A DNA stretch of 64,000 nucleotides, from positions 651,040,558 to 651,104,557 of the forward strand of contig NC_133619.1 of assembly GCF_048593235.1 (NCBI RefSeq). The letters are read 5' to 3'. The notes under the pieces were generated by a model. That model was not told where the DNA came from, made no database searches, and saw nothing but the letters and a program-made list of their open reading frames with translations. Below, one piece after another: positions 1-64,000 of the stretch (position 1 is the stretch's first letter; every line of letters begins with the position of its first letter). Source of the stretch: Sminthopsis crassicaudata (taxonomy: Eukaryota). The translations under genes and the position numbers were made by a program.

Positions 1-116
1 CCAAGGGGAGAAGAGCAGCCTGGAGGAGGGGGTTCTCCCTCAGCACCCCAAACACCTGAAAGGAAGGAATCCTGTCCTGGGACCTGACCCTCCAGTCTGG
101 GACAAGCTGGAAGAGG

Positions 117-660
117 TATCAAGGTCCAGCCTAGCTCCTCTGAAGGGCTCAGAATAAGTCCTTGCCCCACATTGGGCGCCAAATTGTAATGTCCTGTTGT
201 CTCAATTATAATCCTTCTCTGGGAGGAGGATTCTTTTCTCTTTGAATCTTTTCCTCTGTGAGCAGGTTTCTTCACAGGGTTCTGGAGCCTCCAACCAGGG
301 CAAAGGTAGAATCTTGACTCCTCTTCTTCCTGAATCTTGTCTCTGAATCTCCTCCAGTTTCCCTGAAGTTCTCCTGGTTAGTCTTGCCCTTGACCCTAAT
401 CCAGACTGCTTCTCCAGGCCCAATGTTGTCTTCTTTTATCCTCCCAGAGAATGAAATTGTGAGAACTCCCAGGCCCTTGTGGGAAGTCCTTCAACCAATA
501 AACTTGCTCATTTAAAGGTTGTGTAAACTCCTTTTCCGAACTCCTGTTAAAGGTATAAACTCCTTTAAATGTGTAAACTCCTTTTCAGAAGTCTAAAAGT
601 GTGAACTCTGAGCTACAGAATTGTTTAGACAACTTGAATTATCACCTTGTAATCCTAACA
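117..660 (+). mobile_element. Solo LTR about 600 bp upstream of receptor A
   Basis: Absent from the paralogous promoter copy at 11630-11650 (aagctgg gagagg gaatccc). Flanked by imperfect 6-bp duplication aagagg/gagaga, ends in ...ctaaca, AATAAA at 497-502. Confidence 0.7.
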
Positions 661-1256
661 GAGAGAGAATCCCAGACCTCCCATGTACAGAAGGCAGAGG
701 CCCAGGCAGTCCTGAGGATGGGCTGGAGCCAACAAGTTCTTGGGGAAACTCCAGAACAGACCCTCCCCCCACCCCTGGGCCCTAAGGCAGCAGCTCCCCA
801 AGCAACCCCCTCATCAGCCCCTTATTTGAAGGTTTAGTTTTAACTCCTTAGTGACCAGCACACAGGAAAGCTCTGCTGAGCTGGGGATGGAGCCCAGGCC
901 CAAAGAGCCAGGGCTGGGGGGCAGGATCTGGTCCTCAGGGTCAGATTCACAGACCTCTAGGGAGCCCAACAACTGCCAATTGGGAGGGGTGGGGGTCTGT
1001 GAGACTGACCCCTCCTACTTCCCTGGGGATCTTTCCCAAGTTCTGGGGCCAGAATTAGCACCAAAAAAGCAAGAATTGTTCCATCTGTTACAAGGTGACT
1101 GCCCCACCCCTCGCCCACAGCATGGGGGCAGCACCCACAGAGTGGAAGGGGAAGTGAAACTCCCCAGAATTTGGGAACCTCAGAGCAGAGCCAGTCCTGC
1201 TGCCATCCTGTGTCCCTGTCTGGGTCAGCTAGCAGCCCACTCCCACAGGGAACATC

Positions 1257-4200
1257 ATGAGCCCTGCCCTCTCTATCCTGCTATGCCTTGGTGAGTCGTA
1301 AGAACCCCACAATGGAGGGGACCTTACAAAGCCCCAATTTCAGCCCGCCCAACCCCATTTTGTGGGGAGAAGTGGCCTGACAAGTCAGAGATCAGCCAAC
1401 AAGATGGGGGAGGGGGGAGCTGGAAGCCCGGGGGGTCCCTGAGCCAGCTCTGGCTCCTGTCTCCTTGCTCCGGGGGTGCTGGGCGGGGAGGGTGCGGGCG
1501 CTGACCCACAGTAATCAGGCTCCTCTCTGCCAGGGCTGTGTCTGGGCCACAGGATGAGGGTGCAGGCGGGTGAGTCCTTCCCCCCAGAGCAGACAGCTCC
1601 CCCGGGGAGGGAGGTGGGGGCGGTCTGGGCTGCACTGGCAGGGCTTGAAGGGGGGACCCGGTTTGGGGGGGCCCAGAGCAGGGGGATCCCCTGGAGCTGA
1701 CAGCTCTCATTCCCTTCCAGGCCCGCTTCCCAGACCCTCCCTCAGGGCAGAGAATGGGCCACTAGGGCCCCTAGGGAGAAGGGTGAGCTTCAGGTGCCGG
1801 GGGTCACCGGGGATTGCTGAATACCTTCTAGAGAAAAAGCTGGGACGTGAATTAAAAGTTATAGACTACATGCTGTCAGAGGAAGCTGAGGTCAACTTTT
1901 CCATCCCAAAGATGACACTGAAAGATGCAGGAATCTACTTCTGCCACTATAGAACAGCTTCGCACTGGTCAGAGCGCAGTAACTTCCTAGAGCTGGTGGT
2001 CACAGGTGAGGAAGTCCAGGTCCCTCTGCCCCTCAGGCAGGGCCGGCGCAGGGTCCCAGAGGCCCCTGAACTTCTCCCCAGCCCAGCCTGGTCCCAAGCT
2101 GCCGTCTGACCCTGCCCTTCTGCCCTTTCCCTTGTTCCTGCCTCTGCTCTGCCTCTGGGCTAGAAGTGGGGGAAGGGAATCAGCATTTATGGCAGCACCT
2201 ACTGTGTGCCAAACATTTTGCATTATTATGCCATGAGAGCCTCATAATAACTCTGCCAGCTGAATGCTATCCCATCTTACAGGTGGGGAAACTGAGGTGA
2301 ACAGAGAGGAAGTGACTAGTTTAGGATCATCTTGCTGGAAAATGTCTGAGGCTGGATTTGAACTCAGGATCTTCATGACTCCAGGCCAGGGCTTTAGCCT
2401 CTGGGTCTCCAGCTCCCTCAATCAGCTCCTATTTGGGGGCATTGTGGAGGCAGGAGGCTCAGCTTGGGGCTCAGGAGCCCAAATAGAGCTGTTGGTTGCC
2501 TGGGGAGGAGGCACGGGGCTGATGGGTCCTTTCCCCCTCTCAGCCCTGACCCTCTCAAGCCAGAGGAGGGGCCTGGTGCTGCTCTGTGCCCTCCCACAGC
2601 TCAGACCTGGGCACAGGGAGGGGAGGGGGTGTCACCTCTGGGTAGCTCCAGGGTCTCTTTGGGACTTCAGGTAGGAGGGAACTGGGAATCCCAGCCAAGC
2701 CTCTTATTGTCCATCCCAGGCACCTGCCCAGGGTCCACAGTGAGAGCAGCCTCTGCTTGGGGGTCATAGCCCAGCCCCCTTCCAGGGAGGAAGCCTCCCG
2801 GACCATGGTTCCTTCCCCAGAACTGACCCAAATTTGTGTCTGTCTCTGAATGTCCCTGTCCCTTGTCTTTCTCTTGGTGTCTTTTTCCGTCTGTCTTTCT
2901 TTGCTCCTCCCTCTCCCCCATCTCTTCCTCTCTTCCTCCCTCACTCTCTCTGTCTCTCCCCCTCCTCTCTCTCTCTCTGTCTCTCCCCCACTCTCTTTCC
3001 TTCTCTCTCTTCCTGCCCTCAGGCTTTTTCCCTCCCCCTACTCAAGCACCCACTTTCCTCTCTTCCCCCAGAGGTTTCCAAGGCACTTTTTTTACCCAAA
3101 ACCCTACAATATTTGTATTATTCTGGATGTGAGTTGAATCTCCAACCCATCCTGGGGTCCAGGCAGGCCTAGGCCACCTCCTAGCAGTAAGGATCTGCCC
3201 CCCCCAAAAAATAGAAGCCTTACAGCCCTAACTCCAGCCCCTCCCCCCAGAGCGGTACCACCCGCCCTCCCTCTCAGCCTGGCCCGGCTCCACGGTGGCC
3301 GAAGGACAGAACGTGAGCCTCCAGTGCCGGGCCGAGAAGGGATATGACCGCTCTGCCCTGTACAAGGACGGAGAACAAGTCACCAAAACCACGGCCCAGC
3401 TCCAAGGACGGGGCTCTCAGGCCAGTTTCCTCATCCCTGCTGTAACTTCTGCCCACGGAGGGACTTACCGATGCTTCAGCTTTCAGAGTCGCTCCCCCCA
3501 TGAGTGGTCATTCCCCAGTGACCCCCTGGAGCTCAGGGTCACAGGTGAGAGACCCCGGCCCTCCCCCTTCCTCCCAGCCCTTGTAAGCTTCCTCCCTGGT
3601 CCTGGGGCACCAGGCTGCCTGCTCAGAGCACTGCCCTAGGGGCCCCCAGGGGCCAGCAGGGCTGGGGGGGGGTGAAGCACAGAAGGAGGGCACAAAGGAT
3701 CTGGGCAATGGTTGGGGCTCAGAGAAGGCAGGCCCTGGGGCCTCTGCTCCATGGCCCGTCTGGACTCCTCCCCCTTAGCGGCCAGTCCAGTTACCCACAC
3801 ACAGATAAGCTCTCTCCAGGTCCCAGGAAAGGGGTTGAGGAGGGCAGAGAAGGGGTGAGTCAGTGGGGGAGAGTAATACCCACAAGCCCTTCTTTGTTTC
3901 AGGAAACTCAAAGGATCCTCCCCTCCCCCACAGCCCTGGAGACACCCAAGCTCTGACAGCCTCCCCACCCAGTGAGTAACCAGGCATCCTCAGCACAGGG
4001 GGGGAGTCCCTCTCCCCTCTTCCTCTCCTGCTGTTGCTGCCTAAGCCAAGGCTCCCTCCTGTCTCTGAGAATGAGGAGGGATGGAGGGCTGGGACACAGC
4101 CAGGAGGAACTTCAATTGGGGAAGGAGGAAGATCCCGGCCAGCCAGGAAGGGGGCTGGGGAGGGCGGAGCAGAGATGGGGGAGGCAGCCCCAAGTCTGCT

Positions 4201-5791
4201 CCCTTCTCTATCCTTTTCTGGAGCCCCTGTCCCCCCCCCCATGCAGCCACAGCAGGGACGACGGGGAGGGGCTCTGCTTCTGCCATCCCTGCTTCCCCAC
4301 TGATGAGGGAGGGGTTACTCAGATGCCCTCAGCCCAATTCCTCTAAGCTGGAAGTGATAGGGCCCAGCTTCTGGGAGGAATGTAGCAGTAATCCTGAGGC
4401 CCCAGAGCTTCAGAGGGCTACTGTTCTGACAAGCTGTCATTGTCCCTAAAGCTTCCTAACTTCAGGAATGCTGTGATAATCTCCTGCAAACTTTCCTGAC
4501 TGCCAGACAACAATCTCTGGGGCTGTGACATTAGGGTTTCTGAGACAACTGGTGAGGTGCATACCAGACCCCTCCCCAGTTCTGCTCCTGGGCCATAAAA
4601 TTAGCAGATCCACCGGTGACATGAAGAACCAGATCTGTCTTTTCCTGTAAAATTATCTTCTTGCTCCTGGTTCTTTGCTAAATCCCTCTGAAACTTATCC
4701 CACTTCAATTAGCTTACAAGTATGTGAATGTTGGCCTTTGACTTGGAGATGGGGTCAAACCTGCAAATTCTTTTGGGACACCTTGAGACCCCAGTCTGTC
4801 ATGGGCCAGAACTCTGGAGAAGTATCCTGAAGGCTCAGTATGATTGATTTAGTGTTACAATAAGGGGTTAACTCAGTGCAATTGATGAGACAATGGTTAT
4901 CTAGTCTTACATGTACTTGGTACTTCATATAGTATCCGTCCCAAGATATCATCCATATAATGTAACAATATTACTTTTGGAAAGGCTTTTCTTACTGGAG
5001 CATGAGCAGCAGCAACATACATTTGGCACGTAGTAGGGCTGTTTTTTCATTCCCTGTGGCAAAACTGTCCATTCATATCTTTTCTAAGGCTCAGCTAGTT
5101 AACTAAGTTAACGCTGGGCACTGAGAAGGCAAAACTTTTCATATCCTCCTTATATTGAGGAATAGAATAGAAACAATCCTTAACGTCTATAACCCAAGGA
5201 GGCCATTCTCTAGGCAACTGAGTAGGAGATGGAAGTCCAGGCTGAAGAGTTCCCATAGTTTCCATCTGTTCATTTACTCTTCTTAGATCAGTTAACATCC
5301 TCCCTTTTCCAGATTTCTTTCTTACAACAAATACTGGGGAATTCTAAGGACTTAGAGAAGGTTGTAAGTGTCCTTGGTCAAGTTCCTCCTGTCCTATATC
5401 TAATAAGGCCTGAACTTTTTCACTTTGAAAGGGCCACTGTTCTAGCCACACTGGTGTATCAGTTTTCCTTTGAATGGGAACAGGTGAGAGTGTGGGCAGT
5501 CCTTCACCTGCAGCCCTGCCTAAAAAATGGAGGAAGCTGAGGAATCCTGCCCCCACTGATGGGGGCCTGAGATCTGGGGGTCTTGTGCCTCTCCCAGTGA
5601 CTTCTCTCCTCCTCCCAGATCCTGCACCCCAAGATTACACGGTGGGCAACGTCATCCGCCTCAGCCTGGCCGGGCTGGTGCTCATCCTCCTGGGGGTCCT
5701 GCTGGCTGAAGCCTGGAATAGCTCCAAGGGACACCCAGGGGGAGCTCCTGCACCTTCTGATACAAGGGAAGGTAGAGCTGGGGGGCACTGA
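1257..5791 (+). CDS. Receptor A: activating two-Ig LRC-family (GP6/LILRA-like) receptor, about 296 aa
   Basis: Exons 1257-1290 ([11 protein letters not shown]), 1534-1569 (36-nt mini-exon), 1721-2005 (Ig D1), 3251-3544 (Ig D2), 3903-3971 (Pro/Ser/Thr stalk), 5619-5791 (TM and tail). All GT-AG, phase 1, 891 nt open. [31 protein letters not shown] has the Arg typical of FcR-gamma-coupled LILRA/GP6/OSCAR/FCAR. No Tyr motif in the tail. Confidence 0.88.
2180..2390. mobile_element. MIR/Mar1-like SINE remnant in receptor A intron 3
   Basis: Core-SINE-like motifs cccatcttacaggtggggaaactgagg and ggatttgaactcagg. Similar remnants near 26100-26220, 37010-37130, 39360-39410, 39670-39770 and 48520-48550. 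Confidence 0.45.
2860..3010. repeat. CT-rich low-complexity tract in receptor A intron 3
   Basis: (CT)n/(CTCCC)n-like sequence; the ORFs over it are compositional artefacts. Confidence 0.85.
4797..4935 (+). mobile_element. 5' fragment of an LTR of the same family as 25376-26086
   Basis: Starts tgtcatgggccagaactctg (vs tgttatgggccagaactctg at 25376) and shares gagacaatggttatct. Confidence 0.6.
4941..5500 (-). pseudogene. Betaretrovirus-like (class II ERV) reverse transcriptase fragment
   Basis: Minus-strand translation gives [44 protein letters not shown] and [10 protein letters not shown] (YMDD at 4948-4959). Contains stops and a frameshift in an A-run near 5042-5047. Confidence 0.9.
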
Positions 5792-7745
5792 AGGTGCAGA
5801 TTCCAAAGACTCTGGGAGTTCTGCCCACACCCAGACAGGAAGGATCCAGCATTTGGGGGGTCTGCACCAATCTCATCATTTGGTGGCGAGTGTCCACACC
5901 ATCCCCATCAAGGGTATGGCAGGAGCAATCCACCTGAGCCTCCTCTTGCATGCCTTTGGCCATCCTGGCTCTGGGGCCCTAAGCCCACCCTGACCAGCAG
6001 CAGGACCTCTGCTTCCCCCCACAACCTCTCCCAAATCAGATTCCCCACGCCCAGGACAAGCCTTCCCTCAGCTGGCCCGGCCCACAAACCCTCTCTGCCC
6101 CGAGCTCTCCTCACGTCTGCTGCCTGCAGTTGCAGACCCGGCTTCCTGAGGTGCACAAGAAGGCATCTGCACCCCTGGGTTCCTGAGGAGACCAGAGTCA
6201 ACCTTCCTGTGGGAATCTGAAGGAGCTGCCCTTGCTTCCACCTGTAGCTGGCCTTCATCACAGCTTGAGGCTCTTGTCTCAGATGCTAAACATGCCCCTT
6301 GCCCATGACCACCAGTGTCCCCAGAGGGCGCCCTTCACCCAAGGGGCGGAAGTCCCAATTCTCTCCTCAAAGGTCCAGATTTTGCTCCATGGCCCTGCCT
6401 GGGGGAGTCAGTGAAGGGGGAGAGATGAGACATGCACTCCTCTAGCATCCAGCTGCTGAAGAACAGCACCATTCCAGTCCCTGCCAGGAAGAAGCACCCA
6501 GGACAGGAGCTGCCCATCTCCACTGGCTCCCTGGGGGAATTTCCCCTTGGCTGAGACCTAGTGCTCCTTCTTCTGGCTGAGCTGAGCCACCTCCTTCTCA
6601 GGGGGAAAAAGACCTTTACCCATTTACCTGCCCCATGTGCTCCCATGGATCCCTTCTTTCACTTCTGTGGTGCTGTACCCCTGGATAAATGGTTCTTTGC
6701 TATTGGCTGAGAGTATTCACTGTGGAATAGGCATCTGGAGGGAAGAGAGCCCAGCCTTCCACAGGTAGCTTGGGGCTCTCTTTGCCCACTGAGGGATAGA
6801 GACCAGGAGTGCTTAAAGCTAAAAGGCATTTGTGAGCCACCTATAGAATTGTGTTTCCATAAATGGACAAAGACAAAGGTCACATCCGCTGAACAAGTTA
6901 GTTGTACAAAAGAAGCTTTCGAGCTTCTAAACTCATAGACTGACCAAAAATCACCCCAAAACAAGAAGAGGGAAAGGCAACTGCAAGCACTGAGTGGGCA
7001 TGCTTAATGAGTCAATCGGCAATCCCAAAGGAGGAGCTTCTGCCATTTTGAACATGGATTGCCTGATGAGGGAGAGTTAACATGTCAAAGAAGAACATGC
7101 AATGGGAAGACCAGGAAGGCTGTTAACTTTGTCCTCCCCAGCCAGTTGGGGTGATGAGGGAGAGACTCTGCTTCTGGATAAGAAATAAAAGGCTCAGTCC
7201 TGCATCTATAAGTATGGAACCCCCACTATTTTTTACAAGAACCATAAATAAAGCAATGCACTTGTGCAAAAATGTTATTGCAGTCCTAAGTCACAATTAA
7301 GACATAGGTGAAGGCCACATTCCCATGAAATGCCTTCCCTCAGTTTATCCCATTCACCAGTAAAAAACATAAAAGGAATAAATTCTCTCTTCATTCCTGA
7401 GTGGAATTAGGATCTGAGATGGGAAAATCTTAGAGTTAAATGGCCAGAGCCCCTTTCTACCAATGTGGCATGGCTTCAAATAAGGAACAGAATAAATGAA
7501 GTCATATATAATTCCAACTTTAATTCAACCTCCACCTGAATTAGCTGCCTTGGCAGAAAACATAGCAAAAAGCAATGGTGCTGAATTGATACCGATAGCA
7601 CAACAAACCAAATATTTGAGTGATTAAAAAAGATAAATCTAGTAAAGAATCTGACTTTTGCCTTTTGTTCCTCTTGCAAGTGTTATTCTTATACTCATTG
7701 GCTTAGTCCCTTGTGCTTTTGGGTGTGTCTTAAAAAGGGGGAAGT

Positions 7746-8235
7746 TGTAGAGGGCCAGTAAGTCCATGAACTACCTGTTCCATCCATGTGCTAGCAGCAC
7801 TTGCCTGGTCTACAAGGTCAAGGTGTCCTATCCTCTGCCTTGGTTGCAAAGAAGTAGTGAGCCTGCCACACATCAATCCTCAACTGCACAGAGTGTGTCA
7901 CACCTGCAGGGCTTATTATCTGCTTTCTGCTAACCCACTGCATAATTTAGGGAGTTAATTATTTTCACCTTTACTAGAAAATTAAGAGGAAACTACAACT
8001 ATCTGGCTATTACTTGGGAACATTCTAAAGCTGTTAACTAAGATTTGTGGAGTTATTATCATGTTAAACCTAAAACTGGTCATTATTGTGTGTGGAGCAG
8101 GAGGGAAGAGGTGAAAGAAGCCTCATCAACTAACCTTCAAGAATGAGAGTGCAGCAGGCTTTTCTCCCTTCACGGAGGTGGGCGGCGCTATCAAACAGCA
8201 CAGCCCACCAAAGCTTTAAGAAGAATGGGGGGTGG
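7746..8235 (+). mobile_element. Probable ERV 3' LTR remnant preceded by a polypurine tract, interrupted by L1
   Basis: aaaaagggggaag (7732-7744) followed by tgtag. A hydrophobic env-TM-like stretch (VILILIGLVPCAFGCVL) lies just upstream. Right boundary uncertain. Confidence 0.4.
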
Positions 8236-10365
8236 CCAAAGACTCTGCTAAAAAGCTATTAGAAATAATTCAGAACTTTAGCAAAGTTGCAGGATACAAA
8301 ATAAATCCACATAAATGCTCAGCATTTTTATACATCACCAACACAATCCAACAGCAAGAAATACAAAGAGAAATTCCATTCAAAATAACTGGCGATAATA
8401 TAAAATATTTGGGAATGTATCTACCAAAGGAAAGTCAGCAATTATATAAGCAAAATTACAAAACACTTGCCACAAAAATAAAGTCAGATTTAAATAATTG
8501 GAAAGACATTAAGTGCTCTTGGATAGGCCGAGCAAATATAATAAAGATGACAATACTCCCTAAACTAATCTATTTATTTAGTGCTATACCAATCAGACTC
8601 CCAAGAAACTAGTTTAATGACCTAGAAAAAATAATAACAAAATTCATATGGAAGAACAAAAGGTGGAGAATTTCAAGGGAAGTAATGAAAAAAAATTAAA
8701 TGAAGGTGGTCTAGCTGTACCTGATCTAGAACTGTATTATAAAGCAACAGTCGCCAAAACCATTTGGTATTGGCTAAGAAATAGACTAGTTGATCAGTGG
8801 ACTATGTTAGGTTCAAGATAGTGAATAAAAATAGCAATCTAGTGTTTGACTAACCCAAAGATCCCAACTTTTGGGATAAGAATTCATTATTTGACAAAAA
8901 GTGCTGGGAAAACTGGAAATTAGTATGGCAGAAACAAGGCATGGACTCACACTTACCACCACATACTAAGATAAGATCAAAATGGGTCCATGATTTAGGC
9001 ATAAAGAACGAGATCATAAATAAATTAGAGGAACAGAGGATAGTCTACCTCTCAGACCTGTGGAGGAGGAAGGAGTTTGTGCCCAAAGGAGAACCAGAGA
9101 TCATTATTGATCACAAAATAGAAAATTTTGATTACATCAAATTAAAAAGCTTTTGTACAAACAAAACTAATGCAAACAAAATTAGAAGGGAAGTAACAAA
9201 TTGGGAAAACATTTTTACAGTTAAAGGTTCTGATAAAGGCCTCATCTCCAAAATATACAGAGAATTGACTCTAATTTATAAGAAATCAAGCCATTCTCCA
9301 ATTGATAAATGGTCAAAGGATATGAATAGACAATTTTCAGATGATGAAATTGAAACTATTTCTAGCCATGTGAAAAGATGCTCCAAATCACTATTAATCA
9401 GAGAAATGCAAATTAAGACAACTCTGAGATACCACTACACACCTGTCAGATTGGCTAAGATGACAGGAACAAATAATAATGAATGTTGGAGGGGCTGTGG
9501 GAAAACTGGGACACTAATACATTGTTGGAGTTGTGAAAGAATCCAGCCATTCTGGAGAGCAATCTGGAATTATGCCCAAAAAGTTATCAAACTATGCATA
9601 CCCTTTGACCCAGCCATACTACTACTGGGCTTATATCCCAAGGAAATACTAAAGAAGGGAAAGGGACCTGTATGTGCCAAAATATTTGTGGCAGCCCTTT
9701 GTGTAGTGGCTAGAAACTGGAAAGTGAATGGATGTCCATCAATTGGAGAATGGCTGAATAAATTGTGGTATATGAATGTTATGGAATCTTATTGTTCTGT
9801 AAGAAATGACCAGCAGGATGAATACAGAGAGGCTTGGAGAGACTTAAATCAACTGATGCTGAGTGAAACGAGCAGAACCAGAAGATCATTATACACTTCA
9901 ACAACAATACTGTATGAGGATGTATTCTGATGGAAGTGGAAATCTTCAACATAGAGAAGAGCTAATCCAATTCCAATTGATTAATGATGGACAGAATCAG
10001 CTACACCCAGAGAAGGAACATTGGGAAATGAGTGTAAACTGTGAGCATTTTTTGTTTTTCTCCGCAGGTTATTTTTACCTTCCGAATCCAATTCTTCCTT
10101 TGCAACAACAACAACAACAACAACAAAATTCGATTCTGCACATATATCTTGTACCTAGGATATAGTATAACATATTTAATATTATGGGAATGCCTGCCAT
10201 GTAGGGGAGGGGATGGAGGGAAGAAGGGGAAAAATTCAGAACAGAAGGGAGTACAAGGGATAATGTTGTCAAAAATTACCTATGCATATGTACTGTCAAA
10301 AAATGTTATAACTATAAAATTAATTTTAAAAAATTAAAAATAAAATAAATTAACACTGAAAAAAA
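8236..10365 (+). mobile_element. 5'-truncated L1 (3' part of ORF2, 3' UTR, poly-A)
   Basis: ORF2 fragments 8232-8612 and 8941-9930 (CWRGCGKTGTLIHCW). Same family as the full-length L1. (CAA)n in the 3' UTR. Imperfect TSD aagaagaatggggggtgg / aagaagagtggaggtgg. Confidence 0.95.
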
Positions 10366-11520
10366 AAGAAGAGTGGAGGTGGGCAACAGCAAGGTCAGTC
10401 CCCTGCCTGGGTCTCTGTTGACTCCCCTTCATTTGTGAACTTGCCAGTTTTCTAGGAACCATCAGGGTAATAAGCAGGGTCATCAGCCCCAAGAACTGGG
10501 CCTGTTTAGGGTTTATAGTTTCTAAACAAGGAACATGTTCACTAAGAATCCCTAAGCTGGTTTAATGATGGATCCTTTGCACCAGGGTGACTTTAAACAT
10601 AAAAGACATTAAAGGAAATCTCCAATGTGAGTGAGTCCTGAGAGGCTTAAGAATAACTCAGTGGAGGCCCGTGGCACCTTCCGGGTCTGAGCCAGCTCTA
10701 AGCTCCCACTGAGCCAGCTCCTGCCTCCTTCAGGGCCTTGGGAACAAGTTGTGCTCAGCCTCCCATTCTGCCATGGAAAGTTGGCTTCTTATCTGCCAGC
10801 TATCCTCCTCCCGCACCAGTGGACTTTGGCCTGGCTTAGGCCGTCTGCCAGAAAGGTTTTGCCAGATGTGGCCATGAGGGGGTGAGAGGGACCCCAGCAA
10901 AGGGAGGCCAGGTGTTTGGTAGCTGGGGAGCTCCTAGGGAGAGGCCTGAATTGCCGTCCAAGACACTGCCTGAGGCAAGCAGGGAGAAGCACTGACTCCT
11001 GAAATGGACCTTTGCTTCTTGAGTGGGCCTTTGGGGCCTTCTCCACTTCCTTGCATTGACAAAATTATCCTGGACCCAGACCCTGTAGCCAGTCAGATGG
11101 CCAGGTTATGATGGCAACCTCTGAGCTTGTTTTTCCCCCATAAAAGAACCTACTTGTTCCCACTTCTCTGAGGGCTCATCAAAAAGTGCCCCCATTATGA
11201 ATGGCACAAACCCTCTAGGCCCCTTGCCTACCTTAGGCATCTATGCCCTTCTTAACAGCCAGTTCCTCTAAGGAACTTAACCTTTGTCTTCCTCCCTGTT
11301 AATGGCTAAAAGTCTCTTTGGGAAATGAGTCTCCTCCCAGCAGGGTCACAAAGTCTTTGCCTCTTGATTTGAAAAAGGTCTAAGGCTACAATTATTTTGA
11401 AGTGCCTTGCAGACCTAGCCCTAAGCCCTAATAAATTTAGGGGTCCAATCACATACCCCAACAGCCACAGTGGGTGCCAGAGCTTCCTGGAGCCACGGGT
11501 AAGAATTGGCTGACTTGTGA

Positions 11521-12019
11521 ACCCCAAGGAGAGATGAGCAGCCCTCACACTGGAGGAGGAGTTTCTCCCTCAGCACCCCATACACCCCAACAGAGGGAAT
11601 CCTGTCCTGGGACCTGACCCTCCAGTCTGGGACAAGCTGGGAGAGGGAATCCCAGACCTCCCATGTACAGAAGGCAGAGGCCCAGGCAGTCCTGAGGATG
11701 GGCTGGAGCCAACAAGTTCTTGGGGAAACTCCAGAACAGACCCTCCCCCCACTCCTGGGCCCTAAGGCAGCAGCTCCCCAAGCAACCCCCCCATCAGCCC
11801 CTTATTTGAAGGTTTAGTTTTAACTCCTTAGTGACCAGCACCCAGGAAGGCTCTGCTGGGCTGGGGACTGAGCCCAGTCTCAACGAGCCATGGCTGGGAG
11901 TAGGGTTCATGCTGATGACAGAATCTGGGTCCAGGGTCAGATTCATAGACCCTTGGGGAGCTCAACACTGCCATTTGGGAGAGGCAGGGGTCTGTGAGGC
12001 TGACACACAGGCTTCCCTG
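11521..12019 (+). repeat. Segmental duplicate of the receptor A upstream region (distal promoter half of receptor B)
   Basis: Aligns with 1-116 plus 661-1025. Continues at 24129 after the provirus. The whole duplicated unit is about 1-6340 vs 11521-30260. Confidence 0.9.
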
Positions 12020-12675
12020 TGTATTTCCTATTGATCTGTGACTCCTTTCAGATTCCCAGCCCCTCCTGGCTGAGGCATATCCTCCCCAGACAAGTTGTCT
12101 TTCTGGGATGCCAGAGCCTTTGGTTCACAAATCCTGGTCAAAAGCCTCCCTTTGAATTCCAATAGGAGATCTGGGCTTGTCCCAGCCCCCACTGATTCTG
12201 ATCTGCTCAGGCTTCCCAACCCCCACAGAGACAAGCAACTAAGGCCTTTGCAGATGGAGCTCAGCATCTTCCTTTGCTGCCAGGACCTTCTGCCCACTGA
12301 GAACTGCATTCTCAGTGCAAAACTCCATTTTCCATAGATCTGCCTGCTGGAATAATATTCTCTTCCAGTACCATCCTCTCCTTATCCTCATCTTTTTCCC
12401 TAACCAAACTTTATGCCTCTCTATCAGGATTTCTAACCTTAATTCCAATCCCGTAATAAGCCTCTTTTATCAATCTAGGTTTTCGGATTTGGAAATTCCT
12501 TTACAGAGAAACTCCGCCAGAAGGGAGTCCCCAAAATTCCAAGGTATCTAGGGGAGCTAAACCTCTCTATTTGGTTCCCTGAACCCCAAACCTGCCACTA
12601 GACCTTTTCATTTAACTCCCTGACCACCAGAAACCCTAATCTCATTTTGGTTCCCTAAATCTAAACCTCATCATT

Positions 12676-12693
12676 TAGTTTCCTGACGGGATC
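12676..12693 (+). promoter_or_regulatory. Degenerate primer binding site complementary to the tRNA-Glu 3' end
   Basis: LTR-CA, then tt, then tagtttcctgacgggatc, vs the expected TGGTTCCCTGACCGGGAATC. Confidence 0.65.
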
Positions 12694-15600
12694 CCCCAAA
12701 ACTAGACATCATTTGGTTCCCTAACTAGAACCCCAAAACTCTGGACATTCAGAACCAATTCGGGTTTTGAGCTGTTGGTGCAGTATTCTTCCAGAAAGAA
12801 TACCTGCGTTCCTTCTTTTGTCTCTATTTCTAAAGGTAGTGGGCACCCAGATCAGATCTGGGCTGTGGGCAATATTCTCCCAGGGAGAATATTTGCATTT
12901 TCTGGCAAAAAGGCCTCTTTTTGTCACACTATTTTTAAAGATAGTGGCACCAGGAAATCTGGAACTCTGGACAAGGTAAAAGAACTTTTTTTCTTTCCCT
13001 ATCCTGCAATGGACACCTAAGCCACCCAGGTCAGGCTTGGGTCATTGTTAGAGCTCTACATTCGGGCAAATTATTTACAAATTGCTGTGGATTGACAGAA
13101 GGCCTCCTTTTGTCTCACTCTGTCTCTAGAGATATGAGAGAAACTGCAAGAATTTGGGAAAACTAAAAGCTTTTATCTGTCCACAATCTAGACACACCTC
13201 TGCCTCTAAAATCCTTCCTTGAGCAGATGCTTGGCTTGAGGAAACTCCTTCTGTCCAACCCCTCCAGACCAAAGGAGGGTCCTTTGCATCTCAAGGCACT
13301 CCTAAATTCCTTTTTCTCTCACTAGAAAGCCCTGCTCTCAGGCAAGAACTCCAAGACAAGAGAGGAAGTGTCTCTTTAACCCTCCCCCCAGACCAAGGAG
13401 ATACATGGCAGTTCTGGGGCCCCCTCTCGGGGGTCCTAGCCCAGCACTCTCTTTGATCTGGAGAGATAACTGGAGAAACTTAAGAGGAGTCGAGTTTGAG
13501 CCCTTCTCCCACTCCACTGTTAAATACAATGGAGTCTTTAATGGTCAGGCTGTAGCCACGAGGAGAAAGGTCACTGAATTGAGGTGAGCCTGGAGACATG
13601 TCTCTACCCACGGCTGCTACTCCCTGGATAGGAGTAAACAGTCTCTCCTTCAGATCTTGCTCTCCTGGCAAGATTTGGGAGTTCAGACGAGCTTCCCCAC
13701 TCTCAAGTTCCAACGTGAAATTGCCAGAGGAACCCTCGCTATTTGGGAAGCACCGGGTAAGACTGCATTTCTTTCTCCCCCACCCTCACTCTGGCCTTTC
13801 CTCCCCCTCCCCCATGGAGTGGGGATCACAGAACTCAAGGCCTTTTTCAGACCTCTCCCATATGGCTTGGCAACCTGCCATTTAAATGTTTCTGTCCTGT
13901 CCCCTTATTGGGGTACTGTACAGTGGGGAGATTGGGCACTCAGTCTTATCTTCTCAAGTCTCCAGAAAAGTTTTCCACCAATTTTTAAAACAGAACTTTC
14001 CTGGCATTCTGGACAAGCGGGCCACGCCCCTCCCAGACCTTTTAGCTGGCCCTTAAATGAGCCGCAGCTTCCAGCCCTCAGGAAGCAAGTTTGTCCCATA
14101 CATTTTAAAACGGGACTTGGTTTCCTCAGATCAGGGCCTCCCATCACAGCCTTTTAACTGCAGAAGCCTCAAAACTATGTTTTTGCATGCTCATGTTTAC
14201 AAAGACGGGGGATTCCAAAGTGCTCTCGGGTTTTTTTTCCTAGTCTCAGGGCACTTGCTCCTAATTTTCTCGGCCCCAAGACCTTTTGTTCTTAGCACAC
14301 TCTCCTATTTTTCTGGATTGGCATTCTATGCCCCTGCCAACAATTAAAGCTTTCTATCCTAAGCTCCAACCCTGGCCAGATTGTGGCTTCAAGAAAGACA
14401 TTTGGAATGCTTGATGTCTGGGGAATAAAAGTTCAAATCAAAGCAAATTCAATTGTTTAGAGAGTGAAGAGAGTTTCTTTCTTTCTTTTCTCATTCTCTG
14501 ACTGTAGCAGGAAATGGGGAGTTAGAGAGAGAGATTGAAACTGTTTGAAAACTCCTTAACCATTTTCAATTCGGTGAACACTTTTAAGGAAAGAGGTCTT
14601 TCCTGTTGCCTTTTCTCTAGCTTGCAGAATTCCCTTGTGGGAATTCCTGTAGTGTCTCTCTCTAGACTTGTTCTCTATTCTACAGCTGGTCCCTGACAAA
14701 TTCTCCCTTGCTCTGTTGTTCCTCAGTTTCTCTGGCATTACAGCTCAAGGAGCATTTTGTTGCTCTCCTTCTCTAGAGAAGGACGAGGGACTATAGAATC
14801 TGGACACTGTCTAGAGTCAGGCAAGGAGCTATTGATTGGAGAACACTAAAGCTTTTTTCCTAGAAGTCAAGGATTTCAGTCTTCTGATTTCATCATTTGG
14901 TGGCCCTTCTACCAGGCTTTGCCCATGAGGGTTTTTTTTTCCACTGAGGTAAGCCCACCACATCACCCTCTATAGCGGGGTCAGCTCAAATTCCCCAAGG
15001 GTCACAGGCGGAGCTGTCCAGAGCTTGACCTCGGTTCGGATTTGGGTCAAGATCGCTTGAACAAATTTCTGCAGATTAACAAATAGCCCTCTTACTGAAG
15101 AGTCACACCTTCCTAGGGATGCCTGGAGAAGGACAGAGCTATGGAAGTGGAAAGTTTGGGGCTTGTGGCAGGATGGGTCAGCTTTCTTCCTCCATTCCTA
15201 GAGATTCTCTTTTAAGCTGTCTCTTAATGCAGAGACACACTCAGCTTGAAAAAAATACCTCAATCCCAAAACTTAAACTCTGACTAGATTAGCTGAATTC
15301 CAGTCTCCCTCCACCCACCAACTCTCAGGAGCCCTAGAAAGGAGACTTCTTTGCACTTTAAAAGGGACGCTTTTTTCTTTCAAATCCTGGAACTAACATT
15401 TCTGCCCTCAGGCAAAAAACGGCTAGCCCACAAGCCCAGCAGAATTGTCTCTTTCAAAGCTAAAAAAATCTCCCAGCCTAAGAAGAAACCTGGGACCCAC
15501 CCCCAACTTTTTCAGGGGTACAAGGCCAGTATACTAAGGCCAAAACTAGAGGAGCCCATTCTGAGCCCTCGATGCTACACTCTGCTGCTACAAACAGCTG

Positions 15601-16950
15601 TTGGTTTTCTTTTACCTCTCTCACCTGAACTAAAAAAAAACCTGAGACTCCCAGCTCTTTTCTTCTCAGGACAACTTCTGCCTCCTGAAAAGACACTCAG
15701 AATGGAGGTACCTTTTTAATGCAAATCTCTCCCATTCTTAGGTCGGGAACCCCAAAGTTTGTGCTGTAGGTGCCAAGGAAACTGTCCAAGGAGACCCCAG
15801 TCCCTGCCCTGAGTTTGAGCAGGAGGAGCACTGGAGGAACTGCCTTTCTACCACAACAGCGAACACCACAGAGGTTGAACTGCCCCACCCCCAGCATCCT
15901 GCTCTTGGGTAGGAATTTGGGATCTGTCCCTGTTTCCCCTTTTATCCATCGGGACAGCCCAAACACCTCAGGGGTCGGTAAGCTGGGTAGGCAGTGCTGC
16001 TACTTTGCACTTCTTCTGTCCCCTTCTACCCCTCCCCCATAAAGAGTGGGGATAGTGGGGGGGAAGGCTCAGGATCTTTATTTAACCATTTTGGTGATTT
16101 TTCTGGTGAGATTGAGGAACCAACTCTATTTTTTTTTTAAACTGCACAGACAGTTAAGGGATTTCTAAAAGCTTAAACTGCATTCTTATCTTGATCTGTG
16201 GCCATGACAAGTGGGGACACACCCATCCCTGGACCATGCCTCACAAAAAGATGAGTGGCTGTTTTTAATCAAAAGACTCTTAATCAAAGAGGTCTAAAAA
16301 TTAACTCTGGGATAGCCATTAACCCCAGGGATTCGGAGCATTAAAAAAAAAAAAAGGCCTATGGACATCAGTGGCTTATTAAACCTAATAGATATCAAGG
16401 CCTCCTGCCTAGCCTGACTCTCTGATTCACACCCTTGATCCCTGCCACCCTGACCCAACCCCGAAAAAAATTAGCTTTCCTGGAACTTGGAGCGAAAGGG
16501 CTAACCTCTGCTCCTAGCATTTTCTCTCATACTTTTCTCTGGCATTTGATATTGATAGATGGGCCATCATCATTCTTTTTTTTTTTTTTTAATTTTTTAT
16601 TTTATTTTATAATTATAACATTTCTTGACAGTACATATGCATGGGTAATTTTTTACAACATTATCCCTTGCACTTACCTCTATTCAGATTATTTTCCTTC
16701 CTCCCCCAACCCCCTCCCCCAGATGGCAAGCAGTCCCACACATGTTAAATATATTACAGTATAATCTAGATACAATATATGTGTGTAGAACCGAATTTTT
16801 TGTTGCACAGGAAGAATTGGATTCAGAAGGTAAAAATAACAGTTTACATTCATTTCCCAGTGTTCCTTTTCCGGATGTAGCTGGTTCTGTCCATCATTAA
16901 TCAATTGGAATTGGATTAGTTCTTCTCTATGTTGAAGAAATCCACTTCCA

Positions 16951-19900
16951 TCAGCATACATCCTCGTACAGTATCATTGTTGAAGTGTATAATGATCTTC
17001 TGGTTCTGCTCGTTTCACTCAGCATCAGTTGATGTAAGTCTCTCCAAGCCTCTCTGTATTTCTCCTGTTGGTCATTTCTTATAGAACAATAATATTCCAT
17101 AACATTCATATACCATAGTTTACCCAACCATTCTCCAATTGATGGACATCCATTCATCTTCCAGCTTCTAGCCACTATGAAAAGGGCTGCCACAAACATT
17201 TTGGCACATACAGGACCCTTTCCCTTCTCTAGTAGTTCCTTGGGGTATAAGCCCAGTAGTAGTATAGCTGGGTCAAAGGGTATGCACATTTTGATAACTT
17301 TTTGGCATTATTCCAGATTGCTCTCCAGAATGGTTGGATTCTTTCACAACTCCACCAACAATGCATCAGTGTCCCAGTTTTCCCACAGCCCCTCCAACAT
17401 TCATCATTATTTGTTCCTGTCATCTTAGCCAATCTGACAGGTGTGTAATGATACCTCAGAGTTGTCTTAATTTGCATTTCTCTGATCAATAGTGATTTGG
17501 AACACTCTTTCATATGAGTGGAAATAGTTTTAATTTCATCATCTGAAAATTGTCTGTTCATATCCTTTGACCATTTATCAATTGGAGAATGGCTTGATTT
17601 CTTATAAATTAAAGTCAATTCTCTGTATATTTTGGAGATGAGGCCTTTATCAGAACCTTTAACTGTAAAAATGTTTTCCCAATTTGTTACTTCCCTTCTA
17701 ATCTTGTTTGCATTAGTTTTGTTTGTGCAGAAACTTTTTAATTTGGTGTAATCAAAATGTTCTATTTTGTGATCAATAATGGTCTCTAGTTCTCCCTTGG
17801 ACACAAACTCCTTCCTCCTCCATAAGTCTGAGAGGTAAACCATCCCATGTTCCTCCAATTTATTTATGATTTCGTTCTTTATGCCTAAATCTTGGACCCA
17901 TTTTGATCTAATCTTAGTATGTGGTGTTAAATGTGGGTCCAGGCCTAGTTTCTGCCATACTAATTTCCAGTTTTCCCAGCAGTTTTTGTCAAATAATGAA
18001 TTCTTATCCCAAAATTTGGGATCTTTGGGTTTGTCAAAGATTAGATTGCTATTTTTATTCGCTATCTTGTCCTGTGAACCTAACCTATGCCACTGATCAA
18101 CTAGTCTATTTCTTAGCCAATACCAAATGGTTTTGGTGACTGTTGCTTTATAATATAGCTTTAAATCAGGTACACTTAGACCACCTTCCTCTGACTTTTT
18201 TTTCATTAGTTCCCTTGCAATTCTCGACCTTTTATTCTTCCATATGAATTTTGTTGTTATTTTTTCTAGGTCATTAAAATAGTTTCTTGGGAGTCTGATT
18301 GGTATAGCACTAAATAAATAGATTAGTTTGGGGAGTATTGTCATCTTTATTATATTCGCTCGGCCTATCCAAGAACACCGAATGTCTTTCCAATTATTTA
18401 AATCTGACTTTATTTTTGTGGCAAGTGTTTTGTAATTTTGCTCATATAATTCCTGACTCTCCTTTGGTAGATATATTCCCAAATATTTGATACTATCGAC
18501 TGTTATTTTGAATGGAATTTCTCTTTGTATCTCTGCTGTTGGATTGTGTTGGTAATGTATAAAAATGCTGAGGATTTATGTGGATTTATTTTGTATCCTG
18601 CGACTTTGCTAAAATTCTGAATTATTTCTAATAGCTTTTTAGCAGAGTCTTTGGGGTTCTCTAAGTATACCATCATGTCATCTGCAAAAAGTGACAATTT
18701 GATTTCTTCATTTCCTACTCTAATTCCTTGGATCTCTTTCTCGGCTCTTATTGCCAAGGCTAGAGTTTCTAGTACTATATTGAATAGTAATGGTGATAGT
18801 GGGCAACCTTGTTTCACTCCTGATCTTACAGGGAAAGGTTCTAGTTTATCACCATTACATATGATGTTTACTGAAGGTTTTAAATATATGCTCCTTATTA
18901 TTTTAAGGAATAGTCCATTTATTCCTATACTTTCAAGTGTTTTTAGTAGGAATGGATGTTGGATTTTATCAAATGCCTTTTCTGCATCTATTGAGATGAT
19001 CATATGGTTTTTATTAATTTGATTATTAATATGGTCAATTATACTAATAGTTTTCCTAATATTAAACCAGCCCTGCATTCCTGGTATAAATCCCACTTGG
19101 TCATAGTGTATTATCCTGGGGATGATTTTCTGAAGTCTATTTGCTAATATCTTATTTAAGATTTTAGCATCAATATTCATTAAGGAAATTGGTCTATAGT
19201 TTTCTTTCTCAGTTTTCGATCTACCTGGTTTAGGTATCAGTACCATGTCTGTGTCATAGAAGGAATTTGGTAGGACTCCTTCAATCCCTATTTTTTCAAA
19301 TAGTTTACATAGCATTGGAGTTAGTTGTTCTTTAAATGTTTGGTAGAATTCACCTGTAAATCCATCTGGTCCTGGGGACTTTTTCTTAGGAAGTTGGTTA
19401 ATAGCTTGGTCTATTTCTTTGTCTGAGATGGGACTATTTAGACTACTTACTTCCTCCTCTGTTAATCTGGGCAAGCTATATTTTTGAAGGTATTCTTCCA
19501 TTTCATTTAAGTTATCGAATTTATCGGCATAAAGTTGAGCAAAGTAGCTCCTAACTATTGTTCTAATTTCCTCTTCATTAGTGGTGAGTTCACCCTTTTC
19601 ATTTTCAAGACTATCAATTTGCTTTTTCTCTTTCCTTTTTTTAATCAGGTTTACTAAGGGTTTGTCTATTTTGTTGGTTTTTTCATAAAACCAACTCTTA
19701 GTTTTATTAATTAATTCAATAGTTTTTTTACTTTCAATTTTATTAATCTCACCTTTTATTTTTTGAATTTCAAGTTTTGTGTTTGTCTGGGGGTTTTTAA
19801 TTTGTTCCTTTTCTAGCAATTTTAGTTGTAAACCCAATTCGTTGGCCCTCTCTTTCTCTATTTTATGCAGGTAGGCCTGTAGAGATATAAAACTTCCCCT

Positions 19901-20782
19901 AATTACTGCTTTGGCTGTATCCCACACATTTTGGTATGATGTCTCATTATTGTCATTTTCTTGGGTGAAGTTATTAATTATGTCTATGATTTGCTGTTTT
20001 ACCCAATCATTCTTTAGTATAAGATTATTTAGTTTCCAATTATTTTTTGGTCTATTTTCCCCTGGCTTTTTATTAAATCTTATTTTGATTGCATTATGGT
20101 CTGAAAAGGATGCATTTACTATTTCTGCCTTACTGCATTTGATTTTGAGGTTTTTATGCCCTAGTATATGATCAATTTTTGTATAGGTTCCATGAACAGC
20201 TGAGAAGAAAGTATATTCCTTTCTGTCTCCATTTAGCTTTCGCCAAAGATCTATCATATCAAACTTTTCTAGTATTCTATTTACCTCTTTGACTTCTTTC
20301 TTATTTATTTTGTGGTTTGATTTATCTAATTCTGAGAGTGCAAGGTTGAGATCTCCCGCTATTATAGTTTTGCTATCTATTTCCTCTTGCAGCTCTCTTA
20401 ATTTCTCTTTTAAGAATTTAGATGCTGCACCACTTGGTGCATACATGTTTAATATTGATACTGCTTCACTATTGATGCTTCCCTTTAGCAGGATATAATG
20501 CCCTTCCTTATCTCTTTTAATTAGATCAATTTTTGTTTTTGCTTGATCTGAGATGAGGATGGCTACTCCTGCTTTTTTGGTTTTGCCTGAAGCATAATAG
20601 ATTCTGCTCCACCCTTTTACTTTTAGTTTGAATGTCTCATCCTGTTTCAGGTGTGTTTCCTGTAAACAACATATAGTAGGATTCTGACTTTTAATCCAGT
20701 CTGCTAACTGCTTCCTCTTTATGAGGCAGTTTGCCCCATTCACATTTATGGTTAGAAGGACTAATTCTATATTGCTTGCCAT
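16951..20782 (-). pseudogene. L1 ORF2p (EN-RT-Cys domain) broken by two single-base frameshifts
   Basis: ORF pieces 18503-20782 (EN; RT FADDM), 17229-18482 and 16951-17289. Frameshifts near 18532 and 17305 relative to the homologous text in the 8.2-10.3 kb and 34-35.6 kb copies. Confidence 0.92.
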
Positions 20783-21237
20783 CCTACTAACCCCTGCTTA
20801 TGCTTTTCCCCTTTCCTTCCCTTTTACCCTCCTATCCAGTATTAAACTGGTGAACACCACTTGCTTTTCACAGCCCTCCCTTTTTAGGATCCCTCCCCCA
20901 CCTTAAAGATCCTCCCCTTATTTTACCCCTTTTCCTCGAAATTACTGTATTCCCTTCCCCTTAGCTTACTCCTTCCCTTTCACTTTTCAATGAAGTGGAA
21001 GAAGTTTCACCATAAATCGAATATGTCTATTGATACACGCTATGTTCATCTCCCTCCTTTCTTTTTCTCAGATATAATAGGTTACCTTTGCCTCTTCATG
21101 AGATGTAGTACCACCACTTTATACTTTTTTATGATATAATCTCCTTTCCACCTCTAGTTTCTAAGACAAATTGTACATATGTTCTTTACATATTTTTTTG
21201 ACAGAAGTATAGTTCTCAAGATTTCTTTTTACCTTTT

Positions 21238-22413
21238 TTAGAAGTCTCTTGAGTTCTGTATTTGAAGATCAAACCTCTTATGTAGGTCTGGTTTTTTCAT
21301 CAAAAATAGATGGAATTCATTTATTTCGTTAAATGTCCATCTTCTTCCCTGGAAAACGATGCTCATTCTTGCTGGGTAAGTTATTCTTGGCTGCATACCA
21401 AGTTCCTTAGCCTTTCGGAATATCATGTTCCAGGCCCTGCGTTCTTTTAATGTGGATGCTGCTAGATCCTGTGTTATCCTTATTGTGGATCCTCCATATC
21501 TGAATTGTTTTTTTCTAGCAGCTTCCAATATCTTTTCCTTTGTCTGATGGTTCTTGAACTTGGCCACTATATTTCTTGGCGTTTTGATTTTAGGGTCCCT
21601 TTCAGTAGGTGATCGATGAATTTTCTCAATGTCTATTTTACCCTCTGTTTCCAAAACGTCTGGGCAGTTCTCTTTGATAATTTCCTCGAAAATGGTGTCC
21701 AAGCTCTTTTTTTCCTCCCATTTTTCAGGGAGTCCGATTATTCTCAAATTGTCTCTCCTGGATCTGTTTTCCAGGTCTGTTGTCTTTCTGGTAAGGTACT
21801 TGACAGTCTTTTCAATTGTTTCATTTCTCTGGTTTTGCTTGACTCCCTCTTGGTTTCTCCTTGAGTCATTCATTTCTACTTGTTCCAGTCTAATTTTCAA
21901 TGATGTATTTTCTTCACTCACTTTTTTTATATCTCTTTGTAATTGTCCAATTGAGTTTTTATCTTCTATGGAATTTTTTTCCATTTTATCCATTTTATTT
22001 TTTAGAGAGCTGATTTCTTTTTCCAGCTCTCTAATCCTGTTTTCCTTGGAGTAGTTTACCTTTTCCAGCTCACTAATCCTGTTTTCCTTGGAGTTGTTTA
22101 CCTTTTCCAGCTCACTAATCTTGTTTCTCAAGGATTTGATTTCTTTATCCACTCTGTCTTTGAATGCATGGGATGACTTCTCCAGGCTCTCTTGCCAAGC
22201 TTCCCTTTCTTTTTCCCATTTCTCTTCCAGCTCTCTTGTGAGAGCCTTTTTGATTTCCTCTATGAGGTTCTTTTGTACTGAGGAGCAGCTTATATCCCTC
22301 CCAGGGGATACATCTGGGGACATTCTGTTCCTAGTCTCCTCAGCATTTGAAGTCTGCTCCCTCTCCACACAGAAGCTGTCAATGGTTAGAGCCCTTTTGA
22401 ATTTTTTGTTCAT
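21238..22413 (-). CDS. L1 ORF1p, uninterrupted 391 aa
   Basis: Coiled coil, RRM start RSRRDNLRIIGLPE, and C-terminal domain ERRAWNMIFRKAKELG. Confidence 0.9.
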   Translation of the reverse strand: MNKKFKRALTIDSFCVEREQTSNAEETRNRMSPDVSPGRDISCSSVQKNLIEEIKKALTRELEEKWEKEREAWQESLEKSSHAFKDRVDKEIKSLRNKISELEKVNNSKENRISELEKVNYSKENRIRELEKEISSLKNKMDKMEKNSIEDKNSIGQLQRDIKKVSEENTSLKIRLEQVEMNDSRRNQEGVKQNQRNETIEKTVKYLTRKTTDLENRSRRDNLRIIGLPEKWEEKKSLDTIFEEIIKENCPDVLETEGKIDIEKIHRSPTERDPKIKTPRNIVAKFKNHQTKEKILEAARKKQFRYGGSTIRITQDLAASTLKERRAWNMIFRKAKELGMQPRITYPARMSIVFQGRRWTFNEINEFHLFLMKKPDLHKRFDLQIQNSRDF

Positions 22414-24416
22414 TTTGTCAGAGTAGGAATCAAAGAAAACAAACTGACAAGAGAAACAATTGGTCTGTTTTGCGGGGGATAGGGCTGGATGTTATTAATG
22501 GGCTTCCTCTACAGACTGGGGGTAGGGCAGCAGAGAGCCACTAACAGAACAGCAATGACTGTACTGATTCTGAGCTCTGAGGCTCTGAGAACGCACCGAG
22601 TCAGTCCAGGTGGGGGTTGGGGGTGGCCGGGCTCTGAGAGACGCTGGCTTTCTGGGGTTTTAATCTTCACCTCCGGTGTTTACACCCTCTCTGCTGCTCC
22701 TGGCTTGCTGCCAAGATGGAGCATCCACACTGGGGCAAAAGCCCTTTCACAGAAACGGCAGAGATCACACCCCTCCCCCTCCGGTCTGAGCTGTGTGAGC
22801 TGCCTGTCTTGCTCTGGCTGTCTGCCCTCAGTCTGCGCCCAGTCTGATTGACCCTCCCCCAAACAAACGCAGACCTTTTCTGGCGACTCTCAAGGATGTC
22901 TTCTCTTGGTGATAATTTGTGGATTTCTTTCTGGGTCAAGCATTAAGTCAGAGGCTTGTCATGAAGTAAGTTCTGAGAGAAAACGAGGAGCTCAAGCAGC
23001 TGTCTGCCTCCACGCCGCCATCTTGGCCGGAAGTCTCATCATTCTTACAGGCAGCCCACAGAAGGGACCTGATGCATTTCCTCCTAAAGACCCCATTCCC
23101 AAATGTCGCCATCTCCACCCTGGAGGACACCCCACTTTTAATCTGTTCCTGAGATCTTTTCTCTGAGCTTCAAACTTTGCATTCTCAACTGCCCTTCAGC
23201 CTGGAGAACTGGGGACGACTGACTGGGACAAAGAGCCCTTAGATGCCCTGCTGCCATTCCAGACCCCACACCTCACACTTTACCTCCTGGCATGAACCCC
23301 CAAATCTCTACGAACCTTGTCAGCTTGAAGCAGCTACATGAATTTGAGATCTTCGTCCTTTTTCCCTTAAATGAATTTAAGTTTTAACTGCTTGTGAGGG
23401 GAATGAAGCAGGTTGTGGTCCCTTCAAGAAAATGTATTTCCTATTGATTTGTGACTCCTTTCAGATTCCCAGCCCCTCCTGGCTGAGGCATATCCTCCGC
23501 AGACAAGTTGTCTTCCTGGGATGCCAGAGCCTTTGATTCACAAATCCTGGTCAAAAGCCTCCCTTTTATTCCAATATATGAAGTGGGCTTGTCCCAGCCC
23601 CCACTGGTTCTGATCTCTTCGGGCTTCCCAACCTCCACCAAGGCAACCAATAAAACACTTCCATCAACTAAAGTCTGTGCAGATGAGCTCGGCAGCTCCC
23701 TTTGCTGCCAGGACCTTCTGCCCACTGAGAACTGCATTCTCAGTGCAAAATTCCATTTTCCATAGATCTGCCCCCTGGAATAATATTCTCTTCCAGTGCC
23801 ATCCTCTCCTTATCCTCGCCTATTTCCCTAACCAGACTTTATGCCTCTCTGTCAGGATTTCTAGCCTTACTTCCAATCCCTGTAATAAGCCTCTTTTAGC
23901 AATCTAGGTTTTGGGGTCGGAAATTCCTTTACAGAGAAACTCCGTGCCACCAGAAGGGGGAGTCCCCAAAACTCCCTACCCTTGCACCGAATCCCAAAGG
24001 GGGCAGGGGAGCTAAACCTCTCCATTTGGTTCCCTGGACCCCAAACCTTCCACTAGAACTTATCATTTAACTCCCTGACCACTAGAAACCCTAATTTCAT
24101 TTGGGCTCCCTAAATCTAAACCTCATCACTTGGCCATCTTTCCCAGGTTCTGGAGCCAGAATTAGCACCAAAAAAGCAAGAATTACTCTGTCTGTCACAA
24201 GTTGACTGCCCCACCCCTCCCCCACAGCATGGGGCCAACAAGGTAGCAGCATCCACAAAGAGGAAGGGGAAGTGAAGCTCCCCAAATTCTGGGGAATACA
24301 GCTGGAGGCCAAGGAGAAACAGCCCCTCAGAGGGAACCTCAGAGCAGAGCCAGCCTTGCTCACCTCCTGTGCCTTGGTCCAGGTCAGCCAGCAGCCCCCC
24401 TCCCACAAGGACCACC

Positions 24417-27400
24417 ATGAGCCCCGCCCTCTCTGCCCTGCTGTGCCTTGGTGAGTCCTAAGAACCCCCACAATGGAGGGGACTTTACAGAGCCCCAATT
24501 TCAGCCCACCCCACCGCCATTTTGTAAGGGGAAAGAGGCCAGCAAGATGGGGAGGCGGAGGAGCTAGAGGCCCGGGGGGTCCCTGAGCCGGCTCTGTCTC
24601 CTTGCTCTGGGGTGCTGGGCGGGGAGGGTGCGGGTGCTGACCCACAGTAATCAGGCTCCTCTCTGCCAGGACTGTGTCTGGGCCACAGGATGAGGGCGCA
24701 GGTGGGTGAGTCCTTCCCCCCAGAGCAGACAGCTCCCCCAGGGAGGGAGGTGGGGGCGGTCTGGGCTGCACTGCAGGGCTTGAAGGGGGGACCCGGTTTG
24801 GGGGGGCCCAGAGCAAGGGGATCCCCTGGAGCTGACAGCTCTCATTCCCTTCCAGACGAGCTCCCCAGACCCTCCCTCAGGGCAGAGAATGGCTCACTGA
24901 GCCCCCTAGGGAGAAGAGTGACCTTCAGGTGCCGGGGGTCACAGGGGGCTGCTGAATACGTTCTGGAGAAAGAGCTGGGACGTGAATTAAAACCTATCAC
25001 CTACGTGCTGTCAGAGGAAGCTGAGGTCGAGTTTTCCATCCCACGGATGACACTGAATGACGCAGGGAACTACTCCTGCAGCTACAGAACAGCATCCCGC
25101 TGGTCAGAGCGCAGTGACCCCCTGGAGCTGGTGGTCACAGGTGAGGAAGCCCAGGTCCCTCTGCCTCAGGCAGGGCTGGCGCAGGGTCCTGGCAGCCCCT
25201 GAGCTCCTCCCCAGCCCAGCCGGGTCCCAAGCTGCCCTCTGACCCTGCCCTTCCCTCCTCCACCCTGCCCCTGCCTCTGCTCTGCCCTGGGGCTAGAAGT
25301 GGGGAAAGGGAAGCAGCATTTATACAGCACCTACTGTATGCCAAGCAGTTTACATTATAATGCCATGAGAGCCTCTGTTATGGGCCAGAACTCTGAACTT
25401 GAAACAAAGGATGCTTCCAAGGTACTCAGTCAGTGGAATTGAGGAGACAATGGTTATCTGGTTTAGCAGGTTCAGAATGTTTGATTTAATCTTACAACAA
25501 ATAATGGCTTCCTCGTGATATAATGATTGGTTTATACTCCGTGTGGAGCATATAAGCAGGGACTCAGGAAGTCCTCAGGTGCAGAGATGAGAAAAGACAA
25601 GAGAACTGGAGGCAGGAGTTCAAGCTCTCAGAACCAAGGAGAGAGTCATCGTCTTCAGTCAGGCTCCTGGGGGCCTGAGACACTCGGGTTCAGGGAAGAC
25701 AGGCGGACTGGAGGCTGAAGCGCAAGCCCTTGGACTCAGGTTCATTCATCCCATCGCACGCCATCCTGCTGGCAGGCTCTCCTTGGCTTCTCCACTGAAA
25801 CCAAGGCTCCCAAAGGAAAGCCTCGCTAAGAAAGCTGCCCCACTGGGCTCAGACACTTACCACTTCCTGGCTGTGTGACCCTGGGCAAGTCACTTACCCC
25901 AGCCTCAGGAAAAAAAGAAAGAAAAGAAAAGAAAGCTGCCCCAGGGCCCCAGGAAAGGAAACTAGATTGTGAAGGAGATAATAAAGGATTTGGACTTTAA
26001 CACCGGGCTGTGCTTGTGGTGATTACTGAACTGAAGCAAAGGCTGCTCCCAGAGACCCCAGGAAAACCGAACCAGACAGCATTACAATGCTCACAATAAC
26101 TCCGCCAGCTGAATGCTATCCCACCTTGCATGTGGGAAAACTGAGGTGACCAGAGAGGAAGTGACTAGCCCAGGATCATCTTGTTGGAAAGTGTCGGAGG
26201 CTGGATTTGAACTCCTGAGTCCAGGCCACGGCTTTGGCCTCTGCGCCCCCAGCTGCCTCAATTAGATCCCACTTTGGGACAAAATGGAGGCAGGAGGTTC
26301 AGCTTAGGACTCAGGAGTCTAGACAGAGCTGTGGCTCCCTGGGAATGAAACAAGGGGCTGGTGGGCCATCTCCCCCTCCCAGCTCTGACCCTCTCAAGCC
26401 AGAGGGGAGTAGAGGGGCCTGCTGCTGCTCTGTGCCCTCCCCCCACTCAGACCTGGGCACAGGTTCTTCTGGGTAGCTCTAGGGTCTCTGTGGGACGGAC
26501 GGCAGGATAGAAGGGAACCGGGAATCCCAGCCAAGCCTCTTATTGTCCGTCCCAGGCACCTGCCCAGGGTCCACAGTGAGAGCAGCCTCTGCTTTGGGGG
26601 CGATGGCCAGCCCACACGGGTCGTACCCGGCCATAACTCTGCCCCCGCGGGACACCCAGCCCCTCAGTGGAGGGATTCTGTGAGAGAGGCCAGCCCCCTG
26701 CCAGGGAGGAAGCCTCTGGACCATGGCTCCTTCCTTGGAACTGACCCAAATTGTCTCTCTCTGTCTCTGAATCTGTCTCTCTTCCCTGCCTCCTGTCTTT
26801 CTCTCGGTGACTTTTTCAGTCTGTTAGACACTCTCTGCATTTCCCTCCCTTCCTCCCTTTCTCTCTGTCTCTCCCCCCTCCTCCCTCTCTCTCTCTCTCC
26901 CCCTCCTCCCTCTCTGTCTCTCCCCCCTCCTCCCTCTCTATCTGTCTCTCCCCCCTCCTCCCTCTCTCTCTGTCTCTCCCCGCTCCTCCCTCCCTCTCTA
27001 CCTGTCTCTCCCCCCTCCTCCCTCTGTCTCTCCCCCCTCCTCCCTCTCTACCTGTCTCTCCCCCCTCCTCCCTCTCTCTCTCTCTCCCCGCTCCTCCCTC
27101 CCTCTCTACCTGTCTCTCCCCCCTCCTCCTTCTCTCTCTGTCTCTCCCCCCTCCTCCCTGTCTGTCTCTCCCCCCTCCTCCCTCTCTACCTGTCTCTCCC
27201 CCCCCTCCTCCCTCTCTAGCTGTCTCTCCCCCCTCCTCCCTCTCTGTCGGCCTCTCCCCCTCCTCCATCCCTCTCTTTCTCCCCCCTCCTCCCTCCCTCT
27301 CTTTCTCCCCCCTCCTCCCTCCCTCTCTACCTGTCTCTCCCCCCTCCTCCCTCTCTCTCTGTCTCTCCCCCCTCCTCCCTCTCTCTCTGTCTGCCTCTCC

Positions 27401-29686
27401 CCCTCCTCCCTCCTCTCTGTCTCTCCCCACTCCTCCCTCTCTCTCTGTCTCTCCCCCCTCCTCCCTCTCTCTCTGTCTGCCTCTCCCCCTCCTCCCTCCT
27501 CTCTNNNNNNNNNNNNNNNNNNNNNNNNNNNNNNNNNNNNNNNNNNNNNNNNNNNNNNNNNNNNNNNNNNNNNNNNNNNNNNNNNNNNNNNNNNNNNNNN
27601 NNNNNNNNNNNNNNNNNNNNNNNNNNNNNNNNNNNNNNNNNNNNNNNNNNNNNNNNNNNNNNNNNNNNNNNNNNNNNNNNNNNNNNNNNNNNNNNNNNNN
27701 NNNNNNNNNNNNNNNNNNNNNNNNNNNNNNNNNNNNCTCTCTGTCTCTCCCCACTCCTCCCTCTCTCTCTGTCTCTCCCCCCTCCTCCCTCCCTCTCTCT
27801 CTGTCTCTCCCCCCTCCTCCCTCTCTGTCTCTCCCCTTCCTCCCTCTCTGTCTCTCCCCCCTCCTCCCTCTCTCTCTGCCTCTCCCCCTCCTCCCTCCCC
27901 TCTGTCTCTCCCCCACTCTCTTTCCTTCTCTCTCTTCCTGCCCTCCGGCTTTTTCCCTCCCACTATTCAAGCACCCACTTTCTTTTCTTCCCCCAGAGGT
28001 TTCCAAGGCCTTTTTTTACCCAAAAACCTCTAATATTTGTTTATTCTGGACGTGAGTTGAATCTCCAGCCCATCCTGGGGTCCAGGCAAGCCCAGGCCAG
28101 CCTCCGGCGGCCAGATCTGCCCCCACAGAAAAGGGGCTTTACAGCCCTAACTTCAGCCCCTCCCCCCCCCCAGAGCTGTACCACCCCCCCTCCCTCTCAG
28201 CCTGGCCCGGCTCCACGGTGGCCGAAGGACAGAACGTGAGCCTCCAGTGCCGGGCCGAGAAGGGATATGACCGCTCTGCCCTGTACAAGGACGGAGCACC
28301 GGTCACCCAGGCCTCGGCCCAGCCCCATGGACGGGGCTCTCAGGCCAATGTCTCCATCCCTGCTGTGACCTCTGCCCACGGAGGGACGTACCGCTGCTAC
28401 AGCTTTCAGAGCCACGCCCCCCATGAGTGGTCAGCCCCCAGTGACCCCCTGGAGCTCAGGGTCACAGGTGAGAGACCCCGCCCCCTTCCTCCCAGCCCTC
28501 CTAAGCTCCCTCCCTAGTCCGGGCACCTCGCTGCCTGCTCAGGGCCCTGTCCCAGGGGTCCCCGGGGGCCAGAAGGACTGGGGGGTGAGCTTCAGAGCAG
28601 GCAGGGTCTGAGTAATGGGTAGGGCTCAGACAATGCAGACCCTCGGGCCTCTGCTCCCTGGCCCTCTAGCCTCCCTCACCATCTCCCACCGCCCACTTCT
28701 GCTGGTCCCCCATATGTCTCCTGGGTCCCAGGTAAGGGGTTCAGGAGAGAGGAGCAGAACTGGGGTATAGCCAGAGGGTAAATACCCACAAGCCCCTCAC
28801 CCTTTCCCTCTCCCTGTACCGGACACCTCCAGCACCCTGGGAATCCCCAGCTCTGACCCCCTCCCCACCAGCGAGGAGGGGTGGGAGTCTCTGATCCTCT
28901 CCTGCTCCTGCTGCCTAAGCCAGGGCTGAGTCTCCCCCCTGTGTGGGAGCAGGGGGAGGGACGGAGAGCTGGGACAGGCAGGAGGAACTCCAAGCCAGGG
29001 AAGGAGGAGCATGGCTGGCCTGGGAGGGGGCTGGACATGTGGGAGCAGAGATGGGCAGGGCGGCCCCAATTCTGCTCCCTTCTCTCTCTTCCCCATTCCT
29101 CCCGGGGGCCCCCACCCCTCCCCCATGCAGCCATAGCAGGGACTATGGGGAGGGGGCTCTGCTTCTGCATCCCTGGCGTGGCCAGGCTCACACAGAGAGG
29201 AAGTGTCTGAGGTGGGATGGGAACTCGCCTCTTCCTCACCACAAGCTCTACCCACTCCCCAAGCTGTTGCCAACATGGTGGGAGATGAAGAATGAGGGGG
29301 AGGAGAGGAAGTGAGGGCCAGGGGGATCTGGGCCTGACTCAGGGGCCTGCAGAGGAAGCCCTGAGGGGGAGCAATAGGGGAAGGAAGCTGCCTGAGCCCC
29401 TCCCTCAGCCCCATCCCCAGGCTCCCAGCCCAGGGAGAGGGGCTGGGGCTGAGCCTGGGGAGAGCTGAGGAATCCTGCCCCCACTGACGGGGGCCTGAGA
29501 TCTGGGGGTCTTGTCCCTCTCCCAGTGACTTCTCTCCTCCTCCCAGATCCTGCAGCCCAGGATTACACGGTGGGCAACGTCATCCGCCTCAGTCTGGCCG
29601 GGCTGGTGCTCATCCTCCTGGGGGTCCTGCTGGCTGAAGTCTGGAATAGCTGCAGGGAACCCAGGGGGAGCTCCTGCACCTTCTGA
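24417..29686 (+). CDS. Receptor B: activating two-Ig LRC-family receptor, paralogue of A, about 262 aa
   Basis: Exons 24417-24450 (Kozak accaccATG), 24670-24705, 24856-25140, 28174-28467 and 29547-29686. GT-AG, 789 nt open. [31 protein letters not shown] with Arg. Intron 3 contains an assembly gap. Confidence 0.87.
25376..26086 (+). mobile_element. Solo LTR in receptor B intron 3
   Basis: TG...CA termini, TATA-like catataag near 25547, AATAAA 25980-25985. Empty site in receptor A at about 2240 (gagagcctc ataataac). Imperfect 6-bp TSD agcctc/atgctc. Confidence 0.85.
25843..25928 (+). mobile_element. 5'-truncated marsupial SINE (WSINE1-like) inside the solo LTR
   Basis: ctggctgtgtgaccctgggcaagtcactta core, A-rich tail, exact 15-bp TSD aagaaagctgcccca (25828-25842, 25929-25943). 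Confidence 0.8.
26750..27930. repeat. Expanded CT-rich tandem repeat (ctgtctctcccccctcctccctct-like units) containing the assembly gap
   Basis: Many imperfect copies of about 24-30 nt. N-run at 27505-27736. The homologous tract in A is only about 150 bp. Confidence 0.92.
27505..27736. other. Assembly gap (232 N)
   Basis: Run of n characters inside the CT repeat. Confidence 1.
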
Positions 29687-31049
29687 CACATGGGAAGCCA
29701 GAGCTGGGGGGCACTGAAGGCATGGATCCCAAAGATTCCCAGAGTTCTGCCCACACCCAGACAGAGGAAGGATCCAGCCTTTGGGGGGTCTACACCAATC
29801 TCATCATTTGGTGGCGAGTGTCCACACCATCCCCATCAAGGGTATGGCAGGAGCAATCCACCCGAGCCTCCTCCTGCACTCCTTGGCCATCCTGGCTCTG
29901 GGGGCCCTAAGCCCACCCTGACCAGCAGCAGGACCCCTGCTTCCCCCCACGACCTCTCCCAAATCAGGACAAGCCTTCCCTCAGCTGGCCCGGCCCACAA
30001 ACCCTCTCTGCCCCGAGCTCTCCTCACATCTGCTGCCTGCAGTTGCAGACCCGGCTTCCTGAGGTGCACAAGAAGGCATTTGCACCCCTGGGTTCCTGAG
30101 GAGACCAGAGTCAACCTTCCTGTGGGAATCTGAGGGAGCTGCCCTTGCTTCCACCTGTAGCTGGCCTTCATCACAGCTTGAGGCTCTTGTCTCAGATGCT
30201 AAACGTGCCCCTTGCCCATGACTGCCCATGCCCCCAGAGGGCGCTCTCCACCCAAAGGGCCAGACTCCCCTCAAGGTCTGTCTCTATCTTTGTCTCTCTC
30301 TCTCTCCCCTTGTCTCTCTGTCTTTGTCTCTTCCCTTGTCTCTTTCTCTATCTCTTCTTATGTCTCTGTCTCTTTCTCTGCCTGTCCCTGTCTGTTTCTC
30401 ATTATCTCTCCCTTCCTTTTTCCCTGATTTCCTCCCTCCTTCATTCTCTTTCCGTCTCCCCCACTCTTTCTGTCTCTCTCTCCCTCTCCCCCCACTAACC
30501 CATCTACTTTCCCAAGAATTTAATCAGATGGAAAGACCTATGTCTCAAAAAGTATTGAGGATGGAGGATTCTGGGAAGGTGGGGGAGTAGGTTGGTAAAT
30601 TTCAAGATCTCTCCATTTTCCCCACAAAAAGAACAAATTTGCCCTTCAGGGCAAACACAGACTGGTGAAAAATCAAGAAGACTTGGGGCAAGACAAGGTC
30701 CTCCTGGTATGACTCAAGATCCAAAGAAAAACCCAGAGAGAGCTGGGTGTGGCTGGAGTCTCAACAGGAATTGCAGAGACTTTCACTTTCTGGACAGTGA
30801 AAGAATTGGGGTTTGAGCCTGGGAAGACTGAGGGAACCTCTGCTAAGTGGGAAGACTAGGCCAAGCTGTGCTGCTGACACAATCCTGTCCTGGACAAGGA
30901 GCCAATCCATCAGGGAGGGAGGCTGCTGGCTGCGGGCACTTGCTGGAGGGCAGAGCCCTTGGATTAGGGTTCCTGGTCAGAGAGGAGAGCTGAAGTGAGA
31001 CTAGAGGCACCACCCCTCCACCCCAGGAATAGACGTGCTTACACAAATA

Positions 31050-32030
31050 CTTCTCAATTTAAAAAATTGAATTGGCAAAGAAAAAAGGACCCACCATAGA
31101 AACGTACTGTGGCAACAAGAAAGATCAGGGTTCATCTTCAGGGGATATTGAAGTAAAAAAAAAGCTTCTACCCCAAAGAGTAACATGAAGTGACTCCTTG
31201 CCCAGAGAGAATTTATAGTAGAATTCAAAAATCAAATGAGAAACATTGAAAAATAACTAACATAAATTAAAAATAAAAACATCTAAGAAAAACAAGATTA
31301 TGGAAAAAAAAAAAAAAAGATAACCAACTAGAAAAGAAGAGACAGAATCTCAAAGATGAAAATAACTCTTTGAAAATTAGAATCTGGCAAGGAGATGCCA
31401 ATGAAGCTATGAGAGACCAAGAAATAACAAAACATATTCTAAAGAATGAAAAAATAGAGCACAATGTAAAACATAGGAAAAATCACAGATCTGGAGAATA
31501 AATCAAAAAGAGAAAATATAAAAATAATTGGACTGCCTGAAAGTTGTAATCCAAAAAAGGATCTTCACACAATAATGCAAGAAATAATACAAGAAAATTG
31601 TCTTGGAGTGAAAGAACATGAGGGGAAAGTAGAAATGGAAAAAAATCTGCCGATCACCACCTCAACAAAATTCTTTGTGGAAAATATATAGGAATATCAG
31701 TACCAAATTTTAAAATCCTCAGATCAAAGTGAACATTTTGTAAGAAACAAGAGAAAAATCAAATATGCTGGAGTTAGTTAGAATTGTACAGGACTTATCA
31801 GCAACCACAATAAAAGACCCCAGGTCCTGGAAGCATATCTACCAACAATAAAAAAAATACTAGGCCTGAGGCCAAAAAATCATATCAAGCAAAATTATCT
31901 ATAATATTGAACGAGAAAAAATGGACATTCAATAAATTTTCAGATTTTTCAATCAATCAAAACCAAACTTCATAGAAAATTTAACACATAAGAGCCAATA
32001 CCAAAGATCAGCTTCAAGGAATTTAACATA
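31050..32030 (+). mobile_element. Old L1 ORF1 fragment
   Basis: Degenerate translation DLENKSKRENIKIIGLPES...IIQENC around 31487-31605. Boundaries approximate. Confidence 0.75.
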
Positions 32031-32052
32031 GGTAATGTTCTCTTCTCTAAAT

Positions 32053-32340
32053 TGTAATCGTTCTCTTGGGGGCAGGTTTCTTGGGGAGCTTCTGGAGGCA
32101 GCCTTAGTTTCAGTTCAGTTCATTAGTCCCAAATGCAGCCAGGAGTTAAAGTCTAAATCCTTTATTGTCTCTTCCAAAATCTTATCTCCTTCACTTGGGG
32201 CTCATTTTCTGGAGGTCTTCCTCTCTCCTTGGTTCCTGAGAGCTCTTGTCCAAATGTCTCCAACCAGCACAAACATGGAACTTGGAATGACTTGACTGAA
32301 TCTCCTAGAGTATAGAATTGTGGGTTTCTGCCTTGTGAAT
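32053..32340 (-). mobile_element. LTR 3' fragment related to 25376-26086
   Basis: Reverse complement matches the 3' end of that LTR (gcagccttagtttcagttcag; gttaaagtctaaatcctttatt). Confidence 0.65.
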
Positions 32341-33009
32341 CTCCCAGGAGTCAATCCTAGTTCTGACAAAGTAAAAATTTACAAGAAAATAAAGAAAAGA
32401 TGGACGCTCATGGATATAATTTCTTCTACTAATACTTTCTTGAACTGGTAATTTGTTGTTACATAGTTTTAATCCTCCCTAATGTTCTGCTGGGCACATG
32501 ACAAAGAACTCTTTTGCCGTTTTATTTTGCTTTGTATTCCTTTTCAGTTTTTCTTTTTTCTTATTTTATTTTTTTAATAAAATAAATTTTAAAATAAAAA
32601 AATATTGGGGATGTAGAGTGAACAGGATGCAATAAGTACTTCAAGTCCTATGGCTATGCACAAAGACTTGGCTTCCCAAGCCCTGGGCTAAAAAAACTGA
32701 AACTGTATATATCTATGTGTCTCATATATATGAAGTCTATAAGCATTTTAGGGGCCTGAAGCACTGCTCCCTCCCAGATGTGACTTCCAAGTCACAAGTA
32801 TTTCAGATTATCCCCCAAAGGAATGGGGTCCCATGGTACCCTCATCCATGGGGCAGCAAGTTTTGTGACCATGCCAGCCCCTGACAAGACCTATTAGCTT
32901 CTCAAACAAGTTAATTATTTGTAGATCTTGGAATTCAGCTGCCAATTAACCCAAGCCTTAACTGATAAGACCCAAAGACTAAAACAGAGGGGAAATACTA
33001 ATTTCACTC

Positions 33010-36000
33010 AAAAAATTGCCTTTATGATTTCCTTGGGATACAGACCTAGTAGTGATACTGCTGGATCAAGGGAATGCAGAGTCAGATACCCTTTGGGCAT
33101 AATTCCAAATTGCTCTCCAGAATGGTTGGATCTGTGCACAGTTCCACCAACAATGTATCAGTGTCCCAGTTTTCCCACATCCCCTCCAACATTCTTCATG
33201 ATCTTTTGTCATATTAGCCAATCTGAAAAGTGTGAGATTGTAGCTGTGTTATTTTAAGTTGTATCTCTCTAATCAATAATGATTTAGAACATTTTTTCAT
33301 ATGACTATACATGACTTTAATTTCTTCACCTGAAAATTGTCTGTTCATATCTTTGACTATTTATCAGCTAGAGAATGACCTCTATTCTTATAAATTTTAT
33401 TCAGTTCTTTATGTATTTTAGAAACGAGGTCTTGATCAGAAACACTAGATGTAAAAATTTTTTCCCAGTTTTCTGCTTCCCTTCTAATCTTGGCTGTATT
33501 GGTTTTATTTGTTCAAAAACTTTCTTAATTTAATGTAATCAGAGTTATCCATTTTGATTTCATAATGTTCTTTAGTACTTCTTTGACCATAAATTCCTCC
33601 CTTCTCCAAAGATCTGATAGGTAAATTATCCCTTGCTCTTCTAACTTGTTTATAGTATCATTTTTTATGCCCAAATCATGTACCCATTTTGACCTTATTT
33701 TGGTATGAGGTATGAGAAGTACATCTATGCAGAGTTTATAACATTATTTTGCAGTTTTCCCAGCAATTTTTGTAAAATTATGAGTTCTTTCAGCAACTGG
33801 AGTTTGGGATTTATCAAATACTAGATTGCTATAGTCATTATTATGTCATATGCAGAATTCCACTGATTCTCCATTCTCTCTTAGCCAGTACCAAAGGGTT
33901 TTGATGACTCCTGCATTATAACAGAGTTCTAGGTCTGGTACTATTAGGGAACTATTTCTTAATTCCCTTAGTATTTTTTTTTCTTTTATTCTTCCAGATG
34001 AATTTTGTTACCATTTTTCCTAGCTCTGTAATTTTGGGGGAGTTTGATTGGTATGGCACTGAACAAGTAGATTAACTTGGGTACCATTGTCATTTTTATT
34101 ATATTATCTCAGCCTACCCATAAACAATTTATATTTTTCCAATTGTTTAGATCTGAGTTTATTTGTGTGGAAAGTGTTTTCTATGGACCTACATTTAACA
34201 CCACATACTAAGATAAGATCAAAATGGGTCCAAGATTTAGTCATAAAGAACGAAATCATAAATAAATTGGAGGAACATGGGATGGTTTACCTCTCAGACT
34301 TGTGGAGGAGGAAGGAGTTTGTGTCCAAGGGAGAACTAGAGACCATTATTGATCACAAAATAGAAAATTTTGATTACACCAAATTAAAAAGTTTCTGCAC
34401 AAACAAAACTAATGCAAACAAGATTAGAAGGGAAGTAACAAATTGGGAAAACATTTTTACAAGTTAAAGGTTCTGATAAAGGCCTCATCTCCAAAATATA
34501 CAGAGAATTGACTGTAATTTATAAGAAATCAAGCCATTCTCCAATTGATAAATGGTCAAAGGATATGAACAGACAATTTTCAGATGATGAAATTGAAACT
34601 ATTTCCACTCATATGAAAGAGTGTTCCAAATCACTATTGATCAGAGAAATGCAAATTAAGACAACTCTGAGATATCATTACACACCTGTCAGATTGGCTA
34701 AGATGACAGGAACAAATAATGATGAATGTTGGAGGGGCTGTGGGAAAACTAGGACACTGATGCATTGTTGGTGGAGTTGTGAAAGAATCCAACCATTCTG
34801 GAGAACAATCTGGAATTTTGCCCAAAAAGTTATCAAACTATGCATACCCTTTGATCCAGCAGTGCTACTCCTGGGCTTATATCCCAAGGAAATACTAAAG
34901 AAGGGAAAGGGACCTATATGTGCCAAAATGTTTGTGGCAGCCCTTTTCATAGTGGCTAGAAACTGGAAAATGAATGGATGCCCATCAATTGGAGAATGGT
35001 TGGGTAAATTATGGTATGTGAATGTAATGGAATATTATTGTTCTGTAAGAAATGACCATCAGGAGGAATACAGAGATGCTTGGAGAGACTTACATCAACT
35101 GATGCTGAGTGAAACGAGCAGAACTAGGGGATCATTATACACTTCAACAATGATACTGTATGAGGATGTATTCTGATGGAAGTGGATATCTTCAATATAG
35201 AGAAGAGCTAATCCAATTCCAATTGATCAATGATGGACAGAATCAGCTACATCCAGAAAAGGAACACTGGGAAATGAGGGTAAACTGTGAGCATTGGTTT
35301 TTTTTGTTTTGTTTCTCTTCCCAGATTATTTTTACCTTGTGAATACACTCCTTCCTTTGCAACAACAACAACAACAAAATTCGGTTCTGCACATATATAT
35401 TGTACCTAGGATATACTATAAGATATTTAATGTATGGGAATGCCTGCCATCTAGGGGAGGGGGTGGAGGGAAGGAGGGGAAAAACTCAGAACAGAAGGGA
35501 GTACAAGGGATAATGTTGTAAAAAAAAAAAAAAAAAAAAAATTTACCTGTGCATATGTACTGTCAAAGAAAATGTCATAATTATAAAAATTAATAAAAAA
35601 CAAAATTTAAAAAAAAGTGTTTTCTAATTGTGTTCATATAGTTCCTATGTTTGTCCTGGCAGGTAGACACCCAAATATTTTATTTTGTCTACAATTATTT
35701 TACATGAATTTTCTCTTTCTCTTGTTGCTGGGATTTGGTAATAAAATACAGAAATACTAATGATTTGTATGGGTTTGTTTTATATTATGCAACTGGGCTA
35801 AAGCTGTTGATTGTTTCAAGTAGGTTTTTGAATGATTCTCTAGGATTCTTTAAGTATATCATGTATATGCAAAGAATGACAGTTTTATCTCTTCATTGTC
35901 TACTCTAATTCCTTTAATTTCTTTTTTTTTTTTCTTATTGCTGGAGCCAACATTTCTACTACATTATTGAATAATAGTTATAATGAACATGCTTGTTTCA

Positions 36001-36790
36001 CCCCGGATCTTTTTGGGAATACATCTACCCTCTCCCCACTACAAATAATGCTTGTTGATAGTTTTAGGCAGATGCTGTTATCATTTTAAGGAAAACTCCA
36101 TTTATTCCTATACTCTCCAATGTTTTTAATAGGGTGCTGTATTTTGTCAAAAGCTTTTTCCTGAATCTATTGAGATTATCATATGGTTTCTGTTAATTTT
36201 GTTATTGATATTGTCTATTATGCCAGTAGGGAAACCAGCCCTGCATTCCTAGTGAATTGGTCAGTGAATTATCTTCCTGATAAATTCTTGTAATCTCTTT
36301 GCTAACATTTTGTTTAAAATTTTTGCATCAGTATTCATGAGGGAGACTGGTCTTTAGTTTTCTTTCTCTGTTTTAGCTCTTCCTGGTTTAGGTATCAGCA
36401 CCATATTTGTATCATAGAAGGAATTTGGCAATCCTCTTTATTTGACTTTTTTTTTTCCAAATAGTTTATGCAATATTGGAATTAGTTCTTCTTTAGATGT
36501 TTAGAAAAACTGACTTATAAATCCATCTAGCCCTGGAGTTTTTTTTTCCTTAGGGCTTCATTAATAGCTTATTCAATTTTTTTTTTTTCTAAAATGGGAC
36601 TATTTAAGTAATTTATTTCCTCAGCTATTAATCTGGGCAATCTATATTTTTGTAAGTATTCATCCATTTCACTTAGATTATCAGATTTGTTAGCATACAA
36701 TTGGGCAAAATAGCTCCTAATTTTTGCTTTAACTTCCTTTTCATTGATGGTAAATTTATTCTTAATCTAACAATATAATAACATTTAAAA
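33010..36790 (-). mobile_element. Old degenerate L1 ORF2 segment, interrupted by a younger L1
   Basis: Colinear with the forward-strand text of 17240-19600 but heavily mutated. Boundaries approximate. Confidence 0.85.
34184..35613 (+). mobile_element. Young 5'-truncated L1 inserted into the old L1
   Basis: ORF2 C-terminal ORF 34508-35176, 3' UTR and poly-A. Exact 13-bp TSD aaagtgttttcta (34171-34183, 35614-35626). Confidence 0.95.
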
Positions 36791-37947
36791 TTTAAAACAG
36801 ATAATCCTATACCTTTAAAAAAAAAAAAAAAAAAAAGGATGCCTGAAAATTTTTGTAAGCTTTTCTTAGCAAAGGCTCCTCAGTTGTCCGCACTTCCCAA
36901 AGAGAAGCCTAAAGCCTATTTCCATTGGCAGTGGAAAAGCTAGTTAGGATATCAAGGAAACCCCCAAGGAAGCTTTGTTTTCTGCTTGAATGTGTAATGT
37001 GTTGGTTATATCACCCCAGTTTACGGAAAAGGAAATTGAAGCCCAGAGAAATAACATCTCCTGTCACATACAAGTCACATACAAGTACTACATGGCAAGA
37101 GTGAGATCTGAATCTATGTCCTCCCATTCCAAAAACAGCCTCCATTCTGCTGTACCACATGCAGGTCCTCTTCTACCCTGAAACTGGAAAACCTCCCAAG
37201 ACTTCATAACGGGTACTTTTGAAGGAAAGGAGAGATTGGAACATCATCTTCCAAAAGGCAAAAGATCAGGTTTCCAACCTGGGTGACTGCTGAAGTCTGC
37301 TCCCCGGGGCTCAAGAAAGCTGATCCCTGCGCTTTAAGGTGGCATGTGAGTGTATAAAACTGTGTACATTATTAATCTGAAATTAAACACCAAAAAGGCG
37401 CCTCTGTATCCTCTGCCTAATCACTACTCAATGACTTTACTTGACACAAGAGGGGAAAAAGCCTCCACTCCACAGACCTTGCTGCTTGAAGCATGTGATC
37501 GCTTGCTCATTTTGTACTTGTCTGCCTTCCTGTTCTGCTTGTGGCCCTTCCTCCACAACTTCTTCCTCTTCTCTCCTGGGCTTTCAAATGCAGCAGCCCG
37601 GGTGGAGACTGTGTGGAGACCGTGTAGCACCAGCCCCATGCTGCCCTTCACTCCATCCACGTCTCTGAAATCATCCTTTTCTGACTGCCACTGGGACCAT
37701 CGCCTTCCTTGCCTGCAAGCCCATGACCATGTTCTCTGACATTCCCCAGGGGACAGCTATCTCCTGAGACCCTGGTGCCTGCATTGGAGTCAACCGGCTT
37801 TGACTCATCCCTCCGGCCTAATGAAGGACGTCTTCTTCCAGATTCATCGTTGGGCGGGAGCAGGGCATGAACTTGGAGAAGGCCACTCTGACCACATCCC
37901 GTGCCCGTGACGCTCCGCTAAGAGCCCTGCACTCGCCCTCGGGCACA

Positions 37948-40839
37948 ATGGCCCCCGCACACACTGCCCTGCTGGGCTTCGGTAAGTCCTGGGAAGTGGG
38001 AGAGCCATGATTCCAGAGGCAGCCTCAAAGCTAGACCTGCCTGGACCCTGCTCCGGGCCCAACAGAGCAGGAAAAGAAGGGCCAGTGAGAAGGGGCCCAG
38101 CCAGCACAGTAGCCGGGGTCCCCTGCTGCCTAAATGCCCCTTGAGTGTGGTGACAAACTTGGGGCTTCTGGGAGCCGAGTCTAATGACAGCCTGTCCTAC
38201 AGGGCTTTGTCTGTGCTGGGGGACCTGGGCACAACAGGGTGAGTCCTTGCCCCAGCTTCCTGCCCCTCCTGCCTGCTCAGCACTGAGAGCTGGGGGGGGG
38301 ACAGGGAAGGGGATACAAGGGGAGGGGGTCTGTGCTGATGGATGATTCTGGGAGGGGGTGGGGGAGGGGCTGAGAGGGGATCTCAAGGCTGATTCTCTTC
38401 CAGACACATTGCCCAGACCCTCCCTCAGGGCTGAGCCAGGCTTGGTGGTCCCCCAAGGGAATCCTGTGAACCTCTGGTGTAAAGGACCCCCTGGAGCTGG
38501 TGTGTACCACCTGAGGAAGAGAGGAAGCAATAATTTTGTGGAAGTTTTTCCAGCTGGGCTGGAAGCCTGGTTCACCATCCCTGAAATGGCAGCAAACACT
38601 GCAGGGAGCTACCAGTGTGTCTACTACTACCAGTCACGGTGGTCAGAGCCCAGTGAGCCCCTGGAGCTGAGAGTGTCAGGTGAGGAGGCTCTGGAGCCCC
38701 TGCGCCCCCAACCCCAGCAGGCCCTGTGGAAGCCGGGACAGGGAGAGGGGGGTGGGCCGGCCGCTGCTCTGTCCCTGTGCCGGCTCCAGCCTGGGCCCAG
38801 AGAGGGGAGGCTCTTCCTGTTCTCAGTCCCGGCTCTCCTGCTCCACCAGGGCTTTTCCCGGCACCCTCCCTCTCAGCCTGGCCCAGCTCCACGGTGGCTC
38901 CAGGACAGGACGTGACCCTCCGGTGCCATTCCCTGCTGTTCTTTGACTGCTCGGCCCTGTACAAGGACGGAGCACCGGTCACCCAGGCCTCGGCCCAGCC
39001 CCATGGACGGGGCTCTCAGGCCAATTTCTCCATCCCTGCTGTGAATTCCACCCCCGGAGGGACGTACAGATGCTACAGCTTTCAGAGCTACACCTCCCAT
39101 GAATGGTCAGCCCCCAGTGACCCCCTGGAGCTCAGGGTCACAGGTGAGACCCCGCCCCCTTCCTCCCAGTCCTCCTAAGCTCCCTCCCTGGTCCTGGGGC
39201 ACCCCTGTTTGAAGGGTCCCAGGACACATCAGGGAGGGCCGGGGCACCCAGAGGCCTGAGGGTGGGCAGGGCCTGGCCAGGTGTCTACTGCAGGGACTCT
39301 GCAGTGCAGAGGGAGGGGGCAGAAGTCTGCTTCTTTCTAACCATTCCCACCTCATGCTTATACTCCCATTGTACAGATGGGAAAGTGAGGCCCAGAGAGG
39401 GGAGGGACTTGCCCAGCACCCCAGAGGGTGAGCCAGGCAGAGCTTGTCCTGGGAACGTGAATCACAGAGGGCCCCGAAGGGCTCCCCTTGCGGGATGGAC
39501 AGCCGGGCTCTAGCTTTTCCCTCTTCCCTGACCGCATCCTTACCCCCCCTTCTCCCACCTCTGGACTTTTGCCCGAGCTGTGCTTGGCATATTTTCCTTA
39601 TTCACTCCCCTCTAAGGTTCACCTCCTACAAAATGTCTTTCCTGAAATCCCCGTTAATCCCTCATCATGTGACAGTTTTACAGATGAGTAAACTGAGGTA
39701 AAGTGCCAGTGACCCCTTCCCAGGGTCACACAGCTAGCAAGTGTCTGAGGCTGGACTGGACTCAGCTCCAAGTTCAGGGTGCGTGGCGCCGGCTGAGTGC
39801 TCCTGAAGGCTCCTCTCCCCTCCTCCCTCCCTTTGGGGAGGGGTCCAGGCTGGGCCTGCGCACCCCTACTGGCCTTCCTTCCCCACGGCGCCCCCACCCC
39901 TGGGCGCCAGCTGAGCACTTCAGTGCTTGCCTCCTGTCTCCCGCCTGCCTGGAGGGGAGAGGAGCCAGCAGGACCTCCGGGCCGGACCACCCAGACCAGG
40001 CCAGGCTCTGGAGTGCGCAGGGCTCGAGTGGCCGGCTCTGGGCCTCCCGGGGACCAGGCGGCCTTAATCTGCGCCCCCCCCCAGCTTCAGCCCCAGCTTC
40101 CTCGGGTCTCACGGCAAGCATCTTGCTGGGGGTCTCAGCGGTGCTCCTCCTCCTCCTCCTCCTCCTCCGCCGCCGCCATCGGGCCAGAATCAGTGAGTTC
40201 TTGGGGCTGGGGGCAGCCGGGCGGAGGGCCTGCACCCCAGGGAAGGCTGACCCCGACTCTCCCCACAGGCAAAGGGAGCAGAGAGGTCAAGAAGACCCTC
40301 AAGAGGTAGGAGCCCAAGATAGACCCGCCCCCACCGCCCCGCCCCCCTTCCCAGACCCTCCCCCACCGCCCCCCACCTTCCCAGACGCCCTCACTCTGCC
40401 TTCTTGTTCCCCAGCTCAGACCCGGCTGCGACCCCCATGGAGGAGAGACTGTGTGAGTGGGGGCAGGGCGGGAGGGGCTGGGGGGTCTGAGGGAAAGGCT
40501 GGGCCTGGGCGGAGCCGGGGTCCTGACCCCCCTCCCCCCCCCTCTGCCTCCAGACGCTGCTGTGGGGGATGGCAGACAGACAGAGGAGGCCAGACAGGAC
40601 GACACTGCCGTGAGTCTCTCAGCTGGGGGGGGGGAGGGGCGGCTTCCCAGGCTCACACGCAGCCGGGGGTCAGGGGTCAGGGTCCTCCCCCTGCTCAGCC
40701 CCCCCTCCCCTCCGGCCAGGCTCCCACCGGGGAAGACCCTCAGCAAGTGACCTACGCGCAGCTGAAGCTCGAGGCCGGGGCCGCGGACCCTCCGCGCTCT
40801 GGCCCAGCGGCGCCCAGCCTCTACGCGGCCCTGCGCTGA
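37948..40839 (+). CDS. Receptor C: inhibitory two-Ig LRC-family (LILRB-like) ITIM receptor, about 332 aa
   Basis: Exons 37948-37981, 38203-38238, 38404-38679, 38850-39143, 40085-40192 (uncharged TM then RRRHR), 40269-40305, 40415-40452, 40554-40609 and 40720-40839. Phases consistent, 999 nt open. Motifs RLYAAV, VTYAQL, SLYAAL. AATAAA 41173-41178. Confidence 0.88.
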
Positions 40840-41634
40840 GCGAGCCCGGGGGCCCAGGAGGGCAGCCCGGCACCTAACGTGCCCTCCCGGGATCCCCAGA
40901 ACGGGACGGAGGCCGCCCGCAAGCCCCCGCCCCCGCCTTCCTCTGTCCACGTTACCAGGGGCGGGGCAGGCAGGGGGACGGAAGGGGAAGCACCGCCCTC
41001 ACGCCCAGCTCCGGACAGACGGAGGGATGGCCCCTGGGTGAAGTGACCCCAGACCGACTCGGACACCGCACCCGCCACCCCTCCCCCTCCGGACTGGAGC
41101 GGACCTGGCCGGCAGGGGGGACGCTGGAGCACAGCCCAGGGCTGAGGGGAGCACTGTGAGGGGCACCACGTGAATAAACACGATTCCGCTCTCCGTCTCC
41201 CCGGATTGCCCGTTCCCACGGCACGGCCCGGGCCTCCCGGGCTCGGTGCTCCCCACCCTCCCTGTGGCCACGAGCGCCTTTGCGGCCAGCCCCGGCCCCC
41301 TCACCCCGCGCGACCTCGGGCTGGACGCCCTGGCCCTTCCCCGGAGCCCGCCGCTATCCGAATCCCCCCTCCCCCATCTCCTCGAGTAAGGCCCGAAGGT
41401 CAATGGTGGTCCGGGTGGGGTCGGTGGCCGGGGCGGCCCAGCCTCCCCAGGAGGCTCCACTGCCGGGCCTCCGGCCACAGGCTTCTTCCTCCCCAGGGCT
41501 CCGGGCTGTAAGCAGGCGGCCCGGGGGGAGTGCAGGGTCCCGCCCCGCCCCCCCTCCCCAAGACCGCAGGCGCGCATTTAGTCAAAGAGCTTTATTCCAC
41601 TTGGAGATAGACTGTGGGGAGGGACGGGTAACTC

Positions 41635-42664
<1,030 letters not shown>

Positions 42665-42918
42665 CTAGTAGGTCTCACGGCGCCTGTGCGTGGGGAGAGA
42701 GACGCGGCTCAGCACAGGCGCTACGGCGCCTGCGCGCGGAGAACTCGGAGACGCAGACAAGCCCTAGCGGAGGGAAGGAGGCCGAAAGTGCGCTCGGCTG
42801 GCTTTGGGGGAAAGGGGGGATGGTCGGGGAACCTCGTCGGGGAACCTCCTCGGCGAGCTCCGAGTCCCAGCTCCCGCGCTGACCCAGTCTCCCTAGTGCC
42901 CGGCCACCACGCGCTCAC

Positions 42919-43040
42919 CTACAGCAAGACCCCGAGCCGACCGGGAAAGGACTCGGCCCAACGGCGTGCGGCCCTTAAAACTCCGGGGGCGGAGTTCTGA
43001 CGTCACCGCGCCGGCGCAGTGCTGGCCAACAGGAAGCGAG
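42919..43040 (-). promoter_or_regulatory. RPS9: RPS9 non-coding exon 1 with 5' TOP and core promoter
   Basis: Exon about 42950-42919 starts CCTTTCCC; donor gtgagc. TTTTAA about 30 nt upstream, GC box, CRE TGACGTCA 42998-43005, Ets-like CAGGAAG near 43030. Confidence 0.75.
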
Positions 43041-43146
43041 CGTCCCGGAGAGGCGTGGCCAGACGCGGAGCTGAGTCCGACTCCCTCCTGGGGCTGCCCC
43101 CAGGCTCGGTTCTAACCTAGATCCCGCCTACGGCCACCCCAGGAAA

Positions 43147-43781
43147 TGATCTATAACCTATGTTTTATGCGTTTATATCAAAACAAATACAAGGCGGTGG
43201 GGGAGGGACTCAGGCAGAAAGGAACCCCCCCCAGAGGCGGGGTGAAGAGTCCGGCTCTACAAGCAGGTCGGCAGACACAGGGACCCTGCACGCGAAGCCG
43301 AGAAAGCTCAGACAGCGCCCCCTGTCCTCCGGGAGCAGATCTCAACTTTAAAAGCCGGGAAATGTTGGGGTTCGGGGCGTTGGACCCCAAAGGCGTATTG
43401 AGGTTATCGGCCAGTGTTGCAAGGGGGGCAGAGGTTTTAGCGCGCGGCAAGAGTGGGCTCAAGGCCGAGGGGGGTTAGCCATCGTTGCTTAGCTGGCTGA
43501 CTAACCCACAAGGAGGTAGCTACAAGCGGTGCCATTGACCGGGGGCTGAATTCCTGGAAAAGCTGGAGGGGGGGGGGAGCTACAGTCAAGTCCTTTTATA
43601 AGGGAATAGAATGGGGGTTTGTGATTGGATACAGAAGAAAAGGCCTGCTTAAGAACCAAAGGCCCAGATGATCCCCTCAGTGCTTCTCCCTGCAAGCCTT
43701 CTCTGTTAATGGCCATCTGGGCTACCGAGTCATCCAAAAACCAAAGGAAGGAACGAAGAACCAGGACCACCGAAAGTTACT
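43147..43781 (-). mobile_element. Possible LTR upstream of RPS9, same orientation
   Basis: Minus-strand CCAAT (43624-43628) and TATAAAA (43594-43600); ends ...atca with a variant poly-A hexamer. No TSD found. Confidence 0.35.
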
Positions 43782-43949
43782 GCGGGGATGGGGACGTTCA
43801 CCACGCCCACTCCGCCCACGGGCGAAATCTCTACCGGAGGTGGGAAGTGGTCCCTCGCCCGGAGGATTTTAAAACTCTAGTAAGACAGGGAGAAAAACTG
43901 GGAGAAGGAATGAGAGGTGTGCAAAATGAGGGAGTCAACAGCTTAGCAA

Positions 43950-46900
43950 AGGAGAGACAAAAATAGATGAAGAGAACACCTTTAAAAGTAGAATTAGCCA
44001 AACGGAAAAGGAGGTGAGAAAGCTAACTGAAACATTACAAACCAGAACTGGGCAAATGGAAGCAAATGACTCTGAGACATCAAGAATCAAACTCAAAAAT
44101 AAAATAGAAGTTCTCAAATAACTTACTGGGAAAACTAGCGAGGAGGAAAACAGATGCAGGAGAGATCATTTTAAGTACTGCACTACCTGAAAGCCATCAA
44201 TAAAAAAAGAACCTAGAAAACATCTTAAAAAGAAGTCAACAAAGAGAGGATCATAAAAGTGGAAATAATGTTTAGAAGAATTGCACGTGTTTAACCTCTA
44301 TTGGATTACTTGCTGTTGAGGGGAGGGGGAAAAGAAGGGACAAAAATTTGGAATATAAGGTTTTGCAAAGGTGAATGTTGAAAACTATCTTTACATGTAT
44401 TTTGAAAAATAAAAAGCTATTTATATATATATTTTTTTAAGAGCAGGGCAAAAGTAATTGAAAGGATCTCTCAATCACCCCCTGAAAGAGGTCTGCAAGG
44501 AAAATTCCAAGACATATTGTAGCTTAATTCCAGAACTATAAAGTTAAGGAGAAAATACGACAATCTGCAAGAAAGAAACAATTCAAATATCAAAAACCAT
44601 AGTTAGGATTACCCAAGAATTAACAGCTTCTACAATAAGGATTAGAGAGCCTGGAATACCATATTCTAGAAAGCAAAGGAGCTTGAATTACAACCAAAAA
44701 GCAATTATCCAGCATAATCTTTCAGAGGAAAAGTTGGATCTTTGATGAAATGGGGGACTTTCAATCATTTCTGATAAACTAAACAGAAAATGTAATCTTC
44801 AAATATAAGACTCAGAGAAGCATAAAAAGGTAAAAGGAAAGAGAAAAATGTTATTTAAAGGTTAAAACTGTGTACATCCCTACGTGGGAAGATGATACCT
44901 GTAATTCTTGAGAACAATTAGGATAATTAGAAGGGCTATACATAAGAGGGTTTGAGTATAAGTTGACTGATGTGATGATATAAGACAAAAAAGAGTGGAA
45001 AAAAGGATTGTCCTGGGAGAAAAGGAAAGGGGAGGTAAAATGGGACAAATCAGATTACATGAAGAGGCACAAAAGACCTATTACAATTAGAGGGAAAAGA
45101 AGGGAGAGGGATGAACATTGTCTAAAGCTTAATCTCATCAATGTTAGCTCAGAGGAAATAACATACATACCCTGTTGGTTTTCAAATTTTGTCTTACTAT
45201 ATAGGGAAGTAGTAAAAAGGGGAAATAAAAGGGAAGGACTGAAAAGAAATAGGACAGAAAGGGATGGGAAAAGGAAGGGCAGAAATCGCAGAAAGAGGTA
45301 GGAGAAAGGAGGGCTGATAAAAGAGAGGGGCTGGTCAGAAACAAAACCCTGGTGAGGAGGGACAGGCTGGAAAGAGATATATACAAGAGATGTATAATCA
45401 GGAGAAAATAGGATGAAGGGAAATCCACAGATGATGATGCTAACTGAATGCAGTTCAGATGAACTCTCCCATAAAATGGAAGCAGAGAGCTTAAAACCAA
45501 AACCCTAAAATATATTGTTTACAAGAAACATTTTAGAAACAGATATAGAGAGTAAAGGTAAAAGACTGGAGCAGAACATATTAAGCTGCCAAAAAAAAAA
45601 AAAAAAAAAAGGGAGGGGGGAGTAGCAATCTAGATCTCAGACAAAGGAAAAACAAAAATCCAATTAAAAGAGATAAGGAATCATCTAGATAAGAGATAGC
45701 CTAGACAAATAAAGTCATATCATTACTAAACCTGTGTGCAACAAGAGGTTCAGTGTCCAAATTCTTAGGAGAAGCTAATTCAGTTACAGGAAGAAATAGA
45801 CAGCAAAACTATACTAGCGGGGGACCTCAACCACTACACAAAAGCTGACCATGTACTTGGACAGTATATTTATTTGGTAGAATTGACTTGGTAAATTCAA
45901 AAAATCTCCAAGGCCAGCTGGATTTAGAAGTCAATTCTACCAAATATTTAAAGAAAAATCCCAATGTTACATAAGCTATTTGGAAAAATAGGCAAAGATC
46001 AAAGGATAGGAACAGAGAATTTTCAGATGAAATTAACGTCATCCACAGTCATGTGAAAAAAAATATTCTCACTATTGTTTAGAAAAAATGCAAATTAAAA
46101 CTCATGAGGTTCCACCTCTTACCTCTCAGATTAGCAAAGATGGTAGGAAAAGATAATGATAAATGTTGGAGGTGATGTGGGAAAACTGGGACACATACAT
46201 TGTTAGTGGAGTTGTAAATGGAACCAACCATTCTAGAGAGCAGACTGGAACTATGCCCAAATAGATATCAAACTGTGCGTCCCCTTTGACCCAGCAGTGT
46301 CTCTACTGGGCTTACATCCCAAAGAGATCTAAAAGGAGGGAAAGGGACCCACACGTGCAAAACTGTGACAGCTTTTATGGTCGCAAAAAATTGGACATTG
46401 AGTGGATGCCCATCACTTGGAGAATGGCTGAATAAGTTATGGTATATGGATGTTATGGAGTATTATTATTCTATAAAAAGTGATGAAAAAGCAGAAAAGC
46501 CTGGATGGAAAGACTTAAATGAACTGATGCCGACATGAGCATCATTGAACACAGTAAGGGCAAGGGGAAGACTTAGCTCCTCTCAGCAATGCAGTGATCC
46601 GAGGCAATTCCAAGAGATTTGGGATGGAAAATGCCATCTGCATTCAGAGAAAGAATAATGGAGACTGAGTGTGGATCGAAGCACACTGTTTTCAGCTCTC
46701 TTGTTTTTTCTTTCTTTTGTTTTTTCTCTTTTGTTCTGATTTTTTTTCCCCCAATGTGACTCCTATGGAAATATGTTTAAAGGACTGCAAATACTTAGCC
46801 TCTATCAGATTGCTTGCTGTTGTGTGGAGGGGGAAGGTGGGGAATGGAGGGAGAAGAGAAATTGGAACTCAAAATCTTACCAAAATGAATGTTGGATTGT

Positions 46901-47400
46901 ACCAGTAATAAGATTATGAGATGATCACCTGTGATGGGTTTAGCTCTTCTCAGCAAAGCTCTGATTCAAGGCAATTCCAATAGACTAGGAATAGAAAATG
47001 TCAATCACATCCAGAGGGAGAACTGTGGAGACTGAATGTGGATCAGGGCACAGGATTTTTACTTTTTGTTTCTTTCTCACAGGTTTATTTTTTCCTTTTT
47101 GGTCTGATTCTCCGTGTACAAGATGACAAATATGGAAATGTTTAAAAGGATGGCAAATATTTAACCTACATCAGATTGCTCGCTGTCTCAGGAAAGGGGG
47201 AAGTAAGGGAGAGAGGAAGAAAAATTTAGAACACAGAAGTTTTACAAAAATGTATGCTGCAGATTCTCTCCACATGTATTTGGAAAAATAAAACACTATT
47301 AAAAGTTTAAAGAAAAAAAAAGAATCTGCCAACAACCATGACAACAAGAGAATGTAATTGGAAAAATAAAGTAGTATTAAAATAAAATTTATATACAAAA
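43950..47400 (+). mobile_element. Highly decayed L1 remnants (ORF1, ORF2 pieces, several 3' UTR fragments) between RPS9 and TSEN34
   Basis: AT-rich. Recognisable L1 text such as tgttggaggtgatgtgggaaaactgggacac, ccctttgacccagcagtgtctctactggg and L1 3' UTR motifs. Boundaries approximate. Confidence 0.75.
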
Positions 47401-48065
47401 CAAATAATGGGGCAACGTGGTGTTCAGCAGATTGTCTCTGGATTCAGCAAGGGCTCTGGGGGCTAGGCTGCTCCCAGGGTCCAGAGAGAGGCAAATGGGA
47501 AGGTGAAGGGCCCAAAATATCTACACATGAAGACAATAATGGCAAAATACTACCATTTCTACCACACCTCCTGTGTGCCAGTCACTGCGGGAAGTGCTTT
47601 CCAGTAATGATTTCAACTTGTCTCTACAACAACCCTGGGAAGGAGTTGCTAGCCCCTTTTCCTGGCTCAGAACTAGGGGAAATGACTTGCCCGGGACCAC
47701 ACAGCCACGACGGGTCTGAGGGCACAGTAGAACTCAGGTCTTCAGGATCCCCTCCCAGCAATGCAACATTTAGCTGTCTGTCTCAGGATTAATGTAATGG
47801 GGGAAGAGGAGGCTCAAGCCCCTTACTGCAATCCCCATTTTAAGGATGACGAGACTGAGGCCAGAGGGAAGCTCTAGGAAAGGCTGGAGCTGACTCAGCC
47901 TCCTAGGAAGGCCCAGCCCCCAGAGTCCGCACCCATCGAGAGGTTTTGATTCTGGTTAAGCAGCAAAAGGTGGCTCCCCCTCTCCTTGGCCAATCCACGT
48001 CTGGGTTTAGATGGCATCAGGAGCTGGTCCAAAGGCTCAGGACAGGCCTCCAGCCCTCTCCCTGA

Positions 48066-49855
48066 TCATGGCAGACCAGCCCAGTGCAGGGAGGTGTAGG
48101 CCACAGAGCCGTCAGGCCGGGGAGAGCACAGGAGCAGGGTCTTGCGCACGTTGGTCCCAAGACGTCCGGCACAGACGAGGTCCGGCAGCGGGAGGGGGTC
48201 CCCAGGGGCACAGCACTGGGCCACAAAGTGGGCGTGGTAGCGAAGGGGGTCGCCTGGAGTGCAGAGGGAGGGAGACAGTGCAGGTTAAACCTCCCTCCAG
48301 CCACCCTACCCACACAGACATGTAGGACAGGAGCAAGAGGTGGAGGGCAGGGGTCCAGGCTCACTCAGGACAGCTGAGGAAACTGAGGGCCAGGAAAAGA
48401 ATGAGTGACCAGAGGCCAAAAGGCAAAGGGGACAGAATCAGAGCTGACTGATTTTTTTTGGTGGAGGCAGTCTGGGTCTTGACCAGGATCTCAACAGTTA
48501 CTAAGTACTAAATGTCTGAGAGGGGATTTGAACTCGGGTCCTCCTGATTTGGGAGTCAGTTCTCTCTCCACTTCAGGGATGGGCTCAGGGGTCAGAATCC
48601 ACACTGGGCTGTCTCCTCCCCCACTGTCTTAGACAGTGGTCATCTAGCTCTTGCATGGCGCCCCCCAATGAGAACAGGCCCCCTAATGAGAACAGCAGCT
48701 CCCTAAACCCAAATCTGCTTTTCTGCAACTCCTCCTCCAAACCCCATCGCCCCCATTTTACACAGAAGTAAACTGAGGTTCAGAAGTCAGGGCCTTCCTT
48801 AGGGTAAAACTACCAAACCTGGGGGGAGGAGGGGCTTTGTCTGCAATTCAAGATTAAAGAGAAGCCAGGAGGGAAGCAGTGATACCCCCTCCCCCCAGCT
48901 CTGGAACAAAGGGCTCACACATGAAGGGCCCTGGAGAAGGGGGCAGAAGCAGCTCACCTGGATAGACCAGAAAGTCGCCCCCAAACTTGCCCCCGGAGGT
49001 GAGGAAGTAGCCCCTTTCCCACAGGTCCTTGTAGACTTGGTACCGGAGCTCGTGAGCTGGGTTTCCAGCATGGGGCCAATCTGGGGACGGATGGTGCCAG
49101 TCCAGGGGCCTGGCCCAGGCTGCTCGGGGGCGAGCTGTGGGCAGCTGGACTAGCATGGCAGTCTCCGGGAAAGGGGGCTGCAGCCCTGTGGGAGAAGGGG
49201 AGGAGCAAAGCGGGAGAGGTGGGACCTCTGCAGGCACTCCTGGCCCCCTCCCCCAAAGGCCCCCAGCTCACCTCCCTCCTCTCCTTGCCCCATCTCCGGA
49301 GGGCCCCGCTGTTTCTTGGCCCGGCCCTGGGCAATGTGCTCGGCCAGGTCCCGTAGGCGCCTCTGCCGGGCCTCGGACGCCAGGGCCCGCTGCTCCCGGA
49401 ATCCAGCCTCCTGCTCCAGACGGTACGCAGCCGCAGCCTGAGGAAGAGGGGGCTTTCAGCTGAGACAGGGGCCCAGGCTCTGCCCTCCTCCCCCGGAGTC
49501 CTAGGCTCCCCGGCCTCTCCCGCCCTCCCCCGGGGTTCTGGCTCCTCTCCCTCGCCCCCTCCCCCTGGGTCCTCAGCTCCCGGGCTCCCCGCCGGCGCTC
49601 CCCCCGGGGCACCTGGGCTCGCTGGCCGGATTCTGGGCGCCGTGCGGTGACGAGCGTGGCGGCGCCGATCTCGGCCAGCAGCCGGGCCTCCTCCGGCAGC
49701 AGCAGCAGCGGGAGACCGAGGCGCGCGTTCTGCCGGGGTCCCCGAGCCAGGCTCCCCACGGGCCGGCCCCCCACGCCCAGCCGTTCCCGCAGCGTCTGGG
49801 CAGCCTCGGCGCTCCACACCAGGGCCTGCCCGGCCTTCACCTCCACCACCAGCAT
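48066..49855 (-). CDS. TSEN34: tRNA splicing endonuclease subunit 34, about 274 aa
   Basis: Exons 49855-49613, 49437-49272, 49185-48958 and 48253-48066 total 825 nt. MLVVEVKAG...[49 protein letters not shown]. Confidence 0.96.
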
Positions 49856-50720
49856 GGAGTCGGGCTCCAGAGCCGCTCGGGGCCGGCTACCGCAGGGCTC
49901 GCCGAGCCAGCCAGCGCCCACGTGTCCAGTAGCTCCCGGAGCCGTCACTGGAGCCCGGCCCCAGCCCCGCCCCTTCCGAGCTCTTGCAGCCAAAGCCACG
50001 CCCCCCCCCCCAGAATATTTTGCCCTCAGCCCGCCCCGTTGCCAAATCTCCGCCCCTTTCCCCAGACTCGACGTCAGACCCGCCCCCGTGCGTAGCTCAT
50101 CCCCTGGGCTCCACCCCCTTAGAAGCCCTCACCTTCAGCTCCGCCCCTTGCCCAAACGCCCCGCCTTCGTTCCCTGCCTCTTTCAGCCACCCTGTACTCG
50201 CACCCACTTCTTTCCAAAGTTCGGGCTTCAGCTCCGCCCCTTTCCGAATGCCCGGTCCTCGGCCTCCGTCTCCTTCCCTAATTCATTCCCTACTCCATTT
50301 CGAGCCCTCGAACTTCAGCCACGCCCCATCGGAACCCTCACCCGGCAGCCTCTTCCCGAAAGCCAGTGGCCAGGCTCCGCCCCTGCTAGTAGCCCTTCCC
50401 TCAGCCCCACCCCTTGGAAGGTCGGAGCCAGTAGCCCCGCCCTCTATTAAAATGATAGCCTTGGCCCAGCTCCTTTCCACATGTCAGGTCCTGCCACAGG
50501 CCCCGCCCCCTTTCCTCTTTAGACCCAGAGCCCGGCCCCTCTCCGCCAGGCCCTGCTAAGTCGGGGCTCCTGTTCGGGGGCCTGCGGCTCCGCCCCGGAT
50601 CCGGAAGGGAGGGCGGCCGCAGGAGGGGGCGGGCTGAGCTGGAGTTGCCGGGGGTGGGACTGGGAGGCTGCCTCCGCTATTCTGACGGGTCCCAGCCTGG
50701 TCTCTGGGCTGCAGGTGGGA
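49856..50720. promoter_or_regulatory. CpG-rich bidirectional promoter region of TSEN34/MBOAT7
   Basis: Head-to-head genes; many GC boxes (ccgccc); Ets ccggaag at about 50600; likely MBOAT7 non-coding exon ending at donor cag/gtggga near 50713. Confidence 0.65.
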
Positions 50721-50811
50721 CGGGGTTCCGGGGACCCCATCTGGAGCCAGATGGGACTGAGGGAGGCTCGGACAACTTGGGGAGCGGAGGGGAAGGGAGA
50801 AGGGGCAAGCT

Positions 50812-51003
50812 CGGGACCTCCTGGGGCGCGGGGAGGGGGGGACATCCCCGATCCCCTGGGGGAGGGGCATTCCCGGGACCTCCTGGGGCGCGGGGAGGGG
50901 GGGACATCCCCGATCCCCTGGGGGAGGGGCATTCCCGGGACCTCCTGGGGCGCGGGGAGGGGGGGACATCCCCGATCCCCTGGGGGAGGGGCATTCTCGG
51001 GAC
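50812..51003. repeat. 62-bp G-rich tandem repeat x3 in the MBOAT7 5' intron
   Basis: Units start at 50812, 50874 and 50936 (cgggacctcctggggcgcggggagggggggacatcc...). Confidence 0.92.
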
Positions 51004-51171
51004 GGGGGGGGGGGGGGGGGCAGGCTGGAAGAGAGGTGTCTGCTCCAAGACCACCAAGGGACGGAGAAGATTAGGGGGCTCCTGAGGACTCGGGAGAGGA
51101 CACATCCTGAGCCTTAAGGAGTCGGGGAGGGGGATGCGTGGGTGACTGCGGCCCCACCCCCACCCAGAAAC

Positions 51172-54094
51172 ATGACTCCCGAGGAGTGGCAGTATCTTGC
51201 GATCCTCCTTATCTCCATCCCCGTGGGCTTCCTCTTTAAGCAAGCGGGTGAGTGTGTTCCCCTTCCTGTGGTCCGACTCTGGGCAGATGGGGGAAGGGAG
51301 GGGAGCAGAGGGCCTGGGGGGGGGGGGGCCAGTGCCGAGGCCCGGCCTCCTGTCCCACTGCCTCCCGCTCCCCTCCAGGTCCCGGGCTGAAGCAATGGGG
51401 AGCCGCAGGGGTGGGTGTGGCACTGACCCTGCTCACCTGCGGACCCCACATCCTGCACTCGCTGGCCACCGTCCTGGGCACCTGGATCATCATGGAGACC
51501 TGGCCCAGGTAACTGGCCGGGCCGGCCCGGCAGCCCCTCCCCCCCGCCCTCTGGCCCAGTTGGGAAGAGCCCGGCTTGACAGCGGCACTGGTGTCTCTCT
51601 GTCTGTCTCTGTCTGTCCCCTTCCTCTGGGCAGATCCTGCCACGCCCTGGCCCTGGCCTGGACCTTCCTCTACCTCCTCTTCTTCCGCATGGTCACCGTA
51701 TTGGGGCTCCCCGCCCCCACACCCTTCACCAATGCCGTGCAGTTGCTGCTCACACTCAAGGTGAGGTCTTGGAACTTGCAGCTCTCAGCACCTTAGGCTC
51801 CTCCCAGGGATCTCCAGTTGTGGCCCCCAACTCCGAGAGCCCCCCGGAATTCCAGCTCCCCAGGCGGGCTACAGGGCTTAGTTAGTTTGGCCCCTCCTGA
51901 GCTCCCTGGGAGAGATGGGCCAAAAGGGCAGACCCTGACCCTGTGCCCGTTCCCAGCTGGTGAGCCTTGCCAGCGAGGTGCAGGAGCTCCGGGCGCACAA
52001 GGAAGAGGATCCCCAGAAGCGGCCGTCTGTGGGGCAGCTCCTCGCCGTGCCCTCCCTGCCCCAGATACTCAGCTACAGCTACTGCTACGTGGGCCTCCTG
52101 ACGGGTGAGCAGCCCCTGCCCGGGTCCTCTGTCCCCCGGAAGGCCTCCAGCTAGGGGCAGTGCCCTTCTTAAACAGGGACCCCACTGCTGACCCGGGAGC
52201 TTGTGGTCCACTAAGAACACCTGCTCTCTCATCACACCTCCCTGGCATCTTCTAGTGACAACTGCTGGATAGAAAAGTGGGAAAGTGGGTTCAGTCCCAC
52301 CTGTGACAGCAGCCCAGGGACCCTCCACAGCCATTTAACCTCCCTGGGCCCGACTGCTCCTTGGTAAAGTGAGGGGCCTCCAGACCCGCCAAGTGGGGCT
52401 CCGCGATGGGCAGTGTGACACATTGGGTAGGGTTCTCTTGGGCTCCTGCCCGGTACCTCCTAGCCGTGTGAACGGAAGCGCCCATTCTTTGGCAGAATGG
52501 GAAGTCCGGGCAGCTTCTCCCGTGGGGGACCTCATGAGGCGGACCTTGGGCCCTGGTCTGCTGTGCTCCCTCCCGTGGGTCTCCCCAGTGTCCGCTTCTG
52601 CCCCAACCTCTCCTCTCCCTGCATCCACGCCTGCCCTGACCTCTCCCGGCAGGCCCCTTCTACCGCTACCGCACGTACCACGACTGGGTGCACCAAGGCC
52701 CGGCGCCGGTGCCCAGCTGGGAGCCGCTGCTGCTGCGGGCCCGGCCGGCCCCTGTCTTTGGCCTGCTCTTCCTGCTGTCCTCCTGGCTCTTCCCACTGGA
52801 GGCCGTGCGGGAGGACGCCTTTTACGACCGGCCCTTCGCCTTCCGCCTCTTCTACATGGTGCCCGTCTTCTTCGCCTTCCGGATGCGCTTCTACGTGGCC
52901 TGGATCGCGGCCGAGTGTGACTGCATAGCCGCCGGATTCGGGGCCTACCCCGTGGGGGCCAAGTCAAGGGCCGGGGGCGGCCCCACCCAGCCCTATCCTG
53001 CGCCAGACAGGTCAGCATCCACCACGGGTCGGGTCGCTGGGGCCCAGGGATGCCCCTTTCCCCGTGGGCTTCCAGACTCTCCGCGGCTGTGGTCGGTGGG
53101 ACTACCCAGGCCATCCTGTAGTGGGGGAGGGTGCTCTTCCCCGTCCGGGGCCCCTGGTGGCCATCAGCCTGAGATGCAGGGGTGAGGGCCCCCCCACCCC
53201 CAGGCTAAGCTGGGCCCTGCCCTGCGATTGCACCTGCAAGCCTTGAGGGAAGGTTCTGGAGGCAGAGCTGGTCACCCCGGTGGGCCCAGGCCAGTCCCCT
53301 TGGGCTGGGGCGTCAGGGCCCCTCCCGACCTCCAGCCGTCCCTCCAGCCCAGAAGCCGGAGCAGCCACCAAATACGACTACGAGACCATCCGCAACATCG
53401 ACTGCTATCAGACGGACTTCTGTGTACGCGTCCGCGATGGGATGCGGTACTGGAACATGACGGTGCAGTGGTGGCTCGCCCAGTACGTCTACAAGAGTGC
53501 GCCCGCCCGCTCTTACGTGCTGAGGTGAGCCCCCGGGAGCGGGGGTGGGCAGTGGAGGGCCCCGTGCTCCTGACCCCCACCATCCCCCCCACCCACATCA
53601 TCTCCCATCCCCTTGATCCCCACTGTCCCCCTGACTTGCCATCCCCCTGACTCTCTCCGTCCCATCTCCCGCCTCCCCATAGGAGTGCCTGGACCATGCT
53701 GCTTAGCGCCTACTGGCACGGCATCCACCCCGGCTACTACCTGAGCTTCCTGACCATCCCCTTGTGCCTGGCCGCCGAGGGCTGCCTGGAGTCCGGCCTT
53801 CGAAGCCGCCTGGGCCCCAAGGCCCAGCAGGCCTGGGACTGGGCCCACTGGTTCCTGAAGATGCGCGCCTACGACTACATGTGCATGGGCTTTGTCCTGC
53901 TGTCGCTGCGAGACACCCTTCGCTACTGGGCCTCCATCTATTTCTGCATCCACCTTCTGGCCCTGGGGGGCCTGCTGCTGGGGTTGGCCCTGGGCGGGGG
54001 AGGCCCTGGCCGCAGGGGCGGGGGTGCCCGCTCTGAAGCCAAGACCCTCTCAAACAAGCATCCCCCACCCCCCGACAAGTTGCGGGAGGAGTGA
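51172..54094 (+). CDS. MBOAT7: Lysophosphatidylinositol acyltransferase, about 475 aa
   Basis: Exons 51172-51247, 51379-51508, 51634-51760, 51957-52104, 52653-53010, 53348-53524 and 53683-54094 total 1428 nt. Catalytic YWNM and YWHG motifs; ends KLREE. AATAAA 54346-54351. Confidence 0.97.
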
Positions 54095-54566
54095 GGAGCC
54101 CCTGGAGCCGGGCAGGGCGGGGCCGGGCACTGAGTTCCCCACAGGTCCGAGGGGGCTCCCGAATTCCTGGGGGGCGCCAAGGCTGAGGGGCTGGAGACCC
54201 CGGAAGCCTGGATCCCAGAGGGGCCGGAGGATCGGACCGAGCTAGGGCAGGATGAGCCGTCTTCCTGGGGCTGACAGGGCTGGGAATCCTGAAGCCGGCC
54301 TCCCCCCAGGCTGGCTCCTTGGGGGGGTGGAATTTTAATTTTCTCAATAAAGAGCCTTGGACAAAAGCTTTGGTGTGATTGTCTGGGAGCCCCCCCCCCC
54401 TGTTTCGAGATTTCCTCTGCCAGGACGGCGGCCGCAGACTACAGCCCCCGCCAGGCCTTGCGCCAGGTGCCAGAGCTCTGCTGGGAGGCCAGCTTTCCAG
54501 GTGTGGGAGGGGCCAGCCCCGCCCCGCCTCACCTGAGCGCTGCCATAGCCCCAGGGACCCAAAAGA

Positions 54567-57500
54567 ATGGAGGCCGGAGCAGCGGGGGAGGACTGGAGGC
54601 CCAGGGGCCCTGGTCGCAGAGGAGGTCGGTGCGGGTGGGGGGGAGAGGGAGAGGAGCCCCAGCAAGGAGAGGAGGAAGGTGTAAGCTCCGACCCGGCCCT
54701 GCGGAAGGAAGGAGGAAGTGGCCCCAGGCCAAAGTCCTGCTGGGGGCGGGAGGGGACGCCAAGTCCCTGAGCTCCGGGCAGCTTAGGGGGCTAGATGGGG
54801 GGAGGGGAAGCTGGGCTCCGAGAGACGGGGGGAGGAGCTGGGGGCGCTCCCGAGAATAAGCTGCCCAGGGGAGGAAGCTGATGCTCAGAACCCCCAGAGT
54901 TCTGGGCAGGGGCATCCCTGGGGCCCCCCGGGGAGAGGGGGGATCCAAGTATCTGAGTGAACAGAGCTGGGGGCAGGAGCACAGCTTAGTGCCCAAAGGA
55001 AAGGGAGCGGGGGATCCCGGAGGGGGCGGGGTAGCGGAGTGGGGGAAGGTGAGCCTCAGACTGGAGCCATGCGCCCCCTCCCCTGCGGAGCCGGGGATCC
55101 CGGAGGGGGCGGGGTAGCAGGGTGGGGGACGTGCTGGGAGGTAAGCCTCACACTGGAGCTATGCGCCCCCTCCCCTGCGGGGCCGGGGTAGCGGGGTGGG
55201 GGATGTGCTGGGAGGTAAGCCTCAGACTGGAGCCATGCGCCCCCTCCCCTGCGGAGCGGGGGATCCCGGAGGGGCGGGGTAACGGGGTGGGGGACGTGCT
55301 GGGAGGTAAGCCTCAGACTGGAGCCCTGCGCCCCCTCCCCTGCGGAGCGGGGGATCCCGGAGGGGCGGGGTAACGGGGTGGGGGACGTGCTGGGAGGTAA
55401 GCCTCAGACTGGAGCCTTGCGCCCCCTCCCCTGCGGAGCGGGGGATCCCGGAGGGGCGGGGTAACGGGGTGGGGGACGTGCTGGGAGGTAAGCCTCAGAC
55501 TGGAGCCATGCGCCCCCTCCCCTGCGGGGCCGGGGTAGCGGGTGGGGGATGTGCTGGGGGAAGGGTGGGGAAGGGCGGTCCTGGATCCCCTAGAGCTTTG
55601 CCGTCCTTTCTCCTCCCGGCCCCCCGCAGGCGCATCGCTGTCCACCTTACTTAGCCAGCTCCCGAGCTCTGCCACAGTGAGGTACAGAGGTCCGGGAGTT
55701 CCTCCCTGGGGAGAGCCAGACCCGCCTCTGGAGCAGAGCGGGCCTGAGGCCTGGCCGCAAGAGGGATCTCCCCCCGGGACGCCCCCAGAATCCCAGGCCC
55801 TTCGAGAGCTGCCCTGGCCCCTGGAGGCCAAACGGCTTCTGTGGTGAGAGCTGCCCCCACCCCAGCTGCTGCCTTGCCTCCTCCCCTGCCCCGGGCGCTA
55901 GTGAGGGGCGGGAACCCCCCCCCAGTTTTCTCTCTCCTCTCCCATCCGTTTTTGCCACTCCATGCCTCTGCTCCCCTCTCCCCAGGAAGCTCCAAGCTGG
56001 CAGGCCAGAAAGGCCGGCGTCGGGCAGCCAGGGATCCAAGGGGACCCTGCTCCTGGGCCGAGCCTGGGCTCGCTTGGCTGGAGCCCCAAAGATCCTGGTT
56101 CCCTGGAGGACCACACTGACAAGGATCGGGGGTGAGTGGGGCCTGTGGGACACCGGGGTCCCCCGGGACGCAGCCGCCGGACCAGGGGGTCCCTAACACC
56201 TCTTCTCCGTCCAGGCCAGTATGGGGCGGGCACCGAGTCCTACTTCAGACTCCTTCGCTTTCTGCTGGGTTTGAACATTCTGGGGGCCTTGTTCCAAGGA
56301 GCTCTGACCCTGCTGCCCCTCCTCCTGCTGGGGCCCATCCCGGGGCCACCCTCACACGGTGTCCATCAGCCCTGCGGCCCCTATGACCCGCTGCCCCAGG
56401 GCCTGGTGGACTACCCCACGTACCTCATCAACCTGCTCTCTGGACAGGTAAGGATCCTGTCCCCAGGAGTCAGGCTCCCCGCTGTGTCCCAAAGTCAGGC
56501 CCCACCCCCTGTGCCCCAAAGTCAAGCTCCCCCCCTGTGCCCCAAGAGTCAGACCCCACCCCCCTGTGCCCCAAAGTCAAGCTCCCCCCCTGGGCCCCAA
56601 GAGTCAGACCCCACCCCCCTGTGCCCCAAGAGTCAGGCCCCACCCCCCTGTGCCCCAAGAGTCAGGCCCCCCCCTGTGCCCCAAGAGTCAGGCCCCACCC
56701 CCCTGTGCCCCAAGAGTCAGGCCCCACCCCCCTGTGCCCCAAGAGTCAGCCCCTCCTCCCCTCCCCTTCCCCTCCCCCAGCATTAGACCCCAGAGCTTTG
56801 GAGCACAAAAAGAGCCTGCAACCAAAGGCATGGTTCAGGAAGAGCGGGCAGCCCCCCAGGGGCAGGTTGCCCATTCCGGGCTCCCCTCCGCCCCGCTGCC
56901 CCGGGGTTTCGTCTCTTCCTGCCCGCCTGCCCCTTGTTTCCCTCACAGGGTCATCTAGAGTGGTCCCCCCTCTTTTACGGTTTCTACCCGGCGCAGCTGA
57001 CCGGCGGCACCTTCCGGCTGCCCATGGCCTACTTGCTGTGCACGTTCGTCTGTGGGCTCCTCTGCCTTCTCCTGATTCTCCACAGGTAGGATTTCCGAGC
57101 CCCGGCCCCAGCCTTCCTCAGCCCTTCCTGGGCCCGGGCCTGAGCCGCCCTCCCTCCCCTCCGCCTAACCCCCAGCCCGGCTCTGAGGCCCCGCCCCCAC
57201 GCAGGTCGGTGTCCGGACTGAAGCAGACCCTGCTGAGCGAATCCGGGGCCCTGACCAGCTACAGCCACCGCATCTTCTCGGCCTGGGACTTCGGGCTCCG
57301 GGGCCCGGGCCCGGTGGAGCTCCGCAGGCGAGCGCTCCGCTACGAGCTGCAGGTGCTTCCGGGGCGGCCGGAGCAGGACCATGGACAGGGCGCAGAAGTC
57401 CGGGAGGGGCCTGGGGGCGGGGCTTGCAACTTGGAGGGGAGGGACGGGGCTGGGGAGGGGGAGCTGCCAGGGGGCGGCCCGGGATTTAGGCGGGAGACGA

Positions 57501-60085
57501 GAGCTGGGGGGGGGGGGCGGCCGCCAGCGGGTCTCGGAGTCCGCGCTCTCTCGCCCAGGTGGAGCTGGAGGAGGCCTCGCTGAGGAAGCGCGCAGAGGCC
57601 CGGAGCCGGGCGCAGTGGGCCGGCCTGTGGGCGGCCCGGATACTGCTCAACCTGCTGGTGCTCGCCATGCTGGGGGCCGCCTTTTACGGGATCTACTGGG
57701 CCGTGGACCCCAACAAGGTTTTGCAGGTATGACCCAGGCTCTGGGGGGGGGGTGCTGAGAGCCTCAGGGCGGGGCTGTTCCTCAGCCCCATCCTCCCCTC
57801 AGAACGTCCCTGTGGTCCTGGAGACCCCGATCCTGAAGCTGCTGGTGGCCTATCTGCCGTCCATCTTCATATCTGCCGCTAACCTCCTTCTGCCTCCCGT
57901 CTTCGGCCTGATCACCGGCCTGGAGGGCTACACCCGCAGCCGCCAGCTCCAGCTCCTGCTTCTCAGGTGATGCGGCCGGCGGGCCGGCGGGGGCTGGACC
58001 TGGCTCCGCCCCCACTGGCTGGGGCTCCTCCCTCCCCGCCATCCACACTGCCTGTCTCCCCGCCCCCAGGACCGTGTTTCTCCGCCTGGCCTCTCCGGTG
58101 GTCCTGCTGGCGTCCCTCTGGAACGAGATCACCTGCGGGGGCGAGCCTGAGGCTGAGGCCTGTGCCACCTGCGGCTACAACTACAAGGAGCAACCGGTGA
58201 TGGCAGGATCCCCGAAAGGGCACAGGGCTGGGGACACCCGGCCCTGGGGTGGGCGAGGGGGGGGGGAAGACCAGGGCAGGGACATCTGGAGCCTCAAGGG
58301 GCTCAAGGGATGCTGGGTCCCCGAGGGGTGGGGACCAGGAGAAGGGGAGCGACGCTTTGGGTTTTACTTGACGGATCCCCTACCCCATCCCCAGTGTTGG
58401 GAAACCCGGGTGGGGCAGGAGATGTACAAGCTACTGCTGTTCGACCTGCTGACCTTCCTGGCCATCCCGGTGCTGGTCCAGTTCCCGCGCAAGTACGCCC
58501 GAGTTTACTCCTCGCCCCCTCTCGGATAGCCTAGAAGCCCTCTGCATCCTCCCGTCCCCTAAGATTTCCCCCCCTTCTGCCCGGTCCCCATACTCAGTTG
58601 CAGAAAACCATGGCCCCGCCATTAGACCCCGTTCTCCCCTCCCCTGGGAGTGCTAGGAAGAAATGCACAGACCGGGAGCAAGTAGAGCTGGCTGCCGGCG
58701 GCTATCCAGACCTGGGAACGGCGAGCCCGGGGGCTGTAGGAAAACGCCCGGGAAGAGCAAGCCTCGAGCCGCATCCTCCCCTCCTTCCTCCTCTAGACTC
58801 TTGGGCAGTATGTGCGGGGGCTGCCTGGGGCGTCTGCTGGGGACCATGGAGTTCCAGGTCCCGGAGGAGGTGCTGGGGCTCGTGTATGGGCAGACGCTGG
58901 TCTGGATAGGGGCCTTCTACTGCCCCCTCCTAGCGGGGCTCAACACAATCAAATTCCTGATCGTCTTCTACCTGAAGAGGGTGAGGGCGGGAGGGAGGGT
59001 GCCCCTGACGAGTCTCCCCCCCAGTCTCCCCCGGGGCCCTCACGAGTCTCCCCCCCCACGAGTCTCCCCCCCCAGTCTCCCCTGGGGCCCTGATGGGTCT
59101 CCCTCCCGGCCCTGACGAGTCTCCCCCCCCAACAAGTCTCCCCCCCCAGAGTCTCCCCCCCAGTCTCCCCGGGGCCCTGACGAGTCTCCCCCCCACGAGT
59201 CTCCCCCCCAGTCGCCCCCGGGCCCAGACGAGTCTCCCCCGCTGCAGTTCTCGCTCTTCTTCTTCTGTTCTCCGGCCTCTCGCACGTTCCGCGCCTCCAC
59301 CGCGAACTTCTTCTTCCCACTCGTGCTGCTCCTGGGCTTGGCCGTCTCCGCCGTCCCCGTGCTCTACGGCATTTTCGTGTGAGTGTCCAGGGCGTCCTCC
59401 TCCTCCCCCTCCCCCAGCTCGGTGCTGTCCGGGGGCGCTGCAGAAAGGCGCGTGCGCCGAGCCCTCGCGAGCTGCTCTTAGTGACCAAGGGGCAGAAGCA
59501 GAGCCACAACTCCCCCCTTACCGAGAGCCGGGGACCGGGCGGGGGCGGGGCGGGGCCGCCCGCTCCAGTGCCCGAGTCTGGGTCCCGTCCGTGCGCTCGC
59601 TCCGATTCCCGTTTCAGGATCCCACCGTCCAAGCTGTGTGGCCCCTTCCGGGGCCAGCGGACCATTTGGGCGGCCGTACCTCATGCCATCCAGGGCCTGC
59701 CCCAGACTGCCCGAGATTTCCTGTTCTTTCTGGGGACCCTAAGCTTCGCTGTCCCTCTGCTGCTCGTGTCAAGGTGGGGCAGGGGCGCCCGGGGGGAGGG
59801 GGCGCCAAAGGGAAAGGGTCTTCACGTCCTTCCTCTCCCCTAGCGTCCTGATGGTGTACACCTTGACACTGGCCAGTTCCTACGGCCGCCAGGTCTCCAA
59901 GCTGAAGGGGCACATAAAGATGGTGAGGGCGGGGCGGGGCGGGGCGGGGCGGGAGGGGGACTGGACAGGACAGGGACCGCTTCTCTTTTCATGCGCTCCG
60001 CTCTCCTCGTCCTCAGGAAAGCGAAAGTAAAGTGCTCTTGGCCCAGAGGATTGTGGCGCTCAGCGGGGAGGATCGGGATCTCTGA
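54567..60085 (+). CDS. TMC4: Transmembrane channel-like protein 4, about 703 aa
   Basis: 15 exons: 54567-54624, 55630-55843, 55986-56131, 56215-56447, 56949-57085, 57205-57352, 57559-57726, 57803-57966, 58070-58196, 58395-58492, 58797-58980, 59248-59378, 59618-59773, 59844-59922, 60017-60085; 2112 nt open. [12 protein letters not shown] and [12 protein letters not shown] motifs. Exon 1 is the least certain. AATAAA 60335-60340. Confidence 0.93.
55004..55559. repeat. About 91-bp GC-rich minisatellite x6 in TMC4 intron 1
   Basis: Marker gt(a/g)agcctca at 55049, 55141, 55215, 55306, 55397 and 55488. Confidence 0.93.
56468..56750. repeat. About 28-bp minisatellite (about 10 copies) in TMC4 intron 4
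   Basis: Unit gtcaggccccaccccctgtgccccaaga. Confidence 0.92.
59004..59241. repeat. C-rich minisatellite filling TMC4 intron 11
   Basis: Repeated (ctg)acgagtctccccccc(cag) units up to the 3' splice site. Confidence 0.9.
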
Positions 60086-60167
60086 TGCCGAGAAGCCACC
60101 GGAGCGGGCTCGGGGGCCGGGAGCGACATCGTCCAACTCTCGCCCGCCAGGAGTGGGAGGCACGGAG

Positions 60168-60695
60168 ACTACAAGTCCCATGAGATCTCGCGGCAAAAGT
60201 GCCCTAGGGGCTTCTGGGAGACCGAGGGCCTCCTGGCCAATCCACCGGGCAGTGGGGAGGGTTGTAAAGGTCTCCGGAAACCCAAGCCCCGAGTTCCCAT
60301 CGGAAGCCCAGGCGTGCCAAGCCAAAACCCTCTTAATAAACGTAGCCTCGTCCCCTCGGCGTTTTTCTCCTTCTCTCGGCTCCACCCTTGGAGCTCCGCT
60401 CGATCGGGGAAAGACGATAGGGCAAGGCAGGATATGGATTAGCCAATCAACTGTCAGCATTGCAGATGGGGCGGGGCCAGCAGGAAAAAGCCACGACTAT
60501 GCACCATTTTTCGGGGACGCTAGGTCCCTTCGACCAATCAGCGCCCGAGATGGGGAGGAGAGGCGCGTCCTCAAGGTGGGGCGAATCACAGGGCAGACAG
60601 TTTCTACCAATGGAAAGAGGGAAGCAGGCTAAGAGGACGAGCCGGAGGCGGGGCCAGGGCCAGTGACTCCGGAGGAAGTATAGACGCGCGGGACC
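60168..60695 (+). promoter_or_regulatory. LENG1 promoter region overlapping the TMC4 3' UTR
   Basis: ZNF143/THAP11-type ACTACAAGTCCCA at 60168-60180. CCAAT boxes near 60237, 60443, 60534 and 60606. GC boxes. Confidence 0.6.
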
Positions 60696-61961
60696 ATGAA
60701 TATCCTCCCGAAGAAGAGCTGGCATGTTCGGAATAAGGACAACGTAGCCCGGGTACGACAGGACGAAGCCCAGGCCCGGGACGAGCAGCGGGAGCGGGAA
60801 CGACGGGCGCTGCTGGCCCAACAGGAGGTACGGGCTGGCGGCGAGCGGGCGCCATCGAGGCGGGGTGGCCGCCATTGCGCACGCGCGGGGGATGGGGGCG
60901 GGGCGGGCGGAGCTTGCCGGGGCACCCCTGGCAGTGCCCTAAGACCGATGTCCCAAGCGCAGAGGGCCGGGCTCAGCCCCTCCTGTTCCGTGGGCCTGGC
61001 AGTGCCGGGGATGGGGGCCCCGGAGCCCCCGGCCCTGCTTCCCCGGGATGCCAGTGCGTCTCCGGGAGGGAGAGGCTGGCAGAGCCCCGGCCCCCTTCCC
61101 TTCTCTGTGACTTAATCCCCGCGTGCCCCCCGGCTAGGATGCTAACGAGCTCCTCCCCCAGGCCCGCACCGATCTCCTCCGGAAGCGAGCCCGAGCCAAC
61201 GTCCCCGGGCCAAGCTCGCCAGCGGCGCCCGCGCGCGCCAGGCCCGTGGACCTGTTTCGGGAGCTGGTGGAAGAAGGCAAGGGCAAGACCTGTGGCAACA
61301 AGGAATACGAGGAGGAAAAGAGGCAGAGCAAGGTGAGGGGGCGGGGCGGCTCTGCTTTGCTGCCCCCTGCGGGCTCGGCAGCGGCCCCTCACCCCTGTGT
61401 GCCCCCTTCTCCCAAAGGAACAACAGGAGAAGGCCCTGGGGATCCTGACCTACCTGGGCCAGAGCGCGGCCGAGGCGCAGACTCAGCCCCCGTGGTACCA
61501 GCTGCCCCCAGAGCCCAGGGGCAAGGACGGCCCTGTGCCCAACGAGAAAGCCAAGAGCCAGCTGGACCCTCTTCAGGAGCTGAAGAGGCAGTTGGGCAAG
61601 AAGAAGGGGGGCAGAGGTGCCGGCGAAGGGGGCGTCCACCGCAAGGAGCCGGAGAAGCTGCGCCTGCAGAGGTAAGGGGCTGGGCCCCCCCCACGGCACC
61701 GATGGGTAAGTGACGTGCAAACCAGGGCCGGGCTGCTCAGAGCCTCCCTCCCTTCCCTCTCCCCACAGCTCCGGGAGAAGCTCCTTGGAGCAGCTTCGGG
61801 CCGAGCGGCTGAAGAGAGAGGCGGCCGAGCGAGCCCGGGCCGAGGCCCTGATGGCCGCCATGCGTGGAGAGCAGCCGCAAGAGGAGGAGGAGGCCGACGA
61901 ACGCAAGAGGCGCTACAACTCGCAGTTCCACCCCCAGCTGGCCCGGCCCCCGCGGCGCTAG
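60696..61961 (+). CDS. LENG1: Leukocyte receptor cluster member 1, about 249 aa
   Basis: Exons 60696-60827, 61162-61332, 61418-61671 and 61769-61961 total 750 nt. [21 protein letters not shown]...[11 protein letters not shown]. Confidence 0.97.
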
Positions 61962-62145
61962 AACCCAGTGCAGGACTGCGGACGTCATATAAAACTATTT
62001 ATTCATAAATATCTTCAAAAATGAAAATAGGTTTACGAAAAACAAGTCCTTCCCCAGCTGGGGAGGGGCGGGGAAAGGAGAGTCCTTGGCCCCAAGTGCT
62101 GGGGGCAGGCAGGAAGGGGAGGGGGAGAGGGTCAGCGGGCAGGGG

Positions 62146-63942
<1,797 letters not shown>

Positions 63943-64000
63943 CTGCAGGTGGAAGGAGGCACCATGGGCCAGAGTGTAGGGGAGCAGGGCACTTGGGGAC

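Follow-up and report, generated by a model that had tools for sequence, protein, structure and literature searches.

Two activating-type and one inhibitory-type two-Ig receptor genes beside RPS9 in the fat-tailed dunnart

Results

Three immune-receptor genes beside RPS9

The window, a 64,000-nt stretch of DNA from Sminthopsis crassicaudata (fat-tailed dunnart), contains three real immune-receptor genes beside RPS9 (Table 1), of which A and B are of activating type and C is of inhibitory type. In agreement with the original prediction, all three could be rebuilt from the sequence with a split leader (34-nt and 36-nt exons) and two phase-1 Ig exons, with GT-AG borders at every intron and open frames of 273, 262 and 332 amino acids for A, B and C, respectively. 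The predicted membrane-spanning regions were likewise found: the A/B TM ([22 protein letters not shown]) contains an NxxR motif and leads into short tails with no tyrosine in either gene, and C has a neutral TM and a tail carrying RLYAAV, VTYAQL and SLYAAL. Gene C ends ~800 nt from RPS9, the two lying tail-to-tail as anticipated, and in the Tasmanian devil a C-type gene is likewise tail-to-tail with RPS9. All six Ig exons match Pfam Ig_2/Ig_3/ig as well as LRC receptors in PDB (E 1e-20 to 1e-60), and the TM of A/B is 69% identical to that of human LILRA2 over 29 amino acids and 52-53% identical to that of GP6. The placing of A, B and C among the LRC receptors, at the end of the complex nearest RPS9, is supported, as is the assignment of the A/B TM to the FcR-gamma type.

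Table 1. Features of the receptor locus (positions within the window)
Feature	Position	Strand	Evidence or remark
A exon 1 (leader, 34 nt, ATG 1257)	1257-1290	+	GT donor; identical in RefSeq fused model P0364
A exon 2 (36-nt leader mini-exon)	1534-1569	+	AG/GT sites; RNA joint 1569/1721, run X6
A D1 Ig exon (285 nt, phase 1)	1721-2005	+	Pfam Ig_2; PDB; RNA contig
A D2 Ig exon (294 nt, phase 1)	3251-3544	+	Pfam Ig_3/ig/Ig_2; RNA joint 3544/3903
A stalk exon (69 nt, [23 protein letters not shown])	3903-3971	+	AG/GT, phase 1-1
A TM + short tail	5619-5791	+	NxxR, Tyr-free; stop 5789-5791
~12-kb insertion splitting A-like upstream region of B	12004-24136	.	alignment to A upstream
B exon 1 (34 nt)	24417-24450	+	sequence, splice sites
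B exon 2 (36 nt)	24670-24705	+	sequence, splice sites
B D1 Ig exon	24856-25140	+	Pfam Ig_2; 100% match to P0364 residues 765-859
CT-rich minisatellite, 28-nt period, B intron 3	26831-27935	.	encloses assembly gap 27505-27736
B D2 Ig exon	28174-28467	+	mosaic
B stalk-exon remnant, decayed	~28822-28872	+	AG acceptor and GT donor both lost
B TM + tail (NxxR)	29547-29686	+	end of RefSeq model P0364
C exon 1 (34-nt leader)	37948-37981	+	sequence, splice sites
C 36-nt leader mini-exon	38203-38238	+	skipped in RefSeq isoform X2
C D1 Ig exon (276 nt)	38404-38679	+	D1 lineage other than that of A/B
C D2 Ig exon (294 nt)	38850-39143	+	Pfam, PDB, tree
C uncharged TM exon (108 nt, in frame)	40085-40192	+	skipped in RefSeq isoform X3
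C cytoplasmic exons 6-8	40269-40305, 40415-40452, 40554-40609	+	identical in XP_074164188.1 and isoforms
C last coding exon, VTYAQL + SLYAAL	40720-40839	+	stop 40837-40839
RPS9 CDS	41635-42658	minus	called gene, 194 aa, Ribosomal_S4/S4 domains

Expression and splicing of gene A

The exons originally listed for gene A were all recovered, but the stalk exon had been overlooked. Located by tblastn with the Antechinus homologue P0038, it is used both by RNA contigs, which show joints on either side of it, and by RefSeq model P0364, and its inclusion lengthens the gene A product from 273 to 296 amino acids. Spliced A transcripts, as predicted, were detected through RNA joints connecting exon 2 to D1, D1 to D2 (in an A-specific contig), D2 to the stalk and the stalk to the TM exon; this evidence consists of short assembled contigs, which at the conserved TM and stalk exons are indistinguishable from paralogues, a C>G difference at position 5627 being present in all runs. 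One RNA contig spans positions 1742-2005 of the A D1 exon with a single mismatch and runs on into the start of A's D2 exon. The terminal exon extends as 3'UTR to ~6400, with unbroken coverage in run X6 to ~6420. Four RNA runs contain 48-61% of sampled A words and 50-54% of sampled C words. Contigs covering introns in three runs may derive from pre-mRNA or DNA.

Integrity of gene B

Gene B has a run of N between its D1 and D2 exons, 2364 nt past the D1 donor and 437 nt before the D2 acceptor. Because the minisatellite arms on either side of this run (26831-27504 and 27737-27935) are built from the same 28-nt unit, and because both flanks align, in order, to intron 3 of gene A, the gap is, as judged from the letters around it, intronic, with no predicted reading frame crossing it. 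The D2 exon begins with ~100 nt of A-like sequence and continues with a tract of ~72 nt identical to C; as this tract is also present in other paralogues, C need not be the donor. Upstream, the alignment to gene A is split by the insertion, such that A upstream 661-1009 corresponds to 11641-12004 and A 1029-2243 to 24136-25375. Within the inserted DNA lie a minus-strand L1 of almost full length (Pfam domains of ORF1 and ORF2) and 196-nt direct repeats at 12257 and 23685.

These features raise the possibility, which we regard as real but doubtful, that gene B, instead of encoding a working receptor, is a copy in decay or a chimera produced by the assembly. Consistent with decay or misassembly are the gap itself, the stalk exon that has lost both splice sites, a tail ([13 protein letters not shown]) that has lost 1 nt compared with A and is out of frame with A and other paralogues, and the L1-bearing insertion 281 bp upstream of the B ATG; among the RNA contigs of the runs examined, none specific to B was found. 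However, the B frame is intact over its 262 amino acids with all splice sites present, the gap flanks keep their order when aligned to the intron of A, the paralogue XP_074164199.1 is likewise modelled without a stalk, and direct D2-to-TM joints of the B/P0194 type occur in RNA contigs.

Structure of gene C and existing annotation

RefSeq models of gene C (XP_074164188/89/91/92) are named "platelet glycoprotein VI-like" and start at an in-frame ATG at 37867, so that 37867 and 37948 are both candidate starts. Isoform X3, which skips the TM exon, would yield a soluble form. The RLYAAV motif straddles the exon 7/8 junction, and an AATAAA lies 3' of the gene at 41173. The tail is conserved across marsupials and aligns to the tails of eutherian LILRB3/LILRB4 with three Tyr motifs shared, and its predicted identity as a LILRB-type ITIM tail is supported.

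RefSeq model P0364 (1003 aa, "PIR-B") represents A and B fused with an upstream gene; automated annotation of the marsupial LRC has been reported as poor (PMC9618407). The suggestion that these genes might be uncharacterised is not supported, as RefSeq models cover all three and the family has been described: a two-Ig M1M2/MAIR family with NxxR TMs and Rps9 linkage is known from opossum and devil (PMC6557307). Genes A, B and C belong to this already described marsupial expansion of LILR/GP6-like receptors.

Relationship to eutherian LILRB3/LILRA6

The original prediction placed the genes at the syntenic position of LILRB3/LILRA6. The RPS9-adjacent location and orientation indeed match and are conserved in the devil, but free trees place all marsupial D1s with GP6 d1 and LAIR1, apart from LILR d1 (100/98), and the marsupial D2s adjoin GP6 d2. 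The resemblance to human LILRB3/LILRA6 and mouse PIR-B/PIR-A extends to the tail-to-tail arrangement, the 34 + 36 nt leader, the phase-1 Ig exons, activating members with an NxxR TM, and inhibitory tails with NLYAAV-, VTYAQL- and SIYATL-like motifs, which RLYAAV, VTYAQL and SLYAAL of the C tail parallel. In addition, the best PDB matches for both D1 types, that of A/B and that of C, are the D1 of LILRA6/LILRB3, and a tree uniting the C lineage with eutherian LILR d1 was not rejected by an AU test (p 0.49). Were C, and possibly A/B, co-orthologues of LILRB3/LILRA6 that kept or were reduced to two Ig domains, an inhibitory gene next to RPS9 would be older than the divergence of marsupials and eutherians. 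We consider this unlikely. Four Ig domains are present in LILRB3/LILRA6 (six in PIR), with ectodomains that are near-identical within the pair, whereas the dunnart genes have two, with strongly different D1s, and the marsupial domains fall outside the LILR clades. The centromeric LILRB3 block has been described as an inverted duplicate of the telomeric block (PMC8562567), which makes simple positional orthology doubtful, and the published analysis of M1M2 genes related them to no narrower eutherian grouping than the whole of group A (PMC6557307).

A/B and C as a possible ligand-sharing pair

The original prediction further treated A/B and C as one paired module in which the activating copies bind the ligand of C, or a mimic of it, as counter-decoys. 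The genes are adjacent, share a common architecture, have D2 exons that are 81-87% identical at the nucleotide level (dS 0.15-0.22), and in the D2 of B include the 72-nt tract identical to C. The likeness is confined to D2, however: the D1s of A/B and C are only 44-48% identical, with a dS of 0.95-1.38, and sit in separate marsupial lineages that each include opossum genes. This combination fits a recent exon-scale conversion of D2 within the cluster. Moreover, an inhibitory dunnart gene, XP_074164187.1 (P0158), lies outside the window on the upstream side, ~240 kb from A and ~273 kb from C. Its ectodomain, at 82-85% identity, is the inhibitory one that best matches A/B, its tail resembles that of C, and it is a better candidate partner for A/B than is C. 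Taken with the old divergence of the D1 lineages, this better match makes a counter-decoy role of A/B towards C quite improbable.

Discussion

Hardly credible is the identity implied by the RefSeq name of C, that A, B and C are orthologues of GP6, the platelet collagen receptor: two Ig domains, a D2 whose nearest tree neighbour is GP6 d2 and, in A/B, an NxxR TM (which in GP6 pairs with FcR-gamma) are held in common, but GP6 is single-copy, occupies another LRC position, has no ITIM form and has a d1 forming its own fully supported eutherian clade that excludes A, B and C, whereas the dunnart genes have many paralogues, lie beside RPS9 and include in C an ITIM tail and an uncharged TM, and the devil GP6 orthologue that has been proposed is another gene (PMC6557307).

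Instead, the RPS9-proximal end of the dunnart LRC very probably holds three members of a marsupial-specific, two-Ig (M1-M2, "MAIR") LILR/GP6-like expansion, and A/B do not form a pair with C that recognises a common ligand. The sequence and RNA show how the genes are built, their frames, domains, motifs and location, together with expression and splicing of A and the annotation of C, whereas the adaptors, phosphatases, ligands and cell types involved can only be inferred. A, and B if functional, are activating-type chains in which two Ig domains (followed, in A only of the two, by a stalk) precede an NxxR TM and a short tail lacking signalling motifs; partnered with the ITAM adaptor FcR-gamma, they would presumably reach the surface and signal. 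A and B end a tandem series of three or more copies. C is an inhibitory-type chain with two Ig domains, an uncharged TM, two canonical ITIMs (VTYAQL and SLYAAL) and a LILRB1-like NLYAAV-type motif (RLYAAV), and is predicted to recruit SHP-1/SHP-2 upon tyrosine phosphorylation. The membrane-distal D1s of A/B and C derive from different, old marsupial lineages, and activating/inhibitory pairing would exist at the level of the family, the A/B ectodomain type being common to the ITIM gene ~240 kb upstream.

Two-domain LRC receptors of this kind, called MAIR or M1M2, were reportedly found in opossum and Tasmanian devil by Belov 2007 and van der Kraan 2013. The family is also treated by Guselnikov & Taranin 2019 (PMC6557307), and the dunnart genes resemble it in their two Ig exons, M1 then M2, in the mix of NxxR and uncharged TM exons, and in belonging to a large lineage-specific expansion linked to Ttyh1/Leng9/Rps9, which in the devil includes a scaffold with two LRC exons beside Rps9-Tfpt. 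Overall identity to A/B ranges from 66 to 78% among dasyurid homologues, while C shares 68% identity with its devil homologue. The species differs, and what is worked out here, for the dunnart locus only, is the gene-level structure, the decay of the B stalk, the mosaic make-up of D1 and D2, and the C lineage next to RPS9. The two-Ig eutherian LILRs, LILRB4 and LILRA5, also combine a two-domain ectodomain with ITIM or Arg-TM versions, and several dasyurid paralogues are named "LILRA5" in RefSeq; LILRB4/LILRA5 nevertheless differ in having no RPS9 adjacency, and the domains of pangolin LILRB4 cluster with eutherian LILR d1 and d2, apart from the marsupial domains.

Structure and type of the three receptor genes

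The three plus-strand two-Ig receptor genes, referred to as A, B and C, are real genes that extend a known family of marsupial receptors and do not constitute a new kind of system, because two-Ig LRC receptors paired as arginine-transmembrane (Arg-TM) and ITIM forms have already been described in marsupials. The module had been put forward as possibly uncharacterised, which does not hold in light of those descriptions and of the RefSeq models lying over all three genes. The present analysis reads the RPS9 end of the dunnart LRC one gene at a time, and in this reading two activating genes are separated out of a three-TM, 1003-aa RefSeq "PIR-B" fusion, a "GP6-like" gene (C) is recognised as an ITIM receptor with a LILRB-type tail, and exon-scale mosaicism between old lineages of the membrane-distal Ig exon (D1) and young proximal Ig exons (D2) is documented. 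The dunnart is an emerging laboratory marsupial model, and this reading can be used in immune-gene annotation and reagent design.

Features of the receptor genes and their surroundings, in window coordinates
Feature	Position	Strand	Basis or remark
Gene A exons	1257-1290, 1534-1569, 1721-2005, 3251-3544, 5619-5791	+	flanks read, exons assembled
Gene A stalk exon	3903-3971	+	69 nt, AG/GT, phase 1-1; tblastn, dasyurid homologues
Near full-length L1, ORF2 (endonuclease, RT)	17232-20797	-	Pfam; in 12-kb insertion
Near full-length L1, ORF1	21241-22491	-	Pfam; in 12-kb insertion
Gene B exons	24417-24450, 24670-24705, 24856-25140, 28174-28467, 29547-29686	+	assembled exons
CT-rich minisatellite, 28-nt period	26831-27504 and 27737-27935		unit identical on both sides of N run
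Gene C, nine exons	37948 to 40839	+	assembled exons
RPS9	41635-42658	-	called gene, 194 aa
TSEN34	48066-49855	-	called gene

Searching the whole window by tblastn with the first Ig frames located exactly six LRC-type Ig exons, arranged in three pairs. All six match Pfam Ig_2/Ig_3/ig, and their PDB matches are LILRA6, LILRB3, PIR-B, LILRB1/2, GP6, NCR1, LAIR1 and KIR, with E values of 1e-20 to 1e-60. In the assembled exons of A, B and C every intron is GT-AG and every frame is open, and each gene has the group-A arrangement of the LRC, in which exons of 34 and 36 nt (the latter a mini-exon) together encode the signal peptide and the Ig exons after them are in phase 1 and ~276-300 nt long. The D1s fall in the A1-type (distal) half and the D2s in the A2-type (proximal) half of a tree of 180 Ig domains, a split with a support of 99.

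Downstream of the Ig exons, A and B have the NxxR arginine TM and the short tail, free of tyrosine and signalling motifs, of an activating FcR-gamma-type LRC receptor. The NxxR motif was defined by Guselnikov and Taranin (PMC6557307), who found it in 45 of 74 opossum TM exons. In C, an uncharged TM precedes RLYAAV, VTYAQL and SLYAAL; the latter two fit (S/I/V/L)xYxx(I/V/L), giving the combination of an uncharged TM with at least one such motif that marks LILRB-type inhibitory receptors, and RLYAAV departs from the ITIM consensus through the Arg at -2. RLYAAV does match the position of NLYAAV in LILRB1. Given the exon assembly and the Pfam and PDB matches of the Ig exons, the original prediction was correct in its observation of two-Ig genes with either an Arg-TM (A, B) or an ITIM tail (C). 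By homology, A would pair with FcR-gamma through its TM arginine and signal via the FcR-gamma ITAM, B would do the same if the gene is expressed, and the ITIMs of C would be phosphorylated and recruit SHP-1/2.

The gene A model was incomplete as first proposed. In dasyurid homologues, D2 and TM are separated by a stalk of about 24 residues, and the exon encoding it in A had been missed; once it is included, the product is 296 aa long. The homologous stretch in B lacks both the AG and the GT, and B therefore runs from D2 directly to TM. The ATG of C at 37948 opens a canonical 34-nt LRC leader in good Kozak context, and an in-frame ATG at 37867, the RefSeq start, would add 27 residues (37867-37947) before the signal peptide.

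Transcript evidence

RNA runs from the same organism contained 48-61% of the sampled words from the A region and 50-54% of those from the C region. Four runs were aligned over window positions 1050-7000, and one of them (X6) shows the joints 1569|1721, 3544|3903 and ~3971|5619. A D1 contig from X6 (1742-2005) matches with one mismatch and carries on into the start of the A D2 exon. Contigs over the stalk and TM exons are not assignable to a single paralogue, as all runs have 5627 C>G, and a further loose contig end passes straight from D2 into a TM exon of the type found in B and XP_074164199.1, an activating, stalkless paralogue about 240 kb upstream of C. Introns are also covered in three of the runs. 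Use of a donor at 5772, which would lengthen the tail of A, was considered and rejected, as X6 coverage continues through this position without a joint (5619 to ~6420) and the donor is used only by a fused RefSeq model to reach B.

Within an intron of A, the stretch 4831-5626 has RNA contig depths in the tens of thousands in three runs, well in excess of the flanking exons, and contains a minus-strand RT-like frame (5098-5343; Pfam RVT_1). It belongs to a repeat family with high transcription and is no part of gene A.

Existing annotation of the locus

RefSeq models cover all three genes, with A and B not separated as genes; the status of A and B was taken from the called-gene table and from mapping of P0364, a 1003-aa RefSeq model named "paired immunoglobulin-like receptor B". 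P0364 merges three tandem activating genes, namely a copy that lies upstream of the window, A including its stalk exon, and B without a stalk, and contains three TM segments. It joins A to B from a donor at ~5772 to an acceptor near 24228 and reads the B leader out of frame, and in the called-gene table the gene with the 1003-aa product ends exactly at the B stop. The model probably arose as an artefact of read-through or merging.

For C, the RefSeq isoform X3 (P0031) is identical to our assembly except for the 27-residue extension from the upstream ATG and a skipped 108-nt TM exon, and isoforms X1, X2 and X4 (XP_074164188/89/92) are also present. The gene lies on CM109183.1, where the window spans about 651,040,558-651,104,557. 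The exon skipped in X3 is in frame (40085-40192), which predicts a soluble ITIM-tailed protein, and X2 skips the 36-nt leader mini-exon (38203-38238), which damages the signal peptide. The existing RefSeq models of the locus are flawed, and automated pipelines have been reported to annotate marsupial LRC expansions poorly (Peel et al., PMC9618407). A model in the devil (XP_031817634.1, "LILRB4", 650 aa; LR735556.1) includes the orthologue of C and looks like a merger of it with another Ig receptor gene further upstream.

When the three D1 exons were used for a profile search of 1.84 billion representatives, multi-domain and fused models swamped the result, and its useful yield was limited to P0031 and an Antechinus homologue (P0038), both of which were then used as full-length queries. 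A literature search on dunnart and LILR returned no match.

Pairing of receptors and history of the domains

The original prediction joined A and B to C as a paired module in which the activating copies act as counter-decoys. Activating and inhibitory pairing does exist in the wider family, and the pairing of A and B with C was overstated. Where a strict pair is understood as high identity across the ligand-binding domains combined with opposite signalling modules, the better partner for A and B is XP_074164187.1, a paralogue about 273 kb upstream of C and about 240 kb upstream of A. Its ectodomain is 82-85% identical to A/B over residues 17-216, and an uncharged TM is followed by a C-like tail with SLYAAV, VTYAQL and SLYAAL. 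A/B and C are similar only in D2, with D1 protein identity of 44-48%. Because these D1s lack the relatedness that paired receptors would be expected to show, comparison of the sequences makes it unlikely that A and B serve as activating counter-decoys of C.

The domain tree places the D1s of A and B in a dasyurid clade (100) inside a marsupial lineage with opossum members, and the D1 of C elsewhere, paired with a devil protein (97, and 100/98 in the careful tree). The marsupial D2s all form one group beside GP6 d2, with those of A, B and C in one dasyurid clade. Synonymous distances between A/B and C are 0.95-1.38 in D1 and 0.15-0.22 in D2, and dN/dS among the A/B-type D1s is 0.7-1.6. The D2 exon of B is itself a mosaic, its first ~100 nt being nearly the same as A and the next ~72 nt identical to C, and the C-like variant also occurs in other paralogues. 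Old D1 lineages combined with young D2 exons fit exon-scale conversion within a multigene family.

Relationship to eutherian receptors

Orthology to LILRB3/LILRA6 is favoured by the top PDB matches, a TM 69% identical to that of human LILRA2, and the tail motifs. The location agrees as well, with RPS9 and TSEN34 called beside C, as in the LRC flank RPS9-TSEN34-MBOAT7-TMC4-LENG1-CNOT3, and the devil shares the RPS9-adjacent position, its C-type model likewise ending ~0.8 kb from RPS9. With two Ig exons per gene, none of the three has the four Ig domains (D1-D4) of a one-to-one LILRB3/LILRA6 orthologue. Free trees place the marsupial D1s with GP6 d1 and LAIR1, apart from LILR d1 (100/98), and an AU test over ~93 columns does not reject a grouping of the C lineage with the LILR d1 clade (p 0.49). 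Guselnikov and Taranin (PMC6557307) came up against the same limit, in that they related the marsupial M1M2 genes, in which M1 and M2 correspond to D1 and D2, by homology to the whole of eutherian group A; they also reported linkage of these genes to Ttyh1, Leng9 and Rps9. According to a review of primate LILRs (PMC8562567), the centromeric LILRB3 block arose from the telomeric block by inverted duplication, which argues against simple positional orthology.

A more tentative reading, to which we give perhaps one chance in four, is that the RPS9-side C lineage of dunnart and devil would be the marsupial counterpart of an ancestral RPS9-side LILRB, with a primitive A1-A2 ectodomain and a LILRB-type tail, and that D2 was homogenised cluster-wide across D1 lineages. 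In that case, eutherians would have elaborated the four-domain LILRs and the LILRB3/LILRA6 pair later on, and D2 homogenisation would suggest that the D2s share a function distinct from the choice of ligand by D1.

Orthology to GP6, which the RefSeq name of C suggests, is very unlikely, as the GP6 d1 clade (100) contains none of A, B or C, and GP6 is a single-copy activating gene whereas the locus here holds an inhibitory C and a multi-copy family. The best PDB stretches, in which D2 resembles LILR D3, suggested a "D1+D3" composition; this was dismissed, since the tree puts the D2s by GP6 d2/LILR d2.

Insertions, assembly gap and flank

An insertion of ~12 kb (12004-24136) splits an A-like region upstream of B and leaves 281 bp before the B ATG. 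It contains a near full-length L1 and 196-nt direct repeats at 12257 and 23685 that are 93% identical. A reading as a provirus fits poorly, as Pfam identifies L1 ORF1/ORF2 and the ORFs tested contain no retroviral gag, pol or env. LINE-like open frames also lie between A and B (8220-9927) and between B and C (34439-35173), the latter with no Pfam match.

The only N run in the window, whose sequence is mammalian, lies in intron 3 of B (27505-27736), 2364 nt past the D1 donor and 437 nt before the D2 acceptor, within the CT-rich minisatellite. Both of its flanks align, in order, to intron 3 of A, which is much shorter. No reading frame crosses the run, and the union of the D1 and D2-TM halves of B on one molecule is putative.

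Beyond TSEN34, frames recognised by eye are presumably those of TMC4 (~57.5-59.1 kb, plus strand), LENG1 (60684-61900, plus strand) and the C-terminal NOT box of CNOT3 (62887-64000, minus strand). The G+C content is 62-72% in this LRC flank beyond C (41635-64000), compared to 33-56% in the receptor part.

What the first reader, a model, noticed from the sequence alone, without database searches (positions are those of the whole stretch)
28174..28530. Receptor B D2 exon is a mosaic: identical to A for 108 nt, then identical to inhibitory C for 72 nt
By hand alignment, B 28188-28295 equals A 3265-3372 exactly, where C differs at about 20 positions. B 28278-28349 equals C 38954-39025 exactly, where A differs at 10 positions. 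The switch lies in an 18-nt block shared by all three (GCCCTGTACAAGGACGGA). B-C similarity continues about 60 nt into the following intron, so it is not only protein convergence. A-B D1 exons differ at about 42 of 285 nt, so 108 identical nt is not expected from uniform divergence. Inference: interlocus gene conversion is keeping part of an activating ectodomain matched to the inhibitory one, as known for LILRA6/LILRB3, PIR-A/B and paired Siglecs.
Basis: partly seen in the sequence, partly recalled or inferred. Interest (0 to 1): 0.78.

Follow-up and report, generated by a model that had tools for sequence, protein, structure and literature searches.

The report
Three-donor mosaic exon in dunnart immune receptor
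One exon of a fat-tailed dunnart immune-receptor gene is stitched from pieces copied from three sister genes, a clear but ordinary case of the gene-to-gene copying (gene conversion) long known in this kind of receptor cluster.

Summary
B 28188-28295 equals A 3265-3372, and the match in fact runs 109 nt. B 28278-28349 equals C 38954-39025. The A and B D1 exons differ at 42 of 285 nt.

The window is fat-tailed dunnart (Sminthopsis crassicaudata) leukocyte-receptor-cluster DNA; C is the annotated 'platelet glycoprotein VI-like' gene.

The mosaic is statistically strong. Breakpoints fall at 28277/28297 (P<5e-5) and at 28342/28350 (P about 9e-4).

Exact contigs from public runs of two samples cross the junction, so it is not an assembly chimera.

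Related dasyurids show that both sequence types are old, so A did not simply diverge alone.

D1 trees keep the C lineage apart (100/100). D2 trees group genes by species, and an AU test rejects a C-lineage clade (p=0.004).

Best reading: recurrent short-tract interlocus gene conversion shuffles D2 cassettes across the family. The idea that this 'keeps an activating receptor matched to an inhibitory one' is only partly supported, because D1 is not shared, the direction of B-C transfer is unresolved, and B may not be expressed.

This is a new member of a known kind.

The parts
28174..28467 (+). Receptor B D2 (membrane-proximal Ig) exon, 294 nt, phase 1, open frame, canonical AG/GT splice sites: the mosaic exon
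   Evidence: Pfam Ig_2/Ig_3; AlphaFold model with pLDDT 94.7 and an Ig fold
28188..28296 (+). Tract exactly identical to A 3265-3373 (109 nt). It encodes strands A to C and is sequence type I ('VAEGQ...[10 protein letters not shown]')
   Evidence: permutation P<5e-5; in the segment tree it groups with A, next to Antechinus L003a/b (99% for the type I/type II split); a Logan contig covers 28188-28296 exactly
28278..28295 (+). 18-nt block that is near-invariant across the family (encodes ALYKDG, end of strand C). The A-like to C-like switch lies somewhere inside it
28278..28349 (+). Tract exactly identical to C 38954-39025 (72 nt). It encodes the C' strand and the C'-E region and is sequence type II. 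It includes a CCG (Pro) codon seen only in B and C among the 10 sequences compared
   Evidence: (P=8e-4)
28343..28732 (+). Tract about 98.5% identical to paralogue L001 (gene of P0001, same chromosome, about 650.8 Mb), with exact runs of 130 and 92 nt. It covers the E-F-G strands and 265 nt of intron. Flanking B-L001 identity is about 72% upstream and 50-80% downstream
   Evidence: MaxChi break at 28342/28350, P=9e-4; segment tree B+L001 93%
3251..3544 (+). Receptor A D2 exon. It is type I in both halves and is the likely donor of the 109-nt tract (3265-3373)
38850..39143 (+). Receptor C D2 exon. Its translation is 100% identical to XP_074164191.1 (P0050). It is the partner of the 72-nt tract (38954-39025)
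38862..39203 (+). The only stretch of the C locus that aligns well to the A/B/L001 genes (about 87%). It starts 13 nt into the exon and ends about 60 nt into the intron: the footprint of exchange confined to D2
24856..25140 (+). Receptor B D1 exon. It is 94-97% identical to L001/L002 in its 3' two-thirds (about 89-92% at the 5' end) and 86-89% to A
1721..2005 (+). Receptor A D1 exon (42 of 285 nt differ from B)
38404..38679 (+). Receptor C D1 exon, a deeply divergent lineage (about 34-38% amino-acid identity to the A/B D1 exons in local tblastn alignments). Its orthologue in the Tasmanian devil is P0102
29546..29686 (+). B transmembrane/tail exon with the NxxR motif (NVIR) typical of FcR-gamma-coupled activating receptors. 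The tail is frameshifted relative to A and L001
5618..5791 (+). A transmembrane/tail exon with the NVIR motif
40084..40839 (+). C uncharged transmembrane exon (40084-40224) and cytoplasmic exons carrying the ITIM-like motifs VTYAQL and SLYAAL: the inhibitory type
26831..27935 (+). CT-rich 28-nt minisatellite in B's D1-D2 intron. It contains the N run 27505-27736, with the same repeat on both sides of the gap. It ends 240 nt upstream of the mosaic exon

Best explanation
Receptor B's D2 exon is a patchwork made by short-tract non-allelic (interlocus) gene conversion among paralogous two-Ig-domain leukocyte-receptor-cluster genes of the fat-tailed dunnart. These are the marsupial 'M1M2/MAIR' type, annotated as LILRA5-like or GPVI-like. 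Two old D2 sequence types exist in dasyurids, type I and type II. B carries a type-I copy of A over strands A to C (109 nt, exact). It then carries a type-II stretch identical to inhibitory gene C over the C' strand (72 nt). The rest of the exon and 265 nt of intron are near-identical to a third paralogue, L001. The likely mechanism is repair of a DNA break in one gene using a misaligned paralogue as template. Copied tracts would be about 50-400 bp, and their ends fall in blocks that are identical in all copies, here the 18-nt ALYKDG block. Shown here: the mosaic itself, its statistical significance, its presence in reads of two samples, and concerted evolution of D2 but not D1. Inferred: the break-repair mechanism, the direction A to B, and whether B and C exchanged directly or through an unsampled copy. 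The net effect is shuffling of surface-exposed cassettes within species. It is not demonstrably selection for matching an inhibitory partner.
For: Exact identities and their rank among all matches. GENECONV-like permutation tests and maximum chi-square breakpoints. Segment trees: segment 1 has A=B with the Antechinus type-I genes (99); segment 2 has B=C inside type II (93 against A plus type I); segment 3 has B with L001 (93). The window is S. crassicaudata, since the C exons translate 100% to XP_074164191.1, so L001 and L002 are same-species paralogues. Along 6 kb, B's closest relative switches repeatedly among A, L001 and L002. C aligns to the A/B family only at 38862-39203. D1 protein tree: C lineage 100/100. 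D2 protein tree: dunnart C sits with the dunnart paralogues (89/93), and the AU test rejects a C-lineage clade at p=0.004. Logan contigs with 0 mismatches cover 28267-28330/31 (X4, X5; sample S2) and 28275-41 (X1; sample S1), combining A-type letters at 28270/28275 with C-type letters from 28297 on.
Against: Only 5 paralogous D2 exons of this species were available (A, B, C, L001 and the split L002 exon), yet marsupial clusters hold 100 or more such exons (PMC6557307). A better donor for either tract may therefore exist. In 28296-28349 all A-versus-B/C differences change the amino acid, so synonymous sites alone do not separate conversion from selection there; the case rests on codon identity, the type phylogeny and the intron. 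One of the two read samples may be the assembly's own source. No long read was examined. An assembly gap lies 440 nt upstream.
Confidence: 0.85

Rival explanations
1. Selected 'paired-receptor matching', the first reader's reading: conversion is retained because it keeps activating B recognising the same thing as inhibitory C.
For: C is ITIM-bearing and B has an NxxR transmembrane segment. D2 evolves in concert between the C lineage and activating genes in both dunnart and devil. The devil C orthologue P0102 and activating P0011 share a near-identical stretch of about 55 residues in D2.
Against: The D1 domains of B and C are only about 34-38% identical in local tblastn alignments. The shared tract is 18 residues of the membrane-proximal domain. 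The largest exact tract links two activating genes. An inhibitory gene with an A/B-like D1 (P0008) exists elsewhere and is the more natural partner. B has a 12-kb insertion about 290 bp upstream of its ATG and a frameshifted tail, and no annotated protein was found for it.
Confidence: 0.25
2. B is a hybrid gene made by unequal crossing-over inside the D2 exon between an A-like and an L001-like gene, followed by minor changes.
For: B's intron upstream of D2 is closer to A (80-94%) and the intron downstream is closer to L001 (98-99%). The break coincides in both comparisons at 28277-28297.
Against: Upstream of the exon A-B identity is only 80-94%, not about 100% as expected just beside a recent crossover. 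B's D1 exon is closer to L001/L002 (94-97% over most of it) than to A (86-89%). B-L001 identity collapses again after 28740. The 28296-28342 stretch matches C and not L001. At least four switches are needed, so a single crossover does not suffice.
Confidence: 0.12
3. No exchange occurred: B and C keep an ancestral state in 28296-28349 and only A diverged, or the proteins converged under selection.
For: All 8 codon differences between A and B/C in that stretch are non-synonymous. The type-II state is widespread.
Against: A's state is shared with Antechinus L003a/b (93% split), so it is not a private divergence. B is type I immediately upstream, so it combines two old types. B and C share a CCG codon seen in no other sequence. 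B-C divergence is 10% and 22% in the flanking segments but 0 of 54 here (P=8e-4). The similarity continues into the intron.
Confidence: 0.05
4. Assembly artefact: a chimeric or collapsed consensus of A-like and C-like reads near the gap.
For: The N run 27505-27736 lies 440 nt upstream, in a minisatellite. Contig depth over the exon is 3-5 times that of the upstream flank.
Against: Exact contigs span the junction in runs from two samples and two studies. A contig matches the 109-nt tract to the base. No loose ends or joints were reported at the junction. The gap is flanked by the same repeat on both sides.
Confidence: 0.03

Closest known systems
KIR2DS4 as a product of gene conversion with KIR3DL2 (PMC2768862), and KIR domain shuffling in general
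   Same: Same gene superfamily (leukocyte receptor cluster Ig receptors). A short tract from an inhibitory gene is copied into an activating gene's Ig-domain exon and changes surface residues.
   Different: In KIR2DS4 the tract changes a proven HLA-binding site and has a shown functional effect. Here no ligand is known, the tract lies in the membrane-proximal domain, and three donors contribute to one exon.
LILRB3/LILRA6 patchwork variation (PMC3894450)
   Same: An inhibitory and an activating gene share variable positions, including synonymous ones, in a patchwork attributed to genetic transfer. LILRA6 and LILRB3 are the best PDB sequence matches of the B D2 domain.
   Different: LILRB3 and LILRA6 share the whole four-domain ectodomain. 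Dunnart B and C share only D2. The dunnart evidence comes from one assembly plus k-mers, not from population data.
Siglec-11/16 and CEACAM paired-receptor co-evolution by gene conversion (PMC5701461, PMC2832619)
   Same: Concerted evolution within species of extracellular exons between receptors of opposite signalling type, repeated independently in different lineages.
   Different: In those families the ligand-binding N-terminal domain is the part homogenised. Here the N-terminal D1 is excluded.
Marsupial LRC 'MAIR' M1M2 genes (Belov 2007; Guselnikov and Taranin 2019, PMC6557307)
   Same: Two-domain M1M2 architecture, an NxxR transmembrane segment, a massive lineage-specific expansion, and a neighbourhood containing Cnot3/Leng1/Tmc4. 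That paper invokes 'extensive exon shuffling'.
   Different: The paper does not use the term 'gene conversion' and works at whole-exon level in opossum and devil. The sub-exon tracts and the dunnart genes are not described there.

Membership tests
Interlocus (non-allelic) gene conversion tract | Mosaic phylogenetic signal with statistically significant breakpoints | tested here: met
   Permutation P<5e-5, 8e-4 and 4.5e-4; MaxChi P<5e-5 and 9e-4; discordant segment trees
Interlocus (non-allelic) gene conversion tract | A short patch bounded on both sides by normally diverged sequence, not a crossover | tested here: met
   A-B identity is 80-94% upstream and about 87% downstream of the 109-nt tract. 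B-L001 is about 72% before and 50-80% after the 98.5% tract. B-C does not align outside 28167-28527
Interlocus (non-allelic) gene conversion tract | Identity extends to silent and non-coding sites | tested here: met
   All synonymous sites are identical in the 109-nt A=B tract. B-C similarity runs 57 nt into the intron. The B-L001 tract includes 265 nt of intron. Within 28296-28349 itself the silent sites are uninformative
Interlocus (non-allelic) gene conversion tract | Non-reciprocal transfer with an identifiable donor and direction | tested here: inconclusive
   A to B is favoured because A is type I in both halves, like the Antechinus type-I genes. The B-C direction is unresolved, and unsampled paralogues could be the donors
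Interlocus (non-allelic) gene conversion tract | Real in the organism, not an assembly artefact | tested here: met
   Zero-mismatch contigs across the junction in two samples and two studies. Long-read confirmation was not possible
LRC group-A receptors / marsupial M1M2 (MAIR) genes | Two LILR/KIR/GPVI-type Ig domains, one exon each | tested here: met
   Pfam Ig_2/Ig_3; PDB best hits are LILRA6, LILRB3, LILRB1, PIR-B, KIR and GPVI; exon structure; Ig fold with pLDDT 94.7
LRC group-A receptors / marsupial M1M2 (MAIR) genes | NxxR transmembrane motif in activating members; ITIMs with an uncharged transmembrane segment in inhibitory members | tested here: met
   NVIR in A and B. C has an uncharged transmembrane segment plus VTYAQL and SLYAAL
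LRC group-A receptors / marsupial M1M2 (MAIR) genes | Location in the LRC beside Cnot3/Leng1/Tmc4 | tested here: inconclusive
   Only a sub-threshold Pfam NOT2_3_5_C hit at 63128-63838(-) (23.2 bits against a cut-off of 27). It is consistent with the synteny described in PMC6557307
Classical paired activating/inhibitory receptors (matched ectodomains) | The ligand-binding ectodomain is highly similar between the two partners | tested here: not met
   B and C D1 are about 34-38% identical in local tblastn alignments; only D2 is similar, at 77%. The D1 tree separates the C lineage at 100/100
Classical paired activating/inhibitory receptors (matched ectodomains) | A shared ligand with opposite signalling | not testable with these tools
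   The signalling motifs are opposite, but no ligand data exist

The most novel reading that the evidence does not exclude
D2-only concerted evolution links a deeply divergent inhibitory lineage (C and devil P0102) to the activating genes independently in two dasyurid genera, while D1 stays untouched. This could mean the membrane-proximal domain is a selected shared module, for example a common cis-partner or stalk function, with conversion still going on in living dunnarts. The 28342 A/T variant seen in one sample would shorten the B=C tract and would then be a segregating tract boundary.
Probability: 0.2. Interest if true: 0.5.

Novelty: new member of a known kind. Interest (0 to 1): 0.35.

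Why it matters
This is a clean sub-exon example, with three donors in 550 bp, of how marsupial leukocyte-receptor genes diversify. Previous work described this family only at whole-exon 'shuffling' level, in opossum and devil. It shows that orthology and domain trees for these genes cannot be trusted at exon level. It also shows that the dunnart, a laboratory marsupial model, carries actively recombining activating and inhibitory receptor genes. It does not reveal a new mechanism.

Tried and rejected
(1) I first read L001 as the orthologue of B in another species, because of the 98-99% stretch. I dropped that reading when C's exons proved 100% identical to a S. crassicaudata RefSeq protein. 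L001 is a same-species paralogue, which makes it a third mosaic parent.

(2) The look-up of encoding contigs returned nothing for P0008, P0050, P0006 and P0102. I therefore had no DNA for the dunnart inhibitory partner P0008 or for the devil C orthologue, and that comparison is at protein level only.

(3) Copy number from contig depth was inconclusive. The exon is 3-5 times deeper than the upstream flank, and the bin 28301-28348 sums to about 2,365 in X4, but Logan depths are per-contig means and 81 pieces were not listed.

(4) Read laying showed no contigs at 28781-29400 in any run. The tool states that a filter can cause such holes, so I drew no inference.

(5) A D2-based word search for a better dunnart donor of the 72-nt tract found none among annotated proteins of 90-287 aa. 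Longer proteins and unannotated exons were not covered.

(6) I scanned the fetched Antechinus and devil loci for a C-type D1 exon and found none.

The N run was not filled. The large representative-protein search was not used.
Full report
**What is there**

The window holds three two-Ig-domain receptor genes on the + strand.
- A: D1 exon 1721-2005, D2 exon 3251-3544, transmembrane exon about 5618-5791.
- B: D1 24856-25140, D2 28174-28467, transmembrane exon about 29546-29686.
- C: D1 38404-38679, D2 38850-39143, transmembrane exon 40084-40224, cytoplasmic exons to 40839.

The D2 domains match Pfam Ig_2/Ig_3. In the PDB they match LILRA6, LILRB3, LILRB1, PIR-B, KIR and GPVI best. A and B have the NxxR (NVIR) transmembrane motif of FcR-gamma-coupled activating receptors. 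C has an uncharged transmembrane segment and the ITIM-like motifs VTYAQL and SLYAAL.

C's exons translate 100% to XP_074164191.1, 'platelet glycoprotein VI-like isoform X3' of Sminthopsis crassicaudata. The window is therefore fat-tailed dunnart, as earlier notes of this scan also say. A sub-threshold CNOT3-type hit at 63.1-63.8 kb fits the Cnot3/Leng1/Tmc4 border of the marsupial LRC described in PMC6557307. In that paper's terms these are 'M1M2' (MAIR) genes.

Exons were searched separately by reference.

**Checking the observation**

Every number in the finding is exact.
- B 28188-28295 equals A 3265-3372. The match in fact runs 109 nt, to 28296, and is the longest exact A-B match in the whole gene pair; the next is 70 nt.
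- B 28278-28349 equals C 38954-39025 (72 nt). The next longest B-C match is 46 nt.
- C differs at 20 of 90 sites in the first tract, and A differs at 10 of 54 sites in the second.
- The D1 exons of A and B differ at 42 of 285 nt.
- B-C similarity continues 57 nt into the intron and then stops.

**Is it more than chance?**

I permuted the 73 polymorphic sites of a four-sequence alignment (A, B, C, L001), in the manner of GENECONV. This gave P<5e-5 for the A-B run, 8e-4 for B-C and 4.5e-4 for B-L001. The other three pairs were not significant.

Maximum chi-square tests place a break between 28277 and 28297 (P<5e-5) and a second between 28342 and 28350 (P=9e-4).

**A third parent**

It is not. 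From 28343 to 28732 B is about 98.5% identical to L001, with exact runs of 130 and 92 nt. L001 is the gene of P0001 ('LOW QUALITY PROTEIN: LILRA5') at about 650.8 Mb of chromosome CM109183.1. B-L001 identity is about 72% just upstream of this tract and 50-80% just downstream.

Because the window is the same species, L001 is a paralogue and not an orthologue; my first reading of it was wrong and I corrected it.

Along the whole 6-kb gene, B's closest relative switches repeatedly among A, L001 and L002. Over most of the D1 exon, for example, B is 94-97% identical to L001/L002 but only 86-89% to A.

**Polarity, from other dasyurids**

I fetched D2 exons from Antechinus flavipes (L003, L004) and Sarcophilus harrisii (L005). 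They show two old sequence types.
- Type I ('VAEGQ...EQVTK...') is carried by A in both halves and by Antechinus L003a/b.
- Type II ('VAPGQ..HSQL..AQVTQ...') is carried by C, L001, L004 and L005.

Segment trees put B with A inside type I for 28188-28277 (99%), and with C inside type II for 28296-28349 (a 93% split from A plus L003). They put B with L001 for 28350-28527 (93%).

B and C also share a CCG (Pro) codon at 28299-28301 that none of the other sequences has.

A to B is the more likely direction for the 109-nt tract. The direction of the 72-nt tract is open, as is whether an unsampled copy mediated it.

**Assembly artefact?**

An N run (27505-27736) lies 440 nt upstream, inside a CT-rich 28-nt minisatellite that continues on both sides of the gap. 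It does not touch the exon.

Logan contigs of public runs from two samples in two studies cross the junction with zero mismatches.
- 28267-28330/31 in X4 and X5 (sample S2).
- 28275-28341 in X1 (sample S1).

These contigs combine the A/B-specific letters at 28270 and 28275 with the B/C-specific letters from 28297 on. One contig in X1 covers exactly 28188-28296.

One sample may be the assembly's own source, and no long reads were available. Depth over the exon is 3-5 times that of the upstream flank, which I could not interpret.

**Family-wide picture**

- D1 protein tree: dunnart C and its devil orthologue P0102 form a clade with 100/100 support, far from all A/B-like genes.
- D2 protein tree: dunnart C groups with the dunnart paralogues (89/93), and devil P0102 falls among the devil and Antechinus genes.
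- AU test: a C-lineage clade for D2 is rejected (p=0.004). I had named that group after inspecting the alignment.

At DNA level, C aligns to the A/B family only across 38862-39203. D2, but not D1, therefore evolves in concert within species, across inhibitory and activating genes, in two genera.

**Mechanism and meaning**

The AlphaFold model of B's D2 (pLDDT 94.7) places the three parts on the Ig fold as follows.
- The A-derived part covers strands A to C (residues 5-40).
- The C-identical part covers the C' strand and the C'-E region (residues 41-58).
- The L001-like part covers strands E, F and G.

All eight codon differences between A and B/C in the middle part change the amino acid, and the type-II version is more GC-rich (0.72 against 0.61).

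The most likely process is repeated short-tract non-allelic gene conversion, in which a break is repaired from a misaligned paralogue. The junctions would be hidden in blocks that are invariant across the family. This step is inferred, not shown.

Its visible outcome in B is a new combination of cassettes, not homogenisation with C. B and C do not share D1, so they are not a classical matched pair. An inhibitory gene with an A/B-like D1 (P0008) exists elsewhere in the genome.

B may also be poorly expressed or not expressed at all.
- A 12-kb LTR-flanked insertion with a nested L1 sits about 290 bp upstream of its ATG.
- Its cytoplasmic tail is frameshifted.
- The D1-based word search returned no annotated protein for it.

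**Comparison and verdict**

Gene conversion between activating and inhibitory Ig receptors is established in several families: KIR2DS4/KIR3DL2 (PMC2768862), LILRB3/LILRA6 (PMC3894450), Siglec-11/16 (PMC5701461) and the CEACAMs, including those of marsupials (PMC2832619).

The marsupial LRC is known to be hugely expanded and 'exon-shuffled' (PMC6557307). That paper does not use the term 'gene conversion', and I found no paper on the dunnart LRC.

This is a well-documented new instance of a known process.

Noticed in passing
window 12020-24131: A 12.1-kb insertion lies upstream of B. It is bounded by direct repeats of about 700 bp (12020-12676 and 23433-24131, 85% identical) and is absent from paralogue L001, which runs straight from the homologue of 12019 to that of 24131. 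Nested inside is an L1 on the minus strand with long open ORF1 and ORF2 frames (21238-22413 and 18503-20782; Pfam Transposase_22, Exo_endo_phos, RVT_1).
   Followed up: partly
L002:17491-17623 and L002:21154-21319: In dunnart paralogue L002 (gene of P0005, about 647.9 Mb) the D2 exon is split into a 5' half and a 3' half about 3.5 kb apart. The break falls close to the position where B switches from A-like to C-like. The annotated product is a truncated 138-aa protein, so this is a disrupted family member.
   Followed up: no
window 3424-3530 (A D2, 3' part): A's residues from GRGSQASF to HEWS (35 aa) are identical at protein level to the D2 of P0008, a dunnart inhibitory receptor encoded elsewhere. 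A too may therefore carry a tract shared with an inhibitory gene. No DNA was available for P0008.
   Followed up: partly
window 28342 and 28715: Sample S2 (runs X4 and X5) carries contigs with T at 28342 (the L001 state, about 18% of summed depth) and A at 28715. Sample S1 does not. This may be allelic variation at the edge of the B=C tract, or another paralogue.
   Followed up: no
window 27965-28780: Logan contig depth is 3-5 times higher over the D2 exon and the first 270 nt of intron than over the upstream flank. It sums to about 2,365 in X4 over 28301-28348, against a single flank contig of 64.5 in the same-sample run X5 (X4 itself has no contig on the flank). This hints that the segment, or its core, exists in more copies in the genome than the window shows.
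   Followed up: partly
window 29655: B's cytoplasmic tail is frameshifted relative to A and L001, so it ends after a different short tail. The transmembrane NVIR motif is intact.
   Followed up: no
window 38679-38850: C's D1-D2 intron is only about 170 bp, against about 1.2 kb in A and about 3 kb in B. It shares no similarity with the A or B introns.
   Followed up: no
window 63128-63838 (-): A sub-threshold Pfam NOT2/NOT3/NOT5 C-terminal hit suggests that the last exons of CNOT3 lie here. The GC-rich stretch 48-62 kb (65-69% GC) probably holds the neighbouring LENG1/TMC4-type genes. The other nine ORFs scanned (eight of them here, one at C's cytoplasmic end) had no Pfam hit.
   Followed up: partly

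What the first reader, a model, noticed from the sequence alone, without database searches (positions are those of the whole stretch)
40085..40839. LILRB-type cytoplasmic exon architecture attached to a GP6-like two-domain ectodomain
Seen: the tail exons are 37 nt (ends phase 2), 38 nt (SSDPAATPMEERL/Y), 56 nt (YAAVGD...) and a final exon (EDPQQVTYAQL...PSLYAAL). From memory these match human LILRB (SSPAADAQEENL/YAAVK; PQDVTYAQL; PSIYATL), including the Tyr split across an exon junction. The ectodomain has only two Ig domains whose motifs (CKGPPGAGVYHL; ALYKDG...GTYRCYSF...WSAPSDPLEL) recall GP6, while QPHGRGSQANFSI recalls LILR D2. Inference: the LILRB signalling module predates the marsupial-eutherian split, and C may resemble the two-domain ancestral unit.
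Basis: partly seen in the sequence, partly recalled or inferred. Interest (0 to 1): 0.7.

Follow-up and report, generated by a model that had tools for sequence, protein, structure and literature searches.

The report
Dunnart inhibitory receptor with LILRB-type tail
This is an intact, already annotated gene of the fat-tailed dunnart for a two-domain inhibitory immune receptor whose signalling tail is built, exon for exon, like that of placental LILRB receptors. It is a tidy confirmation of shared ancestry rather than a surprise.

Summary
At 40085-40839 (+) lie a 108-nt transmembrane exon and tail exons of 37, 38, 56 and 120 nt, all with AG/GT sites. The phases are 1-2, 2-1, 1-0 and 0-stop. With a 34+36-nt signal pair and two Ig exons (276, 294 nt) they give one open frame. 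That frame is letter-for-letter RefSeq XP_074164188.1, 'platelet glycoprotein VI-like isoform X1' of Sminthopsis crassicaudata.

Published primate LILRB1/B2 exons are 34, 36, ..., TM 126, then 76, 38, 53, 156, 147 nt. They have the same phases, the same 38-nt exon and a tyrosine split at the same junction. A profile of placental LILRB tails scores this tail 38.8 bits, against 12.9 for the best of 2000 shuffles. KIR and LAIR1-like tails score lower and lack the 38-nt-exon motif.

The ectodomain is most similar to GPVI (46-49% identity). In domain trees it falls in marsupial-specific clades, outside both the GPVI and LILR clades. That is the published marsupial 'M1M2' group A type.

The gene sits next to RPS9, as the LILR cluster does in primates. 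Genes A and B upstream are activating.

ITIM-tail homology between bird and mammal receptors, and a two-domain ancestor, are already in the literature. RNA evidence could not be obtained. This is a new member of a known kind, of modest interest.

The parts
37948..37981 (+). First coding exon, 34 nt from the strong-Kozak ATG, phase 0-1. RefSeq starts at an in-frame ATG 81 nt upstream (37867).
   Evidence: The 34-nt length equals LILRB2 exon 3.
38203..38238 (+). Second signal-peptide exon, 36 nt, phase 1-1.
   Evidence: It equals the 36-nt exon 4 of LILRB1/B2. RefSeq isoform X2 skips it.
38404..38679 (+). Ig domain 1 exon, 276 nt, A1/M1 type.
   Evidence: Pfam Ig_2 E 5.7e-12. PDB hits. It lies in the A1 clade (95*) with the devil, Dromiciops and bilby D1 domains.
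38850..39143 (+). Ig domain 2 exon, 294 nt, A2/M2 type.
   Evidence: Pfam Ig_2 E 6.9e-9. PDB hits. It lies in the marsupial d2 clade. It is 88.6% identical in DNA to the gene B D2 exon.
40085..40192 (+). Short stalk plus uncharged transmembrane segment and basic stop-transfer, 108 nt, phase 1-1.
   Evidence: Present in RefSeq X1 and X2, skipped in X3. Modelled as a helix at residues 248-277.
40269..40305 (+). Cytoplasmic exon 1, 37 nt, phase 1-2.
   Evidence: It has the same phases as the 76-nt exon 12 of LILRB1/B2.
40415..40452 (+). Cytoplasmic exon 2, 38 nt, phase 2-1. It ends with the first base of the Tyr codon of the RLYAAV motif.
   Evidence: Same size and phase as LILRB1/B2 exon 13. Its motif is found only in LILRB-type and marsupial tails.
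40554..40609 (+). Cytoplasmic exon 3, 56 nt, phase 1-0. It begins with the last two bases of the Tyr codon.
   Evidence: Its counterpart is the 53-nt LILRB exon 14.
40720..40839 (+). Last coding exon with two canonical ITIMs (VTYAQL, SLYAAL) and TGA at 40837-40839. AATAAA follows at 41173.
   Evidence: Its counterpart is the 147-nt coding part of LILRB exon 16.

Best explanation
Gene C (37867/37948-40839, + strand) is a functional gene for an inhibitory receptor of the marsupial leukocyte receptor complex. It belongs to group A, the published M1M2 type.

Shown: the protein is a type I membrane protein with a split signal peptide, two C2-type Ig domains, a very short stalk and an uncharged membrane helix. 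Its 82-residue tail carries one ITIM-like motif (RLYAAV) and two canonical ITIMs 23 residues apart.

Inferred from the established LILRB, KIR and LAIR1 pathway: after ligand binding, Src-family kinases phosphorylate the ITIM tyrosines. The tandem SH2 domains of SHP-1/SHP-2 dock on them, and signalling from ITAM-coupled receptors is shut off. The ITAM-coupled receptors would include the neighbouring activating genes A and B, whose membrane segments carry the FcR-gamma-pairing NxxR motif.

The tail is homologous, exon by exon, to the placental LILRB/PIR-B tail. It was therefore present in the common ancestor of marsupials and placentals. The ectodomain is a marsupial-lineage descendant of the same A1-A2 ancestor that gave rise to GPVI, LILR, KIR, NCR1 and LAIR. 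Its GPVI-likeness is retained ancestral similarity, not orthology. The ligand is unknown.
For: The gene model is intact with canonical sites and is identical to RefSeq isoform X1.

Exon sizes and phases match published LILRB1/B2 values: 34/36 signal exons; 38-nt exon; 53 vs 56; 76 vs 37; 147 vs 120. The split Tyr533 of LILRB1 follows from those lengths plus the published Tyr numbering.

Tail scores: 38.8 bits against the placental LILRB-tail profile, with a shuffle maximum of 12.9. KIR tails score 24-33 and the LAIR1-like tail 19. The KIR-tail profile gives gene C only 15 bits. The 38-nt-exon motif occurs in 26 of 267 fetched proteins, all LILRB-type or marsupial.

The tail with its ITIMs is conserved in devil, antechinus, bilby, koala, tammar, Dromiciops and opossum.

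Domain trees place D1 and D2 in the A1 and A2 clades, within marsupial subclades. The model has pLDDT above 90 across both domains and matches LILRB4, GPVI, LILRB2, NKp46 and KIR equally well.

Synteny: RPS9, MBOAT7, TMC4, LENG1 and CNOT3 lie directly downstream. RPS9 flanks the primate LILR region.

Genes A and B carry DYT..GN..R membrane segments and short tails.
Against: RefSeq isoforms are computed models; X2-X4 skip or retain exons, so the dominant product is unknown.

The stalk of about 10 residues is unusually short. A missed stem exon between 39144 and 40084 cannot be excluded, though RefSeq has none.

The 23-residue spacing between the ITIMs is shorter than the 30 of LILRB1 and KIR. 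SHP recruitment is inferred, not shown.
Confidence: 0.85

Rival explanations
1. The gene is intact on paper but silent or decaying, a recent duplicate in a fast-turnover cluster. Under this reading the exon match to LILRB has no present function.
For: No RNA evidence was obtained. Published work finds that RNA-seq supports only 8-16% of marsupial LRC gene predictions. RefSeq lists four isoforms, three of them aberrant.
Against: The 332/359-codon frame is open and all nine exons have canonical sites. A devil orthologue is 71% (D1) and 78% (D2) identical and keeps the ITIMs. The tail motifs are conserved across Australidelphia and in opossum.
Confidence: 0.07
2. It is the dunnart orthologue of platelet glycoprotein VI, as the RefSeq name suggests: a collagen receptor that has acquired an inhibitory tail.
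For: It has the highest identity to placental GPVI over both domains, 46-49% against 40-45% for LILR. D2 scores 65-88 bits against GPVI D2 and at most 69 against LILR or KIR domains. GPVI gives the highest identity among structural matches.
Against: GPVI D1 and D2 form their own clades (99*, 98*) that exclude gene C. The TM lacks the Arg of the NxxR motif that defines FcR-gamma-coupled GPVI. The literature places the marsupial GPVI orthologue elsewhere. The gene lies at the RPS9 end of the complex, where the LILR cluster sits in primates.
Confidence: 0.04
3. The resemblance of the tail to LILRB is convergent, or comes from exon shuffling from another ITIM receptor family, and not from vertical inheritance.
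For: ITIMs are short motifs and recur in many families. The LRC is known for exon shuffling.
Against: Three consecutive junction phases, one identical exon length, a tyrosine split at the same codon position and 38.8 bits of profile similarity all agree. The gene also lies in the syntenic position.
Confidence: 0.03

Closest known systems
Placental LILRB receptors (LILRB1-5, mouse PIR-B)
   Same: 34+36-nt split signal peptide and phase-1 Ig exons. Uncharged TM. Multi-exon tail with the 38-nt exon, the split Tyr of the xLYAAV motif, a 53/56-nt exon and a final exon with VTYAQL plus SxYAxL. Position next to RPS9.
   Different: Two Ig domains, not four or six. No separate stem exons. First tail exon of 37 nt against 76. 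No counterpart of LILRB1 exon 15 (VTYAEV). ITIM spacing of 23 against 30. Both Ig domains fall outside the placental LILR clades.
Marsupial LRC group A 'M1M2' receptors (MAIR; Guselnikov and Taranin 2019)
   Same: Two-domain M1-M2 ectodomain, linkage to RPS9 and the TMC4-LENG1-CNOT3 block, and membership of a lineage-specific expansion.
   Different: That paper classified Ig and TM exons only and did not analyse cytoplasmic exons. Here the inhibitory tail is mapped exon by exon.
Platelet glycoprotein VI (GP6)
   Same: A1-A2 two-domain ectodomain with the highest pairwise identity (46-49%). Shared motifs around the first Cys of D1 and the F-G strands of D2.
   Different: GPVI has a mucin-like stalk, an Arg-bearing TM for FcR-gamma and no ITIM. 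Gene C has none of the first two and three Tyr motifs. It lies outside the GPVI clades.
Chicken CHIR-B (CHIR2B)
   Same: Two Ig domains, uncharged TM and two ITIMs. Its tail is reported as homologous to the LILR and PIR tails.
   Different: The CHIR-B tail is encoded by two exons, all exons but the last being in one phase. It lacks the 1-2 / 2-1 / 1-0 series seen here and in LILRB.
KIR3DL/2DL and LAIR1
   Same: The final exon carries VTYAQL and a second ITIM. The KIR tail profile and the LILRB tail profile cross-match.
   Different: The KIR and LAIR1-like tails fetched lack the 38-nt-exon motif. They score lower against the LILRB profile (24-33 and 19 bits, against 38.8). Gene C scores 15 bits against the KIR profile.

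Membership tests
LRC group A receptors (LILR/KIR/GPVI/NCR1/FCAR/LAIR and marsupial M1M2) | Ig domains of the A1 and/or A2 subtype | tested here: met
   D1 lies in the A1 clade (SH-aLRT 95) and D2 in the A2 clade (94) of a 123-domain tree rooted on IGSF1. PDB and Foldseek best hits are all group A.
LRC group A receptors (LILR/KIR/GPVI/NCR1/FCAR/LAIR and marsupial M1M2) | Location in the leukocyte receptor complex beside the RPS9-TSEN34-MBOAT7-TMC4-LENG1-CNOT3 block | tested here: met
   RPS9 at 42017-42268 (-), MBOAT7 at 53247-54091 (+), and TMC4, LENG1 and CNOT3 at 57-63 kb were recognised from ORF translations. TSEN34 was not looked for.
LILRB (inhibitory LILR) family in the strict, placental sense | Uncharged TM and a long tail with 2-4 ITIMs | tested here: met
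   Tail translation shows RLYAAV, VTYAQL and SLYAAL, with no charged residue in the TM.
LILRB (inhibitory LILR) family in the strict, placental sense | Tail exon architecture: phases 1-2, 2-1, 1-0, 38-nt exon, split Tyr | tested here: met
   Window exons were compared with published LILRB1/B2 exon lengths. The first exon is 37 against 76 nt, and the exon 15 counterpart is absent.
LILRB (inhibitory LILR) family in the strict, placental sense | Ig domains group with placental LILR D1-D4 | tested here: not met
   Gene C d1 lies outside the LILR D1 clade, and d2 lies in a marsupial-only clade separate from LILR/KIR.
LILRB (inhibitory LILR) family in the strict, placental sense | SHP-1/SHP-2 recruitment and inhibition of ITAM signalling | not testable with these tools
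   Inferred from the motifs only.
Platelet glycoprotein VI | TM arginine (NxxR) for FcR-gamma pairing, and no ITIM | tested here: not met
   The TM exon 40085-40192 has no Arg within the helix, and the tail has ITIMs.
Platelet glycoprotein VI | Orthology: domains inside the GPVI clades | tested here: not met
   The GPVI D1 (99*) and D2 (98*) clades exclude gene C. Marsupial GPVI orthologues were not in the data set.
Platelet glycoprotein VI | Collagen binding | not testable with these tools
Binding residues were not compared because I hold them only from memory.

The most novel reading that the evidence does not exclude
The last common ancestor of marsupials and placentals already had, at the RPS9 edge of the complex, a two-domain (A1-A2) inhibitory receptor with the full LILRB-type multi-exon tail. 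Gene C and its devil orthologue would be the least-changed descendants and positional counterparts of LILRB3. The shorter KIR and LAIR1 tails would have arisen from this tail by exon loss, and four-domain LILRs by internal duplication.
Probability: 0.35. Interest if true: 0.4.

Novelty: new member of a known kind. Interest (0 to 1): 0.28.

Why it matters
Marsupial LRC genes are usually said to 'lack orthology' to placental ones, because only their fast-evolving Ig domains have been compared. The tail exons give a slowly evolving, phase-defined marker that links marsupial two-domain receptors to LILRB. The marker could help annotate inhibitory members, which automated pipelines often truncate or misname; this gene is called 'GP6-like'. 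It could also help order the events that produced the LILR, KIR and LAIR tails. It does not change the accepted picture of LRC evolution.

Tried and rejected
Those places lie in the D2-TM intron.

Exon sizes of relatives therefore come only from a primate paper.

(3) The joined spliced model was not sent to any search tool. Searches were made exon by exon by reference or with RefSeq proteins that the tools returned (P0011, P0159, P0269). The join was made only inside scripts, to check the frame and its identity to P0269.

(4) A word search on the tail alone found only dasyurid relatives. Its exact-word seeding is too strict for an 82-residue diverged tail.

(5) The structure prediction and Foldseek search did not discriminate GPVI from LILR, NKp46 or KIR.

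(6) An alternative acceptor that would lengthen the 37-nt exon toward the placental 76 nt was rejected. The only in-phase AG would leave a 34-nt intron (read).

(7) No stem exon between D2 and TM was identified, and RefSeq has none.

(8) Rooting the A2 tree to decide whether marsupial D2 is sister to GPVI D2 or to LILR/KIR failed. It is an unresolved three-way split.

(9) Belov et al. 2007 is not in the held library.
Full report
WHAT IS THERE. The window holds three two-Ig-domain receptor genes on the + strand. Their Ig exons lie at about 1.6-3.6 kb (A), 24.7-28.5 kb (B) and 38.4-39.2 kb (C).

For gene C I read every junction in the sequence and checked them by script:
- ATG exon 37948-37981 (34 nt)
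- 38203-38238 (36 nt)
- D1 38404-38679 (276 nt)
- D2 38850-39143 (294 nt)
- TM 40085-40192 (108 nt)
- 40269-40305 (37 nt)
- 40415-40452 (38 nt)
- 40554-40609 (56 nt)
- 40720-40839 (120 nt, ending in TGA)

Every exon has an AG acceptor and every internal exon a GT donor. The join is one open frame of 332 codons. The tail phases are 1-2, 2-1, 1-0 and 0-stop. The Tyr codon of the RL|YAAV motif is split one base to two across the 38/56-nt junction. The last exon carries VTYAQL and SLYAAL, with tyrosines 23 residues apart.

INDEPENDENT MODEL AND ORGANISM. A profile-free scan of 1.8 billion representatives with the D2 exon returned P0011. The cluster look-ups name it XP_074164191.1, 'platelet glycoprotein VI-like isoform X3' of Sminthopsis crassicaudata.
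- Isoform X1 (XP_074164188.1, P0269, 359 aa) is letter-for-letter my nine-exon join, started at an in-frame ATG 81 nt further upstream at 37867.
- X2 skips the 36-nt exon.
- X3 skips the TM exon.
- X4 runs into the intron after the 38-nt exon.

The gene and exactly these tail junctions are therefore already in RefSeq, under a misleading automatic name. The joined model itself was never sent to a search tool. Searches used single exons by reference, or these returned RefSeq proteins.

COMPARISON OF THE TAIL WITH LILRB. Supplementary Table 6 of PMC12827074 gives LILRB1/LILRB2 exon lengths:
- 34 (LILRB2; only 21 nt of LILRB1 exon 3 were covered) and 36 (signal)
- 291/288, 303, 297, 303 (D1-D4)
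- 72/54 and 51/48 (stem)
- 126/129 (TM)
- 76, 38, 53, 156, 147 (tail)

The text of that paper assigns exons 12-16 to the tail and puts the stop 147 bp into exon 16. Summing the LILRB1 lengths, with 34 nt taken for exon 3 as listed for LILRB2, gives the same phase series as gene C: 1-2 for the 76-nt exon, 2-1 for the 38-nt exon and 1-0 for the 53-nt exon.

Counting back from the C-terminus places the split codon at Tyr533. This uses the published tyrosine numbers Y533, Y562, Y614 and Y644 and a 650-residue protein. The protein length is from my own knowledge. Tyr533 is the Tyr of NLYAAV, the same junction as in gene C.

Against LILRB1, gene C therefore shares the 34/36 signal exons, the 38-nt exon and all phases. 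It differs by 37 vs 76 nt, 56 vs 53 nt and 120 vs 147 nt. It has no counterpart of exon 15, the VTYAEV exon.

Non-primate placental LILRB-type proteins fetched here show the same peptide layout. They come from horse, deer, pangolin, golden mole, elephant shrew and pika. Several of them also lack the exon-15 segment.

IS IT MORE THAN CHANCE, AND IS IT LILRB RATHER THAN LAIR1 OR KIR?
- A profile built from 11 placental LILRB tails scores the gene C tail 38.8 bits. The best of 2000 shuffles of the same residues scores 12.9.
- Against the same profile, other marsupial tails score 44-52, KIR3DL/2DL tails 24-33 and a bat LAIR1-like tail 19.
- A KIR-tail profile gives gene C only 15 bits.
- The peptide signature of the 38-nt exon plus split Tyr occurs in 26 of 267 fetched proteins. 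All 26 are placental LILRB-type or marsupial; none is a KIR or LAIR.

All these tails are visibly related to each other. What is specific to LILRB and gene C is the pair of short exons ahead of the YAAV exon.

DISTRIBUTION. The same tail, with both canonical ITIMs, is present in Tasmanian devil, antechinus, bilby, koala, tammar wallaby and Dromiciops. It is present in a more diverged form in the opossum. In the dunnart it is also attached to receptors whose D1 is of the gene A/B type (P0160, P0165). It is thus pan-marsupial and is used as a module.

THE ECTODOMAIN. Both exons are Pfam Ig_2.

Per-domain phmmer scores:

| Query | Target | Bits |
|---|---|---|
| Gene C D1 | placental LILR D1 | 42-72 |
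| Gene C D1 | GPVI D1 | 44-59 |
| Gene C D1 | bat LAIR1-like domains | 58-83 |
| Gene C D2 | GPVI D2 | 65-88 |
| Gene C D2 | LILR D2-D4 | 42-63 |
| Gene C D2 | KIR domains | 43-69 |

Over both domains, identity is 46-49% to GPVI and 40-45% to LILR.

I built a maximum-likelihood tree of 123 single domains:
- D1 falls in the A1 clade (support 95), in a marsupial subclade with its devil orthologue, Dromiciops and bilby. It lies outside the LILR D1 clade and the GPVI D1 clade (99).
- D2 falls in the A2 clade (94). That clade splits three ways into GPVI D2 (98), all marsupial D2 (83; 93 in the A2-only tree) and LILR D2-4 plus KIR (94).

The GPVI-likeness is therefore best read as shared ancestral character kept by slowly evolving GPVI, not orthology. 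The AlphaFold model is confident over both domains and the TM helix, and disordered in the tail. Foldseek ranks LILRB4, GPVI, LILRB2, NKp46 and KIR within two orders of magnitude of E-value, so the fold does not discriminate.

This is the published picture. Marsupial M1M2 receptors are the counterparts of placental group A, and the group is thought to descend from one A1-A2 protein.

CONTEXT.
- Downstream of gene C lie RPS9 (- strand, 42.0-42.3 kb), MBOAT7 (53.2-54.1 kb), TMC4, LENG1 and CNOT3. RPS9 is the flank of the primate LILR region, and the same block borders the opossum LRC.
- Genes A and B have membrane exons with the DYT..GN..R signature of FcR-gamma-coupled receptors, followed by early stops. 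They are activating.
- Gene C shares a homogenised D2 with them (88.6% and 82.9% DNA identity). Its D1 is unrelated at the DNA level and belongs to a different marsupial lineage. It is not a simple paired partner of A and B.
- The tail exons occur only once in the window.

HOW IT MOST LIKELY WORKS. Shown: a type I membrane protein with two Ig domains, an uncharged TM and three tyrosine motifs, two of them canonical ITIMs. Inferred from the LILRB, KIR and LAIR1 paradigm: ligand engagement, Src-kinase phosphorylation of the ITIMs, docking of SHP-1/SHP-2, and damping of ITAM signalling in the same cell. The ligand and the expressing cell type are unknown.

WHAT IS NEW AND WHAT IS NOT. Laun et al. 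2006 already reported significant homology of the ITIM-bearing parts of chicken CHIR, LILR and PIR. They concluded that the primordial receptor was inhibitory. Guselnikov and Taranin 2019 proposed the two-domain ancestor but did not analyse tails. The marsupial LRC papers I could read compare Ig domains only.

The added point here is small but concrete. The fine exon structure of the LILRB tail is shared by marsupials and placentals, whereas the CHIR tail has two exons in a different phase pattern. The shared features are the phases, the 38-nt exon and the split Tyr. I did not find this stated in the held literature, and a specialist would expect it.

LIMITS.
- Human tail peptides beyond those printed are from my memory and were used only as leads.
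- No human contig was fetched or compared.

Noticed in passing
window 5620-5790 and 29547-29690 (+): The membrane exons of genes A and B encode the DYT..GN..R(L) signature of FcR-gamma-coupled receptors, followed by short tails and stops. A and B are therefore activating and C is the only inhibitory gene in the window.
   Followed up: partly
window 40193-40268 (+): The 76-nt intron between the TM exon and the 37-nt exon is open in the frame of the 37-nt exon. There it reads like the coding read-through found in a dunnart paralogue model (P0160, flagged low quality) and in an Ensembl devil model (P0161). NCBI's devil model (P0270), Dromiciops and tammar splice it out. Its G/P-rich peptide faintly recalls the end of the placental 76-nt exon. 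This may be chance in low-complexity sequence or a relic of a longer ancestral exon.
   Followed up: partly
window 37867 vs 37948 (+): There are two in-frame start codons. The upstream one, used by RefSeq and conserved in the devil model, adds 27 residues ahead of the signal peptide. The downstream one has the better Kozak context and gives the 34-nt first coding exon typical of LILR genes.
   Followed up: no
window 38203-38238, 40085-40192, 40453 onward: RefSeq lists isoforms that skip the 36-nt signal exon (X2), skip the TM exon in frame (X3: a TM-less form still carrying the ITIM tail), or run into the intron after the 38-nt exon (X4: no ITIM). It is unknown whether any of them is real.
   Followed up: partly
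window 38404-38679 vs 1558-2106 and 24651-25199: D1 of gene C belongs to a different marsupial D1 lineage from D1 of genes A and B. The D2 exons of all three are 83-89% identical in DNA. This agrees with the gene-conversion note made on this window by an earlier follow-up.
   Followed up: partly
window 42017-42268 (-), 53247-54091 (+), 57-63 kb: Framework genes RPS9, MBOAT7, TMC4, LENG1 and CNOT3 follow gene C directly. TSEN34 should lie at about 48-52 kb but was not looked for.
   Followed up: partly
window 40720-40839: The two canonical ITIM tyrosines are 23 residues apart in gene C and about 26 in a devil paralogue (hand count). LILRB1 and KIR have 30.
   Followed up: no
window 8220-9927 (+) and 27505-27736: There is a long LINE-1 ORF2-like open frame between genes A and B. 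A 232-base run of N lies just upstream of the gene B D2 exon; it was left untouched.
   Followed up: no
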